From Candidatus Bathyarchaeota archaeon (lineage in GTDB: Archaea; Thermoproteota; Bathyarchaeia; Bathyarchaeales; Bathycorpusculaceae): a DNA stretch of 64,000 nucleotides. The position numbers were made by a program, and so were the translations under genes. The stretch spans positions 1 through 64,000 of the forward strand of contig CAVZKL010000020.1 of the NCBI GenBank assembly GCA_963775895.1, in the 5' to 3' direction. This document shows, in pieces, positions 1 through 64,000 of the stretch. The notes under the pieces are model-generated. The model saw only the letters and a program-made list of their open reading frames with translations. It searched no databases and had not been told where the DNA came from. Within the stretch, counting starts at the first letter, position 1, and every line of letters begins with the position of its first letter.

Positions 1-344
1 AACTTGGCCACAGCACGATGGCTGCTGCCGAGGTCACCTGTCACGACTGCCATGAGGTGCCGGCTGACTACGCCGGGGCGGTGGCGCACGAGGGCACCTT
101 CGTACTGCGCAGCCCCACCCCGGCGCGCTGCCAGAAATGCCATGACCGGGAAGTGGCGCAGTTCTATCAGAGCCGGCACTCCCTGCCCGCCTACGTCGCC
201 TACGCGGGCGCCCAGGACCTGTCGGAGCAGTTCCTGGCGATGTATCAGGCCATTCCCGAAGGCAGCTACGCGCCGGACAAGTTGCGCCATGCCCTATACG
301 CCATCGAAGGTCCCGGAGTAACCCGCTTCCGCTTTTCTTGTTGA
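1..344 (+). pseudogene. Multiheme c-type cytochrome fragment (5' partial at window edge, apparently 3' truncated)
   Basis: Two CxxCH heme motifs (CHDCH, CQKCH). Visibly much more GC-rich than the rest, with an abrupt drop near 325 just before the stop. Confidence 0.7.
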
Positions 345-526
345 CGATGCAAGAGAGAAGAAACTTGTCCATAGAAGAAATATCCTGAATTCAATACTGG
401 CTAGAACCCAATTTGGTAGGTTTGCGGAAAGTTGTAGCCGAACCCAACCGAATCGGAAAGGAATCCAAGAATTTATATCCTTGAAGAGTTAGCCGTTGGG
501 TAGGAGATTATTAAATCATCGAAGAT

Positions 527-916
527 GTGATGATAAGGATTTCAGTGTTGTGGATATTCGCCGCAGTAACAATGTTAGCTCACTACGCATTGTTGTTCTT
601 TGAACCTGATGTTTTGCAGAAAACGGGTGCAAGTGCAGATGCTACGGCCCGCTTAGCGGTTGGAGAGGCGTTCGCTAACTGGCTGATTCCCATGACGATG
701 GCTTTTCTTTCGGTGACCTTAGAGGGTTTTGCAAATCGTTATCTAAATATGGTTTTAGGCGGATTGTATATTCTCCTAAGCATATTCCACGTAGCAAGGT
801 GCCCCATAATACACGTATCCAATAAGCCCTCAATTCACCAATTGCTGCTTGGCATTTCAACAGTTGTGGTAACTGTACTGATCTTCTGGTATGCATTGAA
901 TTGGCAGATTTCTTGA
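527..916 (+). CDS. Small integral membrane protein (about 4 TM, DUF6326-like)
   Basis: 129-aa ORF with four hydrophobic segments; 'NRYLNMVLG' resembles the family motif. Confidence 0.6.
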   Translation: MMIRISVLWIFAAVTMLAHYALLFFEPDVLQKTGASADATARLAVGEAFANWLIPMTMAFLSVTLEGFANRYLNMVLGGLYILLSIFHVARCPIIHVSNKPSIHQLLLGISTVVVTVLIFWYALNWQIS

Positions 917-923
917 AGGAAAG

Positions 924-1625
924 GTGAGCCGCTTGAGTACGTTCGTTCTGGTTCACGGTTCATGGCATGGAGGCTGGTGCTGGAAGAAGCTCATGCCCAA
1001 GCTAGTTGAGCAAGGGCATGTTTGCGTTGCACCTACGCTTTCGGGCATGGGGGAACGTTTCCACATAGCGTCTCGCGGTATGGGTCTCTCGGTTCACATC
1101 CAAGACATAATCAATCTCCTAGAATTTGAAGATCTAAATGATGCCATCCTGGTCGGACACAGTTACAGCGGAATGGTCATCACTGGCGTTGCTGAAAGAA
1201 GTTCCCGTGTCAACAAACTGGTCTACTTTGATGCCATCGTGCCTGAACATGGACAAAGCATGTTTTCGCTGATGTCAGGCTTGGAAGATCAGTTCAACAG
1301 GAGCGTGGATGCCCGTGGAATGGTCCCCTCGTGGAAACCTGAGGATTTCGGCGTTACGGATCCTCGGGACATACAATGGATGAGATCACGCCTCAAGCCA
1401 ATGCCGATTCTAACGCATCAGGAAAAGCTTGATGCCCCAAAAATGAAGGCGAAGAAACTTCCTCGCTATTTTGTGCACTGCACGCAGTTTGGACTGGGAG
1501 AGTTTGCGGAGAAGATACGGCGAGAGGGAGGAATGGTCTTCGACTTGGATACAGGGCACGATGCCATGATAACTGAACCCGAGAAGCTTTCATCGATTTT
1601 GGACAAAATAGCCTCTGCCTCGTAG
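924..1625 (+). CDS. Alpha/beta hydrolase (esterase, methylesterase-like)
   Basis: FVLVHGSWHGGWCW, GHSYSG nucleophile elbow, terminal TGHDAM His. Confidence 0.9.
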   Translation: MSRLSTFVLVHGSWHGGWCWKKLMPKLVEQGHVCVAPTLSGMGERFHIASRGMGLSVHIQDIINLLEFEDLNDAILVGHSYSGMVITGVAERSSRVNKLVYFDAIVPEHGQSMFSLMSGLEDQFNRSVDARGMVPSWKPEDFGVTDPRDIQWMRSRLKPMPILTHQEKLDAPKMKAKKLPRYFVHCTQFGLGEFAEKIRREGGMVFDLDTGHDAMITEPEKLSSILDKIASAS

Positions 1626-2090
1626 GTTTCAACATGTGCCTATGGAAAACGTTCTGTGGAAAAGTTGTACCAGAACCGAGATAGACTGTTTTGTTGGGGT
1701 TGGGTTGGGGGAAAAGTTTTATCCCGCGCGCGCAAGCAGAAACATTCGAAGTGGCCACATAACACCAGAGAACCAGAAAGTTCAAATTGTGAAGAGAATT
1801 TTGAGACCTTAAAACAAAAAAGAGTCTTAAATGATTATCCAAGCGTCTGGATTTTGATATAACACTTTGGCATTCCCTTGCCACAGCATGTCCGCCAGTG
1901 CCAGAAATTGTTTGCGTGAAAGCCTTTTCATCATGCCACTCGCCAAAAGCCTTTGTGGCGAATCTTAATATAAACGGCGTTGTTAGGAGGAAAACATGTC
2001 TGAAACGGATATATCAACCCTGTCGCACCTTTTCAGCTGTTGAACAGCTGCCCCAATGCTCTTGGTCATTGAATCGGACACGTGAATGAT

Positions 2091-2774
2091 TCACTGTTGG
2101 CTTGCGCGAGAGCTCTTGTTCTTGCGAAAGGCCAGGAAATGTCTCTTCAATCGCATGGTTAAAGGTATGCCTCTTCCAAACGGTTCACATCTGCCTTTTT
2201 TTATCGCGCTAATTATGTCGTCTGGATTCGCCTTGGCATCGATCGCCGTGTATGCGAACCCTATTTCCGGTGCGTAGTGGGCATCACTTCCGGCGACGCG
2301 GGCGATTGAGAGTTTTGAGGCCAGCTTTTCACTGCGGTTAACAGAGTATCGAAAAGGGATTGCCGACGAGTTGATAACTTCGATGGCATCGAATTTTGAA
2401 CTGACCCGTTGACCCAGACTTCCCCTGTTGCCACCTCCGCTGCCCTTGAAGAGTGAGGATGGATGGCAAGCGATGGCAATTCCCCCTGAATCATGGATTT
2501 TTTCCACTGTCTCTTCAGCTGTCAACCCTCTGGGCACGGCTTTCCCAACGTTGAGTCCAACGATGTGCCCGTCGAGGCTTGAGACTTCCATTCCAGGAAG
2601 GATCAGGAAGTCGATCCTACTACAGATCTTGAGTGCGCTGTCAAGGCAATCGTGATCCGTCACCGCAACGCCATCCAGTCCGCGTTTTCTTCCGTATAGC
2701 GCAAGCTCTTCTGGTTTTATCGTGGAATCTATCGAGCACACGGTGTGGACGTGCAGGTCTATTTTTAGTGGCAA
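2091..2774 (-). CDS. PHP-family metal-dependent phosphoesterase
   Basis: IDLHVHT, VTDHD, GMEVS, ACHP, GSDAH motifs; probable TTG start at 2774. Confidence 0.88.
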   Translation of the reverse strand: MPLKIDLHVHTVCSIDSTIKPEELALYGRKRGLDGVAVTDHDCLDSALKICSRIDFLILPGMEVSSLDGHIVGLNVGKAVPRGLTAEETVEKIHDSGGIAIACHPSSLFKGSGGGNRGSLGQRVSSKFDAIEVINSSAIPFRYSVNRSEKLASKLSIARVAGSDAHYAPEIGFAYTAIDAKANPDDIISAIKKGRCEPFGRGIPLTMRLKRHFLAFRKNKSSRASQQ

Positions 2775-2797
2775 GATTTCAAAGCCTTGACATGATT

Positions 2798-4496
2798 TCA
2801 AACGGTTTTGCTCAGTTTTTCTCTGACCTTTTCGAGTCTTTCTGCCAATTCCTCTGGGCTGTCTTCGATTTTCTTGAACAGAGGCGTAGCTTTCTGAATT
2901 CTGTGGCCAAGGGGCAAAGGCTTCAGTGCTTCGTCCCAGTTCTTTTCTTCCACTTTGCCGGACAAGTTCAGAGTCGTCCATATTTCTTGGGCAGCAAACG
3001 GGATGAACGGTGATGACGTCACTGCGAGAGCTTTGACGAATCGGGTCGCTAATGAAAAAATGCTAGCTGCTTTCTCTTTGTCCTTCTTTATGAGGTTCCA
3101 CGGTTCCTTTTCGTTCAGGTATTGGTTTCCGACGCGACTTACACTTATGATGGTGTTTGCTGCTGATTGAAGCTTACACGCTTCCAGCTCTCTTGCAGCT
3201 ACTTGCACTTTCTCTTCGAGTGTCTTCAAGACTTGAATCGAATCAGAGTCAGAAGGGCTTGTCTGAGGAACGATACCGTCAAACTTTGAATTTACGAAGG
3301 TCAACGTTCTATGGACGAAGTTGCCGAAAGTGTCGTTCAGGTCGGCGTTGATTCGTTCAATGAAAACGTCCCATGAAAAGTTCGAGTCTTTGGTCTCGGG
3401 CCTAGTTGCGATCAGGAAGTACCTCCAGTAATCGGCTGGAAACAGTTCCAAAGCTTCATCCATCCATATCCCCACCTTTTGGCTCTTGGAGGCTTTCAAT
3501 CCTTTAAACTGCAGCCATTCGGTGGCCGACACCTGCCATGGCAGGTTGTAGTTTTCGCCCGAAGCCAGAAGCAGGGCGGGCAAGATTATCGTGTGGAAGG
3601 GGATGTTGTCTTTTCCTATGAAGTAGTACGTCCTAGCTTCTTTATTGAACCAATATTCTTTCCAGCCATCTGGCCTCGCCGCGATTCCTGAAGTACTCGA
3701 TCGTTGCTGAAACGTACCCCAAAACGGCTTCAACCCAAACGTAGATGCTCTTTTTTTCCGCACCTGGAAACGGTGCCTGAATGCCCCAGCTCACGTCACG
3801 GGTTACTGCCCGAGGCTTCAAGCCTTCCTTCACGAAATTTAGGCTAAAATTCCTTGTGCTGCTCGCTAACTGCTGATTGCTGAGAAGGTACTTGGTGATT
3901 TGTTCGGAGAGTTTGGGCAGGTCGAAATACCAGTGTTTGGTCTGTCTTATCACTGGTTTACTCTTGCAGATTGCGCAGTACGGCTCTATCAAAAGCGTCG
4001 TTTCAAGAAGTCTGCCACAGTTCTCGCACTGATCTCCGCGAGCTCGCTCGTAACCGCAGTATGGACATTTTCCTTCAACGTACCTGTCCGGCAGGAACCG
4101 ACTGCATTTTTCGCAGTAGAGCATCTCAGTTTCCTGGGCGAATATGTATCCGCGATCATAGATTTCCATCAACAGTTTCTTGACAAATTCTTTGTGTACC
4201 GGATTCTCAGTCCTCGTGTAGTTATCGAATGAGATCCCCCACGCCTTCAGGAGAGCGACGATCTTGGCATGGTTTCGGTCAGTCATCACCTTTGGCGAAA
4301 CGCCTAACCGCACGGATTCGACCTCAACGGGAGTTCCGTGTTCGTCTGAACCGCTCACCATGACAACGTCTTCACCTTTAAGTCGACTGTATCGTGCAAA
4401 CACGTCCGCAGAAAGAACGGAACCCACCAAGTTGCCAAGATGCGGAAGGCTGTGCACGTACGGCCACGCTGAGGTTACTAGAGTTTTACGTCTCAA
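2798..4496 (-). CDS. metG: Methionine--tRNA ligase (single frameshift near 3675, probably sequencing error)
   Basis: TSAWPY..HLGN (HIGH), Zn knuckles [22 protein letters not shown] (KMSKS). ORFs 3642..4496 and 2798..3763 join. Confidence 0.95.
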
Positions 4497-4913
4497 TACA
4501 TACTCAACATCCGTTAACGTTTCAGTAGAGGATTAGAAGTTCTATTACTTAGATAAAGCGATTGCAAAGAAGCATTAATTTTCAAGCGCCTTATCAATCA
4601 GCTTCAAGTCTTCATGCAGTTGCTTCTGACCCTATCGCAAGCGCGCGAAAGAAGATTAAAAGACGAAAGTTAACGTTTACCTCTTTTTTGATTGTGCGCA
4701 CCATCTCATCCGCGAATGATGGCTCATGAAGAGGCACAAAAAGTTGAAGCAGTTTTGGAGAGACTCGGTTTCAAAATCGACTATAAAGAGTAGTTATTCT
4801 GCGCCTGCTTGTCCTTATCATGGCGTTGAATATATTCTTTAAGGGCTTCCTTTATGACTTGGCTGAGCGCGCGCTTGTACGCATTTCAACTTTCTTTTAG
4901 CGTCTGCAGTTCC

Positions 4914-5084
4914 CTACGTTGTGCAGTCTTTGTTGTCTTCCTTTGCTTTGCATTGAGGGCAGAGATGTGACCTTGGTCGCCGGCGCGGGCTCGACATCTT
5001 TGCGTAGATGTACAAGGGATATTGAGTACAGTTCTTGCACCAGTGCCAGTTGTCATAATCACTTCCCTTTACATAATCCACCAT
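4914..5084 (-). CDS. 56-aa Cys-rich putative Zn-binding microprotein (not in ORF track)
   Basis: Hand-translated MVDYVKGSDYDNWHWCKNCTQYPLYIYAKMSSPRRRPRSHLCPQCKAKEDNKDCTT*; WHWCxxC...LCxxC. Confidence 0.7.
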   Translation of the reverse strand: MVDYVKGSDYDNWHWCKNCTQYPLYIYAKMSSPRRRPRSHLCPQCKAKEDNKDCTT

Positions 5085-5363
5085 TCACATCATCGCAGAA
5101 CCATTCTGTATCAACCCACTATTTCTGCATGTCGCCAATAGCGCGCGCTACCTCTTGCCTAGTAGCCGTTTTTTTATCCATATCAAGCTATTTTTTATTT
5201 TTTTAAAGATAAAAAATGGATTATGACTCATCATTTTATCTCCTTTATGATTTTTGCCGGAATACCGTTTCTCGGAACCCTTCAACTTCGGAGCGAATAC
5301 GGACTCGTATCTCGCAACGCGCCTAAAAGCCTTGGCGCGCGCTTCTCTCCGCGAGCTTCATTG

Positions 5364-5819
5364 TCATACGCCTGTCACTATGGTGTCGAAACTGAAATCT
5401 GTGATTCCGCTTATGTTTGCAGAGACTGACAGAGTAAGAGTGGCTGTCGTGACTGTCTGAGGTTCCAAGACCTGTCCTTCTCGGTTCCAAGCTAATGTCA
5501 TATATTCAGATGCGTTTGCTGGATTCCAATTCCGAGTTGTTAAGTTCAGCTTGACGGCTGAGCTTCCTTCGTTTCGAACATAGAGTGTAACGCTGCTTGC
5601 AGCTCCTGGGGAAAACAGTCCCCAATCAACGGCAACCGTTGTATTGGTACACGCATTATCCCAGTACAAGCCAAGGTTAACTGCCTTCAATTTCCCCTGA
5701 TTCGGAACTGCTTTTCTGTTGGAAACAGCCTCGACAACGGCAATGGTTGCGGTAGCCACCAGAACCGCTATAGCCAATGCTGCTACAGGAAAGAGCCTAT
5801 TCCTATGCTGAACTGTCAA
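5364..5819 (-). CDS. Secreted or membrane-anchored hypothetical protein (Ig-like beta-rich)
   Basis: N-terminal hydrophobic segment; 'VDWG..PG....TLYVRNEG' pattern. Confidence 0.7.
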   Translation of the reverse strand: MTVQHRNRLFPVAALAIAVLVATATIAVVEAVSNRKAVPNQGKLKAVNLGLYWDNACTNTTVAVDWGLFSPGAASSVTLYVRNEGSSAVKLNLTTRNWNPANASEYMTLAWNREGQVLEPQTVTTATLTLSVSANISGITDFSFDTIVTGV

Positions 5820-6052
5820 ATGAATTCGCCATCAATACCAATTATATTGAGTCTTAATAAACATTATTTCGTGAACGCCCAACACAAAAACACGTCAAAT
5901 CCGAACCAGAGTTGCTTAACTAGGGGCGCAATGAAGATTTTGTCGATGCCTTTGCGGGCGCGCGAAGGTGACTTTAACGTCGCCTAACTTAGACTATTCG
6001 TTTTTCGCATTTCATACGAACGTTTTGATCCGCTTGTCCTTGCTGCTTGGAG

Positions 6053-7067
6053 TCAACAGGCATTACAAGTTTCGCCTATTTTGACGATGTCATTCAGCAC
6101 TGCCTGCGCTGTCTGTTCCGGACCTTGAAACCGTACGGAGATGAAAACCTGTTGTGATTTCTTGAAATTCAATTTCAACCCCATATCCCCGCCGTTAACA
6201 GTGGTCAATGGGTCATCCTGTGCGATGATCTTGGGACCTACGGACAACCTCAACCTGTTTCCTTCCCTGGCAATCTCGCACAGCAGTTTCACTTTCTTGT
6301 TCAACGTTTCAGCCTTCTCGATCAACCCTTCAACATCTCTTATCCCTCGGACCTTGACGTCTTCGAGTTTTGCGTTCATCTTGAACAGCGAATTCGCCAG
6401 TATGACCACTTTTCTGGCCGCATCGACACCATCAACATCGTCCGCACTTTCTGTCTCAGCCCAACCGTCTTTGATTGCTCGTTTCAATGCTTCCTCGAAA
6501 GTTCTGCCCTTTTCCATCTCACCTATCATGAAGTTTGTCGTTGCGTTCAGAATCCCCTGCAAGCACAGAAGTTCATCAACCTTGAAGCACGAATCAACCA
6601 TGCAAAAAACAGGCAGATGAGCAGCTACAGTCGCCTCATAAAGAAGCCTGACACCGTTTCTTTCTGCCAGTTCCACGAGCTCCTTGTAGTTCACTACGAG
6701 TGGACCCTTGTTTGCAGTAACCACATTCTTCTTCATCATCAAAGCGGTTTTGATGTGAGAAAGCCCAGGTTCGCCCGAAAACGTTGACGGCGTCAGTTCA
6801 ACCACGACATCGCTGGCTACGTTCTTGATGGCTTCGATTGCACCGCACGTTTGGAACGTACTTGTCGAGAATCTTCAATCCATCGTGCTTACGTTTCAGA
6901 ACTTCATCCAGCTCCAAGCCTTCTCTGTCGATTGCCGTTCCCTTTGAATCAGAAATAGAAACCACTTTGACTGGAATTCCGAGCAGCTCTAGAGCATCTT
7001 CTTTCTCTCTTATCAGTCCAACGAGGTTTCTGCCCACGTTGCCGAAGCCTATCAGTTGTATTCTCAT
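6053..7067 (-). CDS. hom: Homoserine dehydrogenase (frameshift near 6845)
   Basis: IGFGNVG Rossmann motif, VVTANKGP, YEATV, GILNATTN, DVDGVDAARKVVILAN. Confidence 0.9.
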
Positions 7068-7174
7068 GCGATAGCCGTTGTTCCAAGAGGTATTTTAGAC
7101 TTGGCGCCCTCGCAATGGTTAGGGAACCGAAAAAGATTTTTGCGCTGAGTGCCGTCTGAATTTGGGGAGCTGTC

Positions 7175-7378
7175 GTGGATAGTCTTGAAGAGTTTAGACG
7201 CTACCGTGAGCGCATGAATTCTCGGATACTTTCGAGCGGAAATCTTGGGATCAAGCGGTTCTTTGCTTTGGACTCTAGAGCATATGAAAAGGGAGTTCTA
7301 AGTACCAAGACCAAGGAGTTGCTCGGGCTGGTCGCGTCCACGGTTCTGCGTTGTAATGACTGCATCACAAGTCATTAA
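7175..7378 (+). pseudogene. AhpD/carboxymuconolactone decarboxylase family, apparently 3' truncated
   Basis: FFALD...KTKELLGLVASTVLRCNDCI, then a stop right after the CxxC. Confidence 0.65.
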
Positions 7379-7444
7379 AGAAGAGTAATGATAACCTCTT
7401 ATGGGCTCTTTTTGACTGTCATAGTGCTCCCGGTGAGGTGAGTT

Positions 7445-8167
7445 CTAGAGACGGAACTTCCTTCTCGCGGCAAATACCACTGACGAGCCTATTGCTATTG
7501 CGTAGATCACGTAGGGTGTTGTTACAGAAAACAATTCTGTAGGCAGTATCTCTCCTCCAACCGTTGCGGGGCTGGAGTTGGGTGCTTTGTCATAGATTTG
7601 AACGAGCTCTGGTGTGTAGTATAATGGTGTTTCAAGCGTGTATACCATCCAGTTAAACGATTGAGGATTTCCTATGTCATTCAAAGATATGTTGGCGCTG
7701 ATCACTTTGTCGTTCTTCTCGATCGTGGTTATGTTAACCATATTGCCTGAAGTGGCGTTGATAAGCACGCGTAAAAACCAGGTGTCGTTGACAGGCGAAT
7801 ATGCTCCTGCGATAGCATAATCGATCCCCAAGTTGTTAGTCAAGAGTGGCTGGGTGGATCCAGTCGACTGATTCTTGTCAGTGTCGAACATAAAAACATA
7901 TTCTAGAACATTGAATTCTGGAATGCCTAATCCCGGTATCACGCCGTCCATGGTCATGTTCATCAGCAGCATGGAATCTTCTTGAACAATAGACGCCGAA
8001 ACTATGTCTGTGCAAGCGTGCCCAGAAACAGGATTTCCTGATGCGTCAAACCAATCTCCAACAGGGTCAAAGATATTTTGACCTTGCGAAAATGCGATTG
8101 AAGTCAATCCAAGCACACATAAAAAAGCAATTCCGGCAACCAAGTGTTCTTTTTTCAAGGATTTCAC
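7445..8167 (-). CDS. Secreted protein with C-terminal VGG + TM + basic tail anchor
   Basis: Signal peptide; DPVGD and DTDKNQSTG Ca-binding-like motifs; C-terminal TVGGEILP-TM-RRK. Confidence 0.7.
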   Translation of the reverse strand: MKSLKKEHLVAGIAFLCVLGLTSIAFSQGQNIFDPVGDWFDASGNPVSGHACTDIVSASIVQEDSMLLMNMTMDGVIPGLGIPEFNVLEYVFMFDTDKNQSTGSTQPLLTNNLGIDYAIAGAYSPVNDTWFLRVLINATSGNMVNITTIEKNDKVISANISLNDIGNPQSFNWMVYTLETPLYYTPELVQIYDKAPNSSPATVGGEILPTELFSVTTPYVIYAIAIGSSVVFAARRKFRL

Positions 8168-8335
8168 AACATTATGTTATCGGTTCTATAGCTGTTCCCT
8201 TATATGATTTGTGGACGATGCGCGCAGGGCTCTTTTTATTCCTTTTTCACTTTAACTTGTCTCTCTGCTTTTGCGAAATGTTGTTTCGGGTTATGCCCTA
8301 TTAAAGCCAAGAATGTCGTGTTAACGTGACAAACG

Positions 8336-8512
8336 ATGTCTTCCGCTAAATGTCCAAAATGCAATTCAAACATGAACGCTGACAAACATCTTCACGCGTT
8401 GGGTTGCGACGTGGAATTGGTCAAAGGTGGAGCCTTCCGAGATGAAACGATTGAAACGCGTTACTGCGAAAACTGCGGTTACATAGAGCTTTACAGAATT
8501 GCAAAGAGGTGA
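8336..8512 (+). CDS. 58-aa Zn-ribbon microprotein (not in ORF track)
   Basis: Hand-translated MSSAKCPKCNSNM...RYCENCGYIELYRIAKR*. Confidence 0.75.
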   Translation: MSSAKCPKCNSNMNADKHLHALGCDVELVKGGAFRDETIETRYCENCGYIELYRIAKR

Positions 8513-8600
8513 AACCTAGGTGACGCAAGCTCGCGCTTGCCAAATTTCTCTTATTACATTGCCCACTTTTTTGAATTCATCGTAGGTGAATTGGTATCTT

Positions 8601-9824
8601 TCATTTCCCGGCTGAAAGTTCTCGCACGGCATTCGCAAACTTGGACGCAGGCGCTTCCATCCGTACGCCTCGCGTGTTGAAATGAGTGGGCGTGACTCGG
8701 AGACCATTTCTCTTCAGGTATTCGATCACTTTTGCGACTGGTGGAACTGGCAGGTTTAGAGCGTCGCACATGTCGTCGACCACGAAGTAGCTTGGTGGAC
8801 CATCAGACTCTTGTTCTATCAATTGCAGAGTCTTTTGTATTCGAGCTCCGAGTCGGAGTCTTCTTGTGTGAGCTTCTTCTTGCATCATTCTGCAGAATTC
8901 ACGGTCACTTATCTTGCCGATCCAAAGAGGACCTGCCAGACTCAAAGTTGAGCCACACTCGCTGCATCTTCGATCGTGTTCAACCCAGAAGGGCCCTCGC
9001 ACGATCTCTCTGTGGAAGCACCTGAAACAATGAAGAATGAAACCCATTTTCTTTATACTTTCGTCAGCGTTACTAGCGCCATACTTGATCTTTGCGTAGA
9101 CCCTGACGTAGTGCTCACCACGGTGGCTGAAGATCACATCGATTCCAACGTCATGCTTCGCTGCAACGGTTGCCAGGCACCCGGCCAGTAGCCTCAGAGC
9201 AAGCTCATGACAGTACTCTGTTCGCAAAGGTTTTCCGCCGTATTTTCTGATGCAAGCCTTGGGATGGACGCCTGACAAAGACGCCATGTCTGTAGCAGTG
9301 AGAGCGATTAGCCCGTTGTTGCGGGAAGCCCGAACGGCCGAGTCCAAGTGACGGACGGGAGAGCCGAAAGGATCTATATCGATGACGTCGAAACGTCTGC
9401 GCGGCACGCTGTGACTGCTCAGAAGCAAGTTGGCCTCTTTCTTCTTCACGGTAGCAATTTTGCCGACATCGTTGATCTGCACGTTGTAAGCGGCCAGCCT
9501 GTAGGCTCTTTCGTTGATGTCACCCATCTCAACCGATCTAACGCCCTTGAGTTCTTTTGCGAATCGCACCCCTCTTATGCCGCAGCCTGTCAGGGGCTCA
9601 CATACGTCAATGTCGCAACCTAGGATTTTCTGATGCGTTTGCACAGTTAGAACAGCAATGTCCCGATTGAACTCCATGACAGGATTGTAAAAGACTGGAG
9701 CTTTGGAAGGCGCGTAGTCACTGGGTTTCTGGACGAACGCAGCAAGCTTGGGGACAAGTACGTCGACTCCGCCTTCTTTCACCATCTCTGTTGGATAATC
9801 CGGTTTGGAGTGTTCAGAAGCCAT
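8601..9824 (-). CDS. trm1: tRNA (guanine(26)-N2)-dimethyltransferase
   Basis: VFYNPVMEFNRD, GIRGVRF, IDIDPFGSP, TATD, HELALRLL, GPLWIG. Confidence 0.95.
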   Translation of the reverse strand: MASEHSKPDYPTEMVKEGGVDVLVPKLAAFVQKPSDYAPSKAPVFYNPVMEFNRDIAVLTVQTHQKILGCDIDVCEPLTGCGIRGVRFAKELKGVRSVEMGDINERAYRLAAYNVQINDVGKIATVKKKEANLLLSSHSVPRRRFDVIDIDPFGSPVRHLDSAVRASRNNGLIALTATDMASLSGVHPKACIRKYGGKPLRTEYCHELALRLLAGCLATVAAKHDVGIDVIFSHRGEHYVRVYAKIKYGASNADESIKKMGFILHCFRCFHREIVRGPFWVEHDRRCSECGSTLSLAGPLWIGKISDREFCRMMQEEAHTRRLRLGARIQKTLQLIEQESDGPPSYFVVDDMCDALNLPVPPVAKVIEYLKRNGLRVTPTHFNTRGVRMEAPASKFANAVRELSAGK

Positions 9825-9902
9825 TTCTTTGTTGGTCCCCGTTTATGGTTACGCAGAAACTCTTTAAGGGATATTAGATTTCTGGTTTAGATCGGGGGAA
9901 CC

Positions 9903-10469
9903 ATGAAGAAGCGGTTGTTTCTTATAACAGGCAGTCCCGGTGTTGGCAAGACAACGGTTCTTCTGAAGATCGTTGATGCTCTGAGGGCGAAAAGCAAAGT
10001 TGTGGGTGGGATGGCAAGTCGGGAAGTTCGGTCAGCGGGAAGCAGGATTGGTTTTGAGCTAACGGATTTGAGCAGTGGAAGAAGCGGCTGGCTTGCGAGG
10101 GTAGACCAAGAACAGGGTCCCATCGTTGGCAAGTATCGTGTAAACCTTGAAGACATTAACAGCTTGGGAGCGAGTGCGATAATGCAGGCTGTTGAGAAGT
10201 CGGACGTAGTAGTCATCGACGAGATTGGACCGATGGAGCTTCTTTCACAGCAATTCAAACAATCGGTAATGAAGACGCTCGAAAGCAACAAACCAGCAGT
10301 TTGCACTGTTCACTGGAACATGAAGAACCAACTGGTAGACGAGACAAAACGAAGGGTTGACGCTGAAACCTTCGTCGTCACCTACGAAAACAGAGATCGC
10401 CTGCATGAACAACTTGTCGAAAGAATAATGGATCTGCTAGCGCAGAAGGAAACGAACAAAGAATTATAA
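9903..10469 (+). CDS. NTPase_1 (THEP1-like) nucleoside triphosphatase
   Basis: ITGSPGVGKTT, VGKYRV, VIDEIGPME. Confidence 0.92.
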   Translation: MKKRLFLITGSPGVGKTTVLLKIVDALRAKSKVVGGMASREVRSAGSRIGFELTDLSSGRSGWLARVDQEQGPIVGKYRVNLEDINSLGASAIMQAVEKSDVVVIDEIGPMELLSQQFKQSVMKTLESNKPAVCTVHWNMKNQLVDETKRRVDAETFVVTYENRDRLHEQLVERIMDLLAQKETNKEL

Positions 10470-10490
10470 CTCAAGAGCAAACTAAGCTCT

Positions 10491-11177
10491 TTGAATGGGC
10501 TGATGTTGATGCTCATCGCAGGAGTGGACGATGCAGGACGCGGCGCAGTGATTGGACCCCTCGTCATAGCGGGAGTTGTCCTCGAGGACAAGGATTTGCC
10601 CAAGCTCAAGGAAATCGGCGCCAAGGATTCGAAGCTTCTGTCTCCGCACAGACGCGAAGTTCTCTCGGAACAGATCAGGAAGATCGTTAAAAAATACGCT
10701 GTGCTGAAACTTCAGCCTGACGAGATAGACGTTGTCGTGCAGAGCGGGAGGAAGCTTCACAAACTGAATTGGTTGGAAGCTCACACCATGGCCCGCGTTA
10801 TAGAAGAACTCAGGCCAGACAAAGTTTACGTTGACGCTTCAGACGTTCTAGAGGAACGGTTTAAACAGCACATTCTGGAGTGTTTGCCATTTGAGGTGGA
10901 CATAGTATCTGAACACAAGGCGGACCGGAACTACGTGGCAGTCTCCGCCGCTTCGATAATTGCAAAGGTTGAAAGAGACAGAGAAATCACGTTACTGGCT
11001 CAGGTTTATGGAGATTTTGGATCGGGCTATCCTTCGGATCCGCGGACCATTCACTTTCTGGAATCACTGATGAAAAAAGCGGATGAATATCCTGAATTTA
11101 TCAGGAAATCATGGAAACCTGCAAAGAAAGTAAAGGATGGAAGACGGATCACATCAGAGCAAACTCGTTTGATCTAA
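10491..11177 (+). CDS. rnhB: Ribonuclease HII
   Basis: AGVDDAGRGAVIGP, KDSKLL, VSAASIIAKVERD, GSGYPSD. Confidence 0.95.
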   Translation: MNGLMLMLIAGVDDAGRGAVIGPLVIAGVVLEDKDLPKLKEIGAKDSKLLSPHRREVLSEQIRKIVKKYAVLKLQPDEIDVVVQSGRKLHKLNWLEAHTMARVIEELRPDKVYVDASDVLEERFKQHILECLPFEVDIVSEHKADRNYVAVSAASIIAKVERDREITLLAQVYGDFGSGYPSDPRTIHFLESLMKKADEYPEFIRKSWKPAKKVKDGRRITSEQTRLI

Positions 11178-12115
11178 GAAAAAAAGTCTTCAGGATGCTT
11201 TATTCTGGAAACCTCTTCAGAGCTTATGCAAGGAATATTCTTTTCCTGTGGCCTTCGTCCATCCGTAATCAGTACTGGACGTGCTTTAAGGACCCGACTT
11301 ATGCTTAGAATTTCCTGAATGCGTCTTCCGAGTACCCGCTCTTCTGTGTCTGTGACCCCACCGATTATGAGCGGTTTTTCTTCCGTCACATTCAAGAGGA
11401 AATCGAAAGGTGCCTTTCTGACTGCCGTGATGTTAAGCGGAGAGAGTTTTCTGAAGATTCTGCTCAGCAACTTGTTTTTTGCAAATACGCGTTGAGCTGT
11501 TTTCAGCAGACGAGGTTTAGGTCGAATCTTTGGGTGCTCAAAGATGTCAATTGGCCGTGCGACTGGAATTTCGAGTGCACGCATCAAATTATAGGCCACA
11601 GTTACTGATGCTTTGGCCAATCCTCGCTCATAGCCGTAGACGGTTCTTCGTGATATGCCCGCCATTTCAGCTACTTCACCTATTGAGAGCCTGAGCTCTT
11701 GTCTTCTCTTGCTCAATGCGTCTCTGTCAATTTCAACGTGATATCCGCCTGGGCTGGCTTGCACCAATGGGCGAACGTTGTTGATGATGAAGTTTTCGAA
11801 GGTCTTAGAGTTGATCGCTGTGATGTTGTACCTAGTATAGACCGTGTCTTCTTCTAGGGATCTTTCTCGAGCGTCTTCGCCAACTATTAATGGAGCAGCT
11901 GAGAAGTGGTCCGTGATGCCTACGAGTTCCTGCGAGTCTTCCAGGGTCACGTTTCCGATGTCTGGCTGAATTCTGACGAAGACGACTGTTTTCTCTCTTC
12001 GAGCCACGAAATCAAAACAACTTGGACGAGAGATGCACCGTTCTGAGACGGCAAAGTTTGCTTCTTTGAGCATAGCTTCTACGGCTGCAAAGTGCTCCTT
12101 TCCCCCATAAGCCAT
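11174..12115 (-). CDS. Archaeal HTH-type transcriptional regulator (COG1395-like)
   Basis: SCFDFVARR N-domain, PGGYHVEID, XRE HTH LSIGEVAEMAGISRRTVYGYERG. Confidence 0.8.
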   Translation of the reverse strand: MAYGGKEHFAAVEAMLKEANFAVSERCISRPSCFDFVARREKTVVFVRIQPDIGNVTLEDSQELVGITDHFSAAPLIVGEDARERSLEEDTVYTRYNITAINSKTFENFIINNVRPLVQASPGGYHVEIDRDALSKRRQELRLSIGEVAEMAGISRRTVYGYERGLAKASVTVAYNLMRALEIPVARPIDIFEHPKIRPKPRLLKTAQRVFAKNKLLSRIFRKLSPLNITAVRKAPFDFLLNVTEEKPLIIGGVTDTEERVLGRRIQEILSISRVLKARPVLITDGRRPQEKNIPCISSEEVSRIKHPEDFFS

Positions 12116-12233
12116 TGAATCGCCATTAGAAAGCGGAACTATTTTGCAGGATATAAACATGCTAGTTGCCCCAGATCCCCTTTGCGTTCACGATCTACTG
12201 GTTAATGAAGCGCCGAATAATAGTTTAAACCTG

Positions 12234-12929
12234 TCACATTTGGGCGACTATCATCGCGTGAGCTTTGTCATACGGTTCCAGATGCACCACTTGCTCTATT
12301 CGAAAACCCTGGCGTTTCAGAACTCTTACTTCTTGTTCGTAGACTTGTGAGGGTTCTTTGGTCACGTCTATGCTCTGGGCTTTCACGGCAAGCATCACCC
12401 ATCCTGATTCTTTGAGAAAGTGTTTGGCGTTGTCCGCCAGAACCTTTGCTTGTTCTGGTTGGGCAATGTCGCAGTAGATGTCGTCGACTTTTCCTCGTAT
12501 GAACATGGCATATTTCTCTGGAAAACGAGCGTCTTCAAGTATGGGCGACATGTTCGTTCTGTAAGGACACACGTTGTCAACAAGGTCTCTTATGGATCTG
12601 GAAGCGAACTCAACGCAATACACGTGCCCCTTTTCTCCGACTATGTCTGACACGTGGCTTGCGGTTGTGCCCGACGCTGCGCCCAAGTAGAGAACCGAAT
12701 GGTTAGGTTTGATTGGAACAGTCTCCAACCCCTTGAGAATGGCACCTGCGAGTTTGCTCCGGAACGCGTCCCAGACCCGGTACTCTGTACCTTCATATCT
12801 TATGAGCCTTTCACCGTAAACGTTTCTTCCAGGCGAAAGGTTCTTTGTAGCCAGTCTCTGCGAACCATCTTCTAGAGTTAGGTTGTATATTCCTGCAAAC
12901 TTCGGGTGATGTTTGATCTTAACGTTCAC
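12234..12929 (-). CDS. flpA: Fibrillarin-like rRNA/tRNA 2'-O-methyltransferase
   Basis: VYGE, YRVWDAFRSKLAGAI, VLYLGAASGTTASHVSD, DIAQPEQA; probable GTG start at 12929. Confidence 0.95.
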   Translation of the reverse strand: MNVKIKHHPKFAGIYNLTLEDGSQRLATKNLSPGRNVYGERLIRYEGTEYRVWDAFRSKLAGAILKGLETVPIKPNHSVLYLGAASGTTASHVSDIVGEKGHVYCVEFASRSIRDLVDNVCPYRTNMSPILEDARFPEKYAMFIRGKVDDIYCDIAQPEQAKVLADNAKHFLKESGWVMLAVKAQSIDVTKEPSQVYEQEVRVLKRQGFRIEQVVHLEPYDKAHAMIVAQM

Positions 12930-14163
12930 GTCTGAATTTTCTCCGCTTGTCACGTCTTTGCCTTTCGTATCTGGGCGGTTCACGTCTGGGTTTTGGCGGT
13001 GGCAGCGGTGGAGGTTGATCGTATTTCTGGTGTATCTCATCGATGCGTCTGTCCATGTCCGTTTTCAGTTCAGCGCCTATGTGTCTTCCACCGAAGGCGT
13101 CTGCTCTTGCCGCGATGGCCAATTTTCCGGCTACGGCTCTTGCGATTTTCCCTCTCTGCCACTTCTTTGCATCGTGCAGCAGAGTGTGTTGAAAAATCAG
13201 TCCGTGTTTCGGTGGTCTTGTACCCGTCTTGAGCGATCGGAAAAGTGCTTTTTCAGCTCCCAAGACTTGAATGGTGCTTGCGGGCCTCTTGGCGAGGTTC
13301 ATTAATCCTCCCGAAATCGCAATCAGACGAGCGCCCAGAAGTGATCCGACGAGGAATTTGATGTTAGGTGCAACCTCTTCCATGGTCGAGTCCAAGTATT
13401 TTTCGAAGTTGTCTCTGAGTTTATAGAGGCCGAGTATGTCTTGGCACAAAGTCTGAATCTGTTTCAGGTCCATCTCTTCAAGGTCCGCACCCATCGATTT
13501 TTCAGCCACTTTCGCTATTGCCTCGGCCTTGGCCTTTTGCACTTCTTCTTTTTCGAGATTCTCAACCGTGAAGTTGTCCTTGCTACCGAGGTCAACGACG
13601 AGTCTGGCGTAAGTTTCGTGCTTTTCCAGTAAACGATCCAGCTCAGGAAAGTGTATGCCGTACCATTCTCGCACTCTCGCCATGAGCATATTTATCGTCT
13701 TGTCCAATTCGTCCAAGCTCTGAATGGCTTGAGCAACGACAAGATCTCTCTTCTCAACCGCTCCCTTCACTCGGAGCTTTGTGAGTTCGACCGTAACGTT
13801 GTGAGTCCACAAGTTGAATTCTTCAAGGTCTTTCACGAACCCTGATTTGATCGCGAACTTTTCGGGTTGAGAACGGAGAAGCTCACCCGCTTCGGAAGGC
13901 GTGGCAATTTCCGTTTGAACGTTGAGCTTCGCTTCTGCTTCCTTCGCGAGGTTCGCGTTTTCGAAAACAAAAGTGTCATAGCCTTTTTGTTTCAGCGCGT
14001 TGATCAGGCTGGAGACTTCGTTGCTCGTCTTTCCAGCTTCTATTTTGATCAGTGTTCTCACCGTGGTTTGGGGCTTTTTCGGGAACAGTGTTGTGGCTAT
14101 GAGTTTGTTTTCGCTGTCAAAAGCGAGTACACCGAACGTGCTTTCGATTATGGTCACTTTCAT
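12919..14163 (-). CDS. nop5: C/D box methylation guide RNP subunit Nop5 (Nop56/58)
   Basis: REWYGIHFPEL, PASTIQVLGAEKALF, PKHGLIFQH, RGKIAR. Confidence 0.95.
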   Translation of the reverse strand: MKVTIIESTFGVLAFDSENKLIATTLFPKKPQTTVRTLIKIEAGKTSNEVSSLINALKQKGYDTFVFENANLAKEAEAKLNVQTEIATPSEAGELLRSQPEKFAIKSGFVKDLEEFNLWTHNVTVELTKLRVKGAVEKRDLVVAQAIQSLDELDKTINMLMARVREWYGIHFPELDRLLEKHETYARLVVDLGSKDNFTVENLEKEEVQKAKAEAIAKVAEKSMGADLEEMDLKQIQTLCQDILGLYKLRDNFEKYLDSTMEEVAPNIKFLVGSLLGARLIAISGGLMNLAKRPASTIQVLGAEKALFRSLKTGTRPPKHGLIFQHTLLHDAKKWQRGKIARAVAGKLAIAARADAFGGRHIGAELKTDMDRRIDEIHQKYDQPPPLPPPKPRREPPRYERQRRDKRRKFRRER

Positions 14164-14303
14164 CCGAACGCCTCAGAACTACTATTGCTAGGGTCAGCAC
14201 TAATAAAGACTTACGTGGAAACGAAAAGAGTTCGCAGACGCGAGTTTAGGAGAACTAATATAAGTGGTGATCGTAACAAAAGGCTGGCCAAGGTGGGCAA
14301 ACG

Positions 14304-15224
14304 TTGAAAGACGCCGGTCTAAACGTCAATTTGGCGGGCTTAAAACTCGCCAATCCGACGATGCTGGCTTCCGGAATCCTTGGGTATTCGGCTGAGACTT
14401 TCGAAACCATTGCCAGAGGCGGCGCAGGCGCAGTTGTGACCAAATCAGTCGGAATGAAACCGCGCGAGGGGTTTGCCAACCCGACAGTTGTTCAAGCGGA
14501 TTCTGGACTGATCAACGCGATGGGGCTTCCAAACCCAGGAATAGAGGGGTTTGTAACAGAAATTCGTCAGGCAAAGAGGATCTTAAATGTCCCCTTGGTC
14601 GTGAGTGTTTACGGCTTCTCTGCAGAAGAATATGCTTCTGTGGCGAGTAAAGCCATCGGAGCAGGTGCCGATGCGATTGAGGTCAATGTTTCTTGTCCCC
14701 ACGTTTGCGAGACAGGTTCGGAGATAGGTCAGAACCCAAAACTTCTCACGCAAGTCGTTCGCAAAGTCAAAGCAATCGTGGGCAAACCTGTCTTCGCAAA
14801 GTTGTCGCCAAACGTGACTAGCATGGTGGAAATTGCGGAAGCCGCACAGATGGCTGGAGCAGACGCATTGACGATCATGAACACTGTAAAGGCTTTGGCA
14901 ATAGACGTTGAAACGATGATGCCGATATTGGCAAACAAGGTCGGTGGTCTTTCAGGGTCAGCCGTGAAACCCGTTGCGCTCAGGCACGTTTACGAGGTTT
15001 ACGAACGGGCCAACGTGCCAATCATAGGATGCGGTGGAATAAGCGATTGGCGTGACGCCGTTGAATTCATGCTCGCGGGCGCATCTGCCGTCCAGATAGG
15101 CACTGCCATAGCCATCAACGGACCCAGCGTATTCCGGAACGTCACGAGGGGAATTGACACGTACTTGAAGAAGAAAAGGTTCAGGAGTGTGAAGGAAATT
15201 GTCGGGTTATCACACCGCAGCTAA
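14304..15224 (+). CDS. pyrD: Dihydroorotate dehydrogenase, catalytic subunit (class 1B)
   Basis: LASG, NAMGLPNPG, NVSCPH, KLSPN, GGLSG, AVQIGTA. Confidence 0.95.
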   Translation: MKDAGLNVNLAGLKLANPTMLASGILGYSAETFETIARGGAGAVVTKSVGMKPREGFANPTVVQADSGLINAMGLPNPGIEGFVTEIRQAKRILNVPLVVSVYGFSAEEYASVASKAIGAGADAIEVNVSCPHVCETGSEIGQNPKLLTQVVRKVKAIVGKPVFAKLSPNVTSMVEIAEAAQMAGADALTIMNTVKALAIDVETMMPILANKVGGLSGSAVKPVALRHVYEVYERANVPIIGCGGISDWRDAVEFMLAGASAVQIGTAIAINGPSVFRNVTRGIDTYLKKKRFRSVKEIVGLSHRS

Positions 15225-16028
15225 CCTTCTCAGGACAACGCAACTCATAAGCGTGAAATCAGTGAGCCCGACAGTCAAGACGCTTGTCGTTCAGGGACAA
15301 AGAATGCGCAAGAGCCAAGCCAGGTCAATTCCTGATGCTCTGGATTCCAGGCGTCGACGAGATTCCCTTCAGCGTACTGGAAGCTTCCGAAGATGGAGTC
15401 GTCTCTGTGGCAGTCAAGAAAGTGGGCGAAGCAACAAGCGCTTTGCATGAGAAGAAGAAAGGCGACACGGTAGGTGTTCGAGGCCCCTTCGGCAACAGCT
15501 TCAATGCAAAAGGAAGAAAGCTGCTCATGGTCGGAGGAGGAACTGGAGTAGCTCCGCTTCTCTTTCAGACCAGAAGAACGATCGCCAAGAATGCTCACAC
15601 GACCTTTGTTCTGGGGGCAAAGACAAAGAGCGAACTGCTCTTCTTGACCGAACTCGAGAAACTTCCGAAAAACAACTTCCGCCTGGTGACTTCAACGGAA
15701 GACGGAAGTTGCGGCATCACAGGGCTTATGTGTCGAGCCTGTGGACGGGATCTTGTCGAAAGAGAAGTTTGACATGATCTTTGCTTGTGGCCCTGAAAAG
15801 ATGATCGTTAAGGTTTTTGAGCTGGCTGAAAAGTATCATGTCCGTTTTGAGGCGAGTCTGGAACGTCTGATGCGGTGCTCAATCGGGCTCTGTGGAAGCT
15901 GTGTAATCGGCAAGTATAGGGTCTGTGCTGATGGACCTGTTTTCACTTTCAAACAGCTGAGAGAGATGAGGGGCGAGCTGGGAGTTACGAAGCGAGATCG
16001 TTACGGACGAAAAGTCCCCGTAGATTGA
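15199..16028 (+). CDS. pyrK: Dihydroorotate dehydrogenase electron transfer subunit (frameshifts near 15290 and 15730)
   Basis: PGQFLMLW, RGPFGN, GGGTGVAP, ACGPE, MRCSIGLCGSC...VCADGPVF across three frames. Confidence 0.9.
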
Positions 16029-16054
16029 CCTAGCTTCAGACTACTTTCGAGCGT

Positions 16055-16109
16055 GCTCCTTGATGAGAGACTGAGTCAAAAGGCTGGAAAACTCGCTATC
16101 TGATAAGGA
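16055..16109 (+). ncRNA. Weak candidate C/D-box sRNA
   Basis: TGATGA at 16061 and CTGA at 16100 with TCCT/AGGA closing stem; intergenic between pyrK and mtnP; D'/C' boxes poor. Confidence 0.25.
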
Positions 16110-16164
16110 AGAGCAAAGGTGCAGTCGCTATTTTTATTAATCGAAACGAGGAAAGTGAGGTCTC

Positions 16165-16950
16165 ATGAAGGCTGAAATCGGACTTATCGGCGGATCGGGT
16201 CTCTACGACCCGACACTTCTCAGCAACGTCAAGGAGATAAAGGTACACACCCCTTATGGGGCACCTTCTGATGCGATCTCCATCGGAGAATTGAAAGGAA
16301 AACGCGTAGCATTTCTGCCGCGCCACTCAAAAAAGCACACTATAAGACCGACCGACGTCAATTCGAGGGCAAACATTTTCGCCTTCAAGAAACTCGGCGT
16401 TCAAAGGATAATTTCAGTCTCAACGGTCGGTTCTTTGAGGGAAGACTTCAAACCCGGAGACATAGTGCTCATCGATCAGTTCATAGACAGAACGACCAAG
16501 CGGGAGCAATCATTCTATTCGGGTAAGAAGGTGTGCCACATATCGGTGGCCGAACCAATGTGCCCCGAGCTCAAGCGAATTCTGGTGAAAGCCGCGAGCG
16601 ACATAGGCGTCGATGTCCACGATGGTGGCACCTACGTTTGCATCGAAGGACCACGATTCTCGACGAGAGCCGAATCAAAACTGTTCAGGACATGGGGCGC
16701 GGACGTTGTGGGTATGACTCTCGTCCCAGAATGCGTCCTTGCCCGAGAGGCCGAGATATGCTATTCCACAATTGCAACAGCCACAGATTATGATGCATGG
16801 AAAGAAAAGCCGGTCAGCGCGGACGCAGTCCTGAAAATAATGAGGGCGAACGTGGAGAAGGTCAAGAGATTGGTCGTTGAAGCAGTCCCAAAGATACCGA
16901 GAGAAAGAAAATGCGAATGCAAAAACGCATTGCGCAATGCACTGGTTTGA
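16165..16950 (+). CDS. mtnP: S-methyl-5'-thioadenosine phosphorylase
   Basis: IGGSGLY, TPYGAPS, LPRH, EGPRFSTRAES, VGMT, TDYD. Confidence 0.93.
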   Translation: MKAEIGLIGGSGLYDPTLLSNVKEIKVHTPYGAPSDAISIGELKGKRVAFLPRHSKKHTIRPTDVNSRANIFAFKKLGVQRIISVSTVGSLREDFKPGDIVLIDQFIDRTTKREQSFYSGKKVCHISVAEPMCPELKRILVKAASDIGVDVHDGGTYVCIEGPRFSTRAESKLFRTWGADVVGMTLVPECVLAREAEICYSTIATATDYDAWKEKPVSADAVLKIMRANVEKVKRLVVEAVPKIPRERKCECKNALRNALV

Positions 16951-16977
16951 ATTACTCGTGCGGTTGGGAGTAGAAAA

Positions 16978-17511
16978 GTGGAACAACTGGATCTGAAATC
17001 AAAAATACGGCGAATAGCCGAATTCAGAGGTGTGGTGTTTTGGGACATCACTCCACTTCTGAAAGATAAGCGGGCCTTTCGAGAATCTGTAAAACGGATT
17101 GTGAATCACTACCGTGACAAGAAGATAGACGTCGTGGTGTCGAGTGAAGCCAGAGGCTTCATCTTAGGGGCACCGGTTGCCTACGAGCTTGGGGTCGGTT
17201 TTGTTCCAATCCGAAAGAAAGGCAACCTGCCTTCAAGCACGGTGAAGCTTACTTACGAAAAAGAGTATGGACCCGACACGATAGAGATCCATGAAGATGC
17301 AATCGAGCCAGGGCAGAAGGTTCTGCTTTTTGATGATCTGCTGGCCACTGGTGGAACGATCAAAGCCAACGCGGAATTAGTTGAGAAACTGGGCGGAAAG
17401 ATCGTTGGCTTGGGTTTTCTGATCGAGCTTGAGTATTTACACGGAAGGGAGAATCTCGAAGGAAAGTATGAAATATTCTCCATCATAAACATCAAGACTC
17501 CTGATGGATGA
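16978..17511 (+). CDS. apt: Adenine phosphoribosyltransferase
   Basis: DITPLL, EARGF, RKKGNLP, EYG, DDLLATGGT. Confidence 0.93.
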   Translation: MEQLDLKSKIRRIAEFRGVVFWDITPLLKDKRAFRESVKRIVNHYRDKKIDVVVSSEARGFILGAPVAYELGVGFVPIRKKGNLPSSTVKLTYEKEYGPDTIEIHEDAIEPGQKVLLFDDLLATGGTIKANAELVEKLGGKIVGLGFLIELEYLHGRENLEGKYEIFSIINIKTPDG

Positions 17512-17618
17512 TTGGCCCACCCAGTCAGATCACACTCGTCCAACATTTGCACGCAGGCAAACAGTAGACTTTAAAGAATGCCCATCATTATTCTCCTGAA
17601 CCTCGAGTATGAATTGTC

Positions 17619-18620
17619 ATGTCTGAATTTGGTTCAAGTCACGACTCTCATTCTGACAAAGCTATCGTAGCGGAGCATCTGTGCAAAGTCTTCGACGTTA
17701 CGAAGGGTTTTCTTCGGCGAACAAGAAGCCAGGTTGTCGCAGTCAAGGATCTTTCCTTCGAGGTTGACTATGGCGAACTGTTCGGTGTGATTGGCCCGAA
17801 CGGGGCGGGGAAGACGACGACGATCAAGATGTTGACGACCATGCTCCTGCCCACGTCCGGCAGGGCAATCGTGCTGGGTTATGATTGCCAGAAAGAAGTC
17901 ACCAAGGTCAGAGAGAGAATAGGTATCGTCTTAGGAGGCGAAAGAGGACTTTACACCCGGGTTAGCGCAGTGGAAAATCTCAACTATTTTGCTGACCTTT
18001 ATGGAGTCCCGAAGAGTGTCCGTGATAAGAGAGTGAGAGAACTCTTAGAATTCATGGGGCTTTCAGACAGGGCACACGACCGTGTGGAGACTTTCTCCAA
18101 GGGTATGAAACAGAGGCTGCACCTGGCGCGAGGGTTGATCAACGACCCTGAAATCATCTTTCTAGACGAGCCCACGCTTGGGTTGGATCCCGAGATTTCG
18201 ATAGAAACAAGGCGCATGATCAAGGAACTGGTCGAGAAAGGTAAGACCATCCTGTTGACTACGCACTACATGTTTGAAGCAGACGAGCTCTGCAAAAGGG
18301 TAGCGGTCATCAGAAATGGCGAAATTGTCGCTCTCGACACTCCTTCCGGACTCAAGAAGTACGTGATGGACACGAGCGTCGTGGAAGTTGAAGGCTTCGG
18401 AATTACAGAAAAGGAAGTCGCCAGGTTCAAAGAAATTCCAGACGTCGTGTCAGTGAGCGCTGACTTGGGCGAGAATAAGCAGGTCCTGAAACTTCAGACA
18501 CCCAAGGGTTCCGAAATAATCGCTGAGGTGCAACAAATACTGAAGAACTGCAAAATATACGACATAAAAATAAAGGAACCCACGCTTGAAGACGCTTACC
18601 TGCGACTCGTGGAGGGTTAG
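17619..18620 (+). CDS. ABC-2 exporter ATP-binding protein
   Basis: GPNGAGKTT, FSKGMKQRL, LDEPT, TTHYM, EPTLEDAY. Confidence 0.93.
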   Translation: MSEFGSSHDSHSDKAIVAEHLCKVFDVTKGFLRRTRSQVVAVKDLSFEVDYGELFGVIGPNGAGKTTTIKMLTTMLLPTSGRAIVLGYDCQKEVTKVRERIGIVLGGERGLYTRVSAVENLNYFADLYGVPKSVRDKRVRELLEFMGLSDRAHDRVETFSKGMKQRLHLARGLINDPEIIFLDEPTLGLDPEISIETRRMIKELVEKGKTILLTTHYMFEADELCKRVAVIRNGEIVALDTPSGLKKYVMDTSVVEVEGFGITEKEVARFKEIPDVVSVSADLGENKQVLKLQTPKGSEIIAEVQQILKNCKIYDIKIKEPTLEDAYLRLVEG

Positions 18621-18632
18621 GGGAAGCCGTTA

Positions 18633-19446
18633 ATGCCGCAAACTATGAGAGTCATATACAGCCGCGTTCAGGATGGCCATGCTTCATTGGATGGCAGATC
18701 CGCAGTGGGTCATTCCGAACATCATCGCTCCTTTTGTCTTCACCACGGTAGCTCTAATGCTGTTCAAAGATTCAGCGGGACCATTCGGTTTGTACGCTGT
18801 TTTGGGCGGAGGAATGATGGGCATGTGGGGCAACACCATATACTCTTCGGGCTTTGCCATTGAATTTGAAAAATGGCAGGGGACCCTTGAGGAAGTTATC
18901 GCGGCGCCTGCAAAGCTCATTCACGTGATGACTGGAAGAGCCATTTCAAACGCCCTCTTCGGCCTCACGAACATGCTGGCCGTACTGCTTATCGCCGAAG
19001 CAGTTTTCAGGGTGCCCCTTGGAATAACTGATCCATTGCTTTTCTCGGTGTCATTGATTCTCACGCTCCTTTCAGTTTCAGCCCTTGGATTAATATTCGC
19101 TTCTGCCTTCGTGCTTTCACGTTCCGCTCAAGCTTTGACCAACGGGCTGGAAACTCCACTCTACATCGTGTCGGGTTCGATGTTTCCGATTGCTTTGCTT
19201 CCTTTCTGGATTCATCCAGCGGCCTACGTGTTGGGTCCAACATGGGGAATAGATGCAATCAGGCTGGCCAGTAGCGCCAGCTATGTCTCGCAGAGTTTCT
19301 GGGCGGGCTTTTCCGCGGATTTCGCAATGTTTCTGGACCTGACCGTCATGATCCTGATCACGTTGGCTTACATCCTCGTAGCCTTTGCGCTGTTCAGGAT
19401 TGTGGAGAGAAGAGCCAGAATCACGGGCAGCATGGTGCAAGCATGA
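18633..19446 (+). CDS. ABC-2 permease (frameshift near 18670)
   Basis: EKWQGTLE, SGSMFPI..LP, multiple TM. Confidence 0.85.
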
Positions 19447-20225
19447 AGAACCTGAATGTTTTTCTGAGCAGCGCAGTCTTCTCGTTCCGCGCTCAGTTTG
19501 ACTGGTTGAACCCTTCGATGTGGCTCACCATGAAGATCGTTCTGTCGTTGTCACAGATGGCTTTCTTCGCCTTTGTCGGACTCTTCGCAGGAGCATCAGT
19601 GTCGTTCATAGTGATAGGCAATGCTTTGCAGAGCGTCTCCTGGAACACGGTTTTCTCGGTCATCAACATAACGGGACACGACAAGTGGGACGGGACCTTG
19701 CCGCTCGTACTGGCGACTCCTGCCAACAGGCTGCCACTTTTCATAGGCAGAGCGATGATCCACGTGTTCGACGGCATACTGAGCGCAGCAATCTCCTTCT
19801 TCTTTGCAGCCTTCATATTCGGCGTAGACTTCGGGCAATCAAACGTGCCAGCACTGGTTCTAACTGTGCTTCTAACGGCATTCACGATGGCTGGTTTCGG
19901 ACTTCTCATCGGAGGCCTATCGTTCTTCTTCAGAAACCCAATGGTATTCGCCAACATTTTCACCTTTGTGCTTCTCATTTTCTGCGGCGTAAACTTTCCA
20001 GTGGAAAACCTGCCTCTGACAATTCAACCGTTTTCGTACGTGTTTCCACTCACCTACGGCGTCACCGCGGCAAGAAACGCCATCGCCGGAGCGAACTTGA
20101 TTCAAATCGGGCCGACTCTTGCCCTGCAATTAGCCGTCGGATTGGTCGCAATGGGCATAGGGTTTCTCTTCTTCAGATCTTTCGAAAATAGTGCAAGAAA
20201 AACAGGGAAAATAGAAGCTGTGTGA
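19443..20225 (+). CDS. ABC-2 permease
   Basis: DKWDGTLP..LATP, CGVNFPVENLP, PLTYG. Confidence 0.88.
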   Translation: MKNLNVFLSSAVFSFRAQFDWLNPSMWLTMKIVLSLSQMAFFAFVGLFAGASVSFIVIGNALQSVSWNTVFSVINITGHDKWDGTLPLVLATPANRLPLFIGRAMIHVFDGILSAAISFFFAAFIFGVDFGQSNVPALVLTVLLTAFTMAGFGLLIGGLSFFFRNPMVFANIFTFVLLIFCGVNFPVENLPLTIQPFSYVFPLTYGVTAARNAIAGANLIQIGPTLALQLAVGLVAMGIGFLFFRSFENSARKTGKIEAV

Positions 20226-20438
20226 ACCAAGACCCTGCAGGCCAATTTCTTCTGAGGAAGATACTCAAATTGCGTTAGGTATTGATTTTTGAAAACTTTT
20301 GTTGTAACCAATGTTGTTGGTGTATTCATTGATTTCTGAGGTGTTGTTGTTTCTGCGCGCGCGGAACTAGCGATGTGTTAGCGAGCGTCAAAAACTTATA
20401 AATAGAATATCAAATAATTCCAAGGAGAGGCAATCAAA

Positions 20439-20651
20439 ATGTCGATAGACATTAAGCTTGAACGTGGAGTTAAAGGGTACAATATTGTTAGAAAAAAATG
20501 TCCGAACTGTGGTGCAGAATTCGTCTTCAAACTTCATAAGAACGCAGTTCATGATGTTGGCGGAGACGCGCTATATTATCCTGAAGAAAGCGTTGTTCGC
20601 TGCAAGATTTGCATGAGCACGTTCAAATATGAAGCTAAGCCGAAGGGTTGA
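20439..20651 (+). CDS. Small Zn-ribbon protein
   Basis: CPNC...CKIC; GGAGAGG RBS-like sequence and TTATAAA box upstream. Confidence 0.7.
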   Translation: MSIDIKLERGVKGYNIVRKKCPNCGAEFVFKLHKNAVHDVGGDALYYPEESVVRCKICMSTFKYEAKPKG

Positions 20652-20675
20652 AAACCAAACACGCGCGTGCAATAC

Positions 20676-20975
20676 CTAGTCGCTCGGCTTCACAGTACGA
20701 GTGATAATGTACATGAAGATGCCAAGAACAACCAGTCCCAATCCCCCATAGAGTATAAAGCGGCTTAATGCAAACATATCGAATCCAAATGTGCGTTCGT
20801 ACCCCGCGAGTTCGTGCGGCGATAAAATGTTCGAGACGATAAGGCCGAAAAAAACCCCTACCAAAGCGATGATTATTCCAATCCCGATCAGCGTAAAGAC
20901 ATTCTTCTGGAACCCCATTCTCCAGTCTCTACTCAACTTCTGGCTTGTATTCATCGAATCTACCGCCAACTCCAC
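20676..20975 (-). CDS. Small 2-TM membrane protein
   Basis: Two hydrophobic helices; start uncertain. Confidence 0.6.
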   Translation of the reverse strand: MELAVDSMNTSQKLSRDWRMGFQKNVFTLIGIGIIIALVGVFFGLIVSNILSPHELAGYERTFGFDMFALSRFILYGGLGLVVLGIFMYIITRTVKPSD

Positions 20976-21088
20976 TCTGTTACATCCTTAACTCGGTTGG
21001 GAATCAGCAAGACGCGCGCGCCAATGTTGTTGGTGTGTTGGTTTTAGATTATGTTTGTGTTTGCGCGCGTGTTTTAGGTTCTTATCAC

Positions 21089-21490
21089 TTAAATTGCGAT
21101 GCGTTTCCTCTTTTTTGTAAGCTTCTCCCGTTTGTCGTCAAGATATCTCAGTGAGAAGCTTGCGACCGTGGCTGATGCGGCGCCAACCAGGAACACGAGA
21201 ACATTTGCCGTGAAAAAGCCTATGACGAAAAGCACCATGCCGGCACCTGCTAGGGCCCAACTGGTTTTCTTGTCCCTCGTTGTCTTATCGATCTTGTCGT
21301 CCAAGTACCGCAGCAGAGCATCTCCTTGACTTCCATCGATTGTTCCGATGTATTGATGTTCGCATTTTGCTGAGCATATCGCAAGGTCCAGTTTTCTTTC
21401 GTTGAACAGGAATTTTGAAGTCATTTTCCCACAGACGAGGCAGGGCCTTGTTCTCCTCATCAGACTATCCGCTTCTGGCTCTCGATCCAT
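21089..21490 (-). CDS. Hypothetical protein with Zn-finger (CxxC...CSxxC) and 2 TM
   Basis: CLVC, CSAKC, C-terminal hydrophobic hairpin; overlaps the chelatase stop. Confidence 0.7.
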   Translation of the reverse strand: MDREPEADSLMRRTRPCLVCGKMTSKFLFNERKLDLAICSAKCEHQYIGTIDGSQGDALLRYLDDKIDKTTRDKKTSWALAGAGMVLFVIGFFTANVLVFLVGAASATVASFSLRYLDDKREKLTKKRKRIAI

Positions 21491-23834
21491 AGGCTAGGTA
21501 TGCGCGCGCACTCAGGTAGTGGACGTTGTGAATGCTCCTCTGAGCCTTCAAGACGGCTTCTGAAACCGAACCCAATGACGTTTCTTCCTCCTTGATTGTC
21601 CCGCCAGAAACCTCGTAGTACAACCCGTCAGTTATCGAGGCTATCATCTGCGTCGTGATCATGCTGGGGTTCGCCATTGATCTGGGCGAGTTTGGCAGCG
21701 TGTTGACGACAACCGTGTAGATGTTCTCTTTTCTCATGAGCTCCGAAACTGAAAGCACGTCCTTTATTGCTTCATCCTCAACCTTGAAGAAAGCTGCTGA
21801 AAGAGGGTCGAACTGACGGATGTCGCCCGTCTGCAGATCGCGTTTCAAAGGAACGTTAGCGTCTCCGTCCGTGATTATGACCATCACGGGTATGGTTGAA
21901 AAGTCTCGCCGCTTGGATTCTCTGAGAACCTCCAACGCTTTCTCCATTCCTGCGGCCAACGGCGTGTACCCGCTCATTCGCAGTCTCAGAAGTTTGTTGG
22001 CGACCAACTTCAAGTTCGTTGTGGGATGCTGAACTACAACCGCACCCATCTCCTTGAAGGCTACTATTCCGACCTTGTCGCGGCAACGGTATGCGTCAGA
22101 GTGCAGCTTCAACATGACCTCTTTGATTTCATCAAGACTGCATAGCATCGATTCACTTAGGTCCAAGACGAAAGTTATCGTCATCGGGGCCATGCCGATT
22201 CTGGTTTTTTCTCTCACGTCTTCCTTACGCAGCGTAAGGGCCAAGCCTTCTGTTTGGTCTCTAAATCTCTGTTTTCTTGCTGCAGCACGTATCGTTGCGG
22301 GAAAATGAATGTCAGAAGGTCTGTCGGACGGTATTTTCCACCCGTTCGTTCTTCCGCGATGAGTCGCCGTTACTGCCTCGGCTCGCTTACCGACGTTTGG
22401 CGCAGGCTGCTTCGGGGATTTCTTCGTTTTGAAAAGAAACTTCAAGTTGGGAATCTTGCTCTCTCGAATTCTATCTATGAAACGCTTGCCCCGGTTCACT
22501 TTAGGTTCGGACCATTTGGCGTCCGGGGGCAGAGCCGCGCTCGAACCTCCTTTTTCAGGTTCTGAGTCCAGAGGGATACTGCCCTTCCTTACGTCGCTGT
22601 CACGTAACAAAAAATCGTCAGAATCAGGCTCCCCGATCTTCGCTTTGGCGATCTCTTTCTCTTTTTGCGTTAGCCTCCTCAGTCCGAACGGAGGCAGAAT
22701 CTTCCTTTTCTCTTCCTTCTGATCGGGCTCGGCTTTCTTCGTTTTACTCTTGATTTCTTCCACTGTGCGGGTGCTCGCACTCTCCGAGCCCTTTGCTTCC
22801 TGGAGCTTCTTGATGAAGGAGTCTCTTATCTCCTGGGGAGTGACTGGCTCCAGAAAACCGTTCTCCCTAGTTCGATGGGTCAGGGCGAGTTCAGCAGCTT
22901 TGAGGACGTGGTCAGCAGTGGTTTCGGTCTTGTTTTCGAAGGCCGCCAACGTCTTGGCGGTCTTGGTGATGACAATGTCTGGACGCATGCCGTCGACCTT
23001 CAACTCCAGACACGCCTCGCAGACCACTTTGATCAGTTTGTCATCGATATGGACTTTTTCGAGTATTTTTCTTGCCAGTAATATTCTTTCTCTCAGCTCT
23101 CCTTCCTGAGAATCGTACTTTTTGACAAAATTCTCGGGGTTTGCTTCAAACTCTATGTTTCTCTTGACAACCTCAATTCGGTCTTCCGCGTCGGAAATTC
23201 TCTGAAGCTCAACAGACAGAGGCAGGCGATCCAAGAGTTGTGGTCTTAGCTGTCCTTCTTCAGGGTTCATGGTTCCGATGAAGACGAAGCGTGAGGGGTG
23301 TTTTACCGAAATTCCCTCGCGTTCAACGACGTTCCAGCCCGTCGCGGCGGCATCCAGCAGATCATCCGCAATGTGATCTGGAAGCAGATTGACCTCGTCG
23401 ACATAGAGGATGTTTTGATTCGCGTCGGCAAGTATGCCTGGTTCAAGCGCCTCGACACCCAACTTTATGGCCTTCTCCACGTCCAGAGTGCCAACGACTC
23501 TGTCCTCGGTTGCTCCCAACGGGAGTTCGACAACTCTCATCTTTCTTTCTTCAAACGTCGGGGGCCCATTCTTCGCGTACTGCGCCGTGCATTTTTCACA
23601 CATGTTTGAAGGATCATCGGGCCTGCAGTGGAACGGACAATCCCGCACGATTCTTATCGTCGGTAAGACGCGGACCAACGCTCTGACCGCGGTCGTCTTT
23701 CCAGAGCCTTTCGGCCCGCGGATGAGCAGGCCGCCGATTTTCGGGTTGACGGCGTTGAGAATCAGAGCCAGCTTCAGATCTTCCAAGTCGACGATAGCAG
23801 TGAATGGATAAGTCACCTGTTCCTGCATTGGCAT
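21465..23834 (-). CDS. Mg/Co-chelatase ChlI/ChlD-like AAA+ ATPase with C-terminal vWA domain
   Basis: YPFTAIV, GPKGSGKTT, ATEDRVVG, YVDEVNLL, MNPEEG.LRPQLLDR; vWA DLSESM, TPLAAG, ITDG. Confidence 0.9.
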   Translation of the reverse strand: MPMQEQVTYPFTAIVDLEDLKLALILNAVNPKIGGLLIRGPKGSGKTTAVRALVRVLPTIRIVRDCPFHCRPDDPSNMCEKCTAQYAKNGPPTFEERKMRVVELPLGATEDRVVGTLDVEKAIKLGVEALEPGILADANQNILYVDEVNLLPDHIADDLLDAAATGWNVVEREGISVKHPSRFVFIGTMNPEEGQLRPQLLDRLPLSVELQRISDAEDRIEVVKRNIEFEANPENFVKKYDSQEGELRERILLARKILEKVHIDDKLIKVVCEACLELKVDGMRPDIVITKTAKTLAAFENKTETTADHVLKAAELALTHRTRENGFLEPVTPQEIRDSFIKKLQEAKGSESASTRTVEEIKSKTKKAEPDQKEEKRKILPPFGLRRLTQKEKEIAKAKIGEPDSDDFLLRDSDVRKGSIPLDSEPEKGGSSAALPPDAKWSEPKVNRGKRFIDRIRESKIPNLKFLFKTKKSPKQPAPNVGKRAEAVTATHRGRTNGWKIPSDRPSDIHFPATIRAAARKQRFRDQTEGLALTLRKEDVREKTRIGMAPMTITFVLDLSESMLCSLDEIKEVMLKLHSDAYRCRDKVGIVAFKEMGAVVVQHPTTNLKLVANKLLRLRMSGYTPLAAGMEKALEVLRESKRRDFSTIPVMVIITDGDANVPLKRDLQTGDIRQFDPLSAAFFKVEDEAIKDVLSVSELMRKENIYTVVVNTLPNSPRSMANPSMITTQMIASITDGLYYEVSGGTIKEEETSLGSVSEAVLKAQRSIHNVHYLSARAYLAYGSRARSG

Positions 23835-23959
23835 CAGAGTATAAACAGGAGAACGATGGAATTAAAGAATTTGCCGACTTGTTTGCGGGCCCTCCTCCTA
23901 GAATGGAGTACACATAAATCTTGGAAACGTGTTGTTTCACAATTCAGAGGGGAAATTGA

Positions 23960-24313
23960 ATGGTGTTCTGCAAAACGTGTGGTTCTGAACTGACTGAAGC
24001 GACTAACTTCTGTCCAAAGTGTGGCGCCAATTTGAAAGATCCTCAGCCGGGGCCAAGTTCAGGAGAGAAGAGTTGTCCTCGATGCGGAACTGTGATGCGA
24101 GTCGGGTTCATCGTGGAGAAAGACTCGCCGCTTTCACTCTGGACGCTTGGTTCGGGCATCTATTGGACACCTGGAGAAGCAGGAGTGATGGGAGAAAGAG
24201 TCGGAGTCAAAGCCTACGCGTGTCCACAGTGCGGCTACATCGAGCATTACGTTCGTTACTTGGATAAGGACAGAAACACGATCCTGAGCGCACCGACAAC
24301 GTACAGTCAATAA
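23960..24313 (+). CDS. Double Zn-ribbon protein
   Basis: FCKTCG..FCPKCG, CPRCG...AYACPQCGYIEHY. Confidence 0.8.
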   Translation: MVFCKTCGSELTEATNFCPKCGANLKDPQPGPSSGEKSCPRCGTVMRVGFIVEKDSPLSLWTLGSGIYWTPGEAGVMGERVGVKAYACPQCGYIEHYVRYLDKDRNTILSAPTTYSQ

Positions 24314-24820
24314 CTCGCGCGCGCGCTTCGATTCTTTCCAGCCATCATCAGCACGATGATGATCGCGATCAACCCGAGACCTAGGGTTAAGGCTATGGAC
24401 GCAACTGCCCAGAGAGGCATCTCTAAACCGTTCTGCACAGGTACTGATTGATCGGTTATAGGCGTGGACCAACCGTTCCATCCGCCCGAGAGCCACGTTA
24501 CGTCAGAGGGCCCGACGACATCGTTTATCGCAGTCAGGTTGTACACGTTGTCTTCGACCTTTGAAACCGTGAATCTCCTAGAGCCCTGTGTGCTGAAAGA
24601 GTAGGATTTTTCCCATCGATCATTCTGAGCCGACCACTCCATGGCTTCGTTGGAAGTTGCCAATTGCCAGCCTCGACTGCTCTGGTTGACCACGTGAGTA
24701 TCTAAGAACAACGTGTCGTTCGGTCCCTTGAGCAGCATGTTATCGTACTCGTAGATCGCTATGAACCAGACTTGTTCGCTGCTTCCAACTGGTGCCGTCT
24801 GCTGAAATGTTCCATCACAA
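24307..24820 (-). pseudogene. 5'-truncated paralog of the C-terminus of the 26600..29998 surface protein
   Basis: VGSSEQVWF..YEYDN..WEKSYSFSTQGSRRFTVSKVED..MPLWAVASIALTL vs VGSTEIVWF..YAYDN..WEESYSFSSQGSRNFAVSKVDD..MPSWAIVSIALTL; no signal peptide. Confidence 0.8.
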
Positions 24821-25004
24821 TGCGACTACCAATTCTGTCTTGGACAACTCCCTCCTTTTTTGAGTTCAAAACCGTCGCGCGCGCTTCAGAGGTGCATGCG
24901 GCGTTAGAGAACGTACCATTCTCTAGAACACGATGTACCAAAGCATAGGATTAAATCCCAAAGTATGTCCTCTGTAGTACAACTGGAAAGAAATTCTAAA
25001 CTAG

Positions 25005-26336
25005 GTGAAAACAATAATGAAGAAACTATTCACGTTGACCTTGCTTGGACTGTTGTTTACTTCCCTGTGTTTCACATCACTTTTCCAGTCAGGATCCCGT
25101 TCTGTGAACGCGTCGTCCACCTTGACTTCTGATGCCGCAGAATATGCAGACGGCACTATTACTATTCCGGACTCCTATAGCCTTATTCGATACAGCTGGA
25201 TCAACGTTTCTGGCACGCAGGTTATCAACTACGTTCTGTACGCCAACTCTGACTACCCCTCACCGTTTGTCAGTCTTGTGGGACAGTTCTTCCAGTTAGC
25301 CGACGGAACAAAGGTTTCTGTAATAAGCGCGTTGGACAAGATGGAAGTCTACAACGACACCAACGGCGACGGTATTCCAGAGGCAAACTTCACTTCTGGG
25401 CAGAGCGAAATCCTGTACTACGCCTTCGTAAACATGAGTGACAGCTACAGCATTAACCCCATCGAGAAAGTGACCGAAAACAACGTTTCCCACTACAAGT
25501 GGGGTTTCACGTACGTAAACGCCTCCGCGTTCCTCCTAAACGCCTCGGTCAACTACGACCTCGTGGCCAAGTTGATCTTCGATCACATAACTCTAGGCTA
25601 CGATTTCAGCGTTCAAAACAACGTCTCCTCCCTGAAGACCAACTTTGACATCGGAAAAGTCGCGAACATTACTGTTCTCGATTCTTCACAGCTTTCGCTG
25701 AACGGGTTGAGTCTGGCTCTGCTCTATCCCACGTGCACCCACACGTCGAAACCGTATTCAACGTATGTCGGTGGTCAGCAGTTCAACTCGACGATCTCGA
25801 ATGAGACTGCCATAAACTTGCCACTTGCAGAAGTTGTGGTCGGGACTATGAAAGCGTATGATTTTGTGTTCGGCGGAAACTACACCCTGATCAGAGGCCA
25901 AAGCAATGAGACCTACGCGTTGAAGAGCGAAGCCGCGTCGCTATCTAGCGTTCCAACCGACGTATATGGACCAGTCTTATGGCAGGAAAGCTTTTTCAAG
26001 GATAACCTGAACCTCGGCGACCTATTCGGAGGCTCACCGCCAGACATTTCAGTTGACTACAACGAGTCATCGCTGATCTACAGGATCTGTTTTCCAGTCT
26101 GGGACGGGATGGAGGTTCAAAACGACCCGGTTTACATGGGCTACTTGTTCAGCGATGTGGTGTTTCCCGAGATTTCTTCGCCGATAATCCTAGTACTGCT
26201 GGTAATGGTCACGACATCACTGGCTCTTGTATTAACGAAGAAGCGACAGAAAGCACGCTCGTGCTCCAACTCACAAAAACTCAGAACGACAATTCAGACC
26301 ATGGAAGGAACGGCAAAACAAACAACCTTCACTTAA
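25005..26336 (+). CDS. Secreted or surface protein with C-terminal PE-TM-basic anchor
   Basis: Signal peptide, YNDTNGDG motif, many N-x-S/T sequons, VFPE-TM-KKRQK. Confidence 0.8.
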   Translation: MKTIMKKLFTLTLLGLLFTSLCFTSLFQSGSRSVNASSTLTSDAAEYADGTITIPDSYSLIRYSWINVSGTQVINYVLYANSDYPSPFVSLVGQFFQLADGTKVSVISALDKMEVYNDTNGDGIPEANFTSGQSEILYYAFVNMSDSYSINPIEKVTENNVSHYKWGFTYVNASAFLLNASVNYDLVAKLIFDHITLGYDFSVQNNVSSLKTNFDIGKVANITVLDSSQLSLNGLSLALLYPTCTHTSKPYSTYVGGQQFNSTISNETAINLPLAEVVVGTMKAYDFVFGGNYTLIRGQSNETYALKSEAASLSSVPTDVYGPVLWQESFFKDNLNLGDLFGGSPPDISVDYNESSLIYRICFPVWDGMEVQNDPVYMGYLFSDVVFPEISSPIILVLLVMVTTSLALVLTKKRQKARSCSNSQKLRTTIQTMEGTAKQTTFT

Positions 26337-26599
26337 CCTTAATGCCCCTTCAGTACCACTAATAAATCTAATGTCCCATTCTGATGGCAATCCTGCAAAC
26401 AATACCCTGAAAAAGAAAGCGTGCGCGTCTTTCATGCAGGATGTTTGCTCGCAATTCTGCACCGAAAAAATCTGTTATACCTAATTGGAAATAACTAGTT
26501 TGCGCGCGCGCTTCCAAGCAAGCCCTTGACTCGTGGCACAGAACATTGTTCTAGAAAAATATTTCGAAACTCTTAACTTCAAGCATCACCGTATGAGAA

Positions 26600-29500
26600 T
26601 TGAGAGGAGAACTCTTCGTGAAATCAGTTCTACGAGTAGTGCTAACGATTTTTCTCCTTACGACGTTGATAGCGTCTATTCAAGGAAACAATGGTGTTTT
26701 ATTCGGAATTCCCGTTTCGAAAGCTGACAGTTCAGAAGCATTACCAACTGCTATTGATCCGCTGAATCGTGTGTTTATCAATCAATCTTTCGATACCGAG
26801 CCCGTTGGATCGATTCCGACAAACTGGACAGTGTCGTACCCGCAATACGGGAATATCTCGGTTGTCAACAGCGTATGGTATGGTTCAGGCGCAACAGGCA
26901 AATCGGCAATGATCGTAGACGGCTACACTGACAGTAATCCAGTTCCCTACAGGCTTTTCCTTCAGCAAACCAACACGGTCGTGATCTCCTTCGCGATCAG
27001 ACCAACGAGCAACATTGGAGTTAAGAAAACCATTGAAGTCTTCGTTGATGACGGCAACTTTAGCGGTGCGTGCATCGTATTTAAAGATGGACAGATCGGG
27101 TACGAAACCGAAAACTCTGGCTTCAATGTTCTGCGTAATTCGTATGTTCCAGACAAATGGTACAAGATAAAGTTGATTCTGAACGTCCAACAGAACATCT
27201 ACAGCATCAGCATCGATGATCATCTAGTTCAAGCAAGCGCAGCGTTCACCGGTACGTGCACTCAGATTCAGAGAATCGTGTTTAATGAAACGTCGGGACA
27301 GAATGCCCAACTACTTCCTGTGGCATACATCGACGAGATCCTAGGTTTGCAGGGCATTGAGATACCAAAAGACTACGGGACAATCCAGGAAGGAATCAAC
27401 GCCGCAAGCCAAGGAGATCTAATATTCGTTACGAAGCAGAGAACTTACTTGGAGAGCATTACGATACCGATTGGAAAAGATGGAATACGGCTATACGGAG
27501 AAGACGTTAACACCACGATAATCGATGGCAGTTTTGACCAAACTAGCATGACGAACGGGATTTCTGTTCATGCCAACTACGTGAGGATATCAGGGTTGAC
27601 CGTTCGATCCACGCCCTACGGGACAGGGATAATGATCGATGGTGCCTCCAACATAATTGAGAACAATATCGTAGTAAATGGACTTGGAGACGGGATAGAC
27701 GTTTCTGGCACAAACAACACGATCAGAGGCAATGCCATTAGGACGAACCTGAATTGTGGCGTACAAGTTACAGGCTCAAACACTACGTTGACAGGCAATA
27801 TCATCGAATCAAATAGTCAACAAGGATTATTGATCTCCAGCTGGAATTCTGACATAGAAGACAACGTCCTCAGATTGAATATTGGATGTGGTATTCAGAT
27901 TTCTCAAGGGGAACAAAACTTCATCAGGAACAATACGATCAAAAAGAATGGAATAGGAATCGAATGCGACGGTGGCGCAAAAAGAAACCTGATCTATGAG
28001 AACAGATTCATCAACAATACCCTGCAAGCATCTAACGCAGACGCAACCAATGCTTGGGACGACAGTTATCCATACGTCCCTAGTAAAGAAGTGGGCGGGG
28101 GTAATTTCTGGAGCGATTTCGCCTCAGCAGACATATACTCGGGGAAAAATCAAGATCAACAAAGCCCGGGTTTACTCCCAGGACCCGATGGCATCTGCGA
28201 CAACCCATACAGTCTGTCTCCAACCGGTGTAGATAACTACCCACTTTTCTTAATACAAAATGTCACCCAGAATCCTGCAGACCCGACCAAGATCAACTAT
28301 ACAACACTTGTGAATGTTACAGCTACCATCCTCAATTCCGTGGATATGGGTGACGCACACCTCGAGGTGCAGTATGATTCAAGTAGACAAAATATCAGCA
28401 TGACGATTTCGGGAAACACGCTGAAGGGAACTATACCGGCGCAGAAGTACGGAACGAAAGTCACATACGATGCGACCGTGCACGCGGATTCCGCGGAAGT
28501 TTCGGTGAAATCAGCTAACTATCCTTTACCAGGACCGTATTTTGTGGGTGACCAACTTGCCCCGAACATAAGCACTCCCATAATCAACCCCCCAGTGCCT
28601 AGCATTGGTCAAAGTATTTCGATCTCGGTCAATGTCACCGAGCCTCAAAACGCAAGTGGCGTGAACACAGTCTATTTTACATATATCTTTCTTGGCACGC
28701 CTTGGACAGCGAACATGAGCACCACGGGCAACAACACTTATTCTGGGAACTTATTTCCACAGAACGCAGATGGAACCTTGAATATGTCGATCACAGCCAT
28801 TGATAATGCTGGAAATTCGGCGACGAAAAACTTCACTGGGATTGTGGCCACTCCCAGGCTGAATGCTAGCTACAAGAACGTGATTTGTACAAGCCCATTC
28901 GTAATTGATTATGGTGTTCTGTCGCCCGGCCAAAAGCTTGTGGATAGTAATCTTAGGTTCAACGATACTGGTGGAGGGGTTCTTAATTGGAGTATAAGTC
29001 TGATCAGTGTTCCTAAATGGATAAAGATAACTCCATCCAACGGAACTATAGCGTCAGGTAACAGTACCGCAATGACCATATCTGTGGACACAACAGGTCT
29101 GGGCGCGGGTAGTTATGAGGCAAACTTTACGGTCACTGCAAACGACTCAGTACCTTCTTTCATAATAACCGTGCGGATCATTGTTAGAGGGATAATAATC
29201 GACTATTCTCATGCTTCTTCGGTGGCGCCAGTACGATCTGACGTAAACACCACCCAACTCTACGGTTTCCACGTTGCGTGGAATAATCTATCTGATCCCG
29301 TCGTGGGAAAGATCATGGTCAAAGGGATTGGCTGGGTCAGTGTAGATGCTTCTGGGTGGGCAGACTTCAATGACTCATCTTCGGTTCCCGCAATGAGAAC
29401 GTACTATGTGGAAGAAGTCAATATCGCATATCAAACCTATTTTGTCACATCGTTTGTTCAGAAAGCGTCAAACCTGACTGCAATCTGGGACGACGTGAAA

Positions 29501-29998
29501 ATAACTGGAGGTGGATCTTCTCATCAAATAACTACAGTCGGAAGTACTGAAATAGTCTGGTTCACAGCCGTGTACGCGTATGATAACACTCCGTTCAACG
29601 GAACCAACGGCGTCTTGTACTTGGACACATATGAGTACGACTTGACTGCGCAATCCTGGAGTTTGAAGACGGCGACCGAACCGGTGCATTGGTCAGAGGC
29701 AAATAATCGGTGGGAAGAGTCTTACTCTTTCAGTAGCCAAGGTTCAAGAAATTTCGCAGTTTCAAAAGTTGATGACAAACTATTCAATTTGACAACGATA
29801 CAAGATCTTTGGGGATCTGTTACTATAACCTGGCTTGTCGGCGGAACTACCACGCTTTCGACGCTAGGAATGCCTTCCTGGGCCATCGTATCAATCGCTT
29901 TGACTCTTGCCCTTGGAATGGCTGCAATCTTGATAATAGTGATCAGACCTCTGAAGAGTCGAACCTCGAAAGAAGACTTCAAAACACGCGAAAAGTAG
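26600..29998 (+). CDS. Large surface glycoprotein: lectin-like N-domain, NosD/CASH beta-helix, Ig/BACON-like domains, C-terminal TM
   Basis: Signal peptide, PKDYGTIQEGINAA, parallel beta-helix repeats, GGNFWSD...DGICDNPY, WIKITPSNG. Confidence 0.85.
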   Translation: MRGELFVKSVLRVVLTIFLLTTLIASIQGNNGVLFGIPVSKADSSEALPTAIDPLNRVFINQSFDTEPVGSIPTNWTVSYPQYGNISVVNSVWYGSGATGKSAMIVDGYTDSNPVPYRLFLQQTNTVVISFAIRPTSNIGVKKTIEVFVDDGNFSGACIVFKDGQIGYETENSGFNVLRNSYVPDKWYKIKLILNVQQNIYSISIDDHLVQASAAFTGTCTQIQRIVFNETSGQNAQLLPVAYIDEILGLQGIEIPKDYGTIQEGINAASQGDLIFVTKQRTYLESITIPIGKDGIRLYGEDVNTTIIDGSFDQTSMTNGISVHANYVRISGLTVRSTPYGTGIMIDGASNIIENNIVVNGLGDGIDVSGTNNTIRGNAIRTNLNCGVQVTGSNTTLTGNIIESNSQQGLLISSWNSDIEDNVLRLNIGCGIQISQGEQNFIRNNTIKKNGIGIECDGGAKRNLIYENRFINNTLQASNADATNAWDDSYPYVPSKEVGGGNFWSDFASADIYSGKNQDQQSPGLLPGPDGICDNPYSLSPTGVDNYPLFLIQNVTQNPADPTKINYTTLVNVTATILNSVDMGDAHLEVQYDSSRQNISMTISGNTLKGTIPAQKYGTKVTYDATVHADSAEVSVKSANYPLPGPYFVGDQLAPNISTPIINPPVPSIGQSISISVNVTEPQNASGVNTVYFTYIFLGTPWTANMSTTGNNTYSGNLFPQNADGTLNMSITAIDNAGNSATKNFTGIVATPRLNASYKNVICTSPFVIDYGVLSPGQKLVDSNLRFNDTGGGVLNWSISLISVPKWIKITPSNGTIASGNSTAMTISVDTTGLGAGSYEANFTVTANDSVPSFIITVRIIVRGIIIDYSHASSVAPVRSDVNTTQLYGFHVAWNNLSDPVVGKIMVKGIGWVSVDASGWADFNDSSSVPAMRTYYVEEVNIAYQTYFVTSFVQKASNLTAIWDDVKITGGGSSHQITTVGSTEIVWFTAVYAYDNTPFNGTNGVLYLDTYEYDLTAQSWSLKTATEPVHWSEANNRWEESYSFSSQGSRNFAVSKVDDKLFNLTTIQDLWGSVTITWLVGGTTTLSTLGMPSWAIVSIALTLALGMAAILIIVIRPLKSRTSKEDFKTREK

Positions 29999-30355
29999 GA
30001 TGATTACAAGTCTATGAGGACCGCCTCAAACAGCTTGTGAGCTTTCACAAACACGCCCATTTAGAAACTTTTGACTTTTCACGCTTAAGAAGGTACCCAT
30101 TGTTGCGTGCTTCAAAAAGCGTATTCTCTGCAGCAACTAAAAGCGGTGACTCTGACTTGGGTACTATTGGCACTGTGCATCTGGCTTTTTCGAAATTGAA
30201 ACGCGTACATTCGGTTTATTAGAACAGCTGCCATACAAGACAAGCATGGCCAGCGTCACGATCCCCCATTTGTACGCGTTTTGCAACTTGAAAGTCTGCG
30301 CAGGAGCGATAGCGTTTGAGGCTGCGTGCTCTACTTGGCCTGCAGGTGCAGCTGA

Positions 30356-31058
30356 TTGATAGTTGCCACGATTCCTGCCCACGACGAGGCACAGTTTCTT
30401 GAAATGGCCGTGGGAACACTGTTGCAGGAAACCATTGCTCTGGGCGACGATTACTGCATAGTCATTGCTGAAGATGGAAGCACTGATGGATCTGACGAGA
30501 TTGCCGAGCGCTTGGCAAGGAACAACCCGCGCATTATTCATATTCACGCGGATAGGAAATTGGGCAGAGGTTTGGCTCTCAAGAACGCCTGGAAAAAGGT
30601 TAACGGAGATATCTACGCCTTCGTTGACTGTGATTTGGCTACCGACATGAAATATTATCCGCAACTGATTGGGGCAATAAGAAATGGTTATGACCTCGCC
30701 ACTGGCTCGAGGTACATGAATGGGGCCATTGTGCAGCGCCCTGCACTGCGAGGTCTCGTGTCAAGAATGTACAATTTGCTGATTCGAGCAGTCTTTAGAA
30801 CACACGTGCACGATCACCAACTGGGGTTCAAGGCGTTTTCAAGCAGGGTCGTGGGAGACCTTTTGAGCCGTTGCAGTAGCGCAGATTGGTTTTGGGACAC
30901 CGAGATCATCGTACGAAGCGTGCGTGAGGGTTACAAATGTGGCCGAGTTTCCAGTTGAATGGATAGAAAAGCGAGGAACCAGAACACCGTTGAAGAGACT
31001 GGCCAATGACATCTACATTCATGGGAAAGGCTTTCTAAAGCTCTGTGCGGACAGATAG
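30356..31058 (+). CDS. GT2 polyprenol-phosphate glycosyltransferase (frameshift near 30940)
   Basis: IPAHDE, EDGSTD, GRGLA, DCDLA, DHQLGFKAF, WFWDTE; continues VAEFPVEW..ADR* in the next frame. Confidence 0.85.
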
Positions 31059-31091
31059 CGCGCGCTACAAAGAGGCACAAAGATGCGGTAG

Positions 31092-32231
31092 TTAAGCCAC
31101 CCATATCGACAACAAAAATCGGTACCAGAGCAAGAACGCTATAGAAAAGAAGAGGAAACATAAAGCTGCAGTGAGAATGTTTCTCGATTTGCCTTGTAAA
31201 GTTCGAGTGCCCAGATATATCCAAACAGGAAAGATAAATGACAAATAACGACTTATTGACCACATAGCGCCAAAGTAGAGGATAACCAGGAAAGAAGCGA
31301 CGGAGTAAACCGTGAGGCGCCAATCAACCTTTCTGCCATAGTAGATCAAGATACATGTTAGAACTATCATAATTGTCCCGCTGATCTCAGAGGGGATATC
31401 AATCAGTCTCTGGGTAGAAATGATGTTGACCAGCCACTTGGGAAACGAGTACATGTTCCAATACTTGCTTTGAGCAGTTATAGAAGCAAGCCAGTCACCA
31501 GTTTCGACAAAGCAATAGGAAAGCCAAGCAAAGAGAGCCATCGATGGAATGAGAAAATAGAGAAGCCGTTTGCGTTCTCGTTGATGGAGCATATCCAAGA
31601 ACATGGGCAAGGCAATTATGATGCCCACCATTCTGGTGATGGTAGCCACCCCTGCCAAAAGACTTGCGTTCAGTGTCTTGTGATTTAGATAAAAATACCA
31701 AGAAGCTACAGATGCAAACAGAAACAGAGACTCACTGTACGCTACGGTGGTGAAGAGGAAGATGTAAGGGAAGAATGCTGCTAAGAGAGTAGTTCTTGAA
31801 GCTGCCTCTTTAGTCATATAGTGCTCGGCGATGGCTTGGAAAAAAGGAATCCATGCTACACCGAATATTAATGAGATCATAGCAGCTGACGCCAAAATAT
31901 CGTTGATTATCAGGTTAAACAGGTAAATGCTAATCGGGTAACCTGGAAAAAAAGCGTATTTATTTGGTGGTTGAGTATTGTAGCCTCTGTAGACTATGCC
32001 AAAAAACCATCCGCTGTCCCAACCATGGTACAAGAATGTCCAACGAGAAGGATTAGGGGGGAGTCCCACACCCCAAATATTAAACCACGGCGGTACTGTT
32101 GAACTCAGGTTAAGAGAATAGTAGAGAAACACGCTGCACAACAGTTTTGTGGAAACAAGGATTAGAACGGGATAAATGAACCGGATATTCTTTCTTAGAA
32201 ATGAACGAAAACCTCCAGTCAATTCTGTCAA
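31092..32231 (-). CDS. GT-C mannosyltransferase (PIG-V-like)
   Basis: WDSGWF, AFFPGYP, YSESLF, TRMVG, SRY; multi-TM. Confidence 0.85.
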   Translation of the reverse strand: MTELTGGFRSFLRKNIRFIYPVLILVSTKLLCSVFLYYSLNLSSTVPPWFNIWGVGLPPNPSRWTFLYHGWDSGWFFGIVYRGYNTQPPNKYAFFPGYPISIYLFNLIINDILASAAMISLIFGVAWIPFFQAIAEHYMTKEAASRTTLLAAFFPYIFLFTTVAYSESLFLFASVASWYFYLNHKTLNASLLAGVATITRMVGIIIALPMFLDMLHQRERKRLLYFLIPSMALFAWLSYCFVETGDWLASITAQSKYWNMYSFPKWLVNIISTQRLIDIPSEISGTIMIVLTCILIYYGRKVDWRLTVYSVASFLVILYFGAMWSISRYLSFIFPVWIYLGTRTLQGKSRNILTAALCFLFFSIAFLLWYRFLLSIWVA

Positions 32232-32307
32232 GTTAACAAAAACCGCTCCGTTTTCATGCTAGATCACTCTCATTTCACCTGCTCCCAGCTATCTAGCACG
32301 TTTCTTT

Positions 32308-32964
32308 TTACTTTTGCCGTAGGATCGATAGCGAGCAAAGTATATCTTTCTTGATCTTGCCGAATTTGAGATCCTTGATAGAAGTCGGGGCCAAGTATTC
32401 AATCAAGATGGGTATGAATATGAAAACACCCAACGCTCTCGTTAATGCAGCAAAAAATCCGAGCAGTGATGAAAGAAACCAACGATTTTTTCTGGCATAG
32501 TAGAAGCATGCGACAGTTAGAAGAAGGAAAAGACTTTCAGCGTAAAATATCGAAAAGAAGAAAGAAGCCGGAAATATCAGGGCAAAGATAACCGAATTCA
32601 AGGGTATCTTTGTATTTTGGTAGTCTAGTTTGACTAGTCTGAACAGGTAAATCATCGCTAAGAGCAGAGCAACATTGGACAGTGCTATTCCTGTTATCCT
32701 TATGTCTGCAAGAGCAAAAGAAAAAATCTTCACGAGCGAAGGATAAAGAGGGAAGAACGCCACGTTTGATGCTTTTCCTGGAATATAAGAGTAACCATTT
32801 TGAATAATTGAGAGATACCATCCTGAGTCCCATCTGAAAAAGAGGTCAACTATGGATTGCGGATTGCCGTAGAATTCTGATTTTAGAATTACAAGACTTG
32901 ACAGCCAGCCGATGGGAAGAATTAGCAATCTTGAGGAAGTGAAGAAACTGCATATCTCCACCAA
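32308..32964 (-). pseudogene. Second PIG-V-like mannosyltransferase, C-terminally truncated
   Basis: RWDSGWY, AFFPLYP, YAESLF, TRALG, then ends about 150 aa short of its neighbour. Confidence 0.7.
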
Positions 32965-33242
32965 CGATTTGTGTCTTGTAATGGCTCACGGATAGTCATG
33001 ACGGCGCCTTGTTCTAGAACACTTATTTGCTGACTATATAAGACGTGTGAGCTCGATCAAATCGGCACGCTCATGTTCACAAGAATTCAAAAAAGGTATT
33101 TGCCCTGTTGGCGGCGAAGTCTCCACTTCTCCCGCACGATCTTCTTTTTTTGTGTCAACATCCAAGTGCGCCCTGACACTTGTGTAAGAGTCCCTCTGCC
33201 TTCGGGACAGAACAGACAGTCGCAGGTAAAAAAAAAGGGAGA

Positions 33243-36200
33243 CTATTCGTGTTGGTTGAAGTAGGCAACGCATATGGCTATGTCCTTCATGTTGCAGACA
33301 CCGTCGTTGTTCACGTCCGCGTTGGGGTTCCAGTTCGGCGAGCCAGGTCTTGTGTTGAAGACTGCAACCATGTACGCGATGTCTTTCATGTTTGTTACGC
33401 CGTCATAGACTCCTGGCGTTGAGCTCGAGATGTCCCCTGGAACGCCGACGTGAATCGGAGTGTTGGACGTGTAATTGTTGTCTTCCGTGTCTATTTCGCC
33501 CAGCACGGGGTCTGCACTAGAAAAGAGCGTATAGTTGCCGTAGGCAAAATCGGTTGTGGTCCACGAAAAAGTGATGCTTGTTGAGCTTCGATTCGACACG
33601 ATTATGTTTGTGAAGTTGGCAATGTTTATCGCGTTAGAGCAGATTGTGACATTGCAGGTTTCTGTGAAGGTTCCAAGATTGGACAGTTCGGAAGTGATGT
33701 TTGCGGAGTAGCCCTTTCCAACAATGGTCTTAGGAGTATTCACGTTCGTAATTGCAACGTCATGGACGTACGGTACGACTGAGATTACGCGATCGTTTGG
33801 ATTGTATAGTGTGCCGTAGAACGGTTGTCCAACCATAAGAGTGCTTCTAGACACATCAAAAGTTACGTTTCCCTCAGCAAGACCTTTGAATACAAACGTG
33901 ACCAGTGTCGCATTGCCCGTGAAACTTGGAAGCGGGGGGTGGCCCGGAGTATAATCACTAATGCTGGCAGTATCAATGATTATGCTCGTTTGATCGCCAA
34001 GCATCCTTCCAACTCCGTAACTTGTGCTGCTTGATACCCAGCCTGGTATCGGTTCCGCTTGGAAGCTCACTGGAGCTAGAAGGTTGCCGTCATAGAACAG
34101 GCATATTTCGTAGCCTATGAGGCCGGCGACGTTTTGAACTTTTACAGAGACAGTGATCGTGTAGTTGATTTCGACCTGGCGTTTGGAACTCTCCACTACA
34201 AGATCGACGGTTCCCCCATGCTGTGGTTCCTGAGGAAATCCTTGATGGAAGTGTTTCAACCATTTCCGTAATATCCTGCATATTGACTACTCTGTCGCCA
34301 TGGACGTCTGGAGAACCACATCCGTACGTTCCAATCCACTTTGGATCTACTGCTATGCCTGGAATTGGTGCTTTAGCGTTCCAGTGGTCAATGATATACC
34401 ATTCATCGAAGATGTTGACTATCCCGTCTGGAACACCTCTTGTCGCCCCGGTCACGTCTGCCCATGCAGTGTCTTCTTTGAACAAGACGTAGAAGTAGTC
34501 ACCTGGATATAGTGCATCGTAGTACCATCCTTTGACCCAGTAGTTGGCACCATCGTCTGCCTCGTGGGTTGCTATGGGAAGCTTGGGCAATCGTTGTAGT
34601 AGATCAGTGCGAGCTGTTGGTACAGTGCCTGTTTTGCTGGCCCATCTGGTGTCAGCATCGCCTGGTCTACGAGAATGTCCTTCATGGTTCCCCAGCCGTT
34701 TCGAGCGTGTAGCCTTGATTTCTGGCAAATTTGCCACTGCTGTGCATGTAGGGGCGAATGAAGTCGTCTGCATCTGAGAAGTCCGCCATCCGACTTACAT
34801 GTAAACTGGCAACACACGCTCATTCCAAGGCGCATATAGGTGGCATAGCCTATCTCAACCTGACGTTCACTACGGAAAGGCATTGCCAAGTCTGCCGTCA
34901 TAGGTGCTTAGCGGGTAAAAAAGTCCGCGATCATGTTGCACGCTATTCTCTCATCGTTTCCTGGATTGAAAGTTATGGTCAGGGTGAAACCTGTGTTCCA
35001 AACGTTCTGGCCGTCGACGTTGCAGCCTTCAACTCGGCTTCAGCGTTGCTCAGGCTTTCGTCGTAGCCTGGAACGCTGTCGTTGTAGTAGTCTGGGTAAA
35101 GCCGATGCAACGAGTTCTTTCGGTAGTCGGATTCACCGTAGTATGCCTGCTTGACTGTAGTTGACCAGTTGAACGAGTAGGCGAACGCTTTTCTCAGTGA
35201 GTGTTGTTGAAGAAGTCCAGCGGGATGCCGTCTGGGAAGCTTCCCGTTCCAATGTACGTGCTTGAAGGTTGCGATCTTGAACTGGAACTGAACGGTATCG
35301 ACAGTCAGTGCCGGAAATGTTCTTGATTGTCTTTACATTTGGCAGTTGAGGTGGCTGCATTCGTGATGTTGTCAAGCAGCTCAAACATGTTGGATCTTGG
35401 AACCGCGCAAGTGTCGATCGTACCGGCTAGGAAGTCAGCTTTCCTCGTGGTCCAGTCAGAGATGTAGTCAATCTCGACAGTGTCGAGGTACCACGCTGAC
35501 GTATCCGGCGTAGGTTGCGTTCCAGCCCATCCAGAAGTCTGGGTTTCTCTGCATAATCACCTTCAAGTTCACTGGGTCAATCGTCACGATGTGGTAGGGT
35601 CCTGTGCCAACGAATGATGATGGAACCATCTGGTCTGACGGATCGAGCGTAGAGTAGTCGATTCCAAGGCCTTGGCCAGCCCAGTCGATCCACCAGTCTG
35701 GATATGGTCCTCCGTACTTTGTTGTGCTGAACAGGTTTCCGTCCCAGCCGCCGATGGCGATCGTGTTGTTCTTGCTTCCGATGCAGCCCCAAGTGTTCGC
35801 CAATATTTGCTTGAAGGCGTTATCGGGGAAGTGGCAGCCCGTGTTGATCGTCAGGGTGTTGGCGACAGTGTCGGGCACTATTGCAGCGTTGATCATGTTA
35901 GCCAGAACCATCGCTGTACCGTTGGTAAAGCCAGTGTGGTCTGCGAGGTCGAACAGCGGTTTGTCGTACATCCAAATTGGCTGACCTGGCACGTCCATGA
36001 CCAAATACCTCTGCAACGAGTACGCTGCGTCGGTAACGCTGAACTTGCCAACATGGTTGCCGTTGTTGTCGTAGAAGTATATGTCGTGAGTCGTGTCGAT
36101 GTTGAACACGTACTGTCCATGCCACAAGCTGAGCGTTATCGTCGACGTGCCGCTGAGACCGTCAACCGTCCACGTCAAATATCCTGGGCTCAGGGTGATG

Positions 36201-36622
36201 ACGTCACCCTGGTGGAAGCCATCTCCCAGCTCGTCAGTCCAGCTCACCACGGTGTGGGTTGTCGATCCGTCTGTCCACGTGGTACCAGTCGGATCTCCAC
36301 CAAGTATAACCGCTGACGTGTTAGTGACAGTCATTGTTACGCTCTGCAGTGTTGGGATGTTTGTTGCCAGCTGTGGGACGAAGCTGTAGTACTGTTCTCC
36401 GCTGAAGGCGATCAGGTTCTGATAAGTGTTGAATATCAGCTCTCCACTCTGGGTGTCGTAGGCTATGCCTGGGTCAGCATCAACCGGACCCCAACCAATT
36501 GTTCCTTCCCAGAACGTGTTAGTGACGATGGGTGGTTGTCCAGCCGCTTTGGTCGAAGGTGTGAACAACGGAATCAGCAGGCAGAATGTTAGCACTAGCA
36601 ATATTAAAACTTCTTTTTTCAT
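33243..36622 (-). CDS. Family-5 (peptide) ABC solute-binding protein fused to dockerin-like, cohesin-like, CARDB-like and dockerin-like domains; multiple frameshifts 34250-35500
   Basis: Signal peptide, DPGIAYDT.SGELIFN.Y, GTGPY, WVKGWYY; ADVTG..DGIVNIFD; GYEICLFYD; HDVAITNV; GDIS..DGVTNMKD..ADVNNDGVCNMKD. Confidence 0.75.
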
Positions 36623-37045
36623 CTTCCTTTCCCTTCTTTTCTCATTGCACCCTTGGCTAATAATACGGTGCAACGTTCAATGGTTAGAGTGTAGAAGATA
36701 AAAAACTTGCGAAACAAAGTTCTGTAGTGTGCGAAGTTTACCTGCTCTCTTTCGTGTCACAGTGCCTAAAGAAAGATAATCAAGGTTTTCAAGAGATCCA
36801 AAAACCTCTTTGGCCTTGGAACTTATGGGTCCATTTCCATGATTCTTAAGGCCAAGTTGAAAGAAAAGACTGTCTTAGATTAAATGTACCTTCAATCTCC
36901 ATACCCAATTGAGGCCTTCGATCTGTTCAGTCTGCTCAAAAAGAGGAAAAAAACAGGAAATTTGGGACTTGCCAGTTTCCAGCTTGAAGCGTCATAGGTT
37001 TGACTTGCGATATTAAGTGCTTGACGCCGCGTTGCTATTTTGACT

Positions 37046-37534
37046 CTAATACGTTATTGTCCCGTCAAGTCTAAGATCGGCGGTGTTGTCAAAGTACTGC
37101 ATGCCCGAAGCGATTCCATCCCCTACCGCGTTTTCAAATCTTCCGGTCCCGCCATTAATCGTGAAGTACCCGTGTATTTCGAACCCAACCGATGTGGGAA
37201 CCATCGAACCGTAATATCCTCCTTCTACAGTGTCACCGTTTGCTGAAGTCCATACCCACTCTCCTCCATAGAAGGTCATAGTTGTGAGATCGACGAAGTG
37301 GTGCTGCCAAATGCTTATGTTGCCCATATGCGTCGCATGCCCGTTTCCAGAGATGAATATTTCCAAGATCGGTGGAGGACTTACGGCGACAGCGTAGGCC
37401 TTGGCGGTGGCTTTGAAGGGCACGAAACGGATTTCCATTCGTGCAGTAACAATAGCTGAAGTTGCCGAGAACACTAGAATTGTTGCAAATAGAACCATGA
37501 GGATTCGGCGGCCTCTATTGCTGAAAATCTTCAT
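37046..37534 (-). CDS. Secreted hypothetical protein (beta-barrel-like)
   Basis: Signal peptide; G.ATHMG, ANGDT, GGTGRFENA.G; GGAGGTG RBS. Confidence 0.75.
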   Translation of the reverse strand: MKIFSNRGRRILMVLFATILVFSATSAIVTARMEIRFVPFKATAKAYAVAVSPPPILEIFISGNGHATHMGNISIWQHHFVDLTTMTFYGGEWVWTSANGDTVEGGYYGSMVPTSVGFEIHGYFTINGGTGRFENAVGDGIASGMQYFDNTADLRLDGTITY

Positions 37535-37771
37535 TTTCCTTCACACCTCCTGACCCCTTCTTCACGCAGTTGACTTGTAACACAAAATGCGAATAATAGA
37601 TTTGTGGAAGTAAGTTCTATAAGCACAAGATCTTTCATTTGAAACGAGCTTAAACATTCACGTGTAAGTCTAATGTGTGCACATTCTTATCGATTGTGGA
37701 AAAACATTTGAGCGCGCGCTAAGGTGATTTTTTCTGAATTTTAGATTTTTTTTCGACACTTCACAATTAGC

Positions 37772-38404
37772 TCATAGCGCGCGCGATTTTGTTTGTATTT
37801 CTCGGCGTGTAACTAGATGCCAACTAAATCCAGCGAGCCACATGAGCGCTGGGTAGACGATCATATGTTCCATCCCACCAGGGCCTAAACCCATGTAGAA
37901 ATCGCTGTCATACGCAATGTCACTGGTTAATGAGCCGCTTGTGATCATACCACTTGAGAAGAGAACTAATGCTCCAAGCGTCATCGTCCCTAGTATTATG
38001 CTCATCAGAGATGATGGCATTTTCAGCACTTTAAGTGATGATATGGCTGACAACCCAGCGAAAAAGAAAGTCATTGTAGTCACCGCACCGTGAGCGGTTC
38101 TATAATCTTTAGTGAAGACGCCGACACCCATTGCTCCTAAGGCCGATAGGAAGAGCAGCATGTTAACGGTTTTGAAGTCAGAGACGGTCCTTAGACAGTA
38201 CGTTCCAATGAGTAATAATAGTCCTAGAAGAAAGGCAGATGAGTTGAAAATTATAGAGGATGGTCCGATTCCAAGGTCGCTTATGTAATTGGCAGACACG
38301 CTGTAGCCAGGATACAACGCCTCTGAAATGCTAAGACCTAGGACGAACTGTGTGGCTGCGATAAAGAAGAGCAATCCCGCCACTTTTTCTCTTGAAAATG
38401 CCAT
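37772..38404 (-). CDS. DUF998 family membrane protein
   Basis: YPGYSVSANYISDLG, FN, GVGVF, H, G.GGME. Confidence 0.85.
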   Translation of the reverse strand: MAFSREKVAGLLFFIAATQFVLGLSISEALYPGYSVSANYISDLGIGPSSIIFNSSAFLLGLLLLIGTYCLRTVSDFKTVNMLLFLSALGAMGVGVFTKDYRTAHGAVTTMTFFFAGLSAISSLKVLKMPSSLMSIILGTMTLGALVLFSSGMITSGSLTSDIAYDSDFYMGLGPGGMEHMIVYPALMWLAGFSWHLVTRREIQTKSRAL

Positions 38405-38536
38405 GCGTTGCAATGTCGCCACTTGAAAGATAAAACTTTACCCCAACCAACCAACATAAAGCAGTCCGTCCTTGGGTAGCGAGCTTTAACTCAACGGTTT
38501 CTCATAAGACTCAGCTGGTGAGAGTCGAAATAATCA

Positions 38537-38631
38537 TGGCGCCTATGATGACATCACGTCAGTATGAAGGGATCTAAGTTCGGTTCTTATTTCCCAAGAT
38601 GATCTGACATCAAATTGATTCTGAGGCGCCA
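38537..38631 (+). ncRNA. Candidate C/D-box (kink-turn) sRNA
   Basis: C box ATGATGA 38545-38551, D box CTGA 38621-38624, closed by 7-bp stem TGGCGCC/GGCGCCA; internal hairpin GGGA..TAAG/CTTA..TCCC. Confidence 0.6.
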
Positions 38632-38823
38632 CAACACCAACTTCTAAAGTAGCCTCACAATGAGCTTGCAGAACAACTGAAAGAAGAGAAAAAGGGTAAA
38701 GTTCTAGCCCAAACCCAACACGGTGTAGTGAGTCGCAAGATTTAAATAGCGCGCACACGCTCTCTCGACAATTCATGAGCATTGTCAATCTATCTAATCT
38801 ATATTTGACGGGGGTGAAAGCGA

Positions 38824-38898
38824 ATGATGTTTGAGGAAGATTGGGAAGAAGAAGAGGAAGAGGGAGAGGAAGAGGAAGATTGGGAAGAAGAAGAATGA
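38824..38898 (+). CDS. 24-aa hyperacidic micropeptide MMFEEDWEEEEEEGEEEEDWEEEE (not in ORF track)
   Basis: GGGGTGA RBS about 6 nt upstream; clean ATG..TGA; internal EEDWEEEE duplication. Confidence 0.6.
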   Translation: MMFEEDWEEEEEEGEEEEDWEEEE

Positions 38899-39301
38899 TA
38901 GGATCAAGATTGTCGTGGTAGCGCGCGTTTGCTTGGAAAATATAATTAGTCTATCGCGATTTTGTAAACGTGTTTATTCCGTGTCTATTAGGGGTTTATT
39001 GTACGTATGTATCATCAAAAATAGTGGCAAAAACACTCAAAAAACGCGGTTTTTCCGCATTATTTGACTAATTTTCTTGATTATTCTCCTTATTTTCAGG
39101 AAATCTTTGACTTGTTTTTCTTGTTTGCCTAGGCGGAAAACAATTCTGGGCGAAGGTTTCTCTCGCTTAAACGACACTCGCAACGTAGAACATCCTTTAA
39201 TGCATTGCATCAGAAACCATTTGTTTAATCCTTTATCGTGAGACTGGAGAGCAACCCATGCAACTACACACATGTTTTCAGACCAAGACACCGCGCGCGT
39301 T

Positions 39302-39999
39302 GGGGTAAAGTTTTATCCACCTCAAATATCATAAACGCTTATTATGATTTGAAAGCAGATCAAGAATACGGTGCGAGAATATGTACCAACCCTCAGGGAG
39401 TTCATGGAAGTATATCGTCAGTCTGACCTTCGCTTTGTTTATGGTTTTGCTGATCTTGGGTGCCGTGAATCTAGTTTTCCTATTTCAGATAGAGGGCAAG
39501 TTGGATACAACTATTAGCCGCTTGAATACAACTGTAAGCAACGGGCTTGCTGGTTCACGCTTAGTGATGATTTGGAATAATTCTGATGTTGGCTTCGCTA
39601 GTCCCGAGGAAATTGGACATACTAACTACTTGCCTGCTCGGTTCTCTTATGATGTTACTGGATTCCGCAAGATCTATATTTACTACTGGGTTGCTTCAGG
39701 CAGCAGCCTCTCTATTTGGGATGTAAGCTTTTCAACTGCCGCCTTTCAAAAGTATGTTACATCGTTCACCATTTCGTCGACCGACATACGTGTTCTGGAG
39801 CTTGATGCCCAAGCCACCTACTTGAATGTAAGTCTCTCTAGCTATGCTGGGGGGATTGAGGGATACCTTTCACTCTACCTCTACTTGGTTTGAAACAAGA
39901 CTGGAGTCTGAATGCTAGCTGTTCTATGTCGTCGTGGTTGGCGTGGTCGTGGTAGTCCGTCGTCGTCCCTGGTTGGTTGGTTGGATAAAACTTTACCCC
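39302..39999. repeat. Perfect 18-bp inverted repeats GGGGTAAAGTTTTATCCA flanking one ORF
   Basis: 39302-39319 and reverse complement 39982-39999; further copies at 38429-38445 (-), 1707-1724 (variant) and 38694-38710 (degenerate). Confidence 0.85.
39381..39893 (+). CDS. Membrane-anchored hypothetical protein
   Basis: N-terminal TM, short coiled segment, beta-rich C-domain. Confidence 0.7.
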   Translation: MYQPSGSSWKYIVSLTFALFMVLLILGAVNLVFLFQIEGKLDTTISRLNTTVSNGLAGSRLVMIWNNSDVGFASPEEIGHTNYLPARFSYDVTGFRKIYIYYWVASGSSLSIWDVSFSTAAFQKYVTSFTISSTDIRVLELDAQATYLNVSLSSYAGGIEGYLSLYLYLV

Positions 40000-40050
40000 C
40001 AAACACACACATGAGAATAAAAAAAGGGGGGAAGATTCCCAACGGTTGAT

Positions 40051-40260
40051 CTATGGTTCTCTTTTGACTACAAAGGCGATTTTGACAACGGCACGGTATT
40101 CCACGATCTTGTTCTTCTCTATTTTTGCTGTGCAGCGCTTTACATAAACAGACTTTATGCCCCTAACCGTCTTGGCAGCTTCAGTAATTGCATTCTTTGT
40201 GGCGTCTTCCCAGCTTTTTGGTGAGCTACCTATCAACTCGACTACTTTTGCAACTGTCAT
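40051..40260 (-). CDS. Dodecin family protein
   Basis: MTVAKVVELIGSSPKSWEDATKNAI.EA.KTVRGI...IVEYRAVVKIAF. Confidence 0.92.
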   Translation of the reverse strand: MTVAKVVELIGSSPKSWEDATKNAITEAAKTVRGIKSVYVKRCTAKIEKNKIVEYRAVVKIAFVVKREP

Positions 40261-40420
40261 TTTGTCCAGGCTTCCTAATCCATAACTAGCAATGTTCCTT
40301 ATTATTTTGTTGCCACGCAAAAGCGCGCAAACCGTCACTGTCGATTGATTAAAATAGGTTTTCAGAGAAATAAGACCAATGTGAGAGGGGGGTGAAAAAT
40401 CGACAATCACGACAGTAGAA

Positions 40421-40600
40421 TTGGACTTGGATCGAATGGAGAAAATGAAGCAACAAGTCTTGAAAACCATTCAAAAAATCGTGGATGAATATGGAAACGT
40501 GTCTGCAATAGAATTGGAGTTGGCGTTGATAGAAGGACTTGCAAAAGTGAGAGAAATCGGTATGAAACAAACGCAAGAAGAAGATGAGAGTGTCGTCTAG
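40421..40600 (+). CDS. About 59-aa helical hypothetical protein (start uncertain; not in ORF track)
   Basis: Open frame LDLDRMEKMKQQVLKTIQKIVDEYGNVSAIELELALIEGLAKVREIGMKQTQEEDESVV*; GGGGTGA RBS at about 40389. Confidence 0.5.
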   Translation: MDLDRMEKMKQQVLKTIQKIVDEYGNVSAIELELALIEGLAKVREIGMKQTQEEDESVV

Positions 40601-40718
40601 AAAAAGCGCGCGCTCTAATGACCGTGAAAAGTAGCACGATATATGCCAATATTAATTCAAAAAGGTTATATTGAGCCACAACCACTCTGGGGTATTTGCG
40701 GGTGTAATGTGATGCAAG

Positions 40719-43700
40719 GTGACCGCCAAATTCAAAACTAGTTCTGAGAAGAGCCTTACCGTAGAGTATAACCCGCTTGAACTTGAAGAAGAAATACGTC
40801 GATTCTGGGAGCAAAATCGAACACTTCAGAAGCTGGCCCAGTCCAAGGAAAAAAGCAACCGAGGCCTCTTGGGTTTCGTTGAAGGACCTCCAACGTTGAA
40901 CGGTATACCCCACGTTGGCCATGCTAGGGGGCGTGTGATGAAGGATCTACGCTACCGTTGGAAGACGATGCAAGGGTATTACATGCCCTTCTGGGCCGGA
41001 TGGGACTGCCAAGGACTGCCAGTCGAGTTGGAAGTTGAGAAGCAGCTGGGTGTCAAGAACAAGCGGGAACTTCTTGAAAGAGTCGGTGAGGAACGTTTCG
41101 TAGAAGAGTGCAAGAAAGCTATAATGAAATACCACAAGATGTGGGTAGACCTCGACCACAAACTCGGCCTTTTCATCGACCACGAAAAAGCGTACTGGAC
41201 GTACCACGACTCGTACATAGAGAGAGAATGGCAAATCCTCAAACGAGCTTGGGATCAAGACCTGCTTGAAGAAGGGCACTACGTAGTCGCATATTGCCCA
41301 GGATGTCAAACAAGCCTGAGCAACGCAGAAGTCGGTTACGAAGACTCATACGCGCAGGTTGAAGACCCGAGTCTCTATTTCAAGTTCAAGCTTGCCGACG
41401 CGAAGAACGAGTATTTCCTGGTTTGGACAACTATGCCGTTCACGCTCATCACGGACACGATGCTTGCAGTTCGCCCGGAAGCCGAATACGCAAAGGTGCA
41501 AGTCGGCGACGAAGTGTGGATCTTGGTGAGCCCACGCGTCGAACCGGTCATGAAGGAGCTTGGAATAGAAAAGTACAAGACAGTGGAAACTCTCAGCGGC
41601 AAGAGTCTGGAGAACACGAGGTACGAGTTTCCGTTCAAAGACTTGGTCCCGAGACAAGCAGAACTCGAGAAGAGCAACCCGCTCGTTCACAGAGTCATAA
41701 GTGAAGATTTTGTCGACGTTGAAACGGCTACAGGAATAGTTCACCTTTCGCCCGGAAACGGTGAGGAAGACTTCTTTGCCGCGATGAAACGACAGGTGCC
41801 GATATTCGCACCCTTCGACGACGAAGTCAAGTTCACGGCTGAAGGGGGAAAATTCTGCGGGGTGTTCGCGAGGGACGCTGACAAATTGGTGGTCGAAGAA
41901 CTTCGAAGCAGAGGGTTGCTGGTCGAAGTGAAACCAGTGAAACACGAATATCCAACGTGTTGGCGTTCGCACCACAAACTCGTGTGGCTGGCAAGAAAGG
42001 AGTACTTCCTGAGAACAGACAAGATAAACAGCAGAGTCCTCGAAGCGGCCGAGAAAGTCGCATACTTCTACGATGAAACCAAGAACAGGTTTCTGAGCTT
42101 CCTGAAGGAAGGCAAACCCTGGTGCATATCCAGGGAGCGCGTCTGGGGAGCACCGTTGCCGATATGGAAATGCAAGGAGTGCGGAGCAAAAACCCTGGTT
42201 GCAAGCAAGAAAGAACTCCTCGAAAGAGCAATGGAAAAACCAAAGGGAGATTTCGAGCTTCACAAACCGTGGGTTGACCGCATAACGCTGAGATGCGAAA
42301 AATGCGGAGGCACGATGTACAGAGAAGACTTCGTGCTTGACACTTGGCACAACAGCGGCGCCTCACCGTACGCAAGGTTCACCGATGAAGAAACGGCGAA
42401 GTATGTGCCCGTTGACTTTCTCACGGAAGGCGTCGACCAGACTCGAGGATGGGCCAACACGCTCCTGCTTGAACACGTGATACTCACTGGAAAACCTGAG
42501 GCTCCGTACAGGGCGTTTCTGTTTCAAGGACTCGCGCAGGATGCAAGAGGCAGAAAGATGAGCAAGAGCCTCGGAAACGTCATCGAGGCAAACAGGCTCC
42601 TCGAAAAATACTCGGCAGATGTGTGCAGATTCTACAGCCTTCGCAAGTGTTCGCCGATAGACTTCATAAACTTCGACCCCGGCGAATTGGGTCGTCGAAC
42701 TTACCAAGTGCTCTCAACCCTGTACCACCTGAACAGGTTCTTTGTGCAAAACGCGGAGTTCGACAATTTTGACCCGCGTAAACACACGCTCGAATGGGCT
42801 CGGGAGGGAAAGCAGCTCAAGAGCCCTGATTCATGGCTGTTGTCGAAGCTTCAAGAAACAATGGAGACTTACACGAGCAAGCTGGAGACCTGTGAATTCA
42901 ACGTCGCCGTCGCAGGTCTAGAAGATTTCGTCATAGAGACTCTCAGCAGGCTCTACGTTCCTATGGTTCGAAAAGAACTGTGGACCGACGATCCTGCGAT
43001 GCTTGACAGACGGCTCGCAGTTTACGCAACGCTCTGGCACACTCTCAGAACGATGGCGCTTCTGTTCAACCCGGTCACACCGTACTTGAGCGAGGCTCTG
43101 CATCAGAAAGTCTACAGACAACTGGACCCGACCCTGCCCGAGACAGTGAACCTTGAAGAGTGGCCGAAACCTGAGGAGAAACTGAAAAACAAGAGCGTGG
43201 AGGAAGATTTTCAAACATTGTTCAAATGTGTGTCGCTGGTTTACGCGGCTAGACAAAGAGCGGGACTGAAAAGAAGATGGCCCCTCAGCAAAGTGCTCGT
43301 AGTAGCACCTGAAGAAGTGTTGACCGCTTTGAGGAATGTGGAAGAACTTGTTCCTTGAACTCGTAAACGTCAAGACCGCAGAGTTCGCGACGGAGAGAAC
43401 TAAACAGCAAGGGAACCTTGACGGCTGGGCACCCGCTTCTGAAGGATGCATAGAGGTTTTCCTGGACGTGCGCCGAGATGAGACTTTGCTGGGCGCCGGC
43501 CTCATGCGTGACCTGGCCCGCAGAGTGCAAGCGTTGAGGAAGGAGTTGGGATACGTGCCGACCGACGTTCTGGAAGCCGTGTTCATATCTGACCTCGACG
43601 AGGAAAGCATAAAGCTACTCAGACCTTTCGTGGCGGAAATGAAAGAACTCGTCCGCGCAAGAAATGTGCATCTGCAGAAAGGCCGCGAACAGAAAGATGC

Positions 43701-43764
43701 CGAATGGCACGAATCTCAATTAGATGATAAAAAAGTGGCAATAGCCATCCTCGGCAGAAAATAG
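40719..43764 (+). CDS. ileS: Isoleucine--tRNA ligase (frameshift near 43350)
   Basis: EGPPTLNG.PHVGH, GWDCQGLP, WTTMPFTL, WCISRER.WG, EGVDQTRGW, KMSKS; C-terminus continues ELVNVK..RDLARRVQ.LRK. Confidence 0.95.
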
Positions 43765-43782
43765 AAGCAAGATAACTCTGAA

Positions 43783-44499
43783 TCATGGAGGCGCAGGCTG
43801 CTGAGTTGTAGGCGGCGATGTTTGCGGCAACGATTGAACTGGTCGAGCCCTTCTTCTCCGCAAGATGACGATCACAGTCGCGAGCGTGACGATGACAACA
43901 GCCGCTGTGATGATTATCAGCCACTCAGAGTTCAAGCTAAACAAGCCTGTGCTCCACAGGTTTGTGTCCGTCAGCACGATTTCAAATGCGCCATTGCCGG
44001 TCGCGTTGTTCTGGAAGGAGCCTGTGGCTTCAAGAAACACTCCCGTTTGCTGATCCCAGTAGACCTTGGAAGAGATACCCAAGTAGGGCACGCGCGCGTC
44101 CGCCACTATAGCTTTTCTTCCGTTCCATTCTGTCACATTCTGAACTGTCACGCTTTCACTCGGAATAGTGTCTCCAAGTGCAAGGTTTGCAGGAATGATG
44201 ACCCCCGTCAGGAAACTGCCACCTCGCGTTGCAATGTCCATCTCGAACTGCGATGCTGGAATCATGTCTTGTCCTTGAACGCTGACCTCGTACGTTCCAG
44301 TTATGGTTGAACCCTGAACGGTCTGGATGTCAATCTCAAGGATTCCTGTTTCGTTTACCTGTTGAGTCGAAGTTGTTATGTTATACTTAATCCAATCACC
44401 GCTATTCACGCCTACCGCGTATTGGGCGCGTGCGAGATTTGTCTGAAGAGAAACGCAAAGAGCTAGGATTATCCACAAAGGAAGTTTGCTTCTTGCCAA
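43783..44499 (-). CDS. Secreted or membrane-anchored hypothetical protein
   Basis: Signal peptide, VGVNSGDWIKY, YWDQQTGVFLE, C-terminal TM + RRRR + Pro-rich tail. Confidence 0.8.
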   Translation of the reverse strand: MARSKLPLWIILALCVSLQTNLARAQYAVGVNSGDWIKYNITTSTQQVNETGILEIDIQTVQGSTITGTYEVSVQGQDMIPASQFEMDIATRGGSFLTGVIIPANLALGDTIPSESVTVQNVTEWNGRKAIVADARVPYLGISSKVYWDQQTGVFLEATGSFQNNATGNGAFEIVLTDTNLWSTGLFSLNSEWLIIITAAVVIVTLATVIVILRRRRARPVQSLPQTSPPTTQQPAPP

Positions 44500-45037
44500 G
44501 TTAGGCTTGCCTCTGATCTTCGATTTTTGTTTCTTCCAGACTATTAGAACCTTTCTGACACTGTGACCTGACCGAGAGTCTTGGCACTGAGACAGCGGCT
44601 AAGAATATATCGATTCTCGTAATATTATGGTTCGAGCAATTGTCTATATATGGACGACTGAAGTGAATGTTGCAAGTGATACGCACATATGAGCAATCGG
44701 ATGACAAGCAGGAAGTTCATTGAATTGTTCGATGCGCTGTGGCAGGAAGGTCCAACGATCGAATACAAAAACCCCGAGAATTGGACAAGGAATTAGATAC
44801 TTTCCTGTTAAGCGGGATCTGGGGGAAGGGGCAGGCTTCCAAACAGATTTTGAAGGTTTTAAGACTTATCATTGCTGGCAGCCAAGCTTCACGCAAGGGT
44901 GTTTCGTTCCATCAGCAATCATGTATTCAGTCTGATTCGCAGAGAGGCAATGAATTGCGCGGTTGACACCCGCACACGTGAATTGCTTTTTGTCTTATAT
45001 AGTTCCTGTTCTATACAGAATGAAGAGGTGCGATTAT

Positions 45038-45270
45038 ATGAACACAAGAATGATTGCTATGTACCTAGGCGTGTTGCTCATCATCATAGCGTTGATACTC
45101 GGCGGACTTCAACTCTTCAACATCTATGACTTCACTCCAGCCTTGGGAAAAGACATTTGTACGTGTACGGTTTGTTCGGAGTCATCGGCCTTATTGGCAT
45201 AATACTGGCGGCATGGAGCTTACTCACGAAAGAAGCACCTAAGGAAAAACCCGCGCAGACCAAGACTTAG
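45038..45270 (+). CDS. Small 2-TM membrane protein (frameshift near 45150)
   Basis: MNTRMIAMYLGVLLIIIAL.. continues ..YGLFGVIGLIGIILAAW..KT* in the next frame; GAGGTG RBS. Confidence 0.6.
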
Positions 45271-45467
45271 CACGCTCGAGAAAAGACGCATCCACATAAC
45301 CCTTTTTCTTTCTTACTTGCTGTTTCTCGTGCATATCCTGCAACGTGTTTGCGGTTTCAAAAAAACGGAACAACATCCGAGCCCAATTTTGGACTACGTG
45401 GAAACATAAAACATAAAACCAAGCTCAAGCCTTCTTACCGAGAGCGCTTATCAAGAAAAGACCTCTT

Positions 45468-45542
45468 GGGCCGGTAGTTCAGTCTGGCATGAACGCCGCA
45501 TTCGCAATGCGGAAGTCGCGGGTTCAAATCCCGCTCGGTCCA
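45468..45542 (+). tRNA. tRNA-Ala(CGC)
   Basis: Acceptor GGGCCGG/TCGGTCC-A, anticodon arm CCGCA-TTCGCAA-TGCGG, T arm GCGGG-TTCAAAT-CCCGC. Confidence 0.93.
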
Positions 45543-46142
45543 CTCCACGCGAACCCGGTCTAGTTTCGTTGATGAAAGAATTTTCAGAACTGTCTGGGAG
45601 ATGAGGAAAAGCGGCTATGCGGAGGCCACGGTTGAGGGTTGCAATTGCAAGTTGAAATTGCTGTCAAAGATCGCTGACTTGCACAATCCTGAGACCGTGA
45701 GAGAAGTCGTGGCGTTGAAGAAGTGCAGCGTCGCATTCAAAGAGGCTCTGGTCAATGCCTATGATCACACAGCTTCAGCCTGGAAGAGCAACTGTTTCCG
45801 AGTCCAAGGACGACGAGGCATGCTTGGGAAAGATATCGAAACGACGTTGCTAGGAAACTGCATCAACCAGAACTCAGAAAGATCAGACTCTACGATCTGC
45901 GACATTTCTTTGCGACCATGCTCTATCACCGGACGAAGGACATCCTCTATGTGAAGGAGCAGCTAGGCCACCGGAGACTCGAGAATACTTTGGTCTACAC
46001 GCACCTGGTCAACTTTGGCAGTGACGAGTATGTCTGTAAGGTTGCCAAGACTTCAGAAGACGCTAGGGCTCTCGTTGAAGGTGGCTTCGACTGCGTTGCC
46101 ACAAGCCCAGATGGATACATGCTCTTCAGAAAATTGAAATAG
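45541..46142 (+). pseudogene. Tyrosine recombinase int(C) fragment with internal deletion and frameshift near 45765
   Basis: N-part ..GYAEATVEG..NPETVREVVA..NAYDH; C-part IRLYDLRHFFATMLYHRTKDILYVKEQLGHRRLENTLVYTHL; box I Arg region missing. Confidence 0.85.
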
Positions 46143-46143
46143 T

Positions 46144-46884
46144 TCAAGATGGAAGCGGTTGAAACAAGGTCAACAACACCTCAGAAACGCCATTGACAAA
46201 ACTGAAGATGCCTTCAAGCCACTTTTTTGACTCACCTAGAACCTCAAGTTTTTCGTCAAATGTCAACGTAAATTCATCAGGATTATCTGGCAGGAACGGA
46301 TATTGAAAATCCACGAATTTCCCATTCTCGTATCTTGCTTGGCCTACGAAGTTCACAGGAGTTCTGTGAGTCACTCTGTTTCTCATTCGATGGAAATAGT
46401 CAAACCAAGACTGCCTTACCAACGCCTCAACCATTTCTTTTATGTCAAGTCGCAGGGTTTTCGCATCCAACAGTTCCATGAAGTAACCCACTTGTTTTTC
46501 CTCGCCTCTTTTCTTGACCTTCAAGTCAAAGATTTCTGATAATTCCACAGCCAAATAGTCAAGGATGGAATAGAGTTCAAAGACATAGATATCAATGTTC
46601 TCAATCAGCCCAAAGAAAATGTCTGCGTTTATGTAGAGGTTTTCTCCTTCATAGAAGGCTCTAGCTTCATGTTTTTGCAGCTTCTCAATGTTCTCTAGCA
46701 CGTCACACACAAAGGACATTTTGATGCCGATGCCGCCGTGCTGGTCGCTTACTCTTTCCCTGTCGAAAGCAATACTCGTCGACGTCCTAGTTTCCAGAAG
46801 ATTGGAAAGTTTGCCGAAGTTTGGAGTTGGAGGACCCTTCGTCCTCGTCGCCAAAATTGGAAGTTTCCGCGCCAACTGCTGCAC
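46144..46884 (-). CDS. HEPN-domain protein (Cthe_2314-like); start uncertain
   Basis: LYSILDYLA..EIFDL and the HEPN motif RNRVTH. Confidence 0.7.
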   Translation of the reverse strand: MQQLARKLPILATRTKGPPTPNFGKLSNLLETRTSTSIAFDRERVSDQHGGIGIKMSFVCDVLENIEKLQKHEARAFYEGENLYINADIFFGLIENIDIYVFELYSILDYLAVELSEIFDLKVKKRGEEKQVGYFMELLDAKTLRLDIKEMVEALVRQSWFDYFHRMRNRVTHRTPVNFVGQARYENGKFVDFQYPFLPDNPDEFTLTFDEKLEVLGESKKWLEGIFSFVNGVSEVLLTLFQPLPS

Positions 46885-46942
46885 CCACTATCGATTGCCA
46901 GCAGAGTTACCCTATATGCCTTTGCGCTGCGGCATGTTTCCA

Positions 46943-47482
46943 TCAGGGCATTGGTATATAGCCAGATGCAAGCGCAATGCCAAGCATCAAAAGGTAAGCT
47001 GCAATGAAGATGGCGATATGCTCCACAAGGGCATCAGCAGCTCGATATCGCAGGCGTTTGCTGGCGCTTTTCCCCTCGACCTCTCTGTATCGCAAAGTTG
47101 CAGGAAACGTGATCAAGAAGGCCAGAGAAGTTCCAGCCTGCACCCAAAGCCCCAAGGGAAACGGCGCTGCAGTGAAGCTGAGACCAATGAACAAGAGGAT
47201 TTCAAAAACGAAAAGGTTGCCCAGAAAGACCCAGCAGAACTCCCTTACAAGTCTTCTGAGAGGGATATCAAACGGCAGGCTTGGAAGAAGATCGTTCACG
47301 AGCCAAACCATGATCAATATCACAATCGGGATCGTCAATACTCTGAACACAAAATTCACGTTGCTCAAGTCTGCCGCGTATCTTACGGCAGCGTAACCAA
47401 GTTCGGAGGCCGCCAACACTGTCACTAGAAGCAGGCCGAGTTCAAACAGCTTGTCGATTCGATCTCTGTCCTTATCTGACAC
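46943..47482 (-). CDS. Multi-TM (about 5) membrane protein
   Basis: Hydrophobic helices; GAGGGG RBS upstream. Confidence 0.7.
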   Translation of the reverse strand: MSDKDRDRIDKLFELGLLLVTVLAASELGYAAVRYAADLSNVNFVFRVLTIPIVILIMVWLVNDLLPSLPFDIPLRRLVREFCWVFLGNLFVFEILLFIGLSFTAAPFPLGLWVQAGTSLAFLITFPATLRYREVEGKSASKRLRYRAADALVEHIAIFIAAYLLMLGIALASGYIPMP

Positions 47483-47676
47483 TCTGCGTTGTTCCCCTCA
47501 GTTGCCAAACAATACCTCATGGACCTGAATAAAAGGTTTCAACTGCTGACGAAAAGAGGTGTTTTCTCTGCCCGAGCGAAGAAGTCATCCGGTTCCATAA
47601 TGATCGAATTTATGTGGTTCGCTTTCACGTCAGGTTTATAATTACTAGAACAACTAGTGTTGAAATAGGTGACTAG

Positions 47677-48963
47677 ATGGCATTGGATGAACGAACTCGC
47701 AAGGGTCTGGACGATATTTTTGCGACAATTGAGGAACGCAAGGAGACGTTTGAGAAGGTTCTTATAGGTTTTGCATTCTCCCGGGGCGAAAAGAACGAGT
47801 GTAAACTGAGTTTTGGCTATTTACATTTCTTGAGAAAAGGCGAACCTCCGTTGGAAGATATGACCCTCGATTACGGCAACTTTGTTCTTATGAAGCGAAC
47901 GTTGGACGTGATCGAAGCTGTGGCTACGTTGCATTCTATATTGGAAAATCAGACTCTGATGTTTGAAGACTTGCAGCCTGTTTCGTCAAACGTTCATCTC
48001 GGAGAGATCGTGCATCTGAATAGCAACAAAAGATACTGGTATTCTTCAAATGAATGGCCTATGTTATACACTTATTTTCGAATAGATGACAGTGTTCGAG
48101 GAAATATCCCCTCGGACTCGCTGGCAAAACTTGGATTGCCCTTATTTCCGAGCGGCGCCGAAGCGATAAATGTCTTCTTTGGACTGCATCTCGCCCAAGA
48201 TTGGTCAACTCTGGAAAGCCGTATTGAGTTGCTTGTACCAGACTATAGAGCGAAAATCAAAAACCTTCGTCTTGCTGGCAACAGGATCACACTCGAAGTG
48301 GAGACTGGAGAAATTGCTGAGCATGACCTGAGGGGAAAATTCTATTGCAAAGACAAAAGAGGAAGCTGCATCTCTGAGGACCTGCCTTTGAAGAATGGGC
48401 TCGTCAGTTTTGTTGCTGAAAATGAGCCTCTGCTGGTTGAGGCTCACATAATTTCCACAGCAGACGGAAAATCAATAGATAAGAAAAGCTTCGACTACCG
48501 ATATCCATCGCAAGAAGGAGTAATTCTTGAGAATATCGAGACCCAGCTTATCGACATAATCGCCAAAGGAGAAAGCGCCAGCGTAGAATTCAAAGAAAAA
48601 CTGGATAATGGGGAATTTCTTGAAAGTGTCGTATCCTTCGCCAACACCGCCGGCGGGACAATATTCCTGGGAGTTGACGACAATTGCAGAGTCAAAGGTT
48701 TGAGGGACGACGTCAAAGATAGGATACTGAACCTAGTTATAGCAAATTGTGATCCTTCTATTGACATTCAAGTGGACTCAGGGGTTGAGGTGCAAGGAAC
48801 TCCGATAACACTAGTGAAGGTTCCTGAGGGTATGAACAAACCCTATGTTCTGAGAGACAGAGGTGTTTTTCTCAGAAGAGGGTCTTCTGACAGACAGGCC
48901 AAGAGGATCGAACTGGATGATATCTACACAAAGAAGCAGGGTTCACAATGGCCTTTGCGATGA
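47677..48963 (+). CDS. Protein with unknown N-terminal region and C-terminal Schlafen/AlbA_2 domain
   Basis: GESASVEFKE, SVVSFANTAGGTIFLGVDD, KPY..RRGSSD; GGTGA RBS. Confidence 0.85.
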   Translation: MALDERTRKGLDDIFATIEERKETFEKVLIGFAFSRGEKNECKLSFGYLHFLRKGEPPLEDMTLDYGNFVLMKRTLDVIEAVATLHSILENQTLMFEDLQPVSSNVHLGEIVHLNSNKRYWYSSNEWPMLYTYFRIDDSVRGNIPSDSLAKLGLPLFPSGAEAINVFFGLHLAQDWSTLESRIELLVPDYRAKIKNLRLAGNRITLEVETGEIAEHDLRGKFYCKDKRGSCISEDLPLKNGLVSFVAENEPLLVEAHIISTADGKSIDKKSFDYRYPSQEGVILENIETQLIDIIAKGESASVEFKEKLDNGEFLESVVSFANTAGGTIFLGVDDNCRVKGLRDDVKDRILNLVIANCDPSIDIQVDSGVEVQGTPITLVKVPEGMNKPYVLRDRGVFLRRGSSDRQAKRIELDDIYTKKQGSQWPLR

Positions 48964-48998
48964 TATGAAGGCGTCCATCAGCAGACTGAACTAGGCGG

Positions 48999-49232
48999 TC
49001 AGCCTCTTTCATCGTTGTTTCTTGCGGGCTCCATTTGGAGCGAGGCAATTTTTGCCTCGAGATCTCGCCTAGCAGCGATTTCGAGAGCCTCATCATATTC
49101 TCGCAAAACTTCTGTCAAGTCAACTTCCGTTCTGCTTTCTTTCGAAGCATCAATTTGAGGCTTCTCAACTTTGCCAGAAGATCGCAAGACCTCAATAACG
49201 TCCTTATTGATAACTCGCACAGCATAGAACAA
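48999..49232 (-). CDS. Small hypothetical ORF or remnant inside the island
   Basis: 77-aa charged ORF, no clear RBS. Confidence 0.3.
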   Translation of the reverse strand: MFYAVRVINKDVIEVLRSSGKVEKPQIDASKESRTEVDLTEVLREYDEALEIAARRDLEAKIASLQMEPARNNDERG

Positions 49233-49307
49233 TCTTCTAGACTTTTCTTCAGCTCGTTCTATATATCACACCGCATCCTGACGCCTCACCACAGGAGTTG
49301 TCAGGAT

Positions 49308-49382
49308 ATGAAAAAACACGAGTTTCTTGATGAACCTTCTTTCGGCAAAGAAGGTTCCGGGTTCAAATCCCGCCCGGTCCAC
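49308..49382 (+). pseudogene. Putative int(N) fragment running into the right att site
   Basis: AGGAG, then ATG 49308: MKKHEFLDEPSFGKEGSGFKSRPVH, the same att reading frame as int(C). Confidence 0.6.
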
Positions 49383-49706
49383 ACGAACTCTGTTAAGTCC
49401 TTGATGATTCAGTCGTGCGCGCTACTTCCGAATCAACAACACCAAGCCTATTATGGCGATTGCTGCCGAAACGCCCATTCCGGCTGTTGTCGTGATATTT
49501 CGAAGAGCGTAATACGCTGCAAATGTCCAGAATATCAAAATCAACCGAGCACAAGCAGACAAATTCCTATAGCGTGTTTATATTCCGTTTCCATTCTTTC
49601 TAATGCCTCCTCTTTTCGATCGCCTTTACTTAGATGGACTTGGAAACTATAATAAAAGGTTGTCTTTTTCTCTCTTTCGGTCCTGCGTGCTGATCGTGGA
49701 CGATCG

Positions 49707-50159
49707 TCACAGTGTTCCGGCGTAAACGTAGGTTCTTGAGATGTTCATTGCCTTGAGCGTCGCGTACCGGCAGTAGCCATCGACGAGCTGCATGTCTTCC
49801 TCCCTGACTACCAGAGGCCATATGACAACACCGAAGTTCTCAATCACCGTCTGAAGCTCTCGTCTTCTCTGTGTCAGTCTTTCTCTGAAGACGTAACCTC
49901 GTTCTCTGTCTACGTAATTCATGATTTCAGAATTCAGCCCTATTCTTTGAATCTCAGCTATTCTCAGACTCCATCTACGCTTCGACAGGGTCCTCAGCCA
50001 CGGGTCTTTCTTCGGGTCGCGATGCTCACTCTTCGCGTCCTCCTCCCATTCTCTACGGATCTCCGTCGTGATCAGATCCTCTATCCCGTCGGGATCTTCG
50101 ATTACCCAGTAGGTTATTCCTTCGAGCCTGCGGATCGGTGTGTTAACGAGTCTCACCAT
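49707..50159 (-). CDS. ParB/Srx-like domain protein
   Basis: WPLVVRE..QLVDGYCRY.TLK resembles the P.IV...DGxxR motif. Confidence 0.6.
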   Translation of the reverse strand: MVRLVNTPIRRLEGITYWVIEDPDGIEDLITTEIRREWEEDAKSEHRDPKKDPWLRTLSKRRWSLRIAEIQRIGLNSEIMNYVDRERGYVFRERLTQRRRELQTVIENFGVVIWPLVVREEDMQLVDGYCRYATLKAMNISRTYVYAGTL

Positions 50160-50364
50160 CTGGACAGAGCATTCCGTGTGAAGGTCTAATCTGAACTAAA
50201 TGTTCATATAATTATTGCGGGAGAGTTGCAATGGTTCGAAAACGTCCGGCTAACTGCAAAACTCTTTAAACCTTAACCCGCTTTTCTTAGCATGTAATGA
50301 CACCGAGAACGGCGATCAGCTCAGTGGTTTGATGGATCTTTACGAGATGGAAGAGTGAAGATGA

Positions 50365-51144
50365 GTGTCAATCAGTTTTAACATACCTTACCGCGACAAC
50401 AAGAAACTGGGACGAATTATTGACCAGGTGAGGAAGGACACTCAACTGCACACGTTTTGGAGATGTTCAAACGTCATGGCTATTGATCGCTTAGGCTATA
50501 CTGACCACGGTCCTACCCATGTGAAGATTGTCTCCAACCTTGCGCTCAAACTTCTGAGAATCCTGATCAAGCATCAGATCGTGCCCAGCATTGTGAAGAA
50601 CTATGGGATGCAGAATGAAGACGCCGAAGTTGTCGTCGTCATGGGCTCGATTTTTCACGATCTGGGCATGGCGGTCATGAGAGATCAGCACGAGGTTTAC
50701 GGCGCCTTGCTAGCGTTGGGGTTCATTGAAAAATACTTGCAGTCCATCTACTCCGACGATGAGCGAACGATAATCTGCTCTGAAGTTCTGCACGCGATCA
50801 CCTCCCACGAGGAACCGCACAAGCCTTTGACGATTGAGGCGGGCATCGTCCGCATAGCGGATGCCTTGGACATGGAAGAGGGAAGAGCCCGAATTCCCTT
50901 TCAAGCGGGAAAAATTGACATTCACTCGGTTTCGGCTTTGGCAATCGAGAAAGTTGAGATTCAGGAAGGCGAGGAAAAACCGGTCATCGTCAGAATAACG
51001 ATGTCAAACTCTGCTGGAATCTTCCAGATAGATGAACTGCTTAAACCGAGAATCCAAAACTCTGGGCTGCAGAACTACATTCACGTGGTTGCAGAGATCA
51101 CCTGGGAAAAAGAGAGAAGAATCATGGAAAAGTTCGAGTTCTAG
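50365..51144 (+). CDS. HD-domain phosphohydrolase
   Basis: GYTDHGPTH, FHDLG, ADALDM..GRARIP, IHSVSA. Confidence 0.9.
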   Translation: MSISFNIPYRDNKKLGRIIDQVRKDTQLHTFWRCSNVMAIDRLGYTDHGPTHVKIVSNLALKLLRILIKHQIVPSIVKNYGMQNEDAEVVVVMGSIFHDLGMAVMRDQHEVYGALLALGFIEKYLQSIYSDDERTIICSEVLHAITSHEEPHKPLTIEAGIVRIADALDMEEGRARIPFQAGKIDIHSVSALAIEKVEIQEGEEKPVIVRITMSNSAGIFQIDELLKPRIQNSGLQNYIHVVAEITWEKERRIMEKFEF

Positions 51145-51147
51145 GCT

Positions 51148-51585
51148 TCATTTTTCCAGAACACTCGTTTGCTTCAAGTGCCCCAGAGAGAAGCAGAGCA
51201 GATCAGCCGCTAATTGCTCGGTCTTCTTGCAAGCAATGCGTAACTGGCTGAGCTGAGCAGGCATCGCTCCTTGCGCTTTGCAGTCTTTCTCGAGTTCTCT
51301 GTACCTGTCCCAAGCTCTCTTGCTCTTCAAGATTTGCGAGTCTGCAAATTGGTTAAGACTGTTCGTTGAAGCTCGTAGCGAATTGAGGTCTTTCAGAGAC
51401 TGCGCATCATTCTTCTGGCTGATCCGCTGTTCGAGATGATTCATTTTCTCTTTCAGATTTCTGACGACCTCAACTGCGGCCTCGTAGTCTGCCTCAATTT
51501 CGTTTACTGCTGTTTCAATTCGTTCGACGAGGACCTGATTTTCATTCAAGACAAAACTGCTCCTGCCCTGCTTTTCAAAATTCAA
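51148..51585 (-). CDS. Coiled-coil hypothetical protein
   Basis: Heptad-like charged helices. Confidence 0.55.
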   Translation of the reverse strand: MNFEKQGRSSFVLNENQVLVERIETAVNEIEADYEAAVEVVRNLKEKMNHLEQRISQKNDAQSLKDLNSLRASTNSLNQFADSQILKSKRAWDRYRELEKDCKAQGAMPAQLSQLRIACKKTEQLAADLLCFSLGHLKQTSVLEK

Positions 51586-51668
51586 TAGCGATCCTGTCTT
51601 AACTAGGTTTTTGACTTCAAACCGAAAAAGTATTTACCGCAGTCAAGCAGCTTGAAAGAAACGACTAG

Positions 51669-52382
51669 GTGGGGTTGAAGAGGCAAATGGAAGTATCGTC
51701 TTCAATGGTGGAGTTTCAAGGTGGCAACAGTAAGAGGAAAACCCAAGGATATCTGGTGAGACCAGAAGCCGCGGGGAAATATCCTGCAGTGATCGTCATT
51801 CACGAGATTTGGGGGCTCGTGGATCATATTAAAGACGTGAGCAATCGGCTTGCAAGAGAAGGTTACGTTGCTCTTGCCGTTGACCTGTTTGATAGGAAAA
51901 CAGTTTCTAACATAGAAGAGGGGCGCAGCCTGCGTGAACTGTTCACGCAAGAAAAAATCTTGGGAGACTTGGACGGCGCGTTCATTTTGCTCAAGGCGTT
52001 GAAGTACGTCAATCCGAAGCGCATCGGAAGCATCGGTTTCTGCATGGGCGGAGGACTCTCACTTCTTCTGGCTTGCCATAACAAGGATCTGGCAGCCGCC
52101 GTTGTGTTCTACGGAAGAAACCCTTCACCGATAGATCTTGTGAAAAACATTCGTTGCCCGATCCTCTGCAACTATGCTGGCGATGACATGGCAATAACAG
52201 AGTCAGACATCAGTCTTCTGAGGCAGACGCTTACAAAATACGGGAAGGTATTCGACATCAAAGTCTTCCCAGGAGTGCCCCACGCTTTCTTCAACGATAC
52301 GAGAGAGAGCTATCGGCCCGAAGCCGCGAAAGAAGCGTGGGAGAGGACTCTTGATTTCTACAGGAAGTACCTGAAGCAGTGA
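51669..52382 (+). CDS. Dienelactone hydrolase family protein
   Basis: HEIWGL, GFCMGG, FYG, HAFFND. Confidence 0.92.
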   Translation: MGLKRQMEVSSSMVEFQGGNSKRKTQGYLVRPEAAGKYPAVIVIHEIWGLVDHIKDVSNRLAREGYVALAVDLFDRKTVSNIEEGRSLRELFTQEKILGDLDGAFILLKALKYVNPKRIGSIGFCMGGGLSLLLACHNKDLAAAVVFYGRNPSPIDLVKNIRCPILCNYAGDDMAITESDISLLRQTLTKYGKVFDIKVFPGVPHAFFNDTRESYRPEAAKEAWERTLDFYRKYLKQ

Positions 52383-52483
52383 AACTTGGGCAAATCTCCT
52401 CGTCTCCTTTCTCATGTGATGTTTTACGCGATGGACAAACAACGTTTAAGTTCAAGTCAAAACTCTTGGTCTCGCGGTGTGCT

Positions 52484-53314
52484 ATGATGCCGTCGAAGGT
52501 CGCCGTTGTTAGGGGCGAAAGAGGTCTTGAGCCAGTTTTCAGAGCTCTAGACATGATAGACTACCAGTCGGCACTGTCTGGCTACAGAACGGTCTTAATA
52601 AAGGTCAATTTCATAACGGTGGAGACATGGCAGACTGGTGCGACGACAGACCCGATCGTTGTCGAGGCAATCATAGATAAATTGAAGACTTTGCCCGTGA
52701 AAGTCTACGTCGTCGAATCGGACGCAACGATGACGGATGCTGACAAGGCCTTTGAAATGACGGGTATGAAGGAAATGGCTGAACGCAAGGGCGTCGAATG
52801 CCTGAACCTGAGACACGTGAAGGATAGAGTTAAAATTGACATTCCTAATGGTAAGACTCTGGGCAGCATTACTGTCCCTCGCATCGTCACCGAGTCTGCG
52901 GTCATAAGCGCGGCCAAGATGAAGACTCATTCGTCGACGAAGGTCACGTTGGGCATGAAGAACCTGTTCGGGCTCCTGCCTGACAAGATGAAGGGCAAGT
53001 ACCACCTCAAGGGAATAAGCAAGGTCATAACAGACATCAACAGCGTGATCAAACCAGCGTTAACAGTGATAGACGGGTTCGTCGCAATGGAAGGAAGCGG
53101 TCCCGTGGGCGGCGACCCCGTCCAAATGAACCTAATCATAGCCGGAAAAGACGTTCTTGCGACAGACGCAACTGCCTGCCGAATTATGGGATTCGACCCC
53201 CACGAAGTTGCTCACATTCGAATGGCCTACGAAAAAGGGTTGGGCGAAATTGACAACATCGAAATCGTCGGTGAAACACTGAGCAACGTCACTCGGCCGT
53301 TCAAGAGAGCTTAA
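52484..53314 (+). CDS. DUF362 domain protein
   Basis: VLIKVN, TTDP, KMKTH..VTLGMKN, IDG..AMEG.GP. Confidence 0.88.
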   Translation: MMPSKVAVVRGERGLEPVFRALDMIDYQSALSGYRTVLIKVNFITVETWQTGATTDPIVVEAIIDKLKTLPVKVYVVESDATMTDADKAFEMTGMKEMAERKGVECLNLRHVKDRVKIDIPNGKTLGSITVPRIVTESAVISAAKMKTHSSTKVTLGMKNLFGLLPDKMKGKYHLKGISKVITDINSVIKPALTVIDGFVAMEGSGPVGGDPVQMNLIIAGKDVLATDATACRIMGFDPHEVAHIRMAYEKGLGEIDNIEIVGETLSNVTRPFKRA

Positions 53315-53764
53315 CCCAGCTTCCATTGAACTGAAGCATTCTTTATTCTCATAAGACTCTCCTGAAAAGGCAATACGCAGTTTCTCGAGTTTGCGCATTA
53401 GTCTTGAACGATCAAAAAGTTTGATCGGTCATCCGCGTCTTTCATCACAGTAGCACCATCAGTCTGCTGCTTCGGTTCCTTGGTGCCTAATGGAAGAAGT
53501 CAAACGACGCGTGCGAACCGTGAGGGTGGCAGCAAGAAACAGAATTGTTTCTCCCATCTCCCCCTTTGCGAGGTGAGCATGGTGCTGCCTATCAGATGGC
53601 GAGTTCGCACGCGCCAATTGAACTATGGATGACATGGGACATATCGGGTTCTGGAGTGCTGTTACAGAGTAATCATCTAGAATCTACGTCTATTTGCACA
53701 GATAGAAATGTCTCTTGCGCAAATCAACGCGAAGCGTTGCAGAAAGCGTTTGATTGATCTTGTA

Positions 53765-54030
53765 TCATCCGTCTGGGGGCAAAGGGGAGACTGGTAGTCT
53801 TGTGCCTTTCTGCGAGTATGTTGGGATGTACGCGTATGGAGCGTCTCCTCCCGTGTAGACTCGCCCATCAGGAGGTGTTGTACTTGTCGAGGGGGTCTCG
53901 TTTGTCGAGGAATTAGGTGTGTTTTGATCTTTGGGGGTTTCAGTTGCAGAGTTGTTTGGAACAGGTTCGTTGGTAATACCTGGGTTTCCTTGAGAACCAT
54001 ATCCGTTGGACCCTTTGGGACACTGGAACC
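53765..54030 (-). pseudogene. Pro/Thr/Asn-rich linker remnant of a degraded surface protein
   Basis: Low-complexity NETPSTSTTPP; no proper start; begins at a CG run. Confidence 0.35.
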
Positions 54031-54063
54031 GCGCGCACACAATTTGATTCTGCATTAAGCACT

Positions 54064-57000
54064 CTAAATTTTAGTGTAGTACACGATTGCCGTGTATATG
54101 TCTCGCATGTTAACCACGCCGTCATCGTTCACGTCCAGACTAGGGTTCCAGAGAGCGCTTCCTTTGCGCGTGCAGAACGCCGAAACGAGAGCATTCACAT
54201 CGTGCATGTCAACGACACCGTCGGGAACGCCTGCAGGTCCGGAAACGTCCCCGGGGATCGAGACGAAGACCAAAGCCTTCATCGTCAGGTTGTTGTCCGC
54301 CGTGTAAGTTTCGCCCGAGACGACGTCGGCCACAGCCGTGATCGAGTAGTTGCCCTTGAGCAACTGTCGTCGTGTTCCATACAAATGTGATGGTGGTCGA
54401 GTTTCTGGCAGTCAACGTCACGGCCTGTCTTTGCACGATGGTCGAGTTTGCCATGACCGTTACGTTGAAGGTTTCAGTTTGTTCCCCGTAGTTGATCACT
54501 TCGGCGTATATCCAAAGATGAGTATGTCCCACGGTGTTGTTCGAAGTGTCAACCGTGACCACTCCGATGTCATGCGAACCAGCGTAAGGCTTTGTCAGAG
54601 GAAAGTGGTCGGTGTTGTTTTCCGCTATCACGTATGCCGTGTCGATTATTCCGTCACTTCCCGTTTCGTTCTGGTAAACACCTCTGAACAAGTCACTTCC
54701 GTTGAGGCTGTTCCAGTAATTTCCTCCGCTAGGATAGCCGTTGTCCCACAGGTTGACTAAGCCCTGAATTCCGACGACGTTTGCATCGTTTACGAAGTTG
54801 TTGTGGTAGATCTTGTTATCGGAAGAGATTACGAATTCGAGACCGCAGTTGTGGCTGTTTTCCACGTCGTTTCCTATCAGGGTGTTGAAAGAAGACAAAG
54901 TTTGAAGCAAGACACCTTCACCGTTGTCTGTCACTTTGTTTCCCGCCAGGGTGTTGTTCGACGAGTATTCGAACCAGATTCCATAATGATTGTTTCCGGT
55001 TACATTGTTTTCGTTCAAGGTGTTGTTATTCGAAGAAGACCATATGCATATCCCGGCATCGTTACCCATGACGGTGTTGTTGTTCAAAGTATCGTTCCAG
55101 GAGGATTGAAGTAGGACACCGTAATAGTTATTGTTGCTGACGTTATTCCAGTTCAGAGTGTTGTCGTTGCCCTTTACGAGGATACCAGTCCCATTGTTGT
55201 TCATCACATCGTTACTGATCAGGATATTCCAGTTTGATGATGAGAGCAGATCTATGCCGTCTCCATCGTTGTTTTCGATGATGTTATGCTCGATCGCGTT
55301 CCCAGTTGAAGACACAATAACGCCGCAGTCTGGGTAGGATCCACTGTTTCTCACGGTGAAGCCAGTCAAGTTGACGTTGTTGGCCGTGATGTTCACGCAC
55401 GTTCCATTCGAAGAACCATCGATGATTGTGGTCTTGCTGTTGTCTCCAATCAGCGCCACGGATTTGTTCACTGCCAAATGTTCGTAGTACGTTCCTGGAT
55501 CGACGTGTATCCTGTTTCCGTCCAAGGTTTCAGGAGCATTGATTGCAGCCTGCAAGGTCGCATAGTCCAATCCAGTGTCGATGTCATGAACTGGCAGGAG
55601 GCTCTTTTTCGCCATCAACGGGTAGTGATCTGTGTTGTTTGCGTCAATGACGTACGGTGTGTCCCCGATTCCATCACTACCGTTAATATTTTGGTTGGGA
55701 CCGCTCTTCAAGTCCACACCAGCGTAGTCGCTCCAGTAGTTTCCGCCCGAAGGGTAGCCGTTGTCCCACGTGTTATTCCCCGCCCTGTAAACCATTGAAG
55801 CACCCCCTACTCTGTTCATGGTGTTGTGATAGAACGAATTGTTGGCGCTGTCACCAAAATCGACTCCGCAGAAACCGCTAATCTGGAAGACATTGTCTAT
55901 GACGTTGTTGAATTGGCTTTCGAGTATTTGAAGGTCAATTCTGCAGTCGGCGAGTGCGTTGCTGCTCAGGATGCAGTTTTTCGAGTCAAGAAGTAAGATT
56001 CCAATGTCAGCGGATGACGAGTTTGTATTCCTCACGGTGCAGTTCACGCTGTTTACGATCTGAAGATTGACCGAATTCTTGGTCAATTCCAGCCCCTGCA
56101 CGACGATGTTTGAACACTCGACCAGCGTCACTTGCCCAGCGTTTGAGGGAACAGTTTCATCAACATGACCAATCAAGTAATAGACAGGTTTTCCGTCTAC
56201 GAGGTTTGTGGCGTCCATATCAATCTGGTCATAGGCGCTTGAATTGAGTTCAAGGTTGTATAAACTGTTGTTCTCGATGCCGTTGCTCCTAAAAGTTCCG
56301 TTGACTGCTCCCTGGCCATAGATGCTAAGCCCTACTCCGTTGTTCGCGACGTCATTGCCCGAAACGAAATATCCAGTTTGGTCAAGGTAGATTCCGTTCC
56401 CCGTATTGTTCTTGATGACATTGTACAGCAGGTTTCCGCGAGCGCTTCCTGCACCGGTGCCCCAGTCGCCTGCGTAGACGCCTGTTTGACCGTTCTGGAT
56501 AGTGAAGTTGCAGACGGACACGTTGTTAACGCCTTTTATTCCCACAACGTAGCCTGCGCCGTTGCCATCGATAATCGTGCCGTTCCTATCTTCTCCCAGG
56601 AGGGCTACTGTCTTGTTGGCCACGACGTTTTCGTGATAAGTGCCTTTCCTGACGAGAATCGTGTCCCCGCTGTTGACGCCGTTGATGGCGCTTTGAATCG
56701 TCGGGTAATAGTCCGGCACGATCGTTCCTTCCAGAAGGTTAACCGAGAATGTCTGATTTGCAAAACCGATGTCAACTCCGTTATTATCCCAGAGAAAAGT
56801 GTCTGTTGTTGTGGGTAGGAACGAAAGGTTTTTTTCGCTTTTCTCTCCGACTCTGAATGCGGTGAAATTGATTACGCAGAGTAATGCGTTGTGGTAACGT
56901 TCACTGCCTTGGTCAGGGGAATCCAATCGCACCGCAGGCCATGAACGTGGGTAATGGCCGCGTATTTGGCGTCTTGAGTGTCATCACTGAAGTCGATAGT

Positions 57001-57343
57001 CGTGATCTCCGGCTATTCCGTGAAAGACGTAGGAAGGGTCATTTTCAGGTATCAAGATATTGGTGCATCTCAAGGAATTGTTGTCAAACGTTAACCCTAC
57101 CTGCCAAGTTGCTAGGTTGCTTGTCAACCCGCTTAGCGTGACGTTCACGGTGAAGGGCACGCCGTCTGGAGGCAGCTGCTGGGTCGCGTTTCCTAGAGTG
57201 GTTGAGTTCAAGCCTGTTGAGTAGTCAGTGATCTTAATCAAACTGGAAACTGTGCCCTTCACTGATTTAGTGTTCAATGAAGGCAGCAGTAAAGAGAGAA
57301 AGAGCAGTGTGAGCATGATTCTGGAAACTGTTCTCTTCCACAA
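54064..57343 (-). CDS. Large secreted protein: cohesin-like, two NosD/CASH beta-helix modules, CARDB-like, dockerin-like (frameshifts near 57000 and 54360)
   Basis: Signal peptide, WQVGLTFD, VPDYYPTIQSAIN, two WDNGYPSGGNYW..DGI.DT.YVI, HDIGV, GDVSG..DGVVDMHD..DVNDDGVVNMRD. Confidence 0.8.
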
Positions 57344-57581
57344 CTTCTTTTCCCCTAATCTAGATAGGGTGATCAGCAAATATTATTTTCGGCTGAAAAA
57401 TCAAAAATCAGAGCACACACCTCATAACAGAAACGCTGAAGAGGCAACGCACTCGAAAATCGAAATCAAAAATCATGCTGGGTGGAACTTCTGTGTCCTG
57501 CGCGCAGATCTGAGCGTCCGAGACGACTTCTCATTTATTTAGAGGTGAAAACACAGTGATCTAGTAGGGTGCAAGCGATTA

Positions 57582-57794
57582 ATGGGCAGGAACAGGACAG
57601 TTCTGCTGGGAGCCGCTGTCATCATAGTTTCCATCGTTCTTCTTGCAGTTCTCGTTGTTTTCGTGACAGGATATCTACAGAAATACCTTGAGATGAATTA
57701 TAACGTGGATCCGTTATTGACCACTGTCCTCCTAGCTATCGCGGTTTTTGCAGTCGTGGCGGTCTTGTTCAAAAAGAAAGTTCCTGAACAATGA
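57582..57794 (+). CDS. Small 2-TM membrane protein
   Basis: Two hydrophobic helices, basic tail. Confidence 0.65.
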   Translation: MGRNRTVLLGAAVIIVSIVLLAVLVVFVTGYLQKYLEMNYNVDPLLTTVLLAIAVFAVVAVLFKKKVPEQ

Positions 57795-58065
57795 CCAAAA
57801 CAGACGCATTTCAGACTTTCGCCTAGAACACGCGTGCCACTCTGTCAGCCTATGAGTAACAATGATTCGATGGATCCGAGGAGAGCGCAGTGTCCCAAAG
57901 TCAGCGTACCAGATTTGGCAAACGTTGCCGTATGCCTCAAGCTAGCTGATGAAGCTAATGAGCAAGAGACTTCCTTTGCTCCTCAATGCGCACGCTCGAT
58001 TAGTCCACTCTTTTCGAAAAGTTGATTAAGCCAAAAAGGAGACATGTGTACGAGGTTCCGAATCA

Positions 58066-58302
58066 TTGACAATCGCTTACGTGTTGGCAAAAGTTGAAGC
58101 AGGAAAAGACCAAGAAGTACTGAGAGAAGTCAAAAAGAAAGCTGGTGTTCAGCAAGCAACTCCTACCTATGGTGTGTACGACCTACACGTTCAAGTTATG
58201 TTCAATACTATGGAAGAACTCGACAGATTCATATTCGATGAGATCCGCCGCATCCCAGGAATAAAGGAAACAGTGACCTTGATAGCCTTCAAGGGGATAT
58301 GA
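58066..58302 (+). CDS. Stand-alone Lrp/AsnC ligand-binding domain protein
   Basis: AYVL.KVEAG..TYGVYDL..IRRIPGIKETVTLI; no HTH. Confidence 0.88.
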   Translation: MTIAYVLAKVEAGKDQEVLREVKKKAGVQQATPTYGVYDLHVQVMFNTMEELDRFIFDEIRRIPGIKETVTLIAFKGI

Positions 58303-58617
58303 ATGTCTAAGATCGGTTGCAGAGAAATCTATTTTATTAATGCAATGCAACCGCGGCAGGTTGATTTCTTTATTGACAGAGTCAAAGCAGTTGTGAAGGA
58401 AATGGGTTTTCCATCCGAGTATGATATACGAATCTACAAGAACGTCTTTTCATGCTGTGGGGTGGGAGGAGTCGGCGTAATCATCGAAGTCGTAGGTCCA
58501 GAGGAAGAGAAAATAAAGACGATCGACTTGAGGGCCGTGTCTAAGATTCTCGAGCTGTGCGAGAAGGAAGGCTACGAGGTAGGACATCATTCTGTGGGGC
58601 AATACGAATCCATGTAG
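58303..58617 (+). CDS. Hypothetical protein with SCCG motif
   Basis: 104 aa, starts immediately after the previous stop. Confidence 0.7.
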   Translation: MSKIGCREIYFINAMQPRQVDFFIDRVKAVVKEMGFPSEYDIRIYKNVFSCCGVGGVGVIIEVVGPEEEKIKTIDLRAVSKILELCEKEGYEVGHHSVGQYESM

Positions 58618-58629
58618 CGGCGGGTCCGC

Positions 58630-58947
58630 TTATGATGAGAGATCGTTTGATTTTTCGCCGAACCGGCTAGACAGGTCATTCCACGTGAACATTTCGAAGC
58701 AGATTAGGGTTTCTGTCTTCCGAACGAATGATGACTTCCTCAGTTCCAAGAGTCTTTGATCTATGTTCTTGATTGCTCCGCGAAGCGTAAGAACGAAGTC
58801 AAAAGACCCATGAACGAAATCCATCCTTTCAACCTCAGAGTCCAAAATCAATCCCTTAGACAAGACTTCATCACAGAACTCTTTCTCCTTGCCCGGGCGA
58901 AGAGCTACCAGAACATAGGCACGTGCGCGATTATCTTCAGTTGTCAT
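58630..58947 (-). CDS. Stand-alone Lrp/AsnC ligand-binding domain protein
   Basis: RAYVLV..PGKE..VHGSFDF..VRKTETLI. Confidence 0.8.
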   Translation of the reverse strand: MTTEDNRARAYVLVALRPGKEKEFCDEVLSKGLILDSEVERMDFVHGSFDFVLTLRGAIKNIDQRLLELRKSSFVRKTETLICFEMFTWNDLSSRFGEKSNDLSS

Positions 58948-58986
58948 GGAATTTTCCTTGCCGACCACTCTGTCATTCTCAAAACC

Positions 58987-59496
58987 TTAGACCCTCAGCG
59001 ACGCAACGACAGACGTCATTGCCCCTTCTATTTCTGGAACATTTTTGTTGATATGCGCGATCGACCGTTCCAAATGCTCTCTGCTATTCGATCTTATTGC
59101 GCAAATCAGATCATAAGGTCCAAATACAGTGTCAGCAGAAATTACTTCTGGAACAGCCAGAAGCGCCTTCTGCAATTTTTCTAGGTTTCGTGGTTGAGTA
59201 TTCAAGAATAGAAAAGCAAACGGTTCTTCAGCATATGATGGGCCTTCATGAATCACGATAAAAGTCATGGATCTCGTAACCAAAGCATCTTTAGCACCGA
59301 TCATCCGTATCGGGTTGAACCATTTTTCGATGAACTCATCTAGGGTTTTTAACCCAGTGAATTGAACAAGTACGTCCATAGGACCAAGAAGCAAGAATAC
59401 GTCTCCTCTGGGAATGTTCAGTTTCAGAAGATCTTCGAGTACCTCGTTGTAAACGCCTGCCTTGCAACTCAAGCACATGTATGCTCTTATCGCCAT
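58987..59496 (-). CDS. Tandem Lrp/AsnC ligand-binding domain protein
   Basis: Two modules: AYM..LLGPMDV and AFLF..VFGPYDLI; no HTH. Confidence 0.8.
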   Translation of the reverse strand: MAIRAYMCLSCKAGVYNEVLEDLLKLNIPRGDVFLLLGPMDVLVQFTGLKTLDEFIEKWFNPIRMIGAKDALVTRSMTFIVIHEGPSYAEEPFAFLFLNTQPRNLEKLQKALLAVPEVISADTVFGPYDLICAIRSNSREHLERSIAHINKNVPEIEGAMTSVVASLRV

Positions 59497-59579
59497 CACC
59501 AACGATTCTTCAGTGTTGCCAATAGCGCGCGTACGCAACGCGGTTTTACGAAGGCATGGCTCCCTTGAAGCACTTGTTC

Positions 59580-59960
59580 CTACGGGCTAGAACTGGGTAG
59601 TTTCTCAAGACATGTGCTCTTGGCGTTTGCCTTCTTCAGGGTCTCCAGGTATGCGTTTTCACCAGCTCTTCTTATGAGTTGCTGCTGGCCATTGACAAAG
59701 TTGATGATGTGATACAATGATTCCTCTCCGCTCAGCTGTTGGTCGAAGTAACATCCTTTTTTGACGTTCAAGCCTTTCAAATGGTCAAGGGCATACCTAC
59801 AATGTCCAACGATTTCACACGACGCACATTTGCCCCAATCTTCCGGATAAAGGCAAGGTCCACACGTCACGTGGCACGCTCTCTTCCCAGGATACAAGTT
59901 TTTCTTAGTGTCACCTTCGCAACGACAGCATTTGCTTTCCCAAGATTCTTGCTCCACCAT
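59580..59960 (-). CDS. Cys-rich hypothetical protein
   Basis: CCRC, CHVTCGPC, CASC..HC, plus two further Cys. Confidence 0.7.
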   Translation of the reverse strand: MVEQESWESKCCRCEGDTKKNLYPGKRACHVTCGPCLYPEDWGKCASCEIVGHCRYALDHLKGLNVKKGCYFDQQLSGEESLYHIINFVNGQQQLIRRAGENAYLETLKKANAKSTCLEKLPSSSP

Positions 59961-60045
59961 TTTGCATCAAATCCCCAAAAGATAATCATATATACAAGTA
60001 GGACTATAGCGTATAAATGTTGCTGGTTATGGACTATAAACAAAT

Positions 60046-60663
60046 ATGGAGAATGATTTGATGACTAAAAGCAAAGCCTCATCGAAAAATGCTAAGACAT
60101 CAGTAGGCGACCTTGATGAGACCGACAGAAAGATCATGTCCATGTTAATCGAGAATCCGAAGTTGTCCCAAGCCGAAATCTCGGAGTGTTTGAAGATCTC
60201 TCAACCCGCGGTGAGCCTCAGAATGCGAAAGCTCGAAGAAAAAGGAGTATTGGCCCACTTGATTGGAACCGACATCAAGAAAGCCGAGCTCTTCTTGGCA
60301 AAAGTGGATATTACTACTAATCGAGTTGAACAACTACTGGAAACTCTGAACAAGTGCCCTCTATACTTAAACTGTTTCTTAACTTCGGGAAAGCACAACA
60401 TGACGTGCCTGATGCTTGGAGAAAACATAAAATCCATCATGTCCGTCGTTGATTCTCGACTGCGACAAAACCTTCCGGCAGAAAACATAGAGTTTGACTT
60501 GATAGTGACCCCGACTAGACCCATGATAGTGCCAATCAAGCCGCAACAGGAAAGAAAGAAAATCTCGCCATGTGGTGCAGATTGCAGCACCTGTAACTTC
60601 TATACCAGTGACAAATGCTTGGGCTGCCCGGGTTCAATTCAATACAAAGGAAACCTGCTATAA
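60046..60663 (+). CDS. Lrp/AsnC-family regulator with Cys-rich C-terminal tail
   Basis: LDETDRKI..LSQAEI..ISQPAVSLRMRKLEEKG HTH; PCGADCSTC..KCLGCP. Confidence 0.88.
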   Translation: MENDLMTKSKASSKNAKTSVGDLDETDRKIMSMLIENPKLSQAEISECLKISQPAVSLRMRKLEEKGVLAHLIGTDIKKAELFLAKVDITTNRVEQLLETLNKCPLYLNCFLTSGKHNMTCLMLGENIKSIMSVVDSRLRQNLPAENIEFDLIVTPTRPMIVPIKPQQERKKISPCGADCSTCNFYTSDKCLGCPGSIQYKGNLL

Positions 60664-60858
60664 CGCGCTAATCCAACTTTTGAGTTTCGGGACATAATTG
60701 GAGGGTATGCCATCAAGTGCAACATCAGATTCATGCGCAACATCACGGAACTGATTTGTTCAAAAAACGAAAATAGCGCGCGCGTGTTGTAGCTGGGCAA
60801 ACTCTTAATTGTTGGTTAAGTCTAATTAAGCCTTAAGTAATAATGTGGGTGATTTTCT

Positions 60859-61242
60859 GTGTCATTAGAGAAGAATAAGGGTTTCGTGCGCAGGGTGAAT
60901 GAGGCTTTGAACAAGAAGGATTTGAGCGTGATAGATGAGTTTATGGCCGCCGATTATGTTGATCATACCAATCAATTGCGGGGTCTGGACGAAGTCAAGC
61001 GATTCTATGCTGGCGTTTTTGAGGACTTGCCTGATTTTCATAGGGAAATCGAGGACATTGTCGCTGAGGGTGATAAGGTGTGGGCTCGTATTAGAATAAC
61101 AGGAACTTTATCCTCGGGCAAGAAGATCGATGCGACGACTGTAAGTATGATTCGCATTGTCGGCGGCAAGGCGATGGAAGGTTGGACCGTTCCCCGAGTC
61201 ACGGGGCAGGACCGGTCAATAGACAAGTCACTCTACGATTAA
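60859..61242 (+). CDS. SnoaL-like/ester cyclase (NTF2 fold)
   Basis: SLEKNK..VRR, DYVDH, LPD..IEDIVAEGDKVW. Confidence 0.85.
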   Translation: MSLEKNKGFVRRVNEALNKKDLSVIDEFMAADYVDHTNQLRGLDEVKRFYAGVFEDLPDFHREIEDIVAEGDKVWARIRITGTLSSGKKIDATTVSMIRIVGGKAMEGWTVPRVTGQDRSIDKSLYD

Positions 61243-61286
61243 TAGTAGTGCGTTTTACGTTTCGCGCGCCTGAATCAAGCAATTTT

Positions 61287-61961
61287 ACCGGTAGCGCGCG
61301 CAGGAACCCAATACTCTTATTTACAAAAACGCAATGATTCTGACAGTAAGAGCTGGAGAATGATTCTATGGGGTGGACAATGAGTTCCGTGGGAGGCGTC
61401 GCGGTGATATCTCTTTACTTTGTTTTCACGTTCTCCTCATTGGCACTTTATCCTAAAGCTTACAGTCCAGTAACTAACTGGTTAAGCGATTTAGGCAGCT
61501 CGTCGAACAATCCAAGAGGTGCAATTCTTTACAACCTAGGCTGCATTCTGACAGGAATAGCATTGTTCCCGTTTTTCATAGGGTTGTACAAGTGGTACAC
61601 AGAAGAGAAGTGGCGAAGAATAGTTCTCATGGCCACGCAGGCTGTTGGGTGCCTAGCGGCTTTGGCGCTGGTCATGATCGGCGTCTTCTCAGAAGACGCT
61701 GGTTCGCTTCACACTTTGTGGTCGAGCGTTTTCTTCCTATTCAACCTTATCGTGCTTATTCTGGTAGGAGTAAGCCTATTCACCCATACGAGCTACATGA
61801 AAGCCATCGGGGTCTACGGATTCATCGTGGCTGCGATAAATCTTTTGTTCATTCTTCTGTATGACACGCCACTTTTCGAATGGTTCACAGTTTTCACAGC
61901 TTTGGGATACGTTGGACTGCTAGCTAAGAGCACGCTCAAGAGATAAACCGGTAGTGCGCGC
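61287..61961. repeat. 15-bp direct repeats ACCGGTAGYGCGCGC bracketing one gene
   Basis: 61287-61301 and 61947-61961 (1 mismatch); the second begins right after the stop codon. Confidence 0.75.
61368..61946 (+). CDS. DUF998 family membrane protein
   Basis: YP..YSP..NWLSDLG..NPRGA, IGVFSE..LH, FEW. Confidence 0.85.
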   Translation: MGWTMSSVGGVAVISLYFVFTFSSLALYPKAYSPVTNWLSDLGSSSNNPRGAILYNLGCILTGIALFPFFIGLYKWYTEEKWRRIVLMATQAVGCLAALALVMIGVFSEDAGSLHTLWSSVFFLFNLIVLILVGVSLFTHTSYMKAIGVYGFIVAAINLLFILLYDTPLFEWFTVFTALGYVGLLAKSTLKR

Positions 61962-62364
61962 TAATTCAGAGTCCTCAGAATCTATAATTTCTATATCAAA
62001 ATCTGGCACTTATGCCATTTCGCGCGCTATCACTTTCTCCTATTCTTTCTCACCAATCTTCGCAAAAGCCGAATATCGCCGTGAATCATGACGTCTTCAA
62101 ACCTGTCGCGCGCGCGGTAAACACGTTCTAGAGAAGTAATCTTGATGGGAAAAAGGAAATTGCGGAGCTGGAGACGCCTACTACGCTCCACGAGCGCGCT
62201 AACTTCCCCAAACCAAAACTGATGACGATGCTATGCTTGAGAAAAAGAACAAAGGCAGTATACAGGATTCATGTAGCAGGAGGAAGCAGGAAGAGCGTCC
62301 ACGATAAATGCTCGAAAAAAACAGTTATCTTACTTCAGGATACCTTACTGTTGTTGTGGTAACG

Positions 62365-62808
62365 TTGTCGGCTTTAAAGAAGATTGAAATCAAGCCTATA
62401 GGTTTTGTTAAACGAACATCATCTGATGAGAATGTCTGAGACAAAAGCCTTGTTTCGAAGATAATGCTCAAGAAAGATCTTGCCAAAGCTCTGGACGGCG
62501 TTGAGGAGTTTTCCCACGTTTTTATTATCTATTGGATGCACAAAATATCAAACACTAAAAGAAGATCAGTTCATAGTGAAGGTAGAGCAGAGATGCCACC
62601 TGTAGGGGTTTTCGCATGCAGGGGCCCAATTCGTCCGAACCCTATCGGTTTGACTTTGGTGGAGCTTGTTAAACGTGAAGAAAATGTTCTTTGGGTAAGA
62701 GGTCTTGACGCTCTTGATAAGACCCCGGTTCTGGACATCAAGCCGTATGGCCGTTCGTGTGACATTGCAGTGAATTTCAGAGTTCCCAAACGGTTCTGCG
62801 AAAAATAG
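62365..62808 (+). pseudogene. trmO: TrmO/TsaA tRNA m6t6A37 methyltransferase with an in-frame TGA at 62437
   Basis: IKPIGFV upstream of the stop; FSHV..IYWMH, GVFACRGP.RPNPIGL, GLDALDKTPVLDIKPY. Confidence 0.8.
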
Positions 62809-62830
62809 CAGGCAAAAGCGCGTGCGTAGG

Positions 62831-63622
62831 TTAGAACCATGATAGTGTTCCTTGTTTTCTTGCAGTTTTTAGGCACCATGAATAAATGAAATAACCTGAT
62901 GGCAAGATTATGGCACACATAACGGTTAATGCTAGGATTTCTGGCAGGATCATCTGTATGGACCAGCCTACCATCATGAGCCTGATTGCAGTGAAAAAGT
63001 AGTATTGTGGGAGAAAGTAGGAGATTATCTGAAGCTGATAGGGCATTACTTGAGGGGGAAAGAGGACGTTCCCGAAAACGCTGGTCAATATACCTACCAG
63101 CCAAGTTATAGGATCGCCCTGCTTTATCAGGATCAAGATACCGGCGCCGATCATGCTGAAGCCTATGAGGGTTCCAATGCCTAAGCCTAGAACAAGTATT
63201 GTTCCAACAACGTTAATGCTAAGCACGACTCCGAAAGCCAGAGAGCCTACGGCTAGGTATATGGCTACGACGATTGTGCTCCATATGAATCCCCATGCAG
63301 AACTACCGATTATGAAAGTGCCTAACCCTGTCGGAGAAACTAGCACTTCTTCAAGATGCCAAGGGTTGATGGTTTTTTGAACGAGGGTGAGTGCTTGGCC
63401 TATGTAGGTGCTGAAGGCCATGCCGATTAGCAGGTAGGCTGTGAAGGATATGTTATACAGTTGAAGGACTTTCTGCATGTTGGCGTTGCCGCCCAAATAT
63501 GCGTACGACAACGCACCGAATAGAGCGCTCAAGACCATTAGCGCTATGTTTGTCTTGTAGGTGGAGAAGGATATCATGTCTCTCTTTATGAAGTAATAGA
63601 TCTTTTCGACTTCTTGAAACAT
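62831..63622 (-). CDS. ABC-2 permease
   Basis: LEEVLVSPT, GNVLFPP..MP, multi-TM. Confidence 0.85.
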   Translation of the reverse strand: MFQEVEKIYYFIKRDMISFSTYKTNIALMVLSALFGALSYAYLGGNANMQKVLQLYNISFTAYLLIGMAFSTYIGQALTLVQKTINPWHLEEVLVSPTGLGTFIIGSSAWGFIWSTIVVAIYLAVGSLAFGVVLSINVVGTILVLGLGIGTLIGFSMIGAGILILIKQGDPITWLVGILTSVFGNVLFPPQVMPYQLQIISYFLPQYYFFTAIRLMMVGWSIQMILPEILALTVMCAIILPSGYFIYSWCLKTARKQGTLSWF

Positions 63623-64000
63623 TATTCTTCCAACCCTCCTCCGGTTAGCTCTACGAAGGCATCTTCCAATGTAGGTTCTTCATGTCTCAGATTGATTAGC
63701 CTGATTTTTTCCTTTAGGAAAAACTTGAGGACCATGGATAGCGAGTCCATGTTTTGGAGATGAAGGCTAAACTGTCTTTGGCCGAGAATGGAGTCTTCCA
63801 CTTCGCTAGTTATGTCGATCAGGCCTTCAATGGTTTTTATGGTTTCCACTTGGGCATCCGTGATGGACATGACTCTTATTTCCACCACTTCACCCTTCTT
63901 CACTATGCCTTTGATAGCGTCTGGCGTGTCGCAAGCGACGAGTTTTCCCTTATTTAGAATGCCGATCCTATTGCAGATTTGAGACGCTTCTTCAACATAA
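63622..64000 (-). CDS. ABC-2 ATP-binding protein, 3' part (runs off window)
   Basis: EEASQICNRIGILNKGKLVACDTP..EPTLEDAFVELTG. Confidence 0.85.
   Translation of the reverse strand, partial: YVEEASQICNRIGILNKGKLVACDTPDAIKGIVKKGEVVEIRVMSITDAQVETIKTIEGLIDITSEVEDSILGQRQFSLHLQNMDSLSMVLKFFLKEKIRLINLRHEEPTLEDAFVELTGGGLEE

Follow-up and report, generated by a model that had tools for sequence, protein, structure and literature searches.

Alternating C/G runs and structural-variant junctions in the genome of a wetland Bathyarchaeia archaeon

The stretch of DNA analysed here (64 kb, hereinafter the window) carries short alternating C/G runs between many of its genes, which raises the question of what these runs are and whether they mark the points at which genes are gained and lost. 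A first inspection of the letters (the sequence-only reading) had interpreted them as a short palindrome acting as the junction for gene gain and loss, possibly delimiting cassettes, or as a chromatin or insulator site.

Number, unit and position of the runs

A recount of the window yielded 37 maximal alternating C/G runs of at least 6 nt, 19 of which are at least 8 nt long and begin exactly where they had been listed by the sequence-only reading (1725, 4867, 5141, 5335, 20355, 21013, 21502, 24316, 24876, 26502, 31058, 37712, 37777, 39292, 40606, 44091, 60776, 61294 and 62107). All of the 14 copies of 6-7 nt reported there were recovered as well, together with four additional 6-nt runs (123, 14461, 49417 and 57500), and the palindrome TAGCGCGCGCTA was found again at 5139 and 31056. 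The block described as devoid of runs is indeed so: no run of at least 8 nt falls in 5343-20354, nor within ileS (40719-43358).

The window belongs to the 1.77-Mb genome of an uncultured wetland archaeon of the Bathyarchaeia (G000, 88.8% complete), whose most frequent 8-mer is GCGCGCGC, with 254 sites versus the 18-21 expected from whole-genome Markov models of order 0-3; the same models give about 0.7 sites per window. The enrichment was also computed by compartment, as had been proposed, the coding/intergenic split and the spacer classes being defined by our own simple gene caller, and GCGCGCGC exceeds expectation in both intergenic (197 versus 3.2, order 1) and coding DNA (47 versus 17.3). 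Its density in the window is twice the genome average (19 versus 9.5 per 64 kb). A run lies within 70 nt of seven out of the 56 contig ends of G000, and six of those runs are at least 8 nt long, about 0.6 being expected. In a survey of 401 Bathyarchaeia genomes, the 12-mer occurs at least nine times in 17 genomes from five families, i.e., it recurs patchily, while a control word occurs at most three times in every one of them.

The lengths of the runs point to a fixed unit. Maximal 8-mers are GCGCGCGC in 126 cases and CGCGCGCG in 29, and the runs of 8, 9 and 10 nt (126/79/11) fit the numbers expected for a (GC)4 unit with random intergenic neighbours (129.7/75.3/10.9, chi-square p = 0.87). The unit often has A or T as neighbours, no consensus exists beyond position -1 across 516 flanks, and neither a T-tract nor a longer consensus was found to flank the runs. 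One-mismatch variants of the unit number 266 versus 54 expected, with transitions 7.4 times over expectation, and this halo of variants indicates that runs decay by point mutation.

Genome-wide, 205 of the 263 runs of at least 8 nt are intergenic (78%), 47 are coding and 11 straddle a gene border; in the window, according to our gene calls, 15 of 19 are intergenic and the remaining four fall in ORF ends or in unannotated ORFs. Their density per kb is 1.62 in convergent spacers, 0.65-0.67 in tandem ones and 0.36 in divergent ones, so that runs are biased toward the 3' sides of genes, and few are found in the 30 nt ahead of a start codon.

Junctions and conservation in relatives and populations

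The comparison of the window with the metagenome contigs L083 and L079 revealed three clusters of junctions, every one of them located at runs. A plus-strand segment of an ABC-2 transporter operon, with an ATPase and two permeases (17703..20380), is missing from the close relative L083, where the ATPase gene breaks off after 84 nt and a 9-nt run follows at the junction; in the window, the run GCGCGCGCG (20355..20363) lies 24 nt inward of the right edge of this 2.7-kb indel. A single-ORF segment on the minus strand (20671..21012, ORF 20676-20975) is flanked on one edge by a 6-nt run (20662..20667) and on the opposite one by CGCGCGCGC (21013..21021), and L083 homology stops at 21013; in its place L083 has about 83 unrelated nt, which are in turn flanked by degenerate runs. 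Finally, the 11-nt run 24316..24326 occupies the place of about 150 nt found in L079. Hence, in a relative 91-98% identical, breakpoints of presence/absence and of replacement fall in runs or a few bases away from them, as the proposed alignment with relatives was meant to reveal. At the right edge of the ABC-2 indel itself there is a degenerate run.

Independent Logan contigs from four public metagenome studies (X1, X4, X5 and X7) document further junctions between 24 and 32 kb. A 2.2-kb segment (24327..26501), harboring a minus-strand ORF (24307-24738) and a plus-strand gene of 443 aa (25005-26336), with the run CGCGCGCGC (24876..24884) separating the two, is lost between the 11-nt run at its left and the 10-nt run 26502..26511 at its right. 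The joint is 24316>26502 in X4 and X7 and 24315>26503 in X1 and X5, and 9-13 letters at the joint match both sides. The two bounding runs have 13 nt in common, forming a direct repeat that reaches 3 nt past the run, and a target duplication made by an insertion would also fit. Since X1 holds both the joint and a contig of the segment itself, the two alleles coexist in that study, in part of which the run at 24316 is 2 nt shorter. Where a given gene ends varies from strain to strain, each time at a junction that bears a run, with loose ends at 26292 and 26415 in addition to the joint at 26502. In one X1 contig, the minus-strand segment 31057..32329, containing the gene 31092-32231, is replaced, 1273 nt being swapped for 580 other letters, and the left breakpoint is the palindrome TAGCGCGCGCTA (31056..31067). 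Of the nine genes described as individually bracketed by runs, the two checked directly (20676-20975 and 25005-26336) are so. The relative and the four-study contigs directly support the proposed junction for gene gain and loss, whereas a dedicated cassette signal as in integrons is not supported.

In comparisons between relatives, to be regarded as kin rather than as independent samples, a run of at least 8 nt was present within 10 nt, in either genome, at 22 of 105 alignment ends, and 83 had none. Among 46 gaps, one allele was 17 nt or shorter in 18; a run or a one-mismatch run is located at the shorter-allele join in five of these (gaps #12, 17, 18, 26 and 33) and nine have no run at all. 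The longer alleles of the five are ordinary sequence, neither MITE nor IS. Both breakpoints of gap #33 fall within well-scored genes of the longer allele, the final 48 nt of the lost gene persist in gap #26, and some deletions ending in or beside runs truncate genes. Gene fragments abut 3 of 209 runs genome-wide versus 44 of 800 positions of a noisy control, so most runs are not visibly beside truncated genes. The runs mark structural-variant junctions.

The runs are not conserved elements; they sit in, or edge, unshared DNA. Between the sister species G001 and G008 (about 91% identical), none of the seven runs in aligned blocks is identical in the partner, two of the seven being at block edges and not comparable. 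The density of intergenic runs in unaligned spacers is 10-18 times that in aligned ones: G008:C2 has three in 29.1 kb of aligned spacer versus 41 in 22.2 kb of unaligned, and G001 has four versus 33. Coding DNA that aligns (166 and 162 kb) contains no run, versus eight and ten in the unaligned. Moreover, among spacers of at least 100 bp, a run occurs in 1/45 of those whose flanking genes are adjacent in both G000 and G001 versus 102/416 of the others (p = 1.2e-4), an avoidance that adds genome-wide support to the junction interpretation.

Origin of the runs

On balance, we lean towards the view that GCGCGCGC represents (GC)4 linkers or scars left at junctions when DNA is rejoined in the flexible genome, which then become recombination hot spots, rather than a conserved signal. 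Its occurrence at points of loss, swap and insertion suggests that DNA is cut and rejoined in a manner for which no description was found. An activity borne by the lineage might write or ligate a (GC)4 linker onto broken ends, any two of which can pair because (GC)4 is self-complementary. Existing runs would then offer 8-13 bp of microhomology at which segments could later be deleted, inverted or swapped. The centre of the unit may be a target of IS5-type insertion sequences, with a 4-bp duplication that would turn the 8-mer into 6 + 6. Selection would purge the junctions that harm genes or promoters, and survivors would consequently accumulate immediately behind stop codons and where the spacer is convergent. 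A few polarised cases (gaps #33 and #26, and the junction in L083) suggest that runs are written de novo; the other cases can be read both ways, as a deletion plus a run or as an insertion into a run.

As regards the enzyme that might write the unit, each candidate family tested was absent or uncorrelated, and the search for a matching methylase, RAYT, reverse transcriptase, protelomerase or PrimPol/PolX brought up none. Like the filler DNA or N/P nucleotides added at end-joining junctions (Ku/LigD NHEJ, eukaryotic TdT and Pol theta repair), the runs at deletion joins are extra letters unexplained by either parental flank, and G000 carries a complete operon for Ku, LigD-PolDom, ligase and phosphoesterase. 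However, known end-joining fillers vary in sequence and length or are copied from nearby DNA, while a single fixed word is found here. The Ku/PolDom module is absent from the run-rich G024 and G030 and present in the run-poor G016 and G040, and PolDom is absent from five out of five run-rich genomes of other lineages, so that Ku-LigD is neither necessary nor sufficient as the writer. Fragile sites made of Z-DNA or other non-B (CG)n tracts share the alternating CG and the fact that deletions or rearrangements stop at the tract on one side; they account for loss beside an existing tract, not for a new tract at a join nor for a fixed length of 8.

It is unlikely that the runs derive from cut-and-paste transposons (elements of the IS5 family and their MITEs, with GCGCGC termini), either as transposon ends or as footprints of excision, a solo run being the remnant of an excision or of a deletion between two terminal copies. 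Suitable elements do exist: a MITE of about 205 nt with GCGCGC borders, beyond which TA often follows, is found at least 11 times in 800 kb of G001 and four times in G008:C2; a 1.08-kb IS5-family element (DUF772 and DDE_Tnp_1) with the same borders is intact in G004 and G009; and the transposase is present in the five most run-rich genomes of the genus. Nevertheless, G000, with all its sites, has no DDE_Tnp_1, no match to the transposase protein and no MITE copy (blastn); G024 and G030 have no match to that protein either, DDE_Tnp_1 is also missing from the run-rich single-contig genome G117 and from G324, and IS630-type transposases occur in none of ten same-genus genomes nor in G000. GCGCGC lies on both borders of IS5-type elements differing in their inner inverted repeats, and a border common to IS types whose inner repeats are unrelated is better explained by a duplicated target than by a terminus belonging to the element; these elements appear to insert into the (GC)4 unit. 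The five run-bearing short alleles, all of which face ordinary sequence, also argue against transposon footprints.

It is similarly improbable that the runs are core sites of an integron-like cassette system, whose site-specific recombinase would act at (GC)n. The run-cassette-run layout, the single ORFs bracketed by runs and the exact run-to-run loss of the 2.2-kb segment in four studies would suit it, and a palindromic core would permit both deletion and inversion, the arrangement in L079 looking like an inversion. As in integrons, single-gene segments are parted by a recurring palindrome, and presence/absence breakpoints fall in the element. Yet the boundaries of one gene shift between strains, cassettes lie on both strands, and scanning 30 ORFs of the window brought up no integrase or recombinase beside the array, which disfavours the dedicated cassette signal of the sequence-only reading. 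Furthermore, some deletions have one end inside a gene, with no run there, and runs are present at plain deletions and at joins whose other allele has none. An integron attC is a structured site of tens of bases, and to our knowledge recombinase sites are far longer than the 8-bp unit seen here.

A selected function at gene 3' ends (terminators, insulators, chromatin or protein-binding sites, Z-DNA supercoiling sinks) seems quite improbable. It would explain the strong 3'-side and convergent-spacer bias and the scarcity of runs just before start codons, and a protein binding as a dimer would be well served by an exact 8-bp palindrome. Against it stand the fact that none of the seven aligned runs is retained at about 91% identity, the poverty of aligned spacers, the near-absence of runs between genes that stay adjacent, and decayed copies as numerous as the perfect ones; in addition, the motif is absent from most sister genera. 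Since individual sites are not conserved and no flanking T-tract or longer consensus exists, the chromatin or insulator option, like a terminator, is unlikely. REP/BIME elements with their RAYT resemble the runs in being extragenic and lineage-specific, with a 3'/convergent bias, and in serving as IS insertion targets and join-points of rearrangements. REPs, however, span 20-40 nt, are imperfectly palindromic, follow a family consensus and are linked to a Y1 transposase, while the unit described here is 8 nt long with no further consensus, and PF01797 was found in none of five run-rich genomes, G000 included.

Very little speaks for a bias like that of HIP1 (GCGATCGC), methyltransferase-linked or due to mismatch repair, that would convert near-matches everywhere while selection clears genes. 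The likeness lies in a perfect, GC-rich palindrome of 8 bp, lineage-specific and the most over-represented octamer of its genome, as in cyanobacteria. HIP1 is frequent within genes too, whereas 78% of the runs are intergenic, unconserved and located at indel edges, not in alignable DNA. PF00145 (C5 methylase) is absent from G000 and from eight of ten same-genus genomes, and PF01555 (N4/N6) has one weak match in G000, apparently housekeeping, in an ORF common to most relatives, run-poor ones included; the search for a cognate methyltransferase proposed earlier thus found no matching one in G000, although such a gene may be missed, as the assembly is incomplete. One-mismatch variants, including the T-bearing C>T forms, are enriched seven times rather than depleted, and the proposed analogy does not extend to the mechanism. 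According to the abstract of PMC6604393, the CGATCG core within HIP1 is methylated. G000 shows no enrichment of HIP1 itself (28 sites versus 22-28 expected).

The artefact of assembly or polishing that the sequence-only reading had contemplated is hardly credible: although the splitting of essential genes of G000 (ileS, leuS and the LigD ligase) into two ORFs suggests some indel errors, the independent contigs of the four studies cover the runs or join at them, and runs are also found in L079, L083 and dozens of genomes from other projects.

Other runs of the window

The run CGCGCGCGC at 1725..1733 is located in a spacer that has genes without a match in G001 on its left (up to 1625) and, from 1827 on, the first block syntenic with G001 on its right. 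The window-specific stretch 3764-6052, which breaks synteny with G001, contains GCGCGCGC at 4867..4874 and the 12-nt palindrome at 5139..5150 (run 5141-5148); GCGCGCGC at 5335..5342 is 21 nt off the end of the ORF 5364-5777. A further GCGCGCGC (21502..21509) falls 37 nt within the 3' end of a chelatase-like gene (21465-23834), and another one (37712..37719) is in the spacer preceding 37772, while GCGCGCGCG at 37777..37785 is 2 nt from the stop codon of the minus-strand ORF 37772-38422. An intergenic spacer holds CGCGCGCG at 39292..39299.

GCGCGCGC at 40606..40613 lies 5 nt past the ORF 40421-40600 and 105 nt ahead of ileS, at the edge of the G001-syntenic ileS block. CGCGCGCG at 44091..44098, embedded in the ORF 43783-44499 (no Pfam family), lies at the start of a 19-kb stretch missing from G001. 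GCGCGCGCG (60776..60784) is upstream of the ORF 60859-61242, GCGCGCGC (61294..61301) separates it from the ORF 61368-61946, and CGCGCGCGCG (62107..62116), downstream of the latter, is near the right end of the 19-kb stretch.

The (GC)4 palindrome and its distribution

The window holds 37 maximal alternating C/G runs (hereinafter, runs) of at least 6 nt, 19 of which are at least 8 nt long. All 19 had been counted in the sequence-only reading and lie where it placed them; its 6-7-nt copies are likewise all present (14/14), even though four additional 6-nt runs had been overlooked, and the palindrome TAGCGCGCGCTA does occur at both 5139 and 31056. The genome of origin, G000 (1.77 Mb in 28 contigs, 47.7% G+C, 88.8% complete), whose contig C20 begins with the window, contains a total of 263 runs of at least 8 nt. 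Its most frequent 8-mer is the (GC)4 palindrome GCGCGCGC, with 254 copies vs. the 18-21 expected under Markov models of order 0-3; the count of the HIP1 octamer GCGATCGC equals expectation.

The genes of G000 were called with a home-made dicodon caller (2168 genes, 83.8% coding), according to which 205 of the 263 runs are intergenic, 47 are coding and 11 lie across a gene end. The palindrome GCGCGCGC occurs 197 times in intergenic DNA, where 3.2 copies are expected (order 1), and 47 times in coding DNA, where 17.3 are expected. The excess persists after correction for composition, so the absence of enrichment contemplated in the sequence-only reading is not what is found. Convergent spacers carry 1.62 runs per kb, tandem spacers 0.65-0.67 and divergent ones 0.36. 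In tandem spacers, the runs lie at a median of 69 nt past the upstream stop codon, and 90% of them are at least 38 nt before the next start. Stop codons are touched by 24 runs; in 19 of these 24 the stop is TAG and the run begins with its G.

The position immediately preceding the run is occupied by A in 58% and by T in 27% of the 516 flanks analyzed, and no consensus exists past this position, so the run does not form the centre of a longer repeat. A longer MITE or REP element around the run was therefore rejected, just a minority of the runs sharing flanks with another one. The maximal 8-mers are asymmetric in register (GCGCGCGC 126 vs. CGCGCGCG 29), and the classes of 8, 9 and 10 nt (126/79/11) correspond to those expected for a fixed (GC)4 with random intergenic neighbours (129.7/75.3/10.9; p = 0.87). 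(GC)5 represents a minor class, and there is a sharp cut-off at 10-11 nt; this pattern of length and register is unlike that of a slipping microsatellite. Inner one-mismatch variants of (GC)4 are also in excess in the intergenic DNA of G000 (266 vs. 54 expected), transitions reaching 7.4 times and transversions 3.6 times the expectation, a pattern resembling a halo of copies in decay.

The palindrome was found in all the 10 other genomes of the same genus (29-464 sites each). In the other genera of the order, 26 of 30 genomes have at most 14 sites; the exceptions are G024 (227), G030 (53), G019 (30) and G039 (19), and both G024 and G030 harbor the same kind of run despite a G+C content of just 40-43%. 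Across the class, the 12-mer palindrome was detected in 56 of 401 genomes, MAGs being incomplete and prone to losing repeats; 17 of the 401, belonging to five families (f1, f26, f27, f31 and f37), contain it at least nine times, and a control word never exceeds three copies per genome. Hence, the trait is patchy and recurrent across the class. The presence of aNOP56 and Trm1 in the window identifies the organism as an archaeon, and its IleS places it in the Bathyarchaeia, the best relatives (83-85% identical) coming from MAGs of this class recovered in peat, soil and groundwater.

Runs at the joins of variable DNA

The closed chromosome G001 and the contig G008:C2, from sister species, are collinear at ~91% identity. 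Their aligned blocks contain just seven runs of at least 8 nt, none of which recurs unchanged in the partner: two are at block edges, and the other five show 1-3 substitutions or an indel. Although 57% of the intergenic DNA of G008:C2 is aligned, only 3 of its 44 intergenic runs are located there (4 of 37 in G001), so that the density of intergenic runs is 10-18-fold higher in unaligned DNA; aligned coding DNA contains no run. Spacers of at least 100 bp whose flanking genes are orthologous and adjacent in both G000 and G001 bear a run in 1 case out of 45 vs. 102 out of 416 for the others (p = 1.2e-4; 800 kb of G001 against the whole G000, the effect having first been seen on 400 kb), in a comparison among genomes that are kin of one another. 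None of the 19 longer runs of the window falls within a gene block syntenic with G001, such blocks covering 22.8% of its length (p = 0.007).

Alignment ends of G008:C2 and G001, which are good to ~10 nt, have a run of at least 8 nt within 10 nt in either genome in 22 of 105 cases, whereas ~6 would be expected at intergenic density. The alignment contains 46 gaps of at least 60 nt, and in 18 of them one allele is no longer than 17 nt. In 5 of these 18 (gaps #12, #17, #18, #26 and #33), the join in the short allele is marked by a run, perfect or with one mismatch, the longer allele being ordinary sequence in all five; in four others the inserted segment has a run at one end (#23, #41, #44) or inside (#32). 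The remaining nine have no run, and several of them show ordinary direct repeats. In #24 and #25 homology stops within a run, and further gaps are replaced segments with a run at their start or end.

Polarity can be read in two gaps. In #33 both breakpoints fall within well-scored G008 genes, and 1645 nt are replaced in G001 by a 7-nt run with three further letters; in #26, all but the final 48 nt of the gene downstream of ileS has been lost from G001, where an 8-mer is completed by four letters. In both gaps, the allele with the run is the derived one, a deletion. A recognisable truncated gene was found beside 3 of 209 runs, vs. 69 of 800 control positions (44 of 800 minus read-through), the control consisting mostly of weak domain-level matches, so that the comparison lends no support to gene remnants abutting runs; noisy as this control is, the figure suggests that gene-truncating deletions are a minority of the joins. 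The majority of the joins are in non-coding DNA, as selection would yield too. A 13-kb insertion of G001 with respect to G008 (G001:C1:382072-395208) is bounded by an imperfect direct repeat (~12 nt), has runs 6 and 30 nt in from its ends and includes an IS5-family element (389080-390159).

The window itself was compared with two metagenome contigs (L079 and L083, from one metagenome scan) of a 91-98% identical relative. The ABC-2 transporter operon at 17703-20380 is absent from the relative, in which the ATPase gene stops after 84 nt and gives way to a 9-nt run at the junction. On the window side, one run lies 24 nt inward of the right edge of this segment and a degenerate one at the edge itself; the left edge falls within the ATPase gene, with no run. 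The segment 20671-21012, with the ORF 20676-20975, is replaced in the relative by ~83 unrelated nt; runs mark its borders in the window, and degenerate ones mark those of the replacement. At 24316, where the window has an 11-nt run, the relative has ~150 nt, and its own run is 24 nt off, at the switch to the inverted 27087-30042 region.

The stretch 17001-27000 was detected in 20 metagenome runs from 10 studies of wetland, freshwater sediment and peat. Logan contigs from four of these data sets (X1, X4, X5 and X7, one per study) were mapped to positions 14001-33000, where only the contig-covered parts count as evidence; such contigs attest presence, not absence. Position 24316 is joined directly to 26502 in X4 (a 2568-nt contig, ~99% identical on either side) and in X7, and 24315 to 26503 in X1 and X5, with 9-13 letters matching both sides. 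The runs at 24316 and 26502 have thus been fused into one, with the loss of the intervening 2.2 kb and of its 443-aa gene (25005-26336); X1 also includes a contig of the 2.2-kb segment and thus holds the two forms side by side. At another joint, 31057-32329 is exchanged for 580 other letters, beginning at the 12-mer palindrome. Contigs departing from the window at 26292 and 26415 enter directly a degenerate and a perfect run; therefore, the boundary of the 443-aa gene differs by contig (26292, 26415 or 26502), each being a run-bearing join. The length of the run at 24316 also varies among contigs. The 13-nt direct repeat at 24316 and 26502 extends 3 nt past the run and, since TTC follows just 4% of run ends, a target duplication on insertion is a possible alternative origin of this segment. 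The 443-aa gene was also considered as a mobile cassette, which was rejected: its relatives in G009 (four places) and G005 are near runs, in no constant cassette.

On the whole, the suggestion of the sequence-only reading that the palindrome acts as a junction for gene gain and loss is borne out by population joints, indel ends and synteny avoidance. Seven of the 56 contig ends of G000 have a run within 70 nt, six of these being of at least 8 nt (~0.6 expected), which fits an assembly breaking at polymorphic joins.

Other variable stretches were observed in the window. Contigs of X1, X4 and X5 skip 74 nt at 16043-16116 (indel 16042/16117), an indel devoid of any run. The region 43783-62808, 19 kb beside a tRNA-Ala (45468-45543), is missing in G001, in which the genes on either side adjoin each other. 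Its accessory genes, unrelated to one another, encode Schlafen AlbA_2 and HD proteins, a dienelactone hydrolase, DUF362, Lrp/AsnC regulators and a 907-aa beta-helix protein; the ORFs scanned there include no integrase. Two secreted-looking parallel beta-helix (NosD-like) repeat proteins, of 1132 and 907 aa, are encoded in variable regions at 26600-29998 and 54209-56932.

Mobile elements, end joining and other known systems

One rival explanation, considered unlikely, is that the runs are footprints of a transposon. Sister species harbor a MITE of ~205 nt, of which at least 11 copies lie in 800 kb of G001, as well as a 1.08-kb IS5-family element (DUF772 plus DDE_Tnp_1), both with GCGCGC on the two borders and often TA outside. 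The same GCGCGC border, but with unrelated inner inverted repeats, is found on a second IS type and on IS5-type copies of the distant run-rich genomes G123 and G320; other IS types of these two genomes are devoid of it, as are relatives in run-poor genera. No duplication was seen beyond the GCGCGC border. It is known that the IS5 group makes a 4-bp target duplication; insertion in the middle of (GC)4 would therefore turn the 8 nt into 6 + 6, and the use of (GC)4 as a target by IS5-type elements would be the simplest reading of these borders. The sole empty site at hand (#44) has no run. At one site (G001 430253-430805, G008:C2 171611-171852), the two species carry MITEs of different types, each next to the same GCGCGC; it has been struck or exchanged twice.

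These elements and MITEs cannot, however, be the source of the runs, since G000, although run-rich, has no DDE_Tnp_1 (PF01609), no transposase match and no MITE, and PF01609 is also absent from the run-rich G117 (a single contig) and G324. A search with the IS5-family transposase was positive for 6 of the 10 same-genus genomes and negative for G000, G024 and G030. Moreover, in the five gaps whose short allele bears the run, the filled allele is not an element. An IS630/Tc1-type origin, prompted by the TA flanks, was discarded because PF13358 is present in none of the 10 same-genus genomes nor in G000.

Filler DNA added during non-homologous end joining (NHEJ) was also considered. G000 possesses a complete NHEJ operon (G000:C22:27397-30452) encoding a LigD primase-polymerase, Ku, and an ATP-dependent ligase with a 3'-phosphoesterase. 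In a sample of 41 genomes, Ku was found in G000, in 7 of 10 same-genus genomes and in 2 of 30 others, and PolDom in G000 and in 8 of 10 same-genus genomes; PolDom is absent from the five run-rich genomes of other lineages (0/5). The module and run-richness do not co-distribute: it is present in the run-poor G016 and G040 and missing from the run-rich G024 and G030. Ku/LigD is therefore neither necessary nor sufficient, and was rejected as the writer. Archaeal NHEJ of the Ku/LigD type is known from Methanocella; the complete operon is rare in archaea and, in our sample, nearly limited to this genus, the NHEJ polymerase gene being broken in G001 and G005. P-nucleotides left by hairpin opening would fit #26 and #17 but fail for #33, #18 and two junctions of the window.

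The properties of HIP1, REP, integrons and filler DNA used for comparison are general knowledge. G000 resembles HIP1-bearing genomes in having an octameric palindrome many-fold over-represented genome-wide (254 vs. ~20). It differs in the apparent lack of a cognate orphan methyltransferase: no match to the C5 methylase domain PF00145 was obtained in G000 (88.8% complete; 2 of 10 same-genus genomes are positive), and the one match to PF01555 (N4/N6 methylase) is weak, apparently housekeeping and common to most relatives, run-poor ones included. The proposed link between the palindrome and a methyltransferase thus found no support. In addition, deamination-type one-step variants are in excess (inner transitions, 7.4 times in intergenic DNA), which is the opposite of the depletion caused by a HIP1-type or very-short-patch repair drive.

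Unlike integrons, the 30 window ORFs scanned contain no recombinase domain, hence no integrase, and cassette boundaries are not fixed (26292, 26415 or 26502 for the 443-aa gene). REP/BIME sequences differ in that no RAYT (PF01797; Y1, IS200/IS605-like) was matched in five genomes (G000, G001, G117, G386 and G125) and the 516 flanks, unconserved past position -1, reveal no family consensus of an imperfect 20-40-nt palindrome. A protelomerase target is disfavoured, the ResT/TelK catalytic domain (PF16684) being absent from five genomes (0/5), and an intrinsic terminator by the lack of T enrichment past +1/+2 of the run. Searches for other writers returned no reverse transcriptase (telomerase-like) in 41 genomes, and no Prim-Pol or PolX palm in five.

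Possible scars or linkers

The evidence favours runs being scars or linkers, as well as microhomology hot spots, over a signal dedicated to cassettes, because boundaries vary, deletions have only one end at a pre-existing run, runs are present at joins for which the other allele has none, runs are not conserved and no recombinase was found. As a tentative idea, to which we assign a lower probability than its negation, an activity that writes DNA or joins ends might be spreading horizontally in some Bathyarchaeia, using a fixed linker, the self-complementary (GC)4, to seal breaks and to capture foreign fragments. The process would resemble a natural linker ligation. Since any linker would pair with any other, segments could be lost, inverted, swapped or inserted at any of them, making the accessory genome modular, and insertion sequences would home to the linkers.

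If this were true, it would represent a mode of genome plasticity outside the transposon, integron and methylation-linked palindrome kinds, in which a fixed 8-bp word is deposited at DNA joins and later reused as a joining point. It would account for the assembly of the flexible genome from gene-sized pieces in a globally abundant, uncultured group of sediments and wetlands. The runs, where contigs break, would be a simple sequence marker of recent structural change in metagenome-assembled genomes, and they would point to an enzyme of possible use in DNA assembly. As the trait is scattered across at least five families, the responsible gene should be findable by phyletic profiling. A literature search retrieved nothing on this motif in archaea.

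Some peculiarities of G000 concern the structure of single loci. In the window, ileS (40719-43764) consists of two overlapping ORFs (879 + 142 aa), vs. a single frame of 1017-1022 aa in five relatives, and leuS and the LigD ligase are split similarly (3190-6106 and 7397-8792 in the local coordinates of L145, an excerpt of contig C22 in which the NHEJ operon spans 7397-10452); either an assembly indel error or true frameshifts may be responsible. On the same contig, the segment G000:C22:3899-5218, at first resembling a 1.3-kb IS with perfect inverted repeats, is instead part of a large inverted duplication (2273-6886, excerpt L121), where two facing ZIP transporter genes surround two inverted fragments of a cation-ATPase C-terminus. 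This may be either a genuine palindromic rearrangement or a contig-end artefact, and runs lie at mirrored positions within it.
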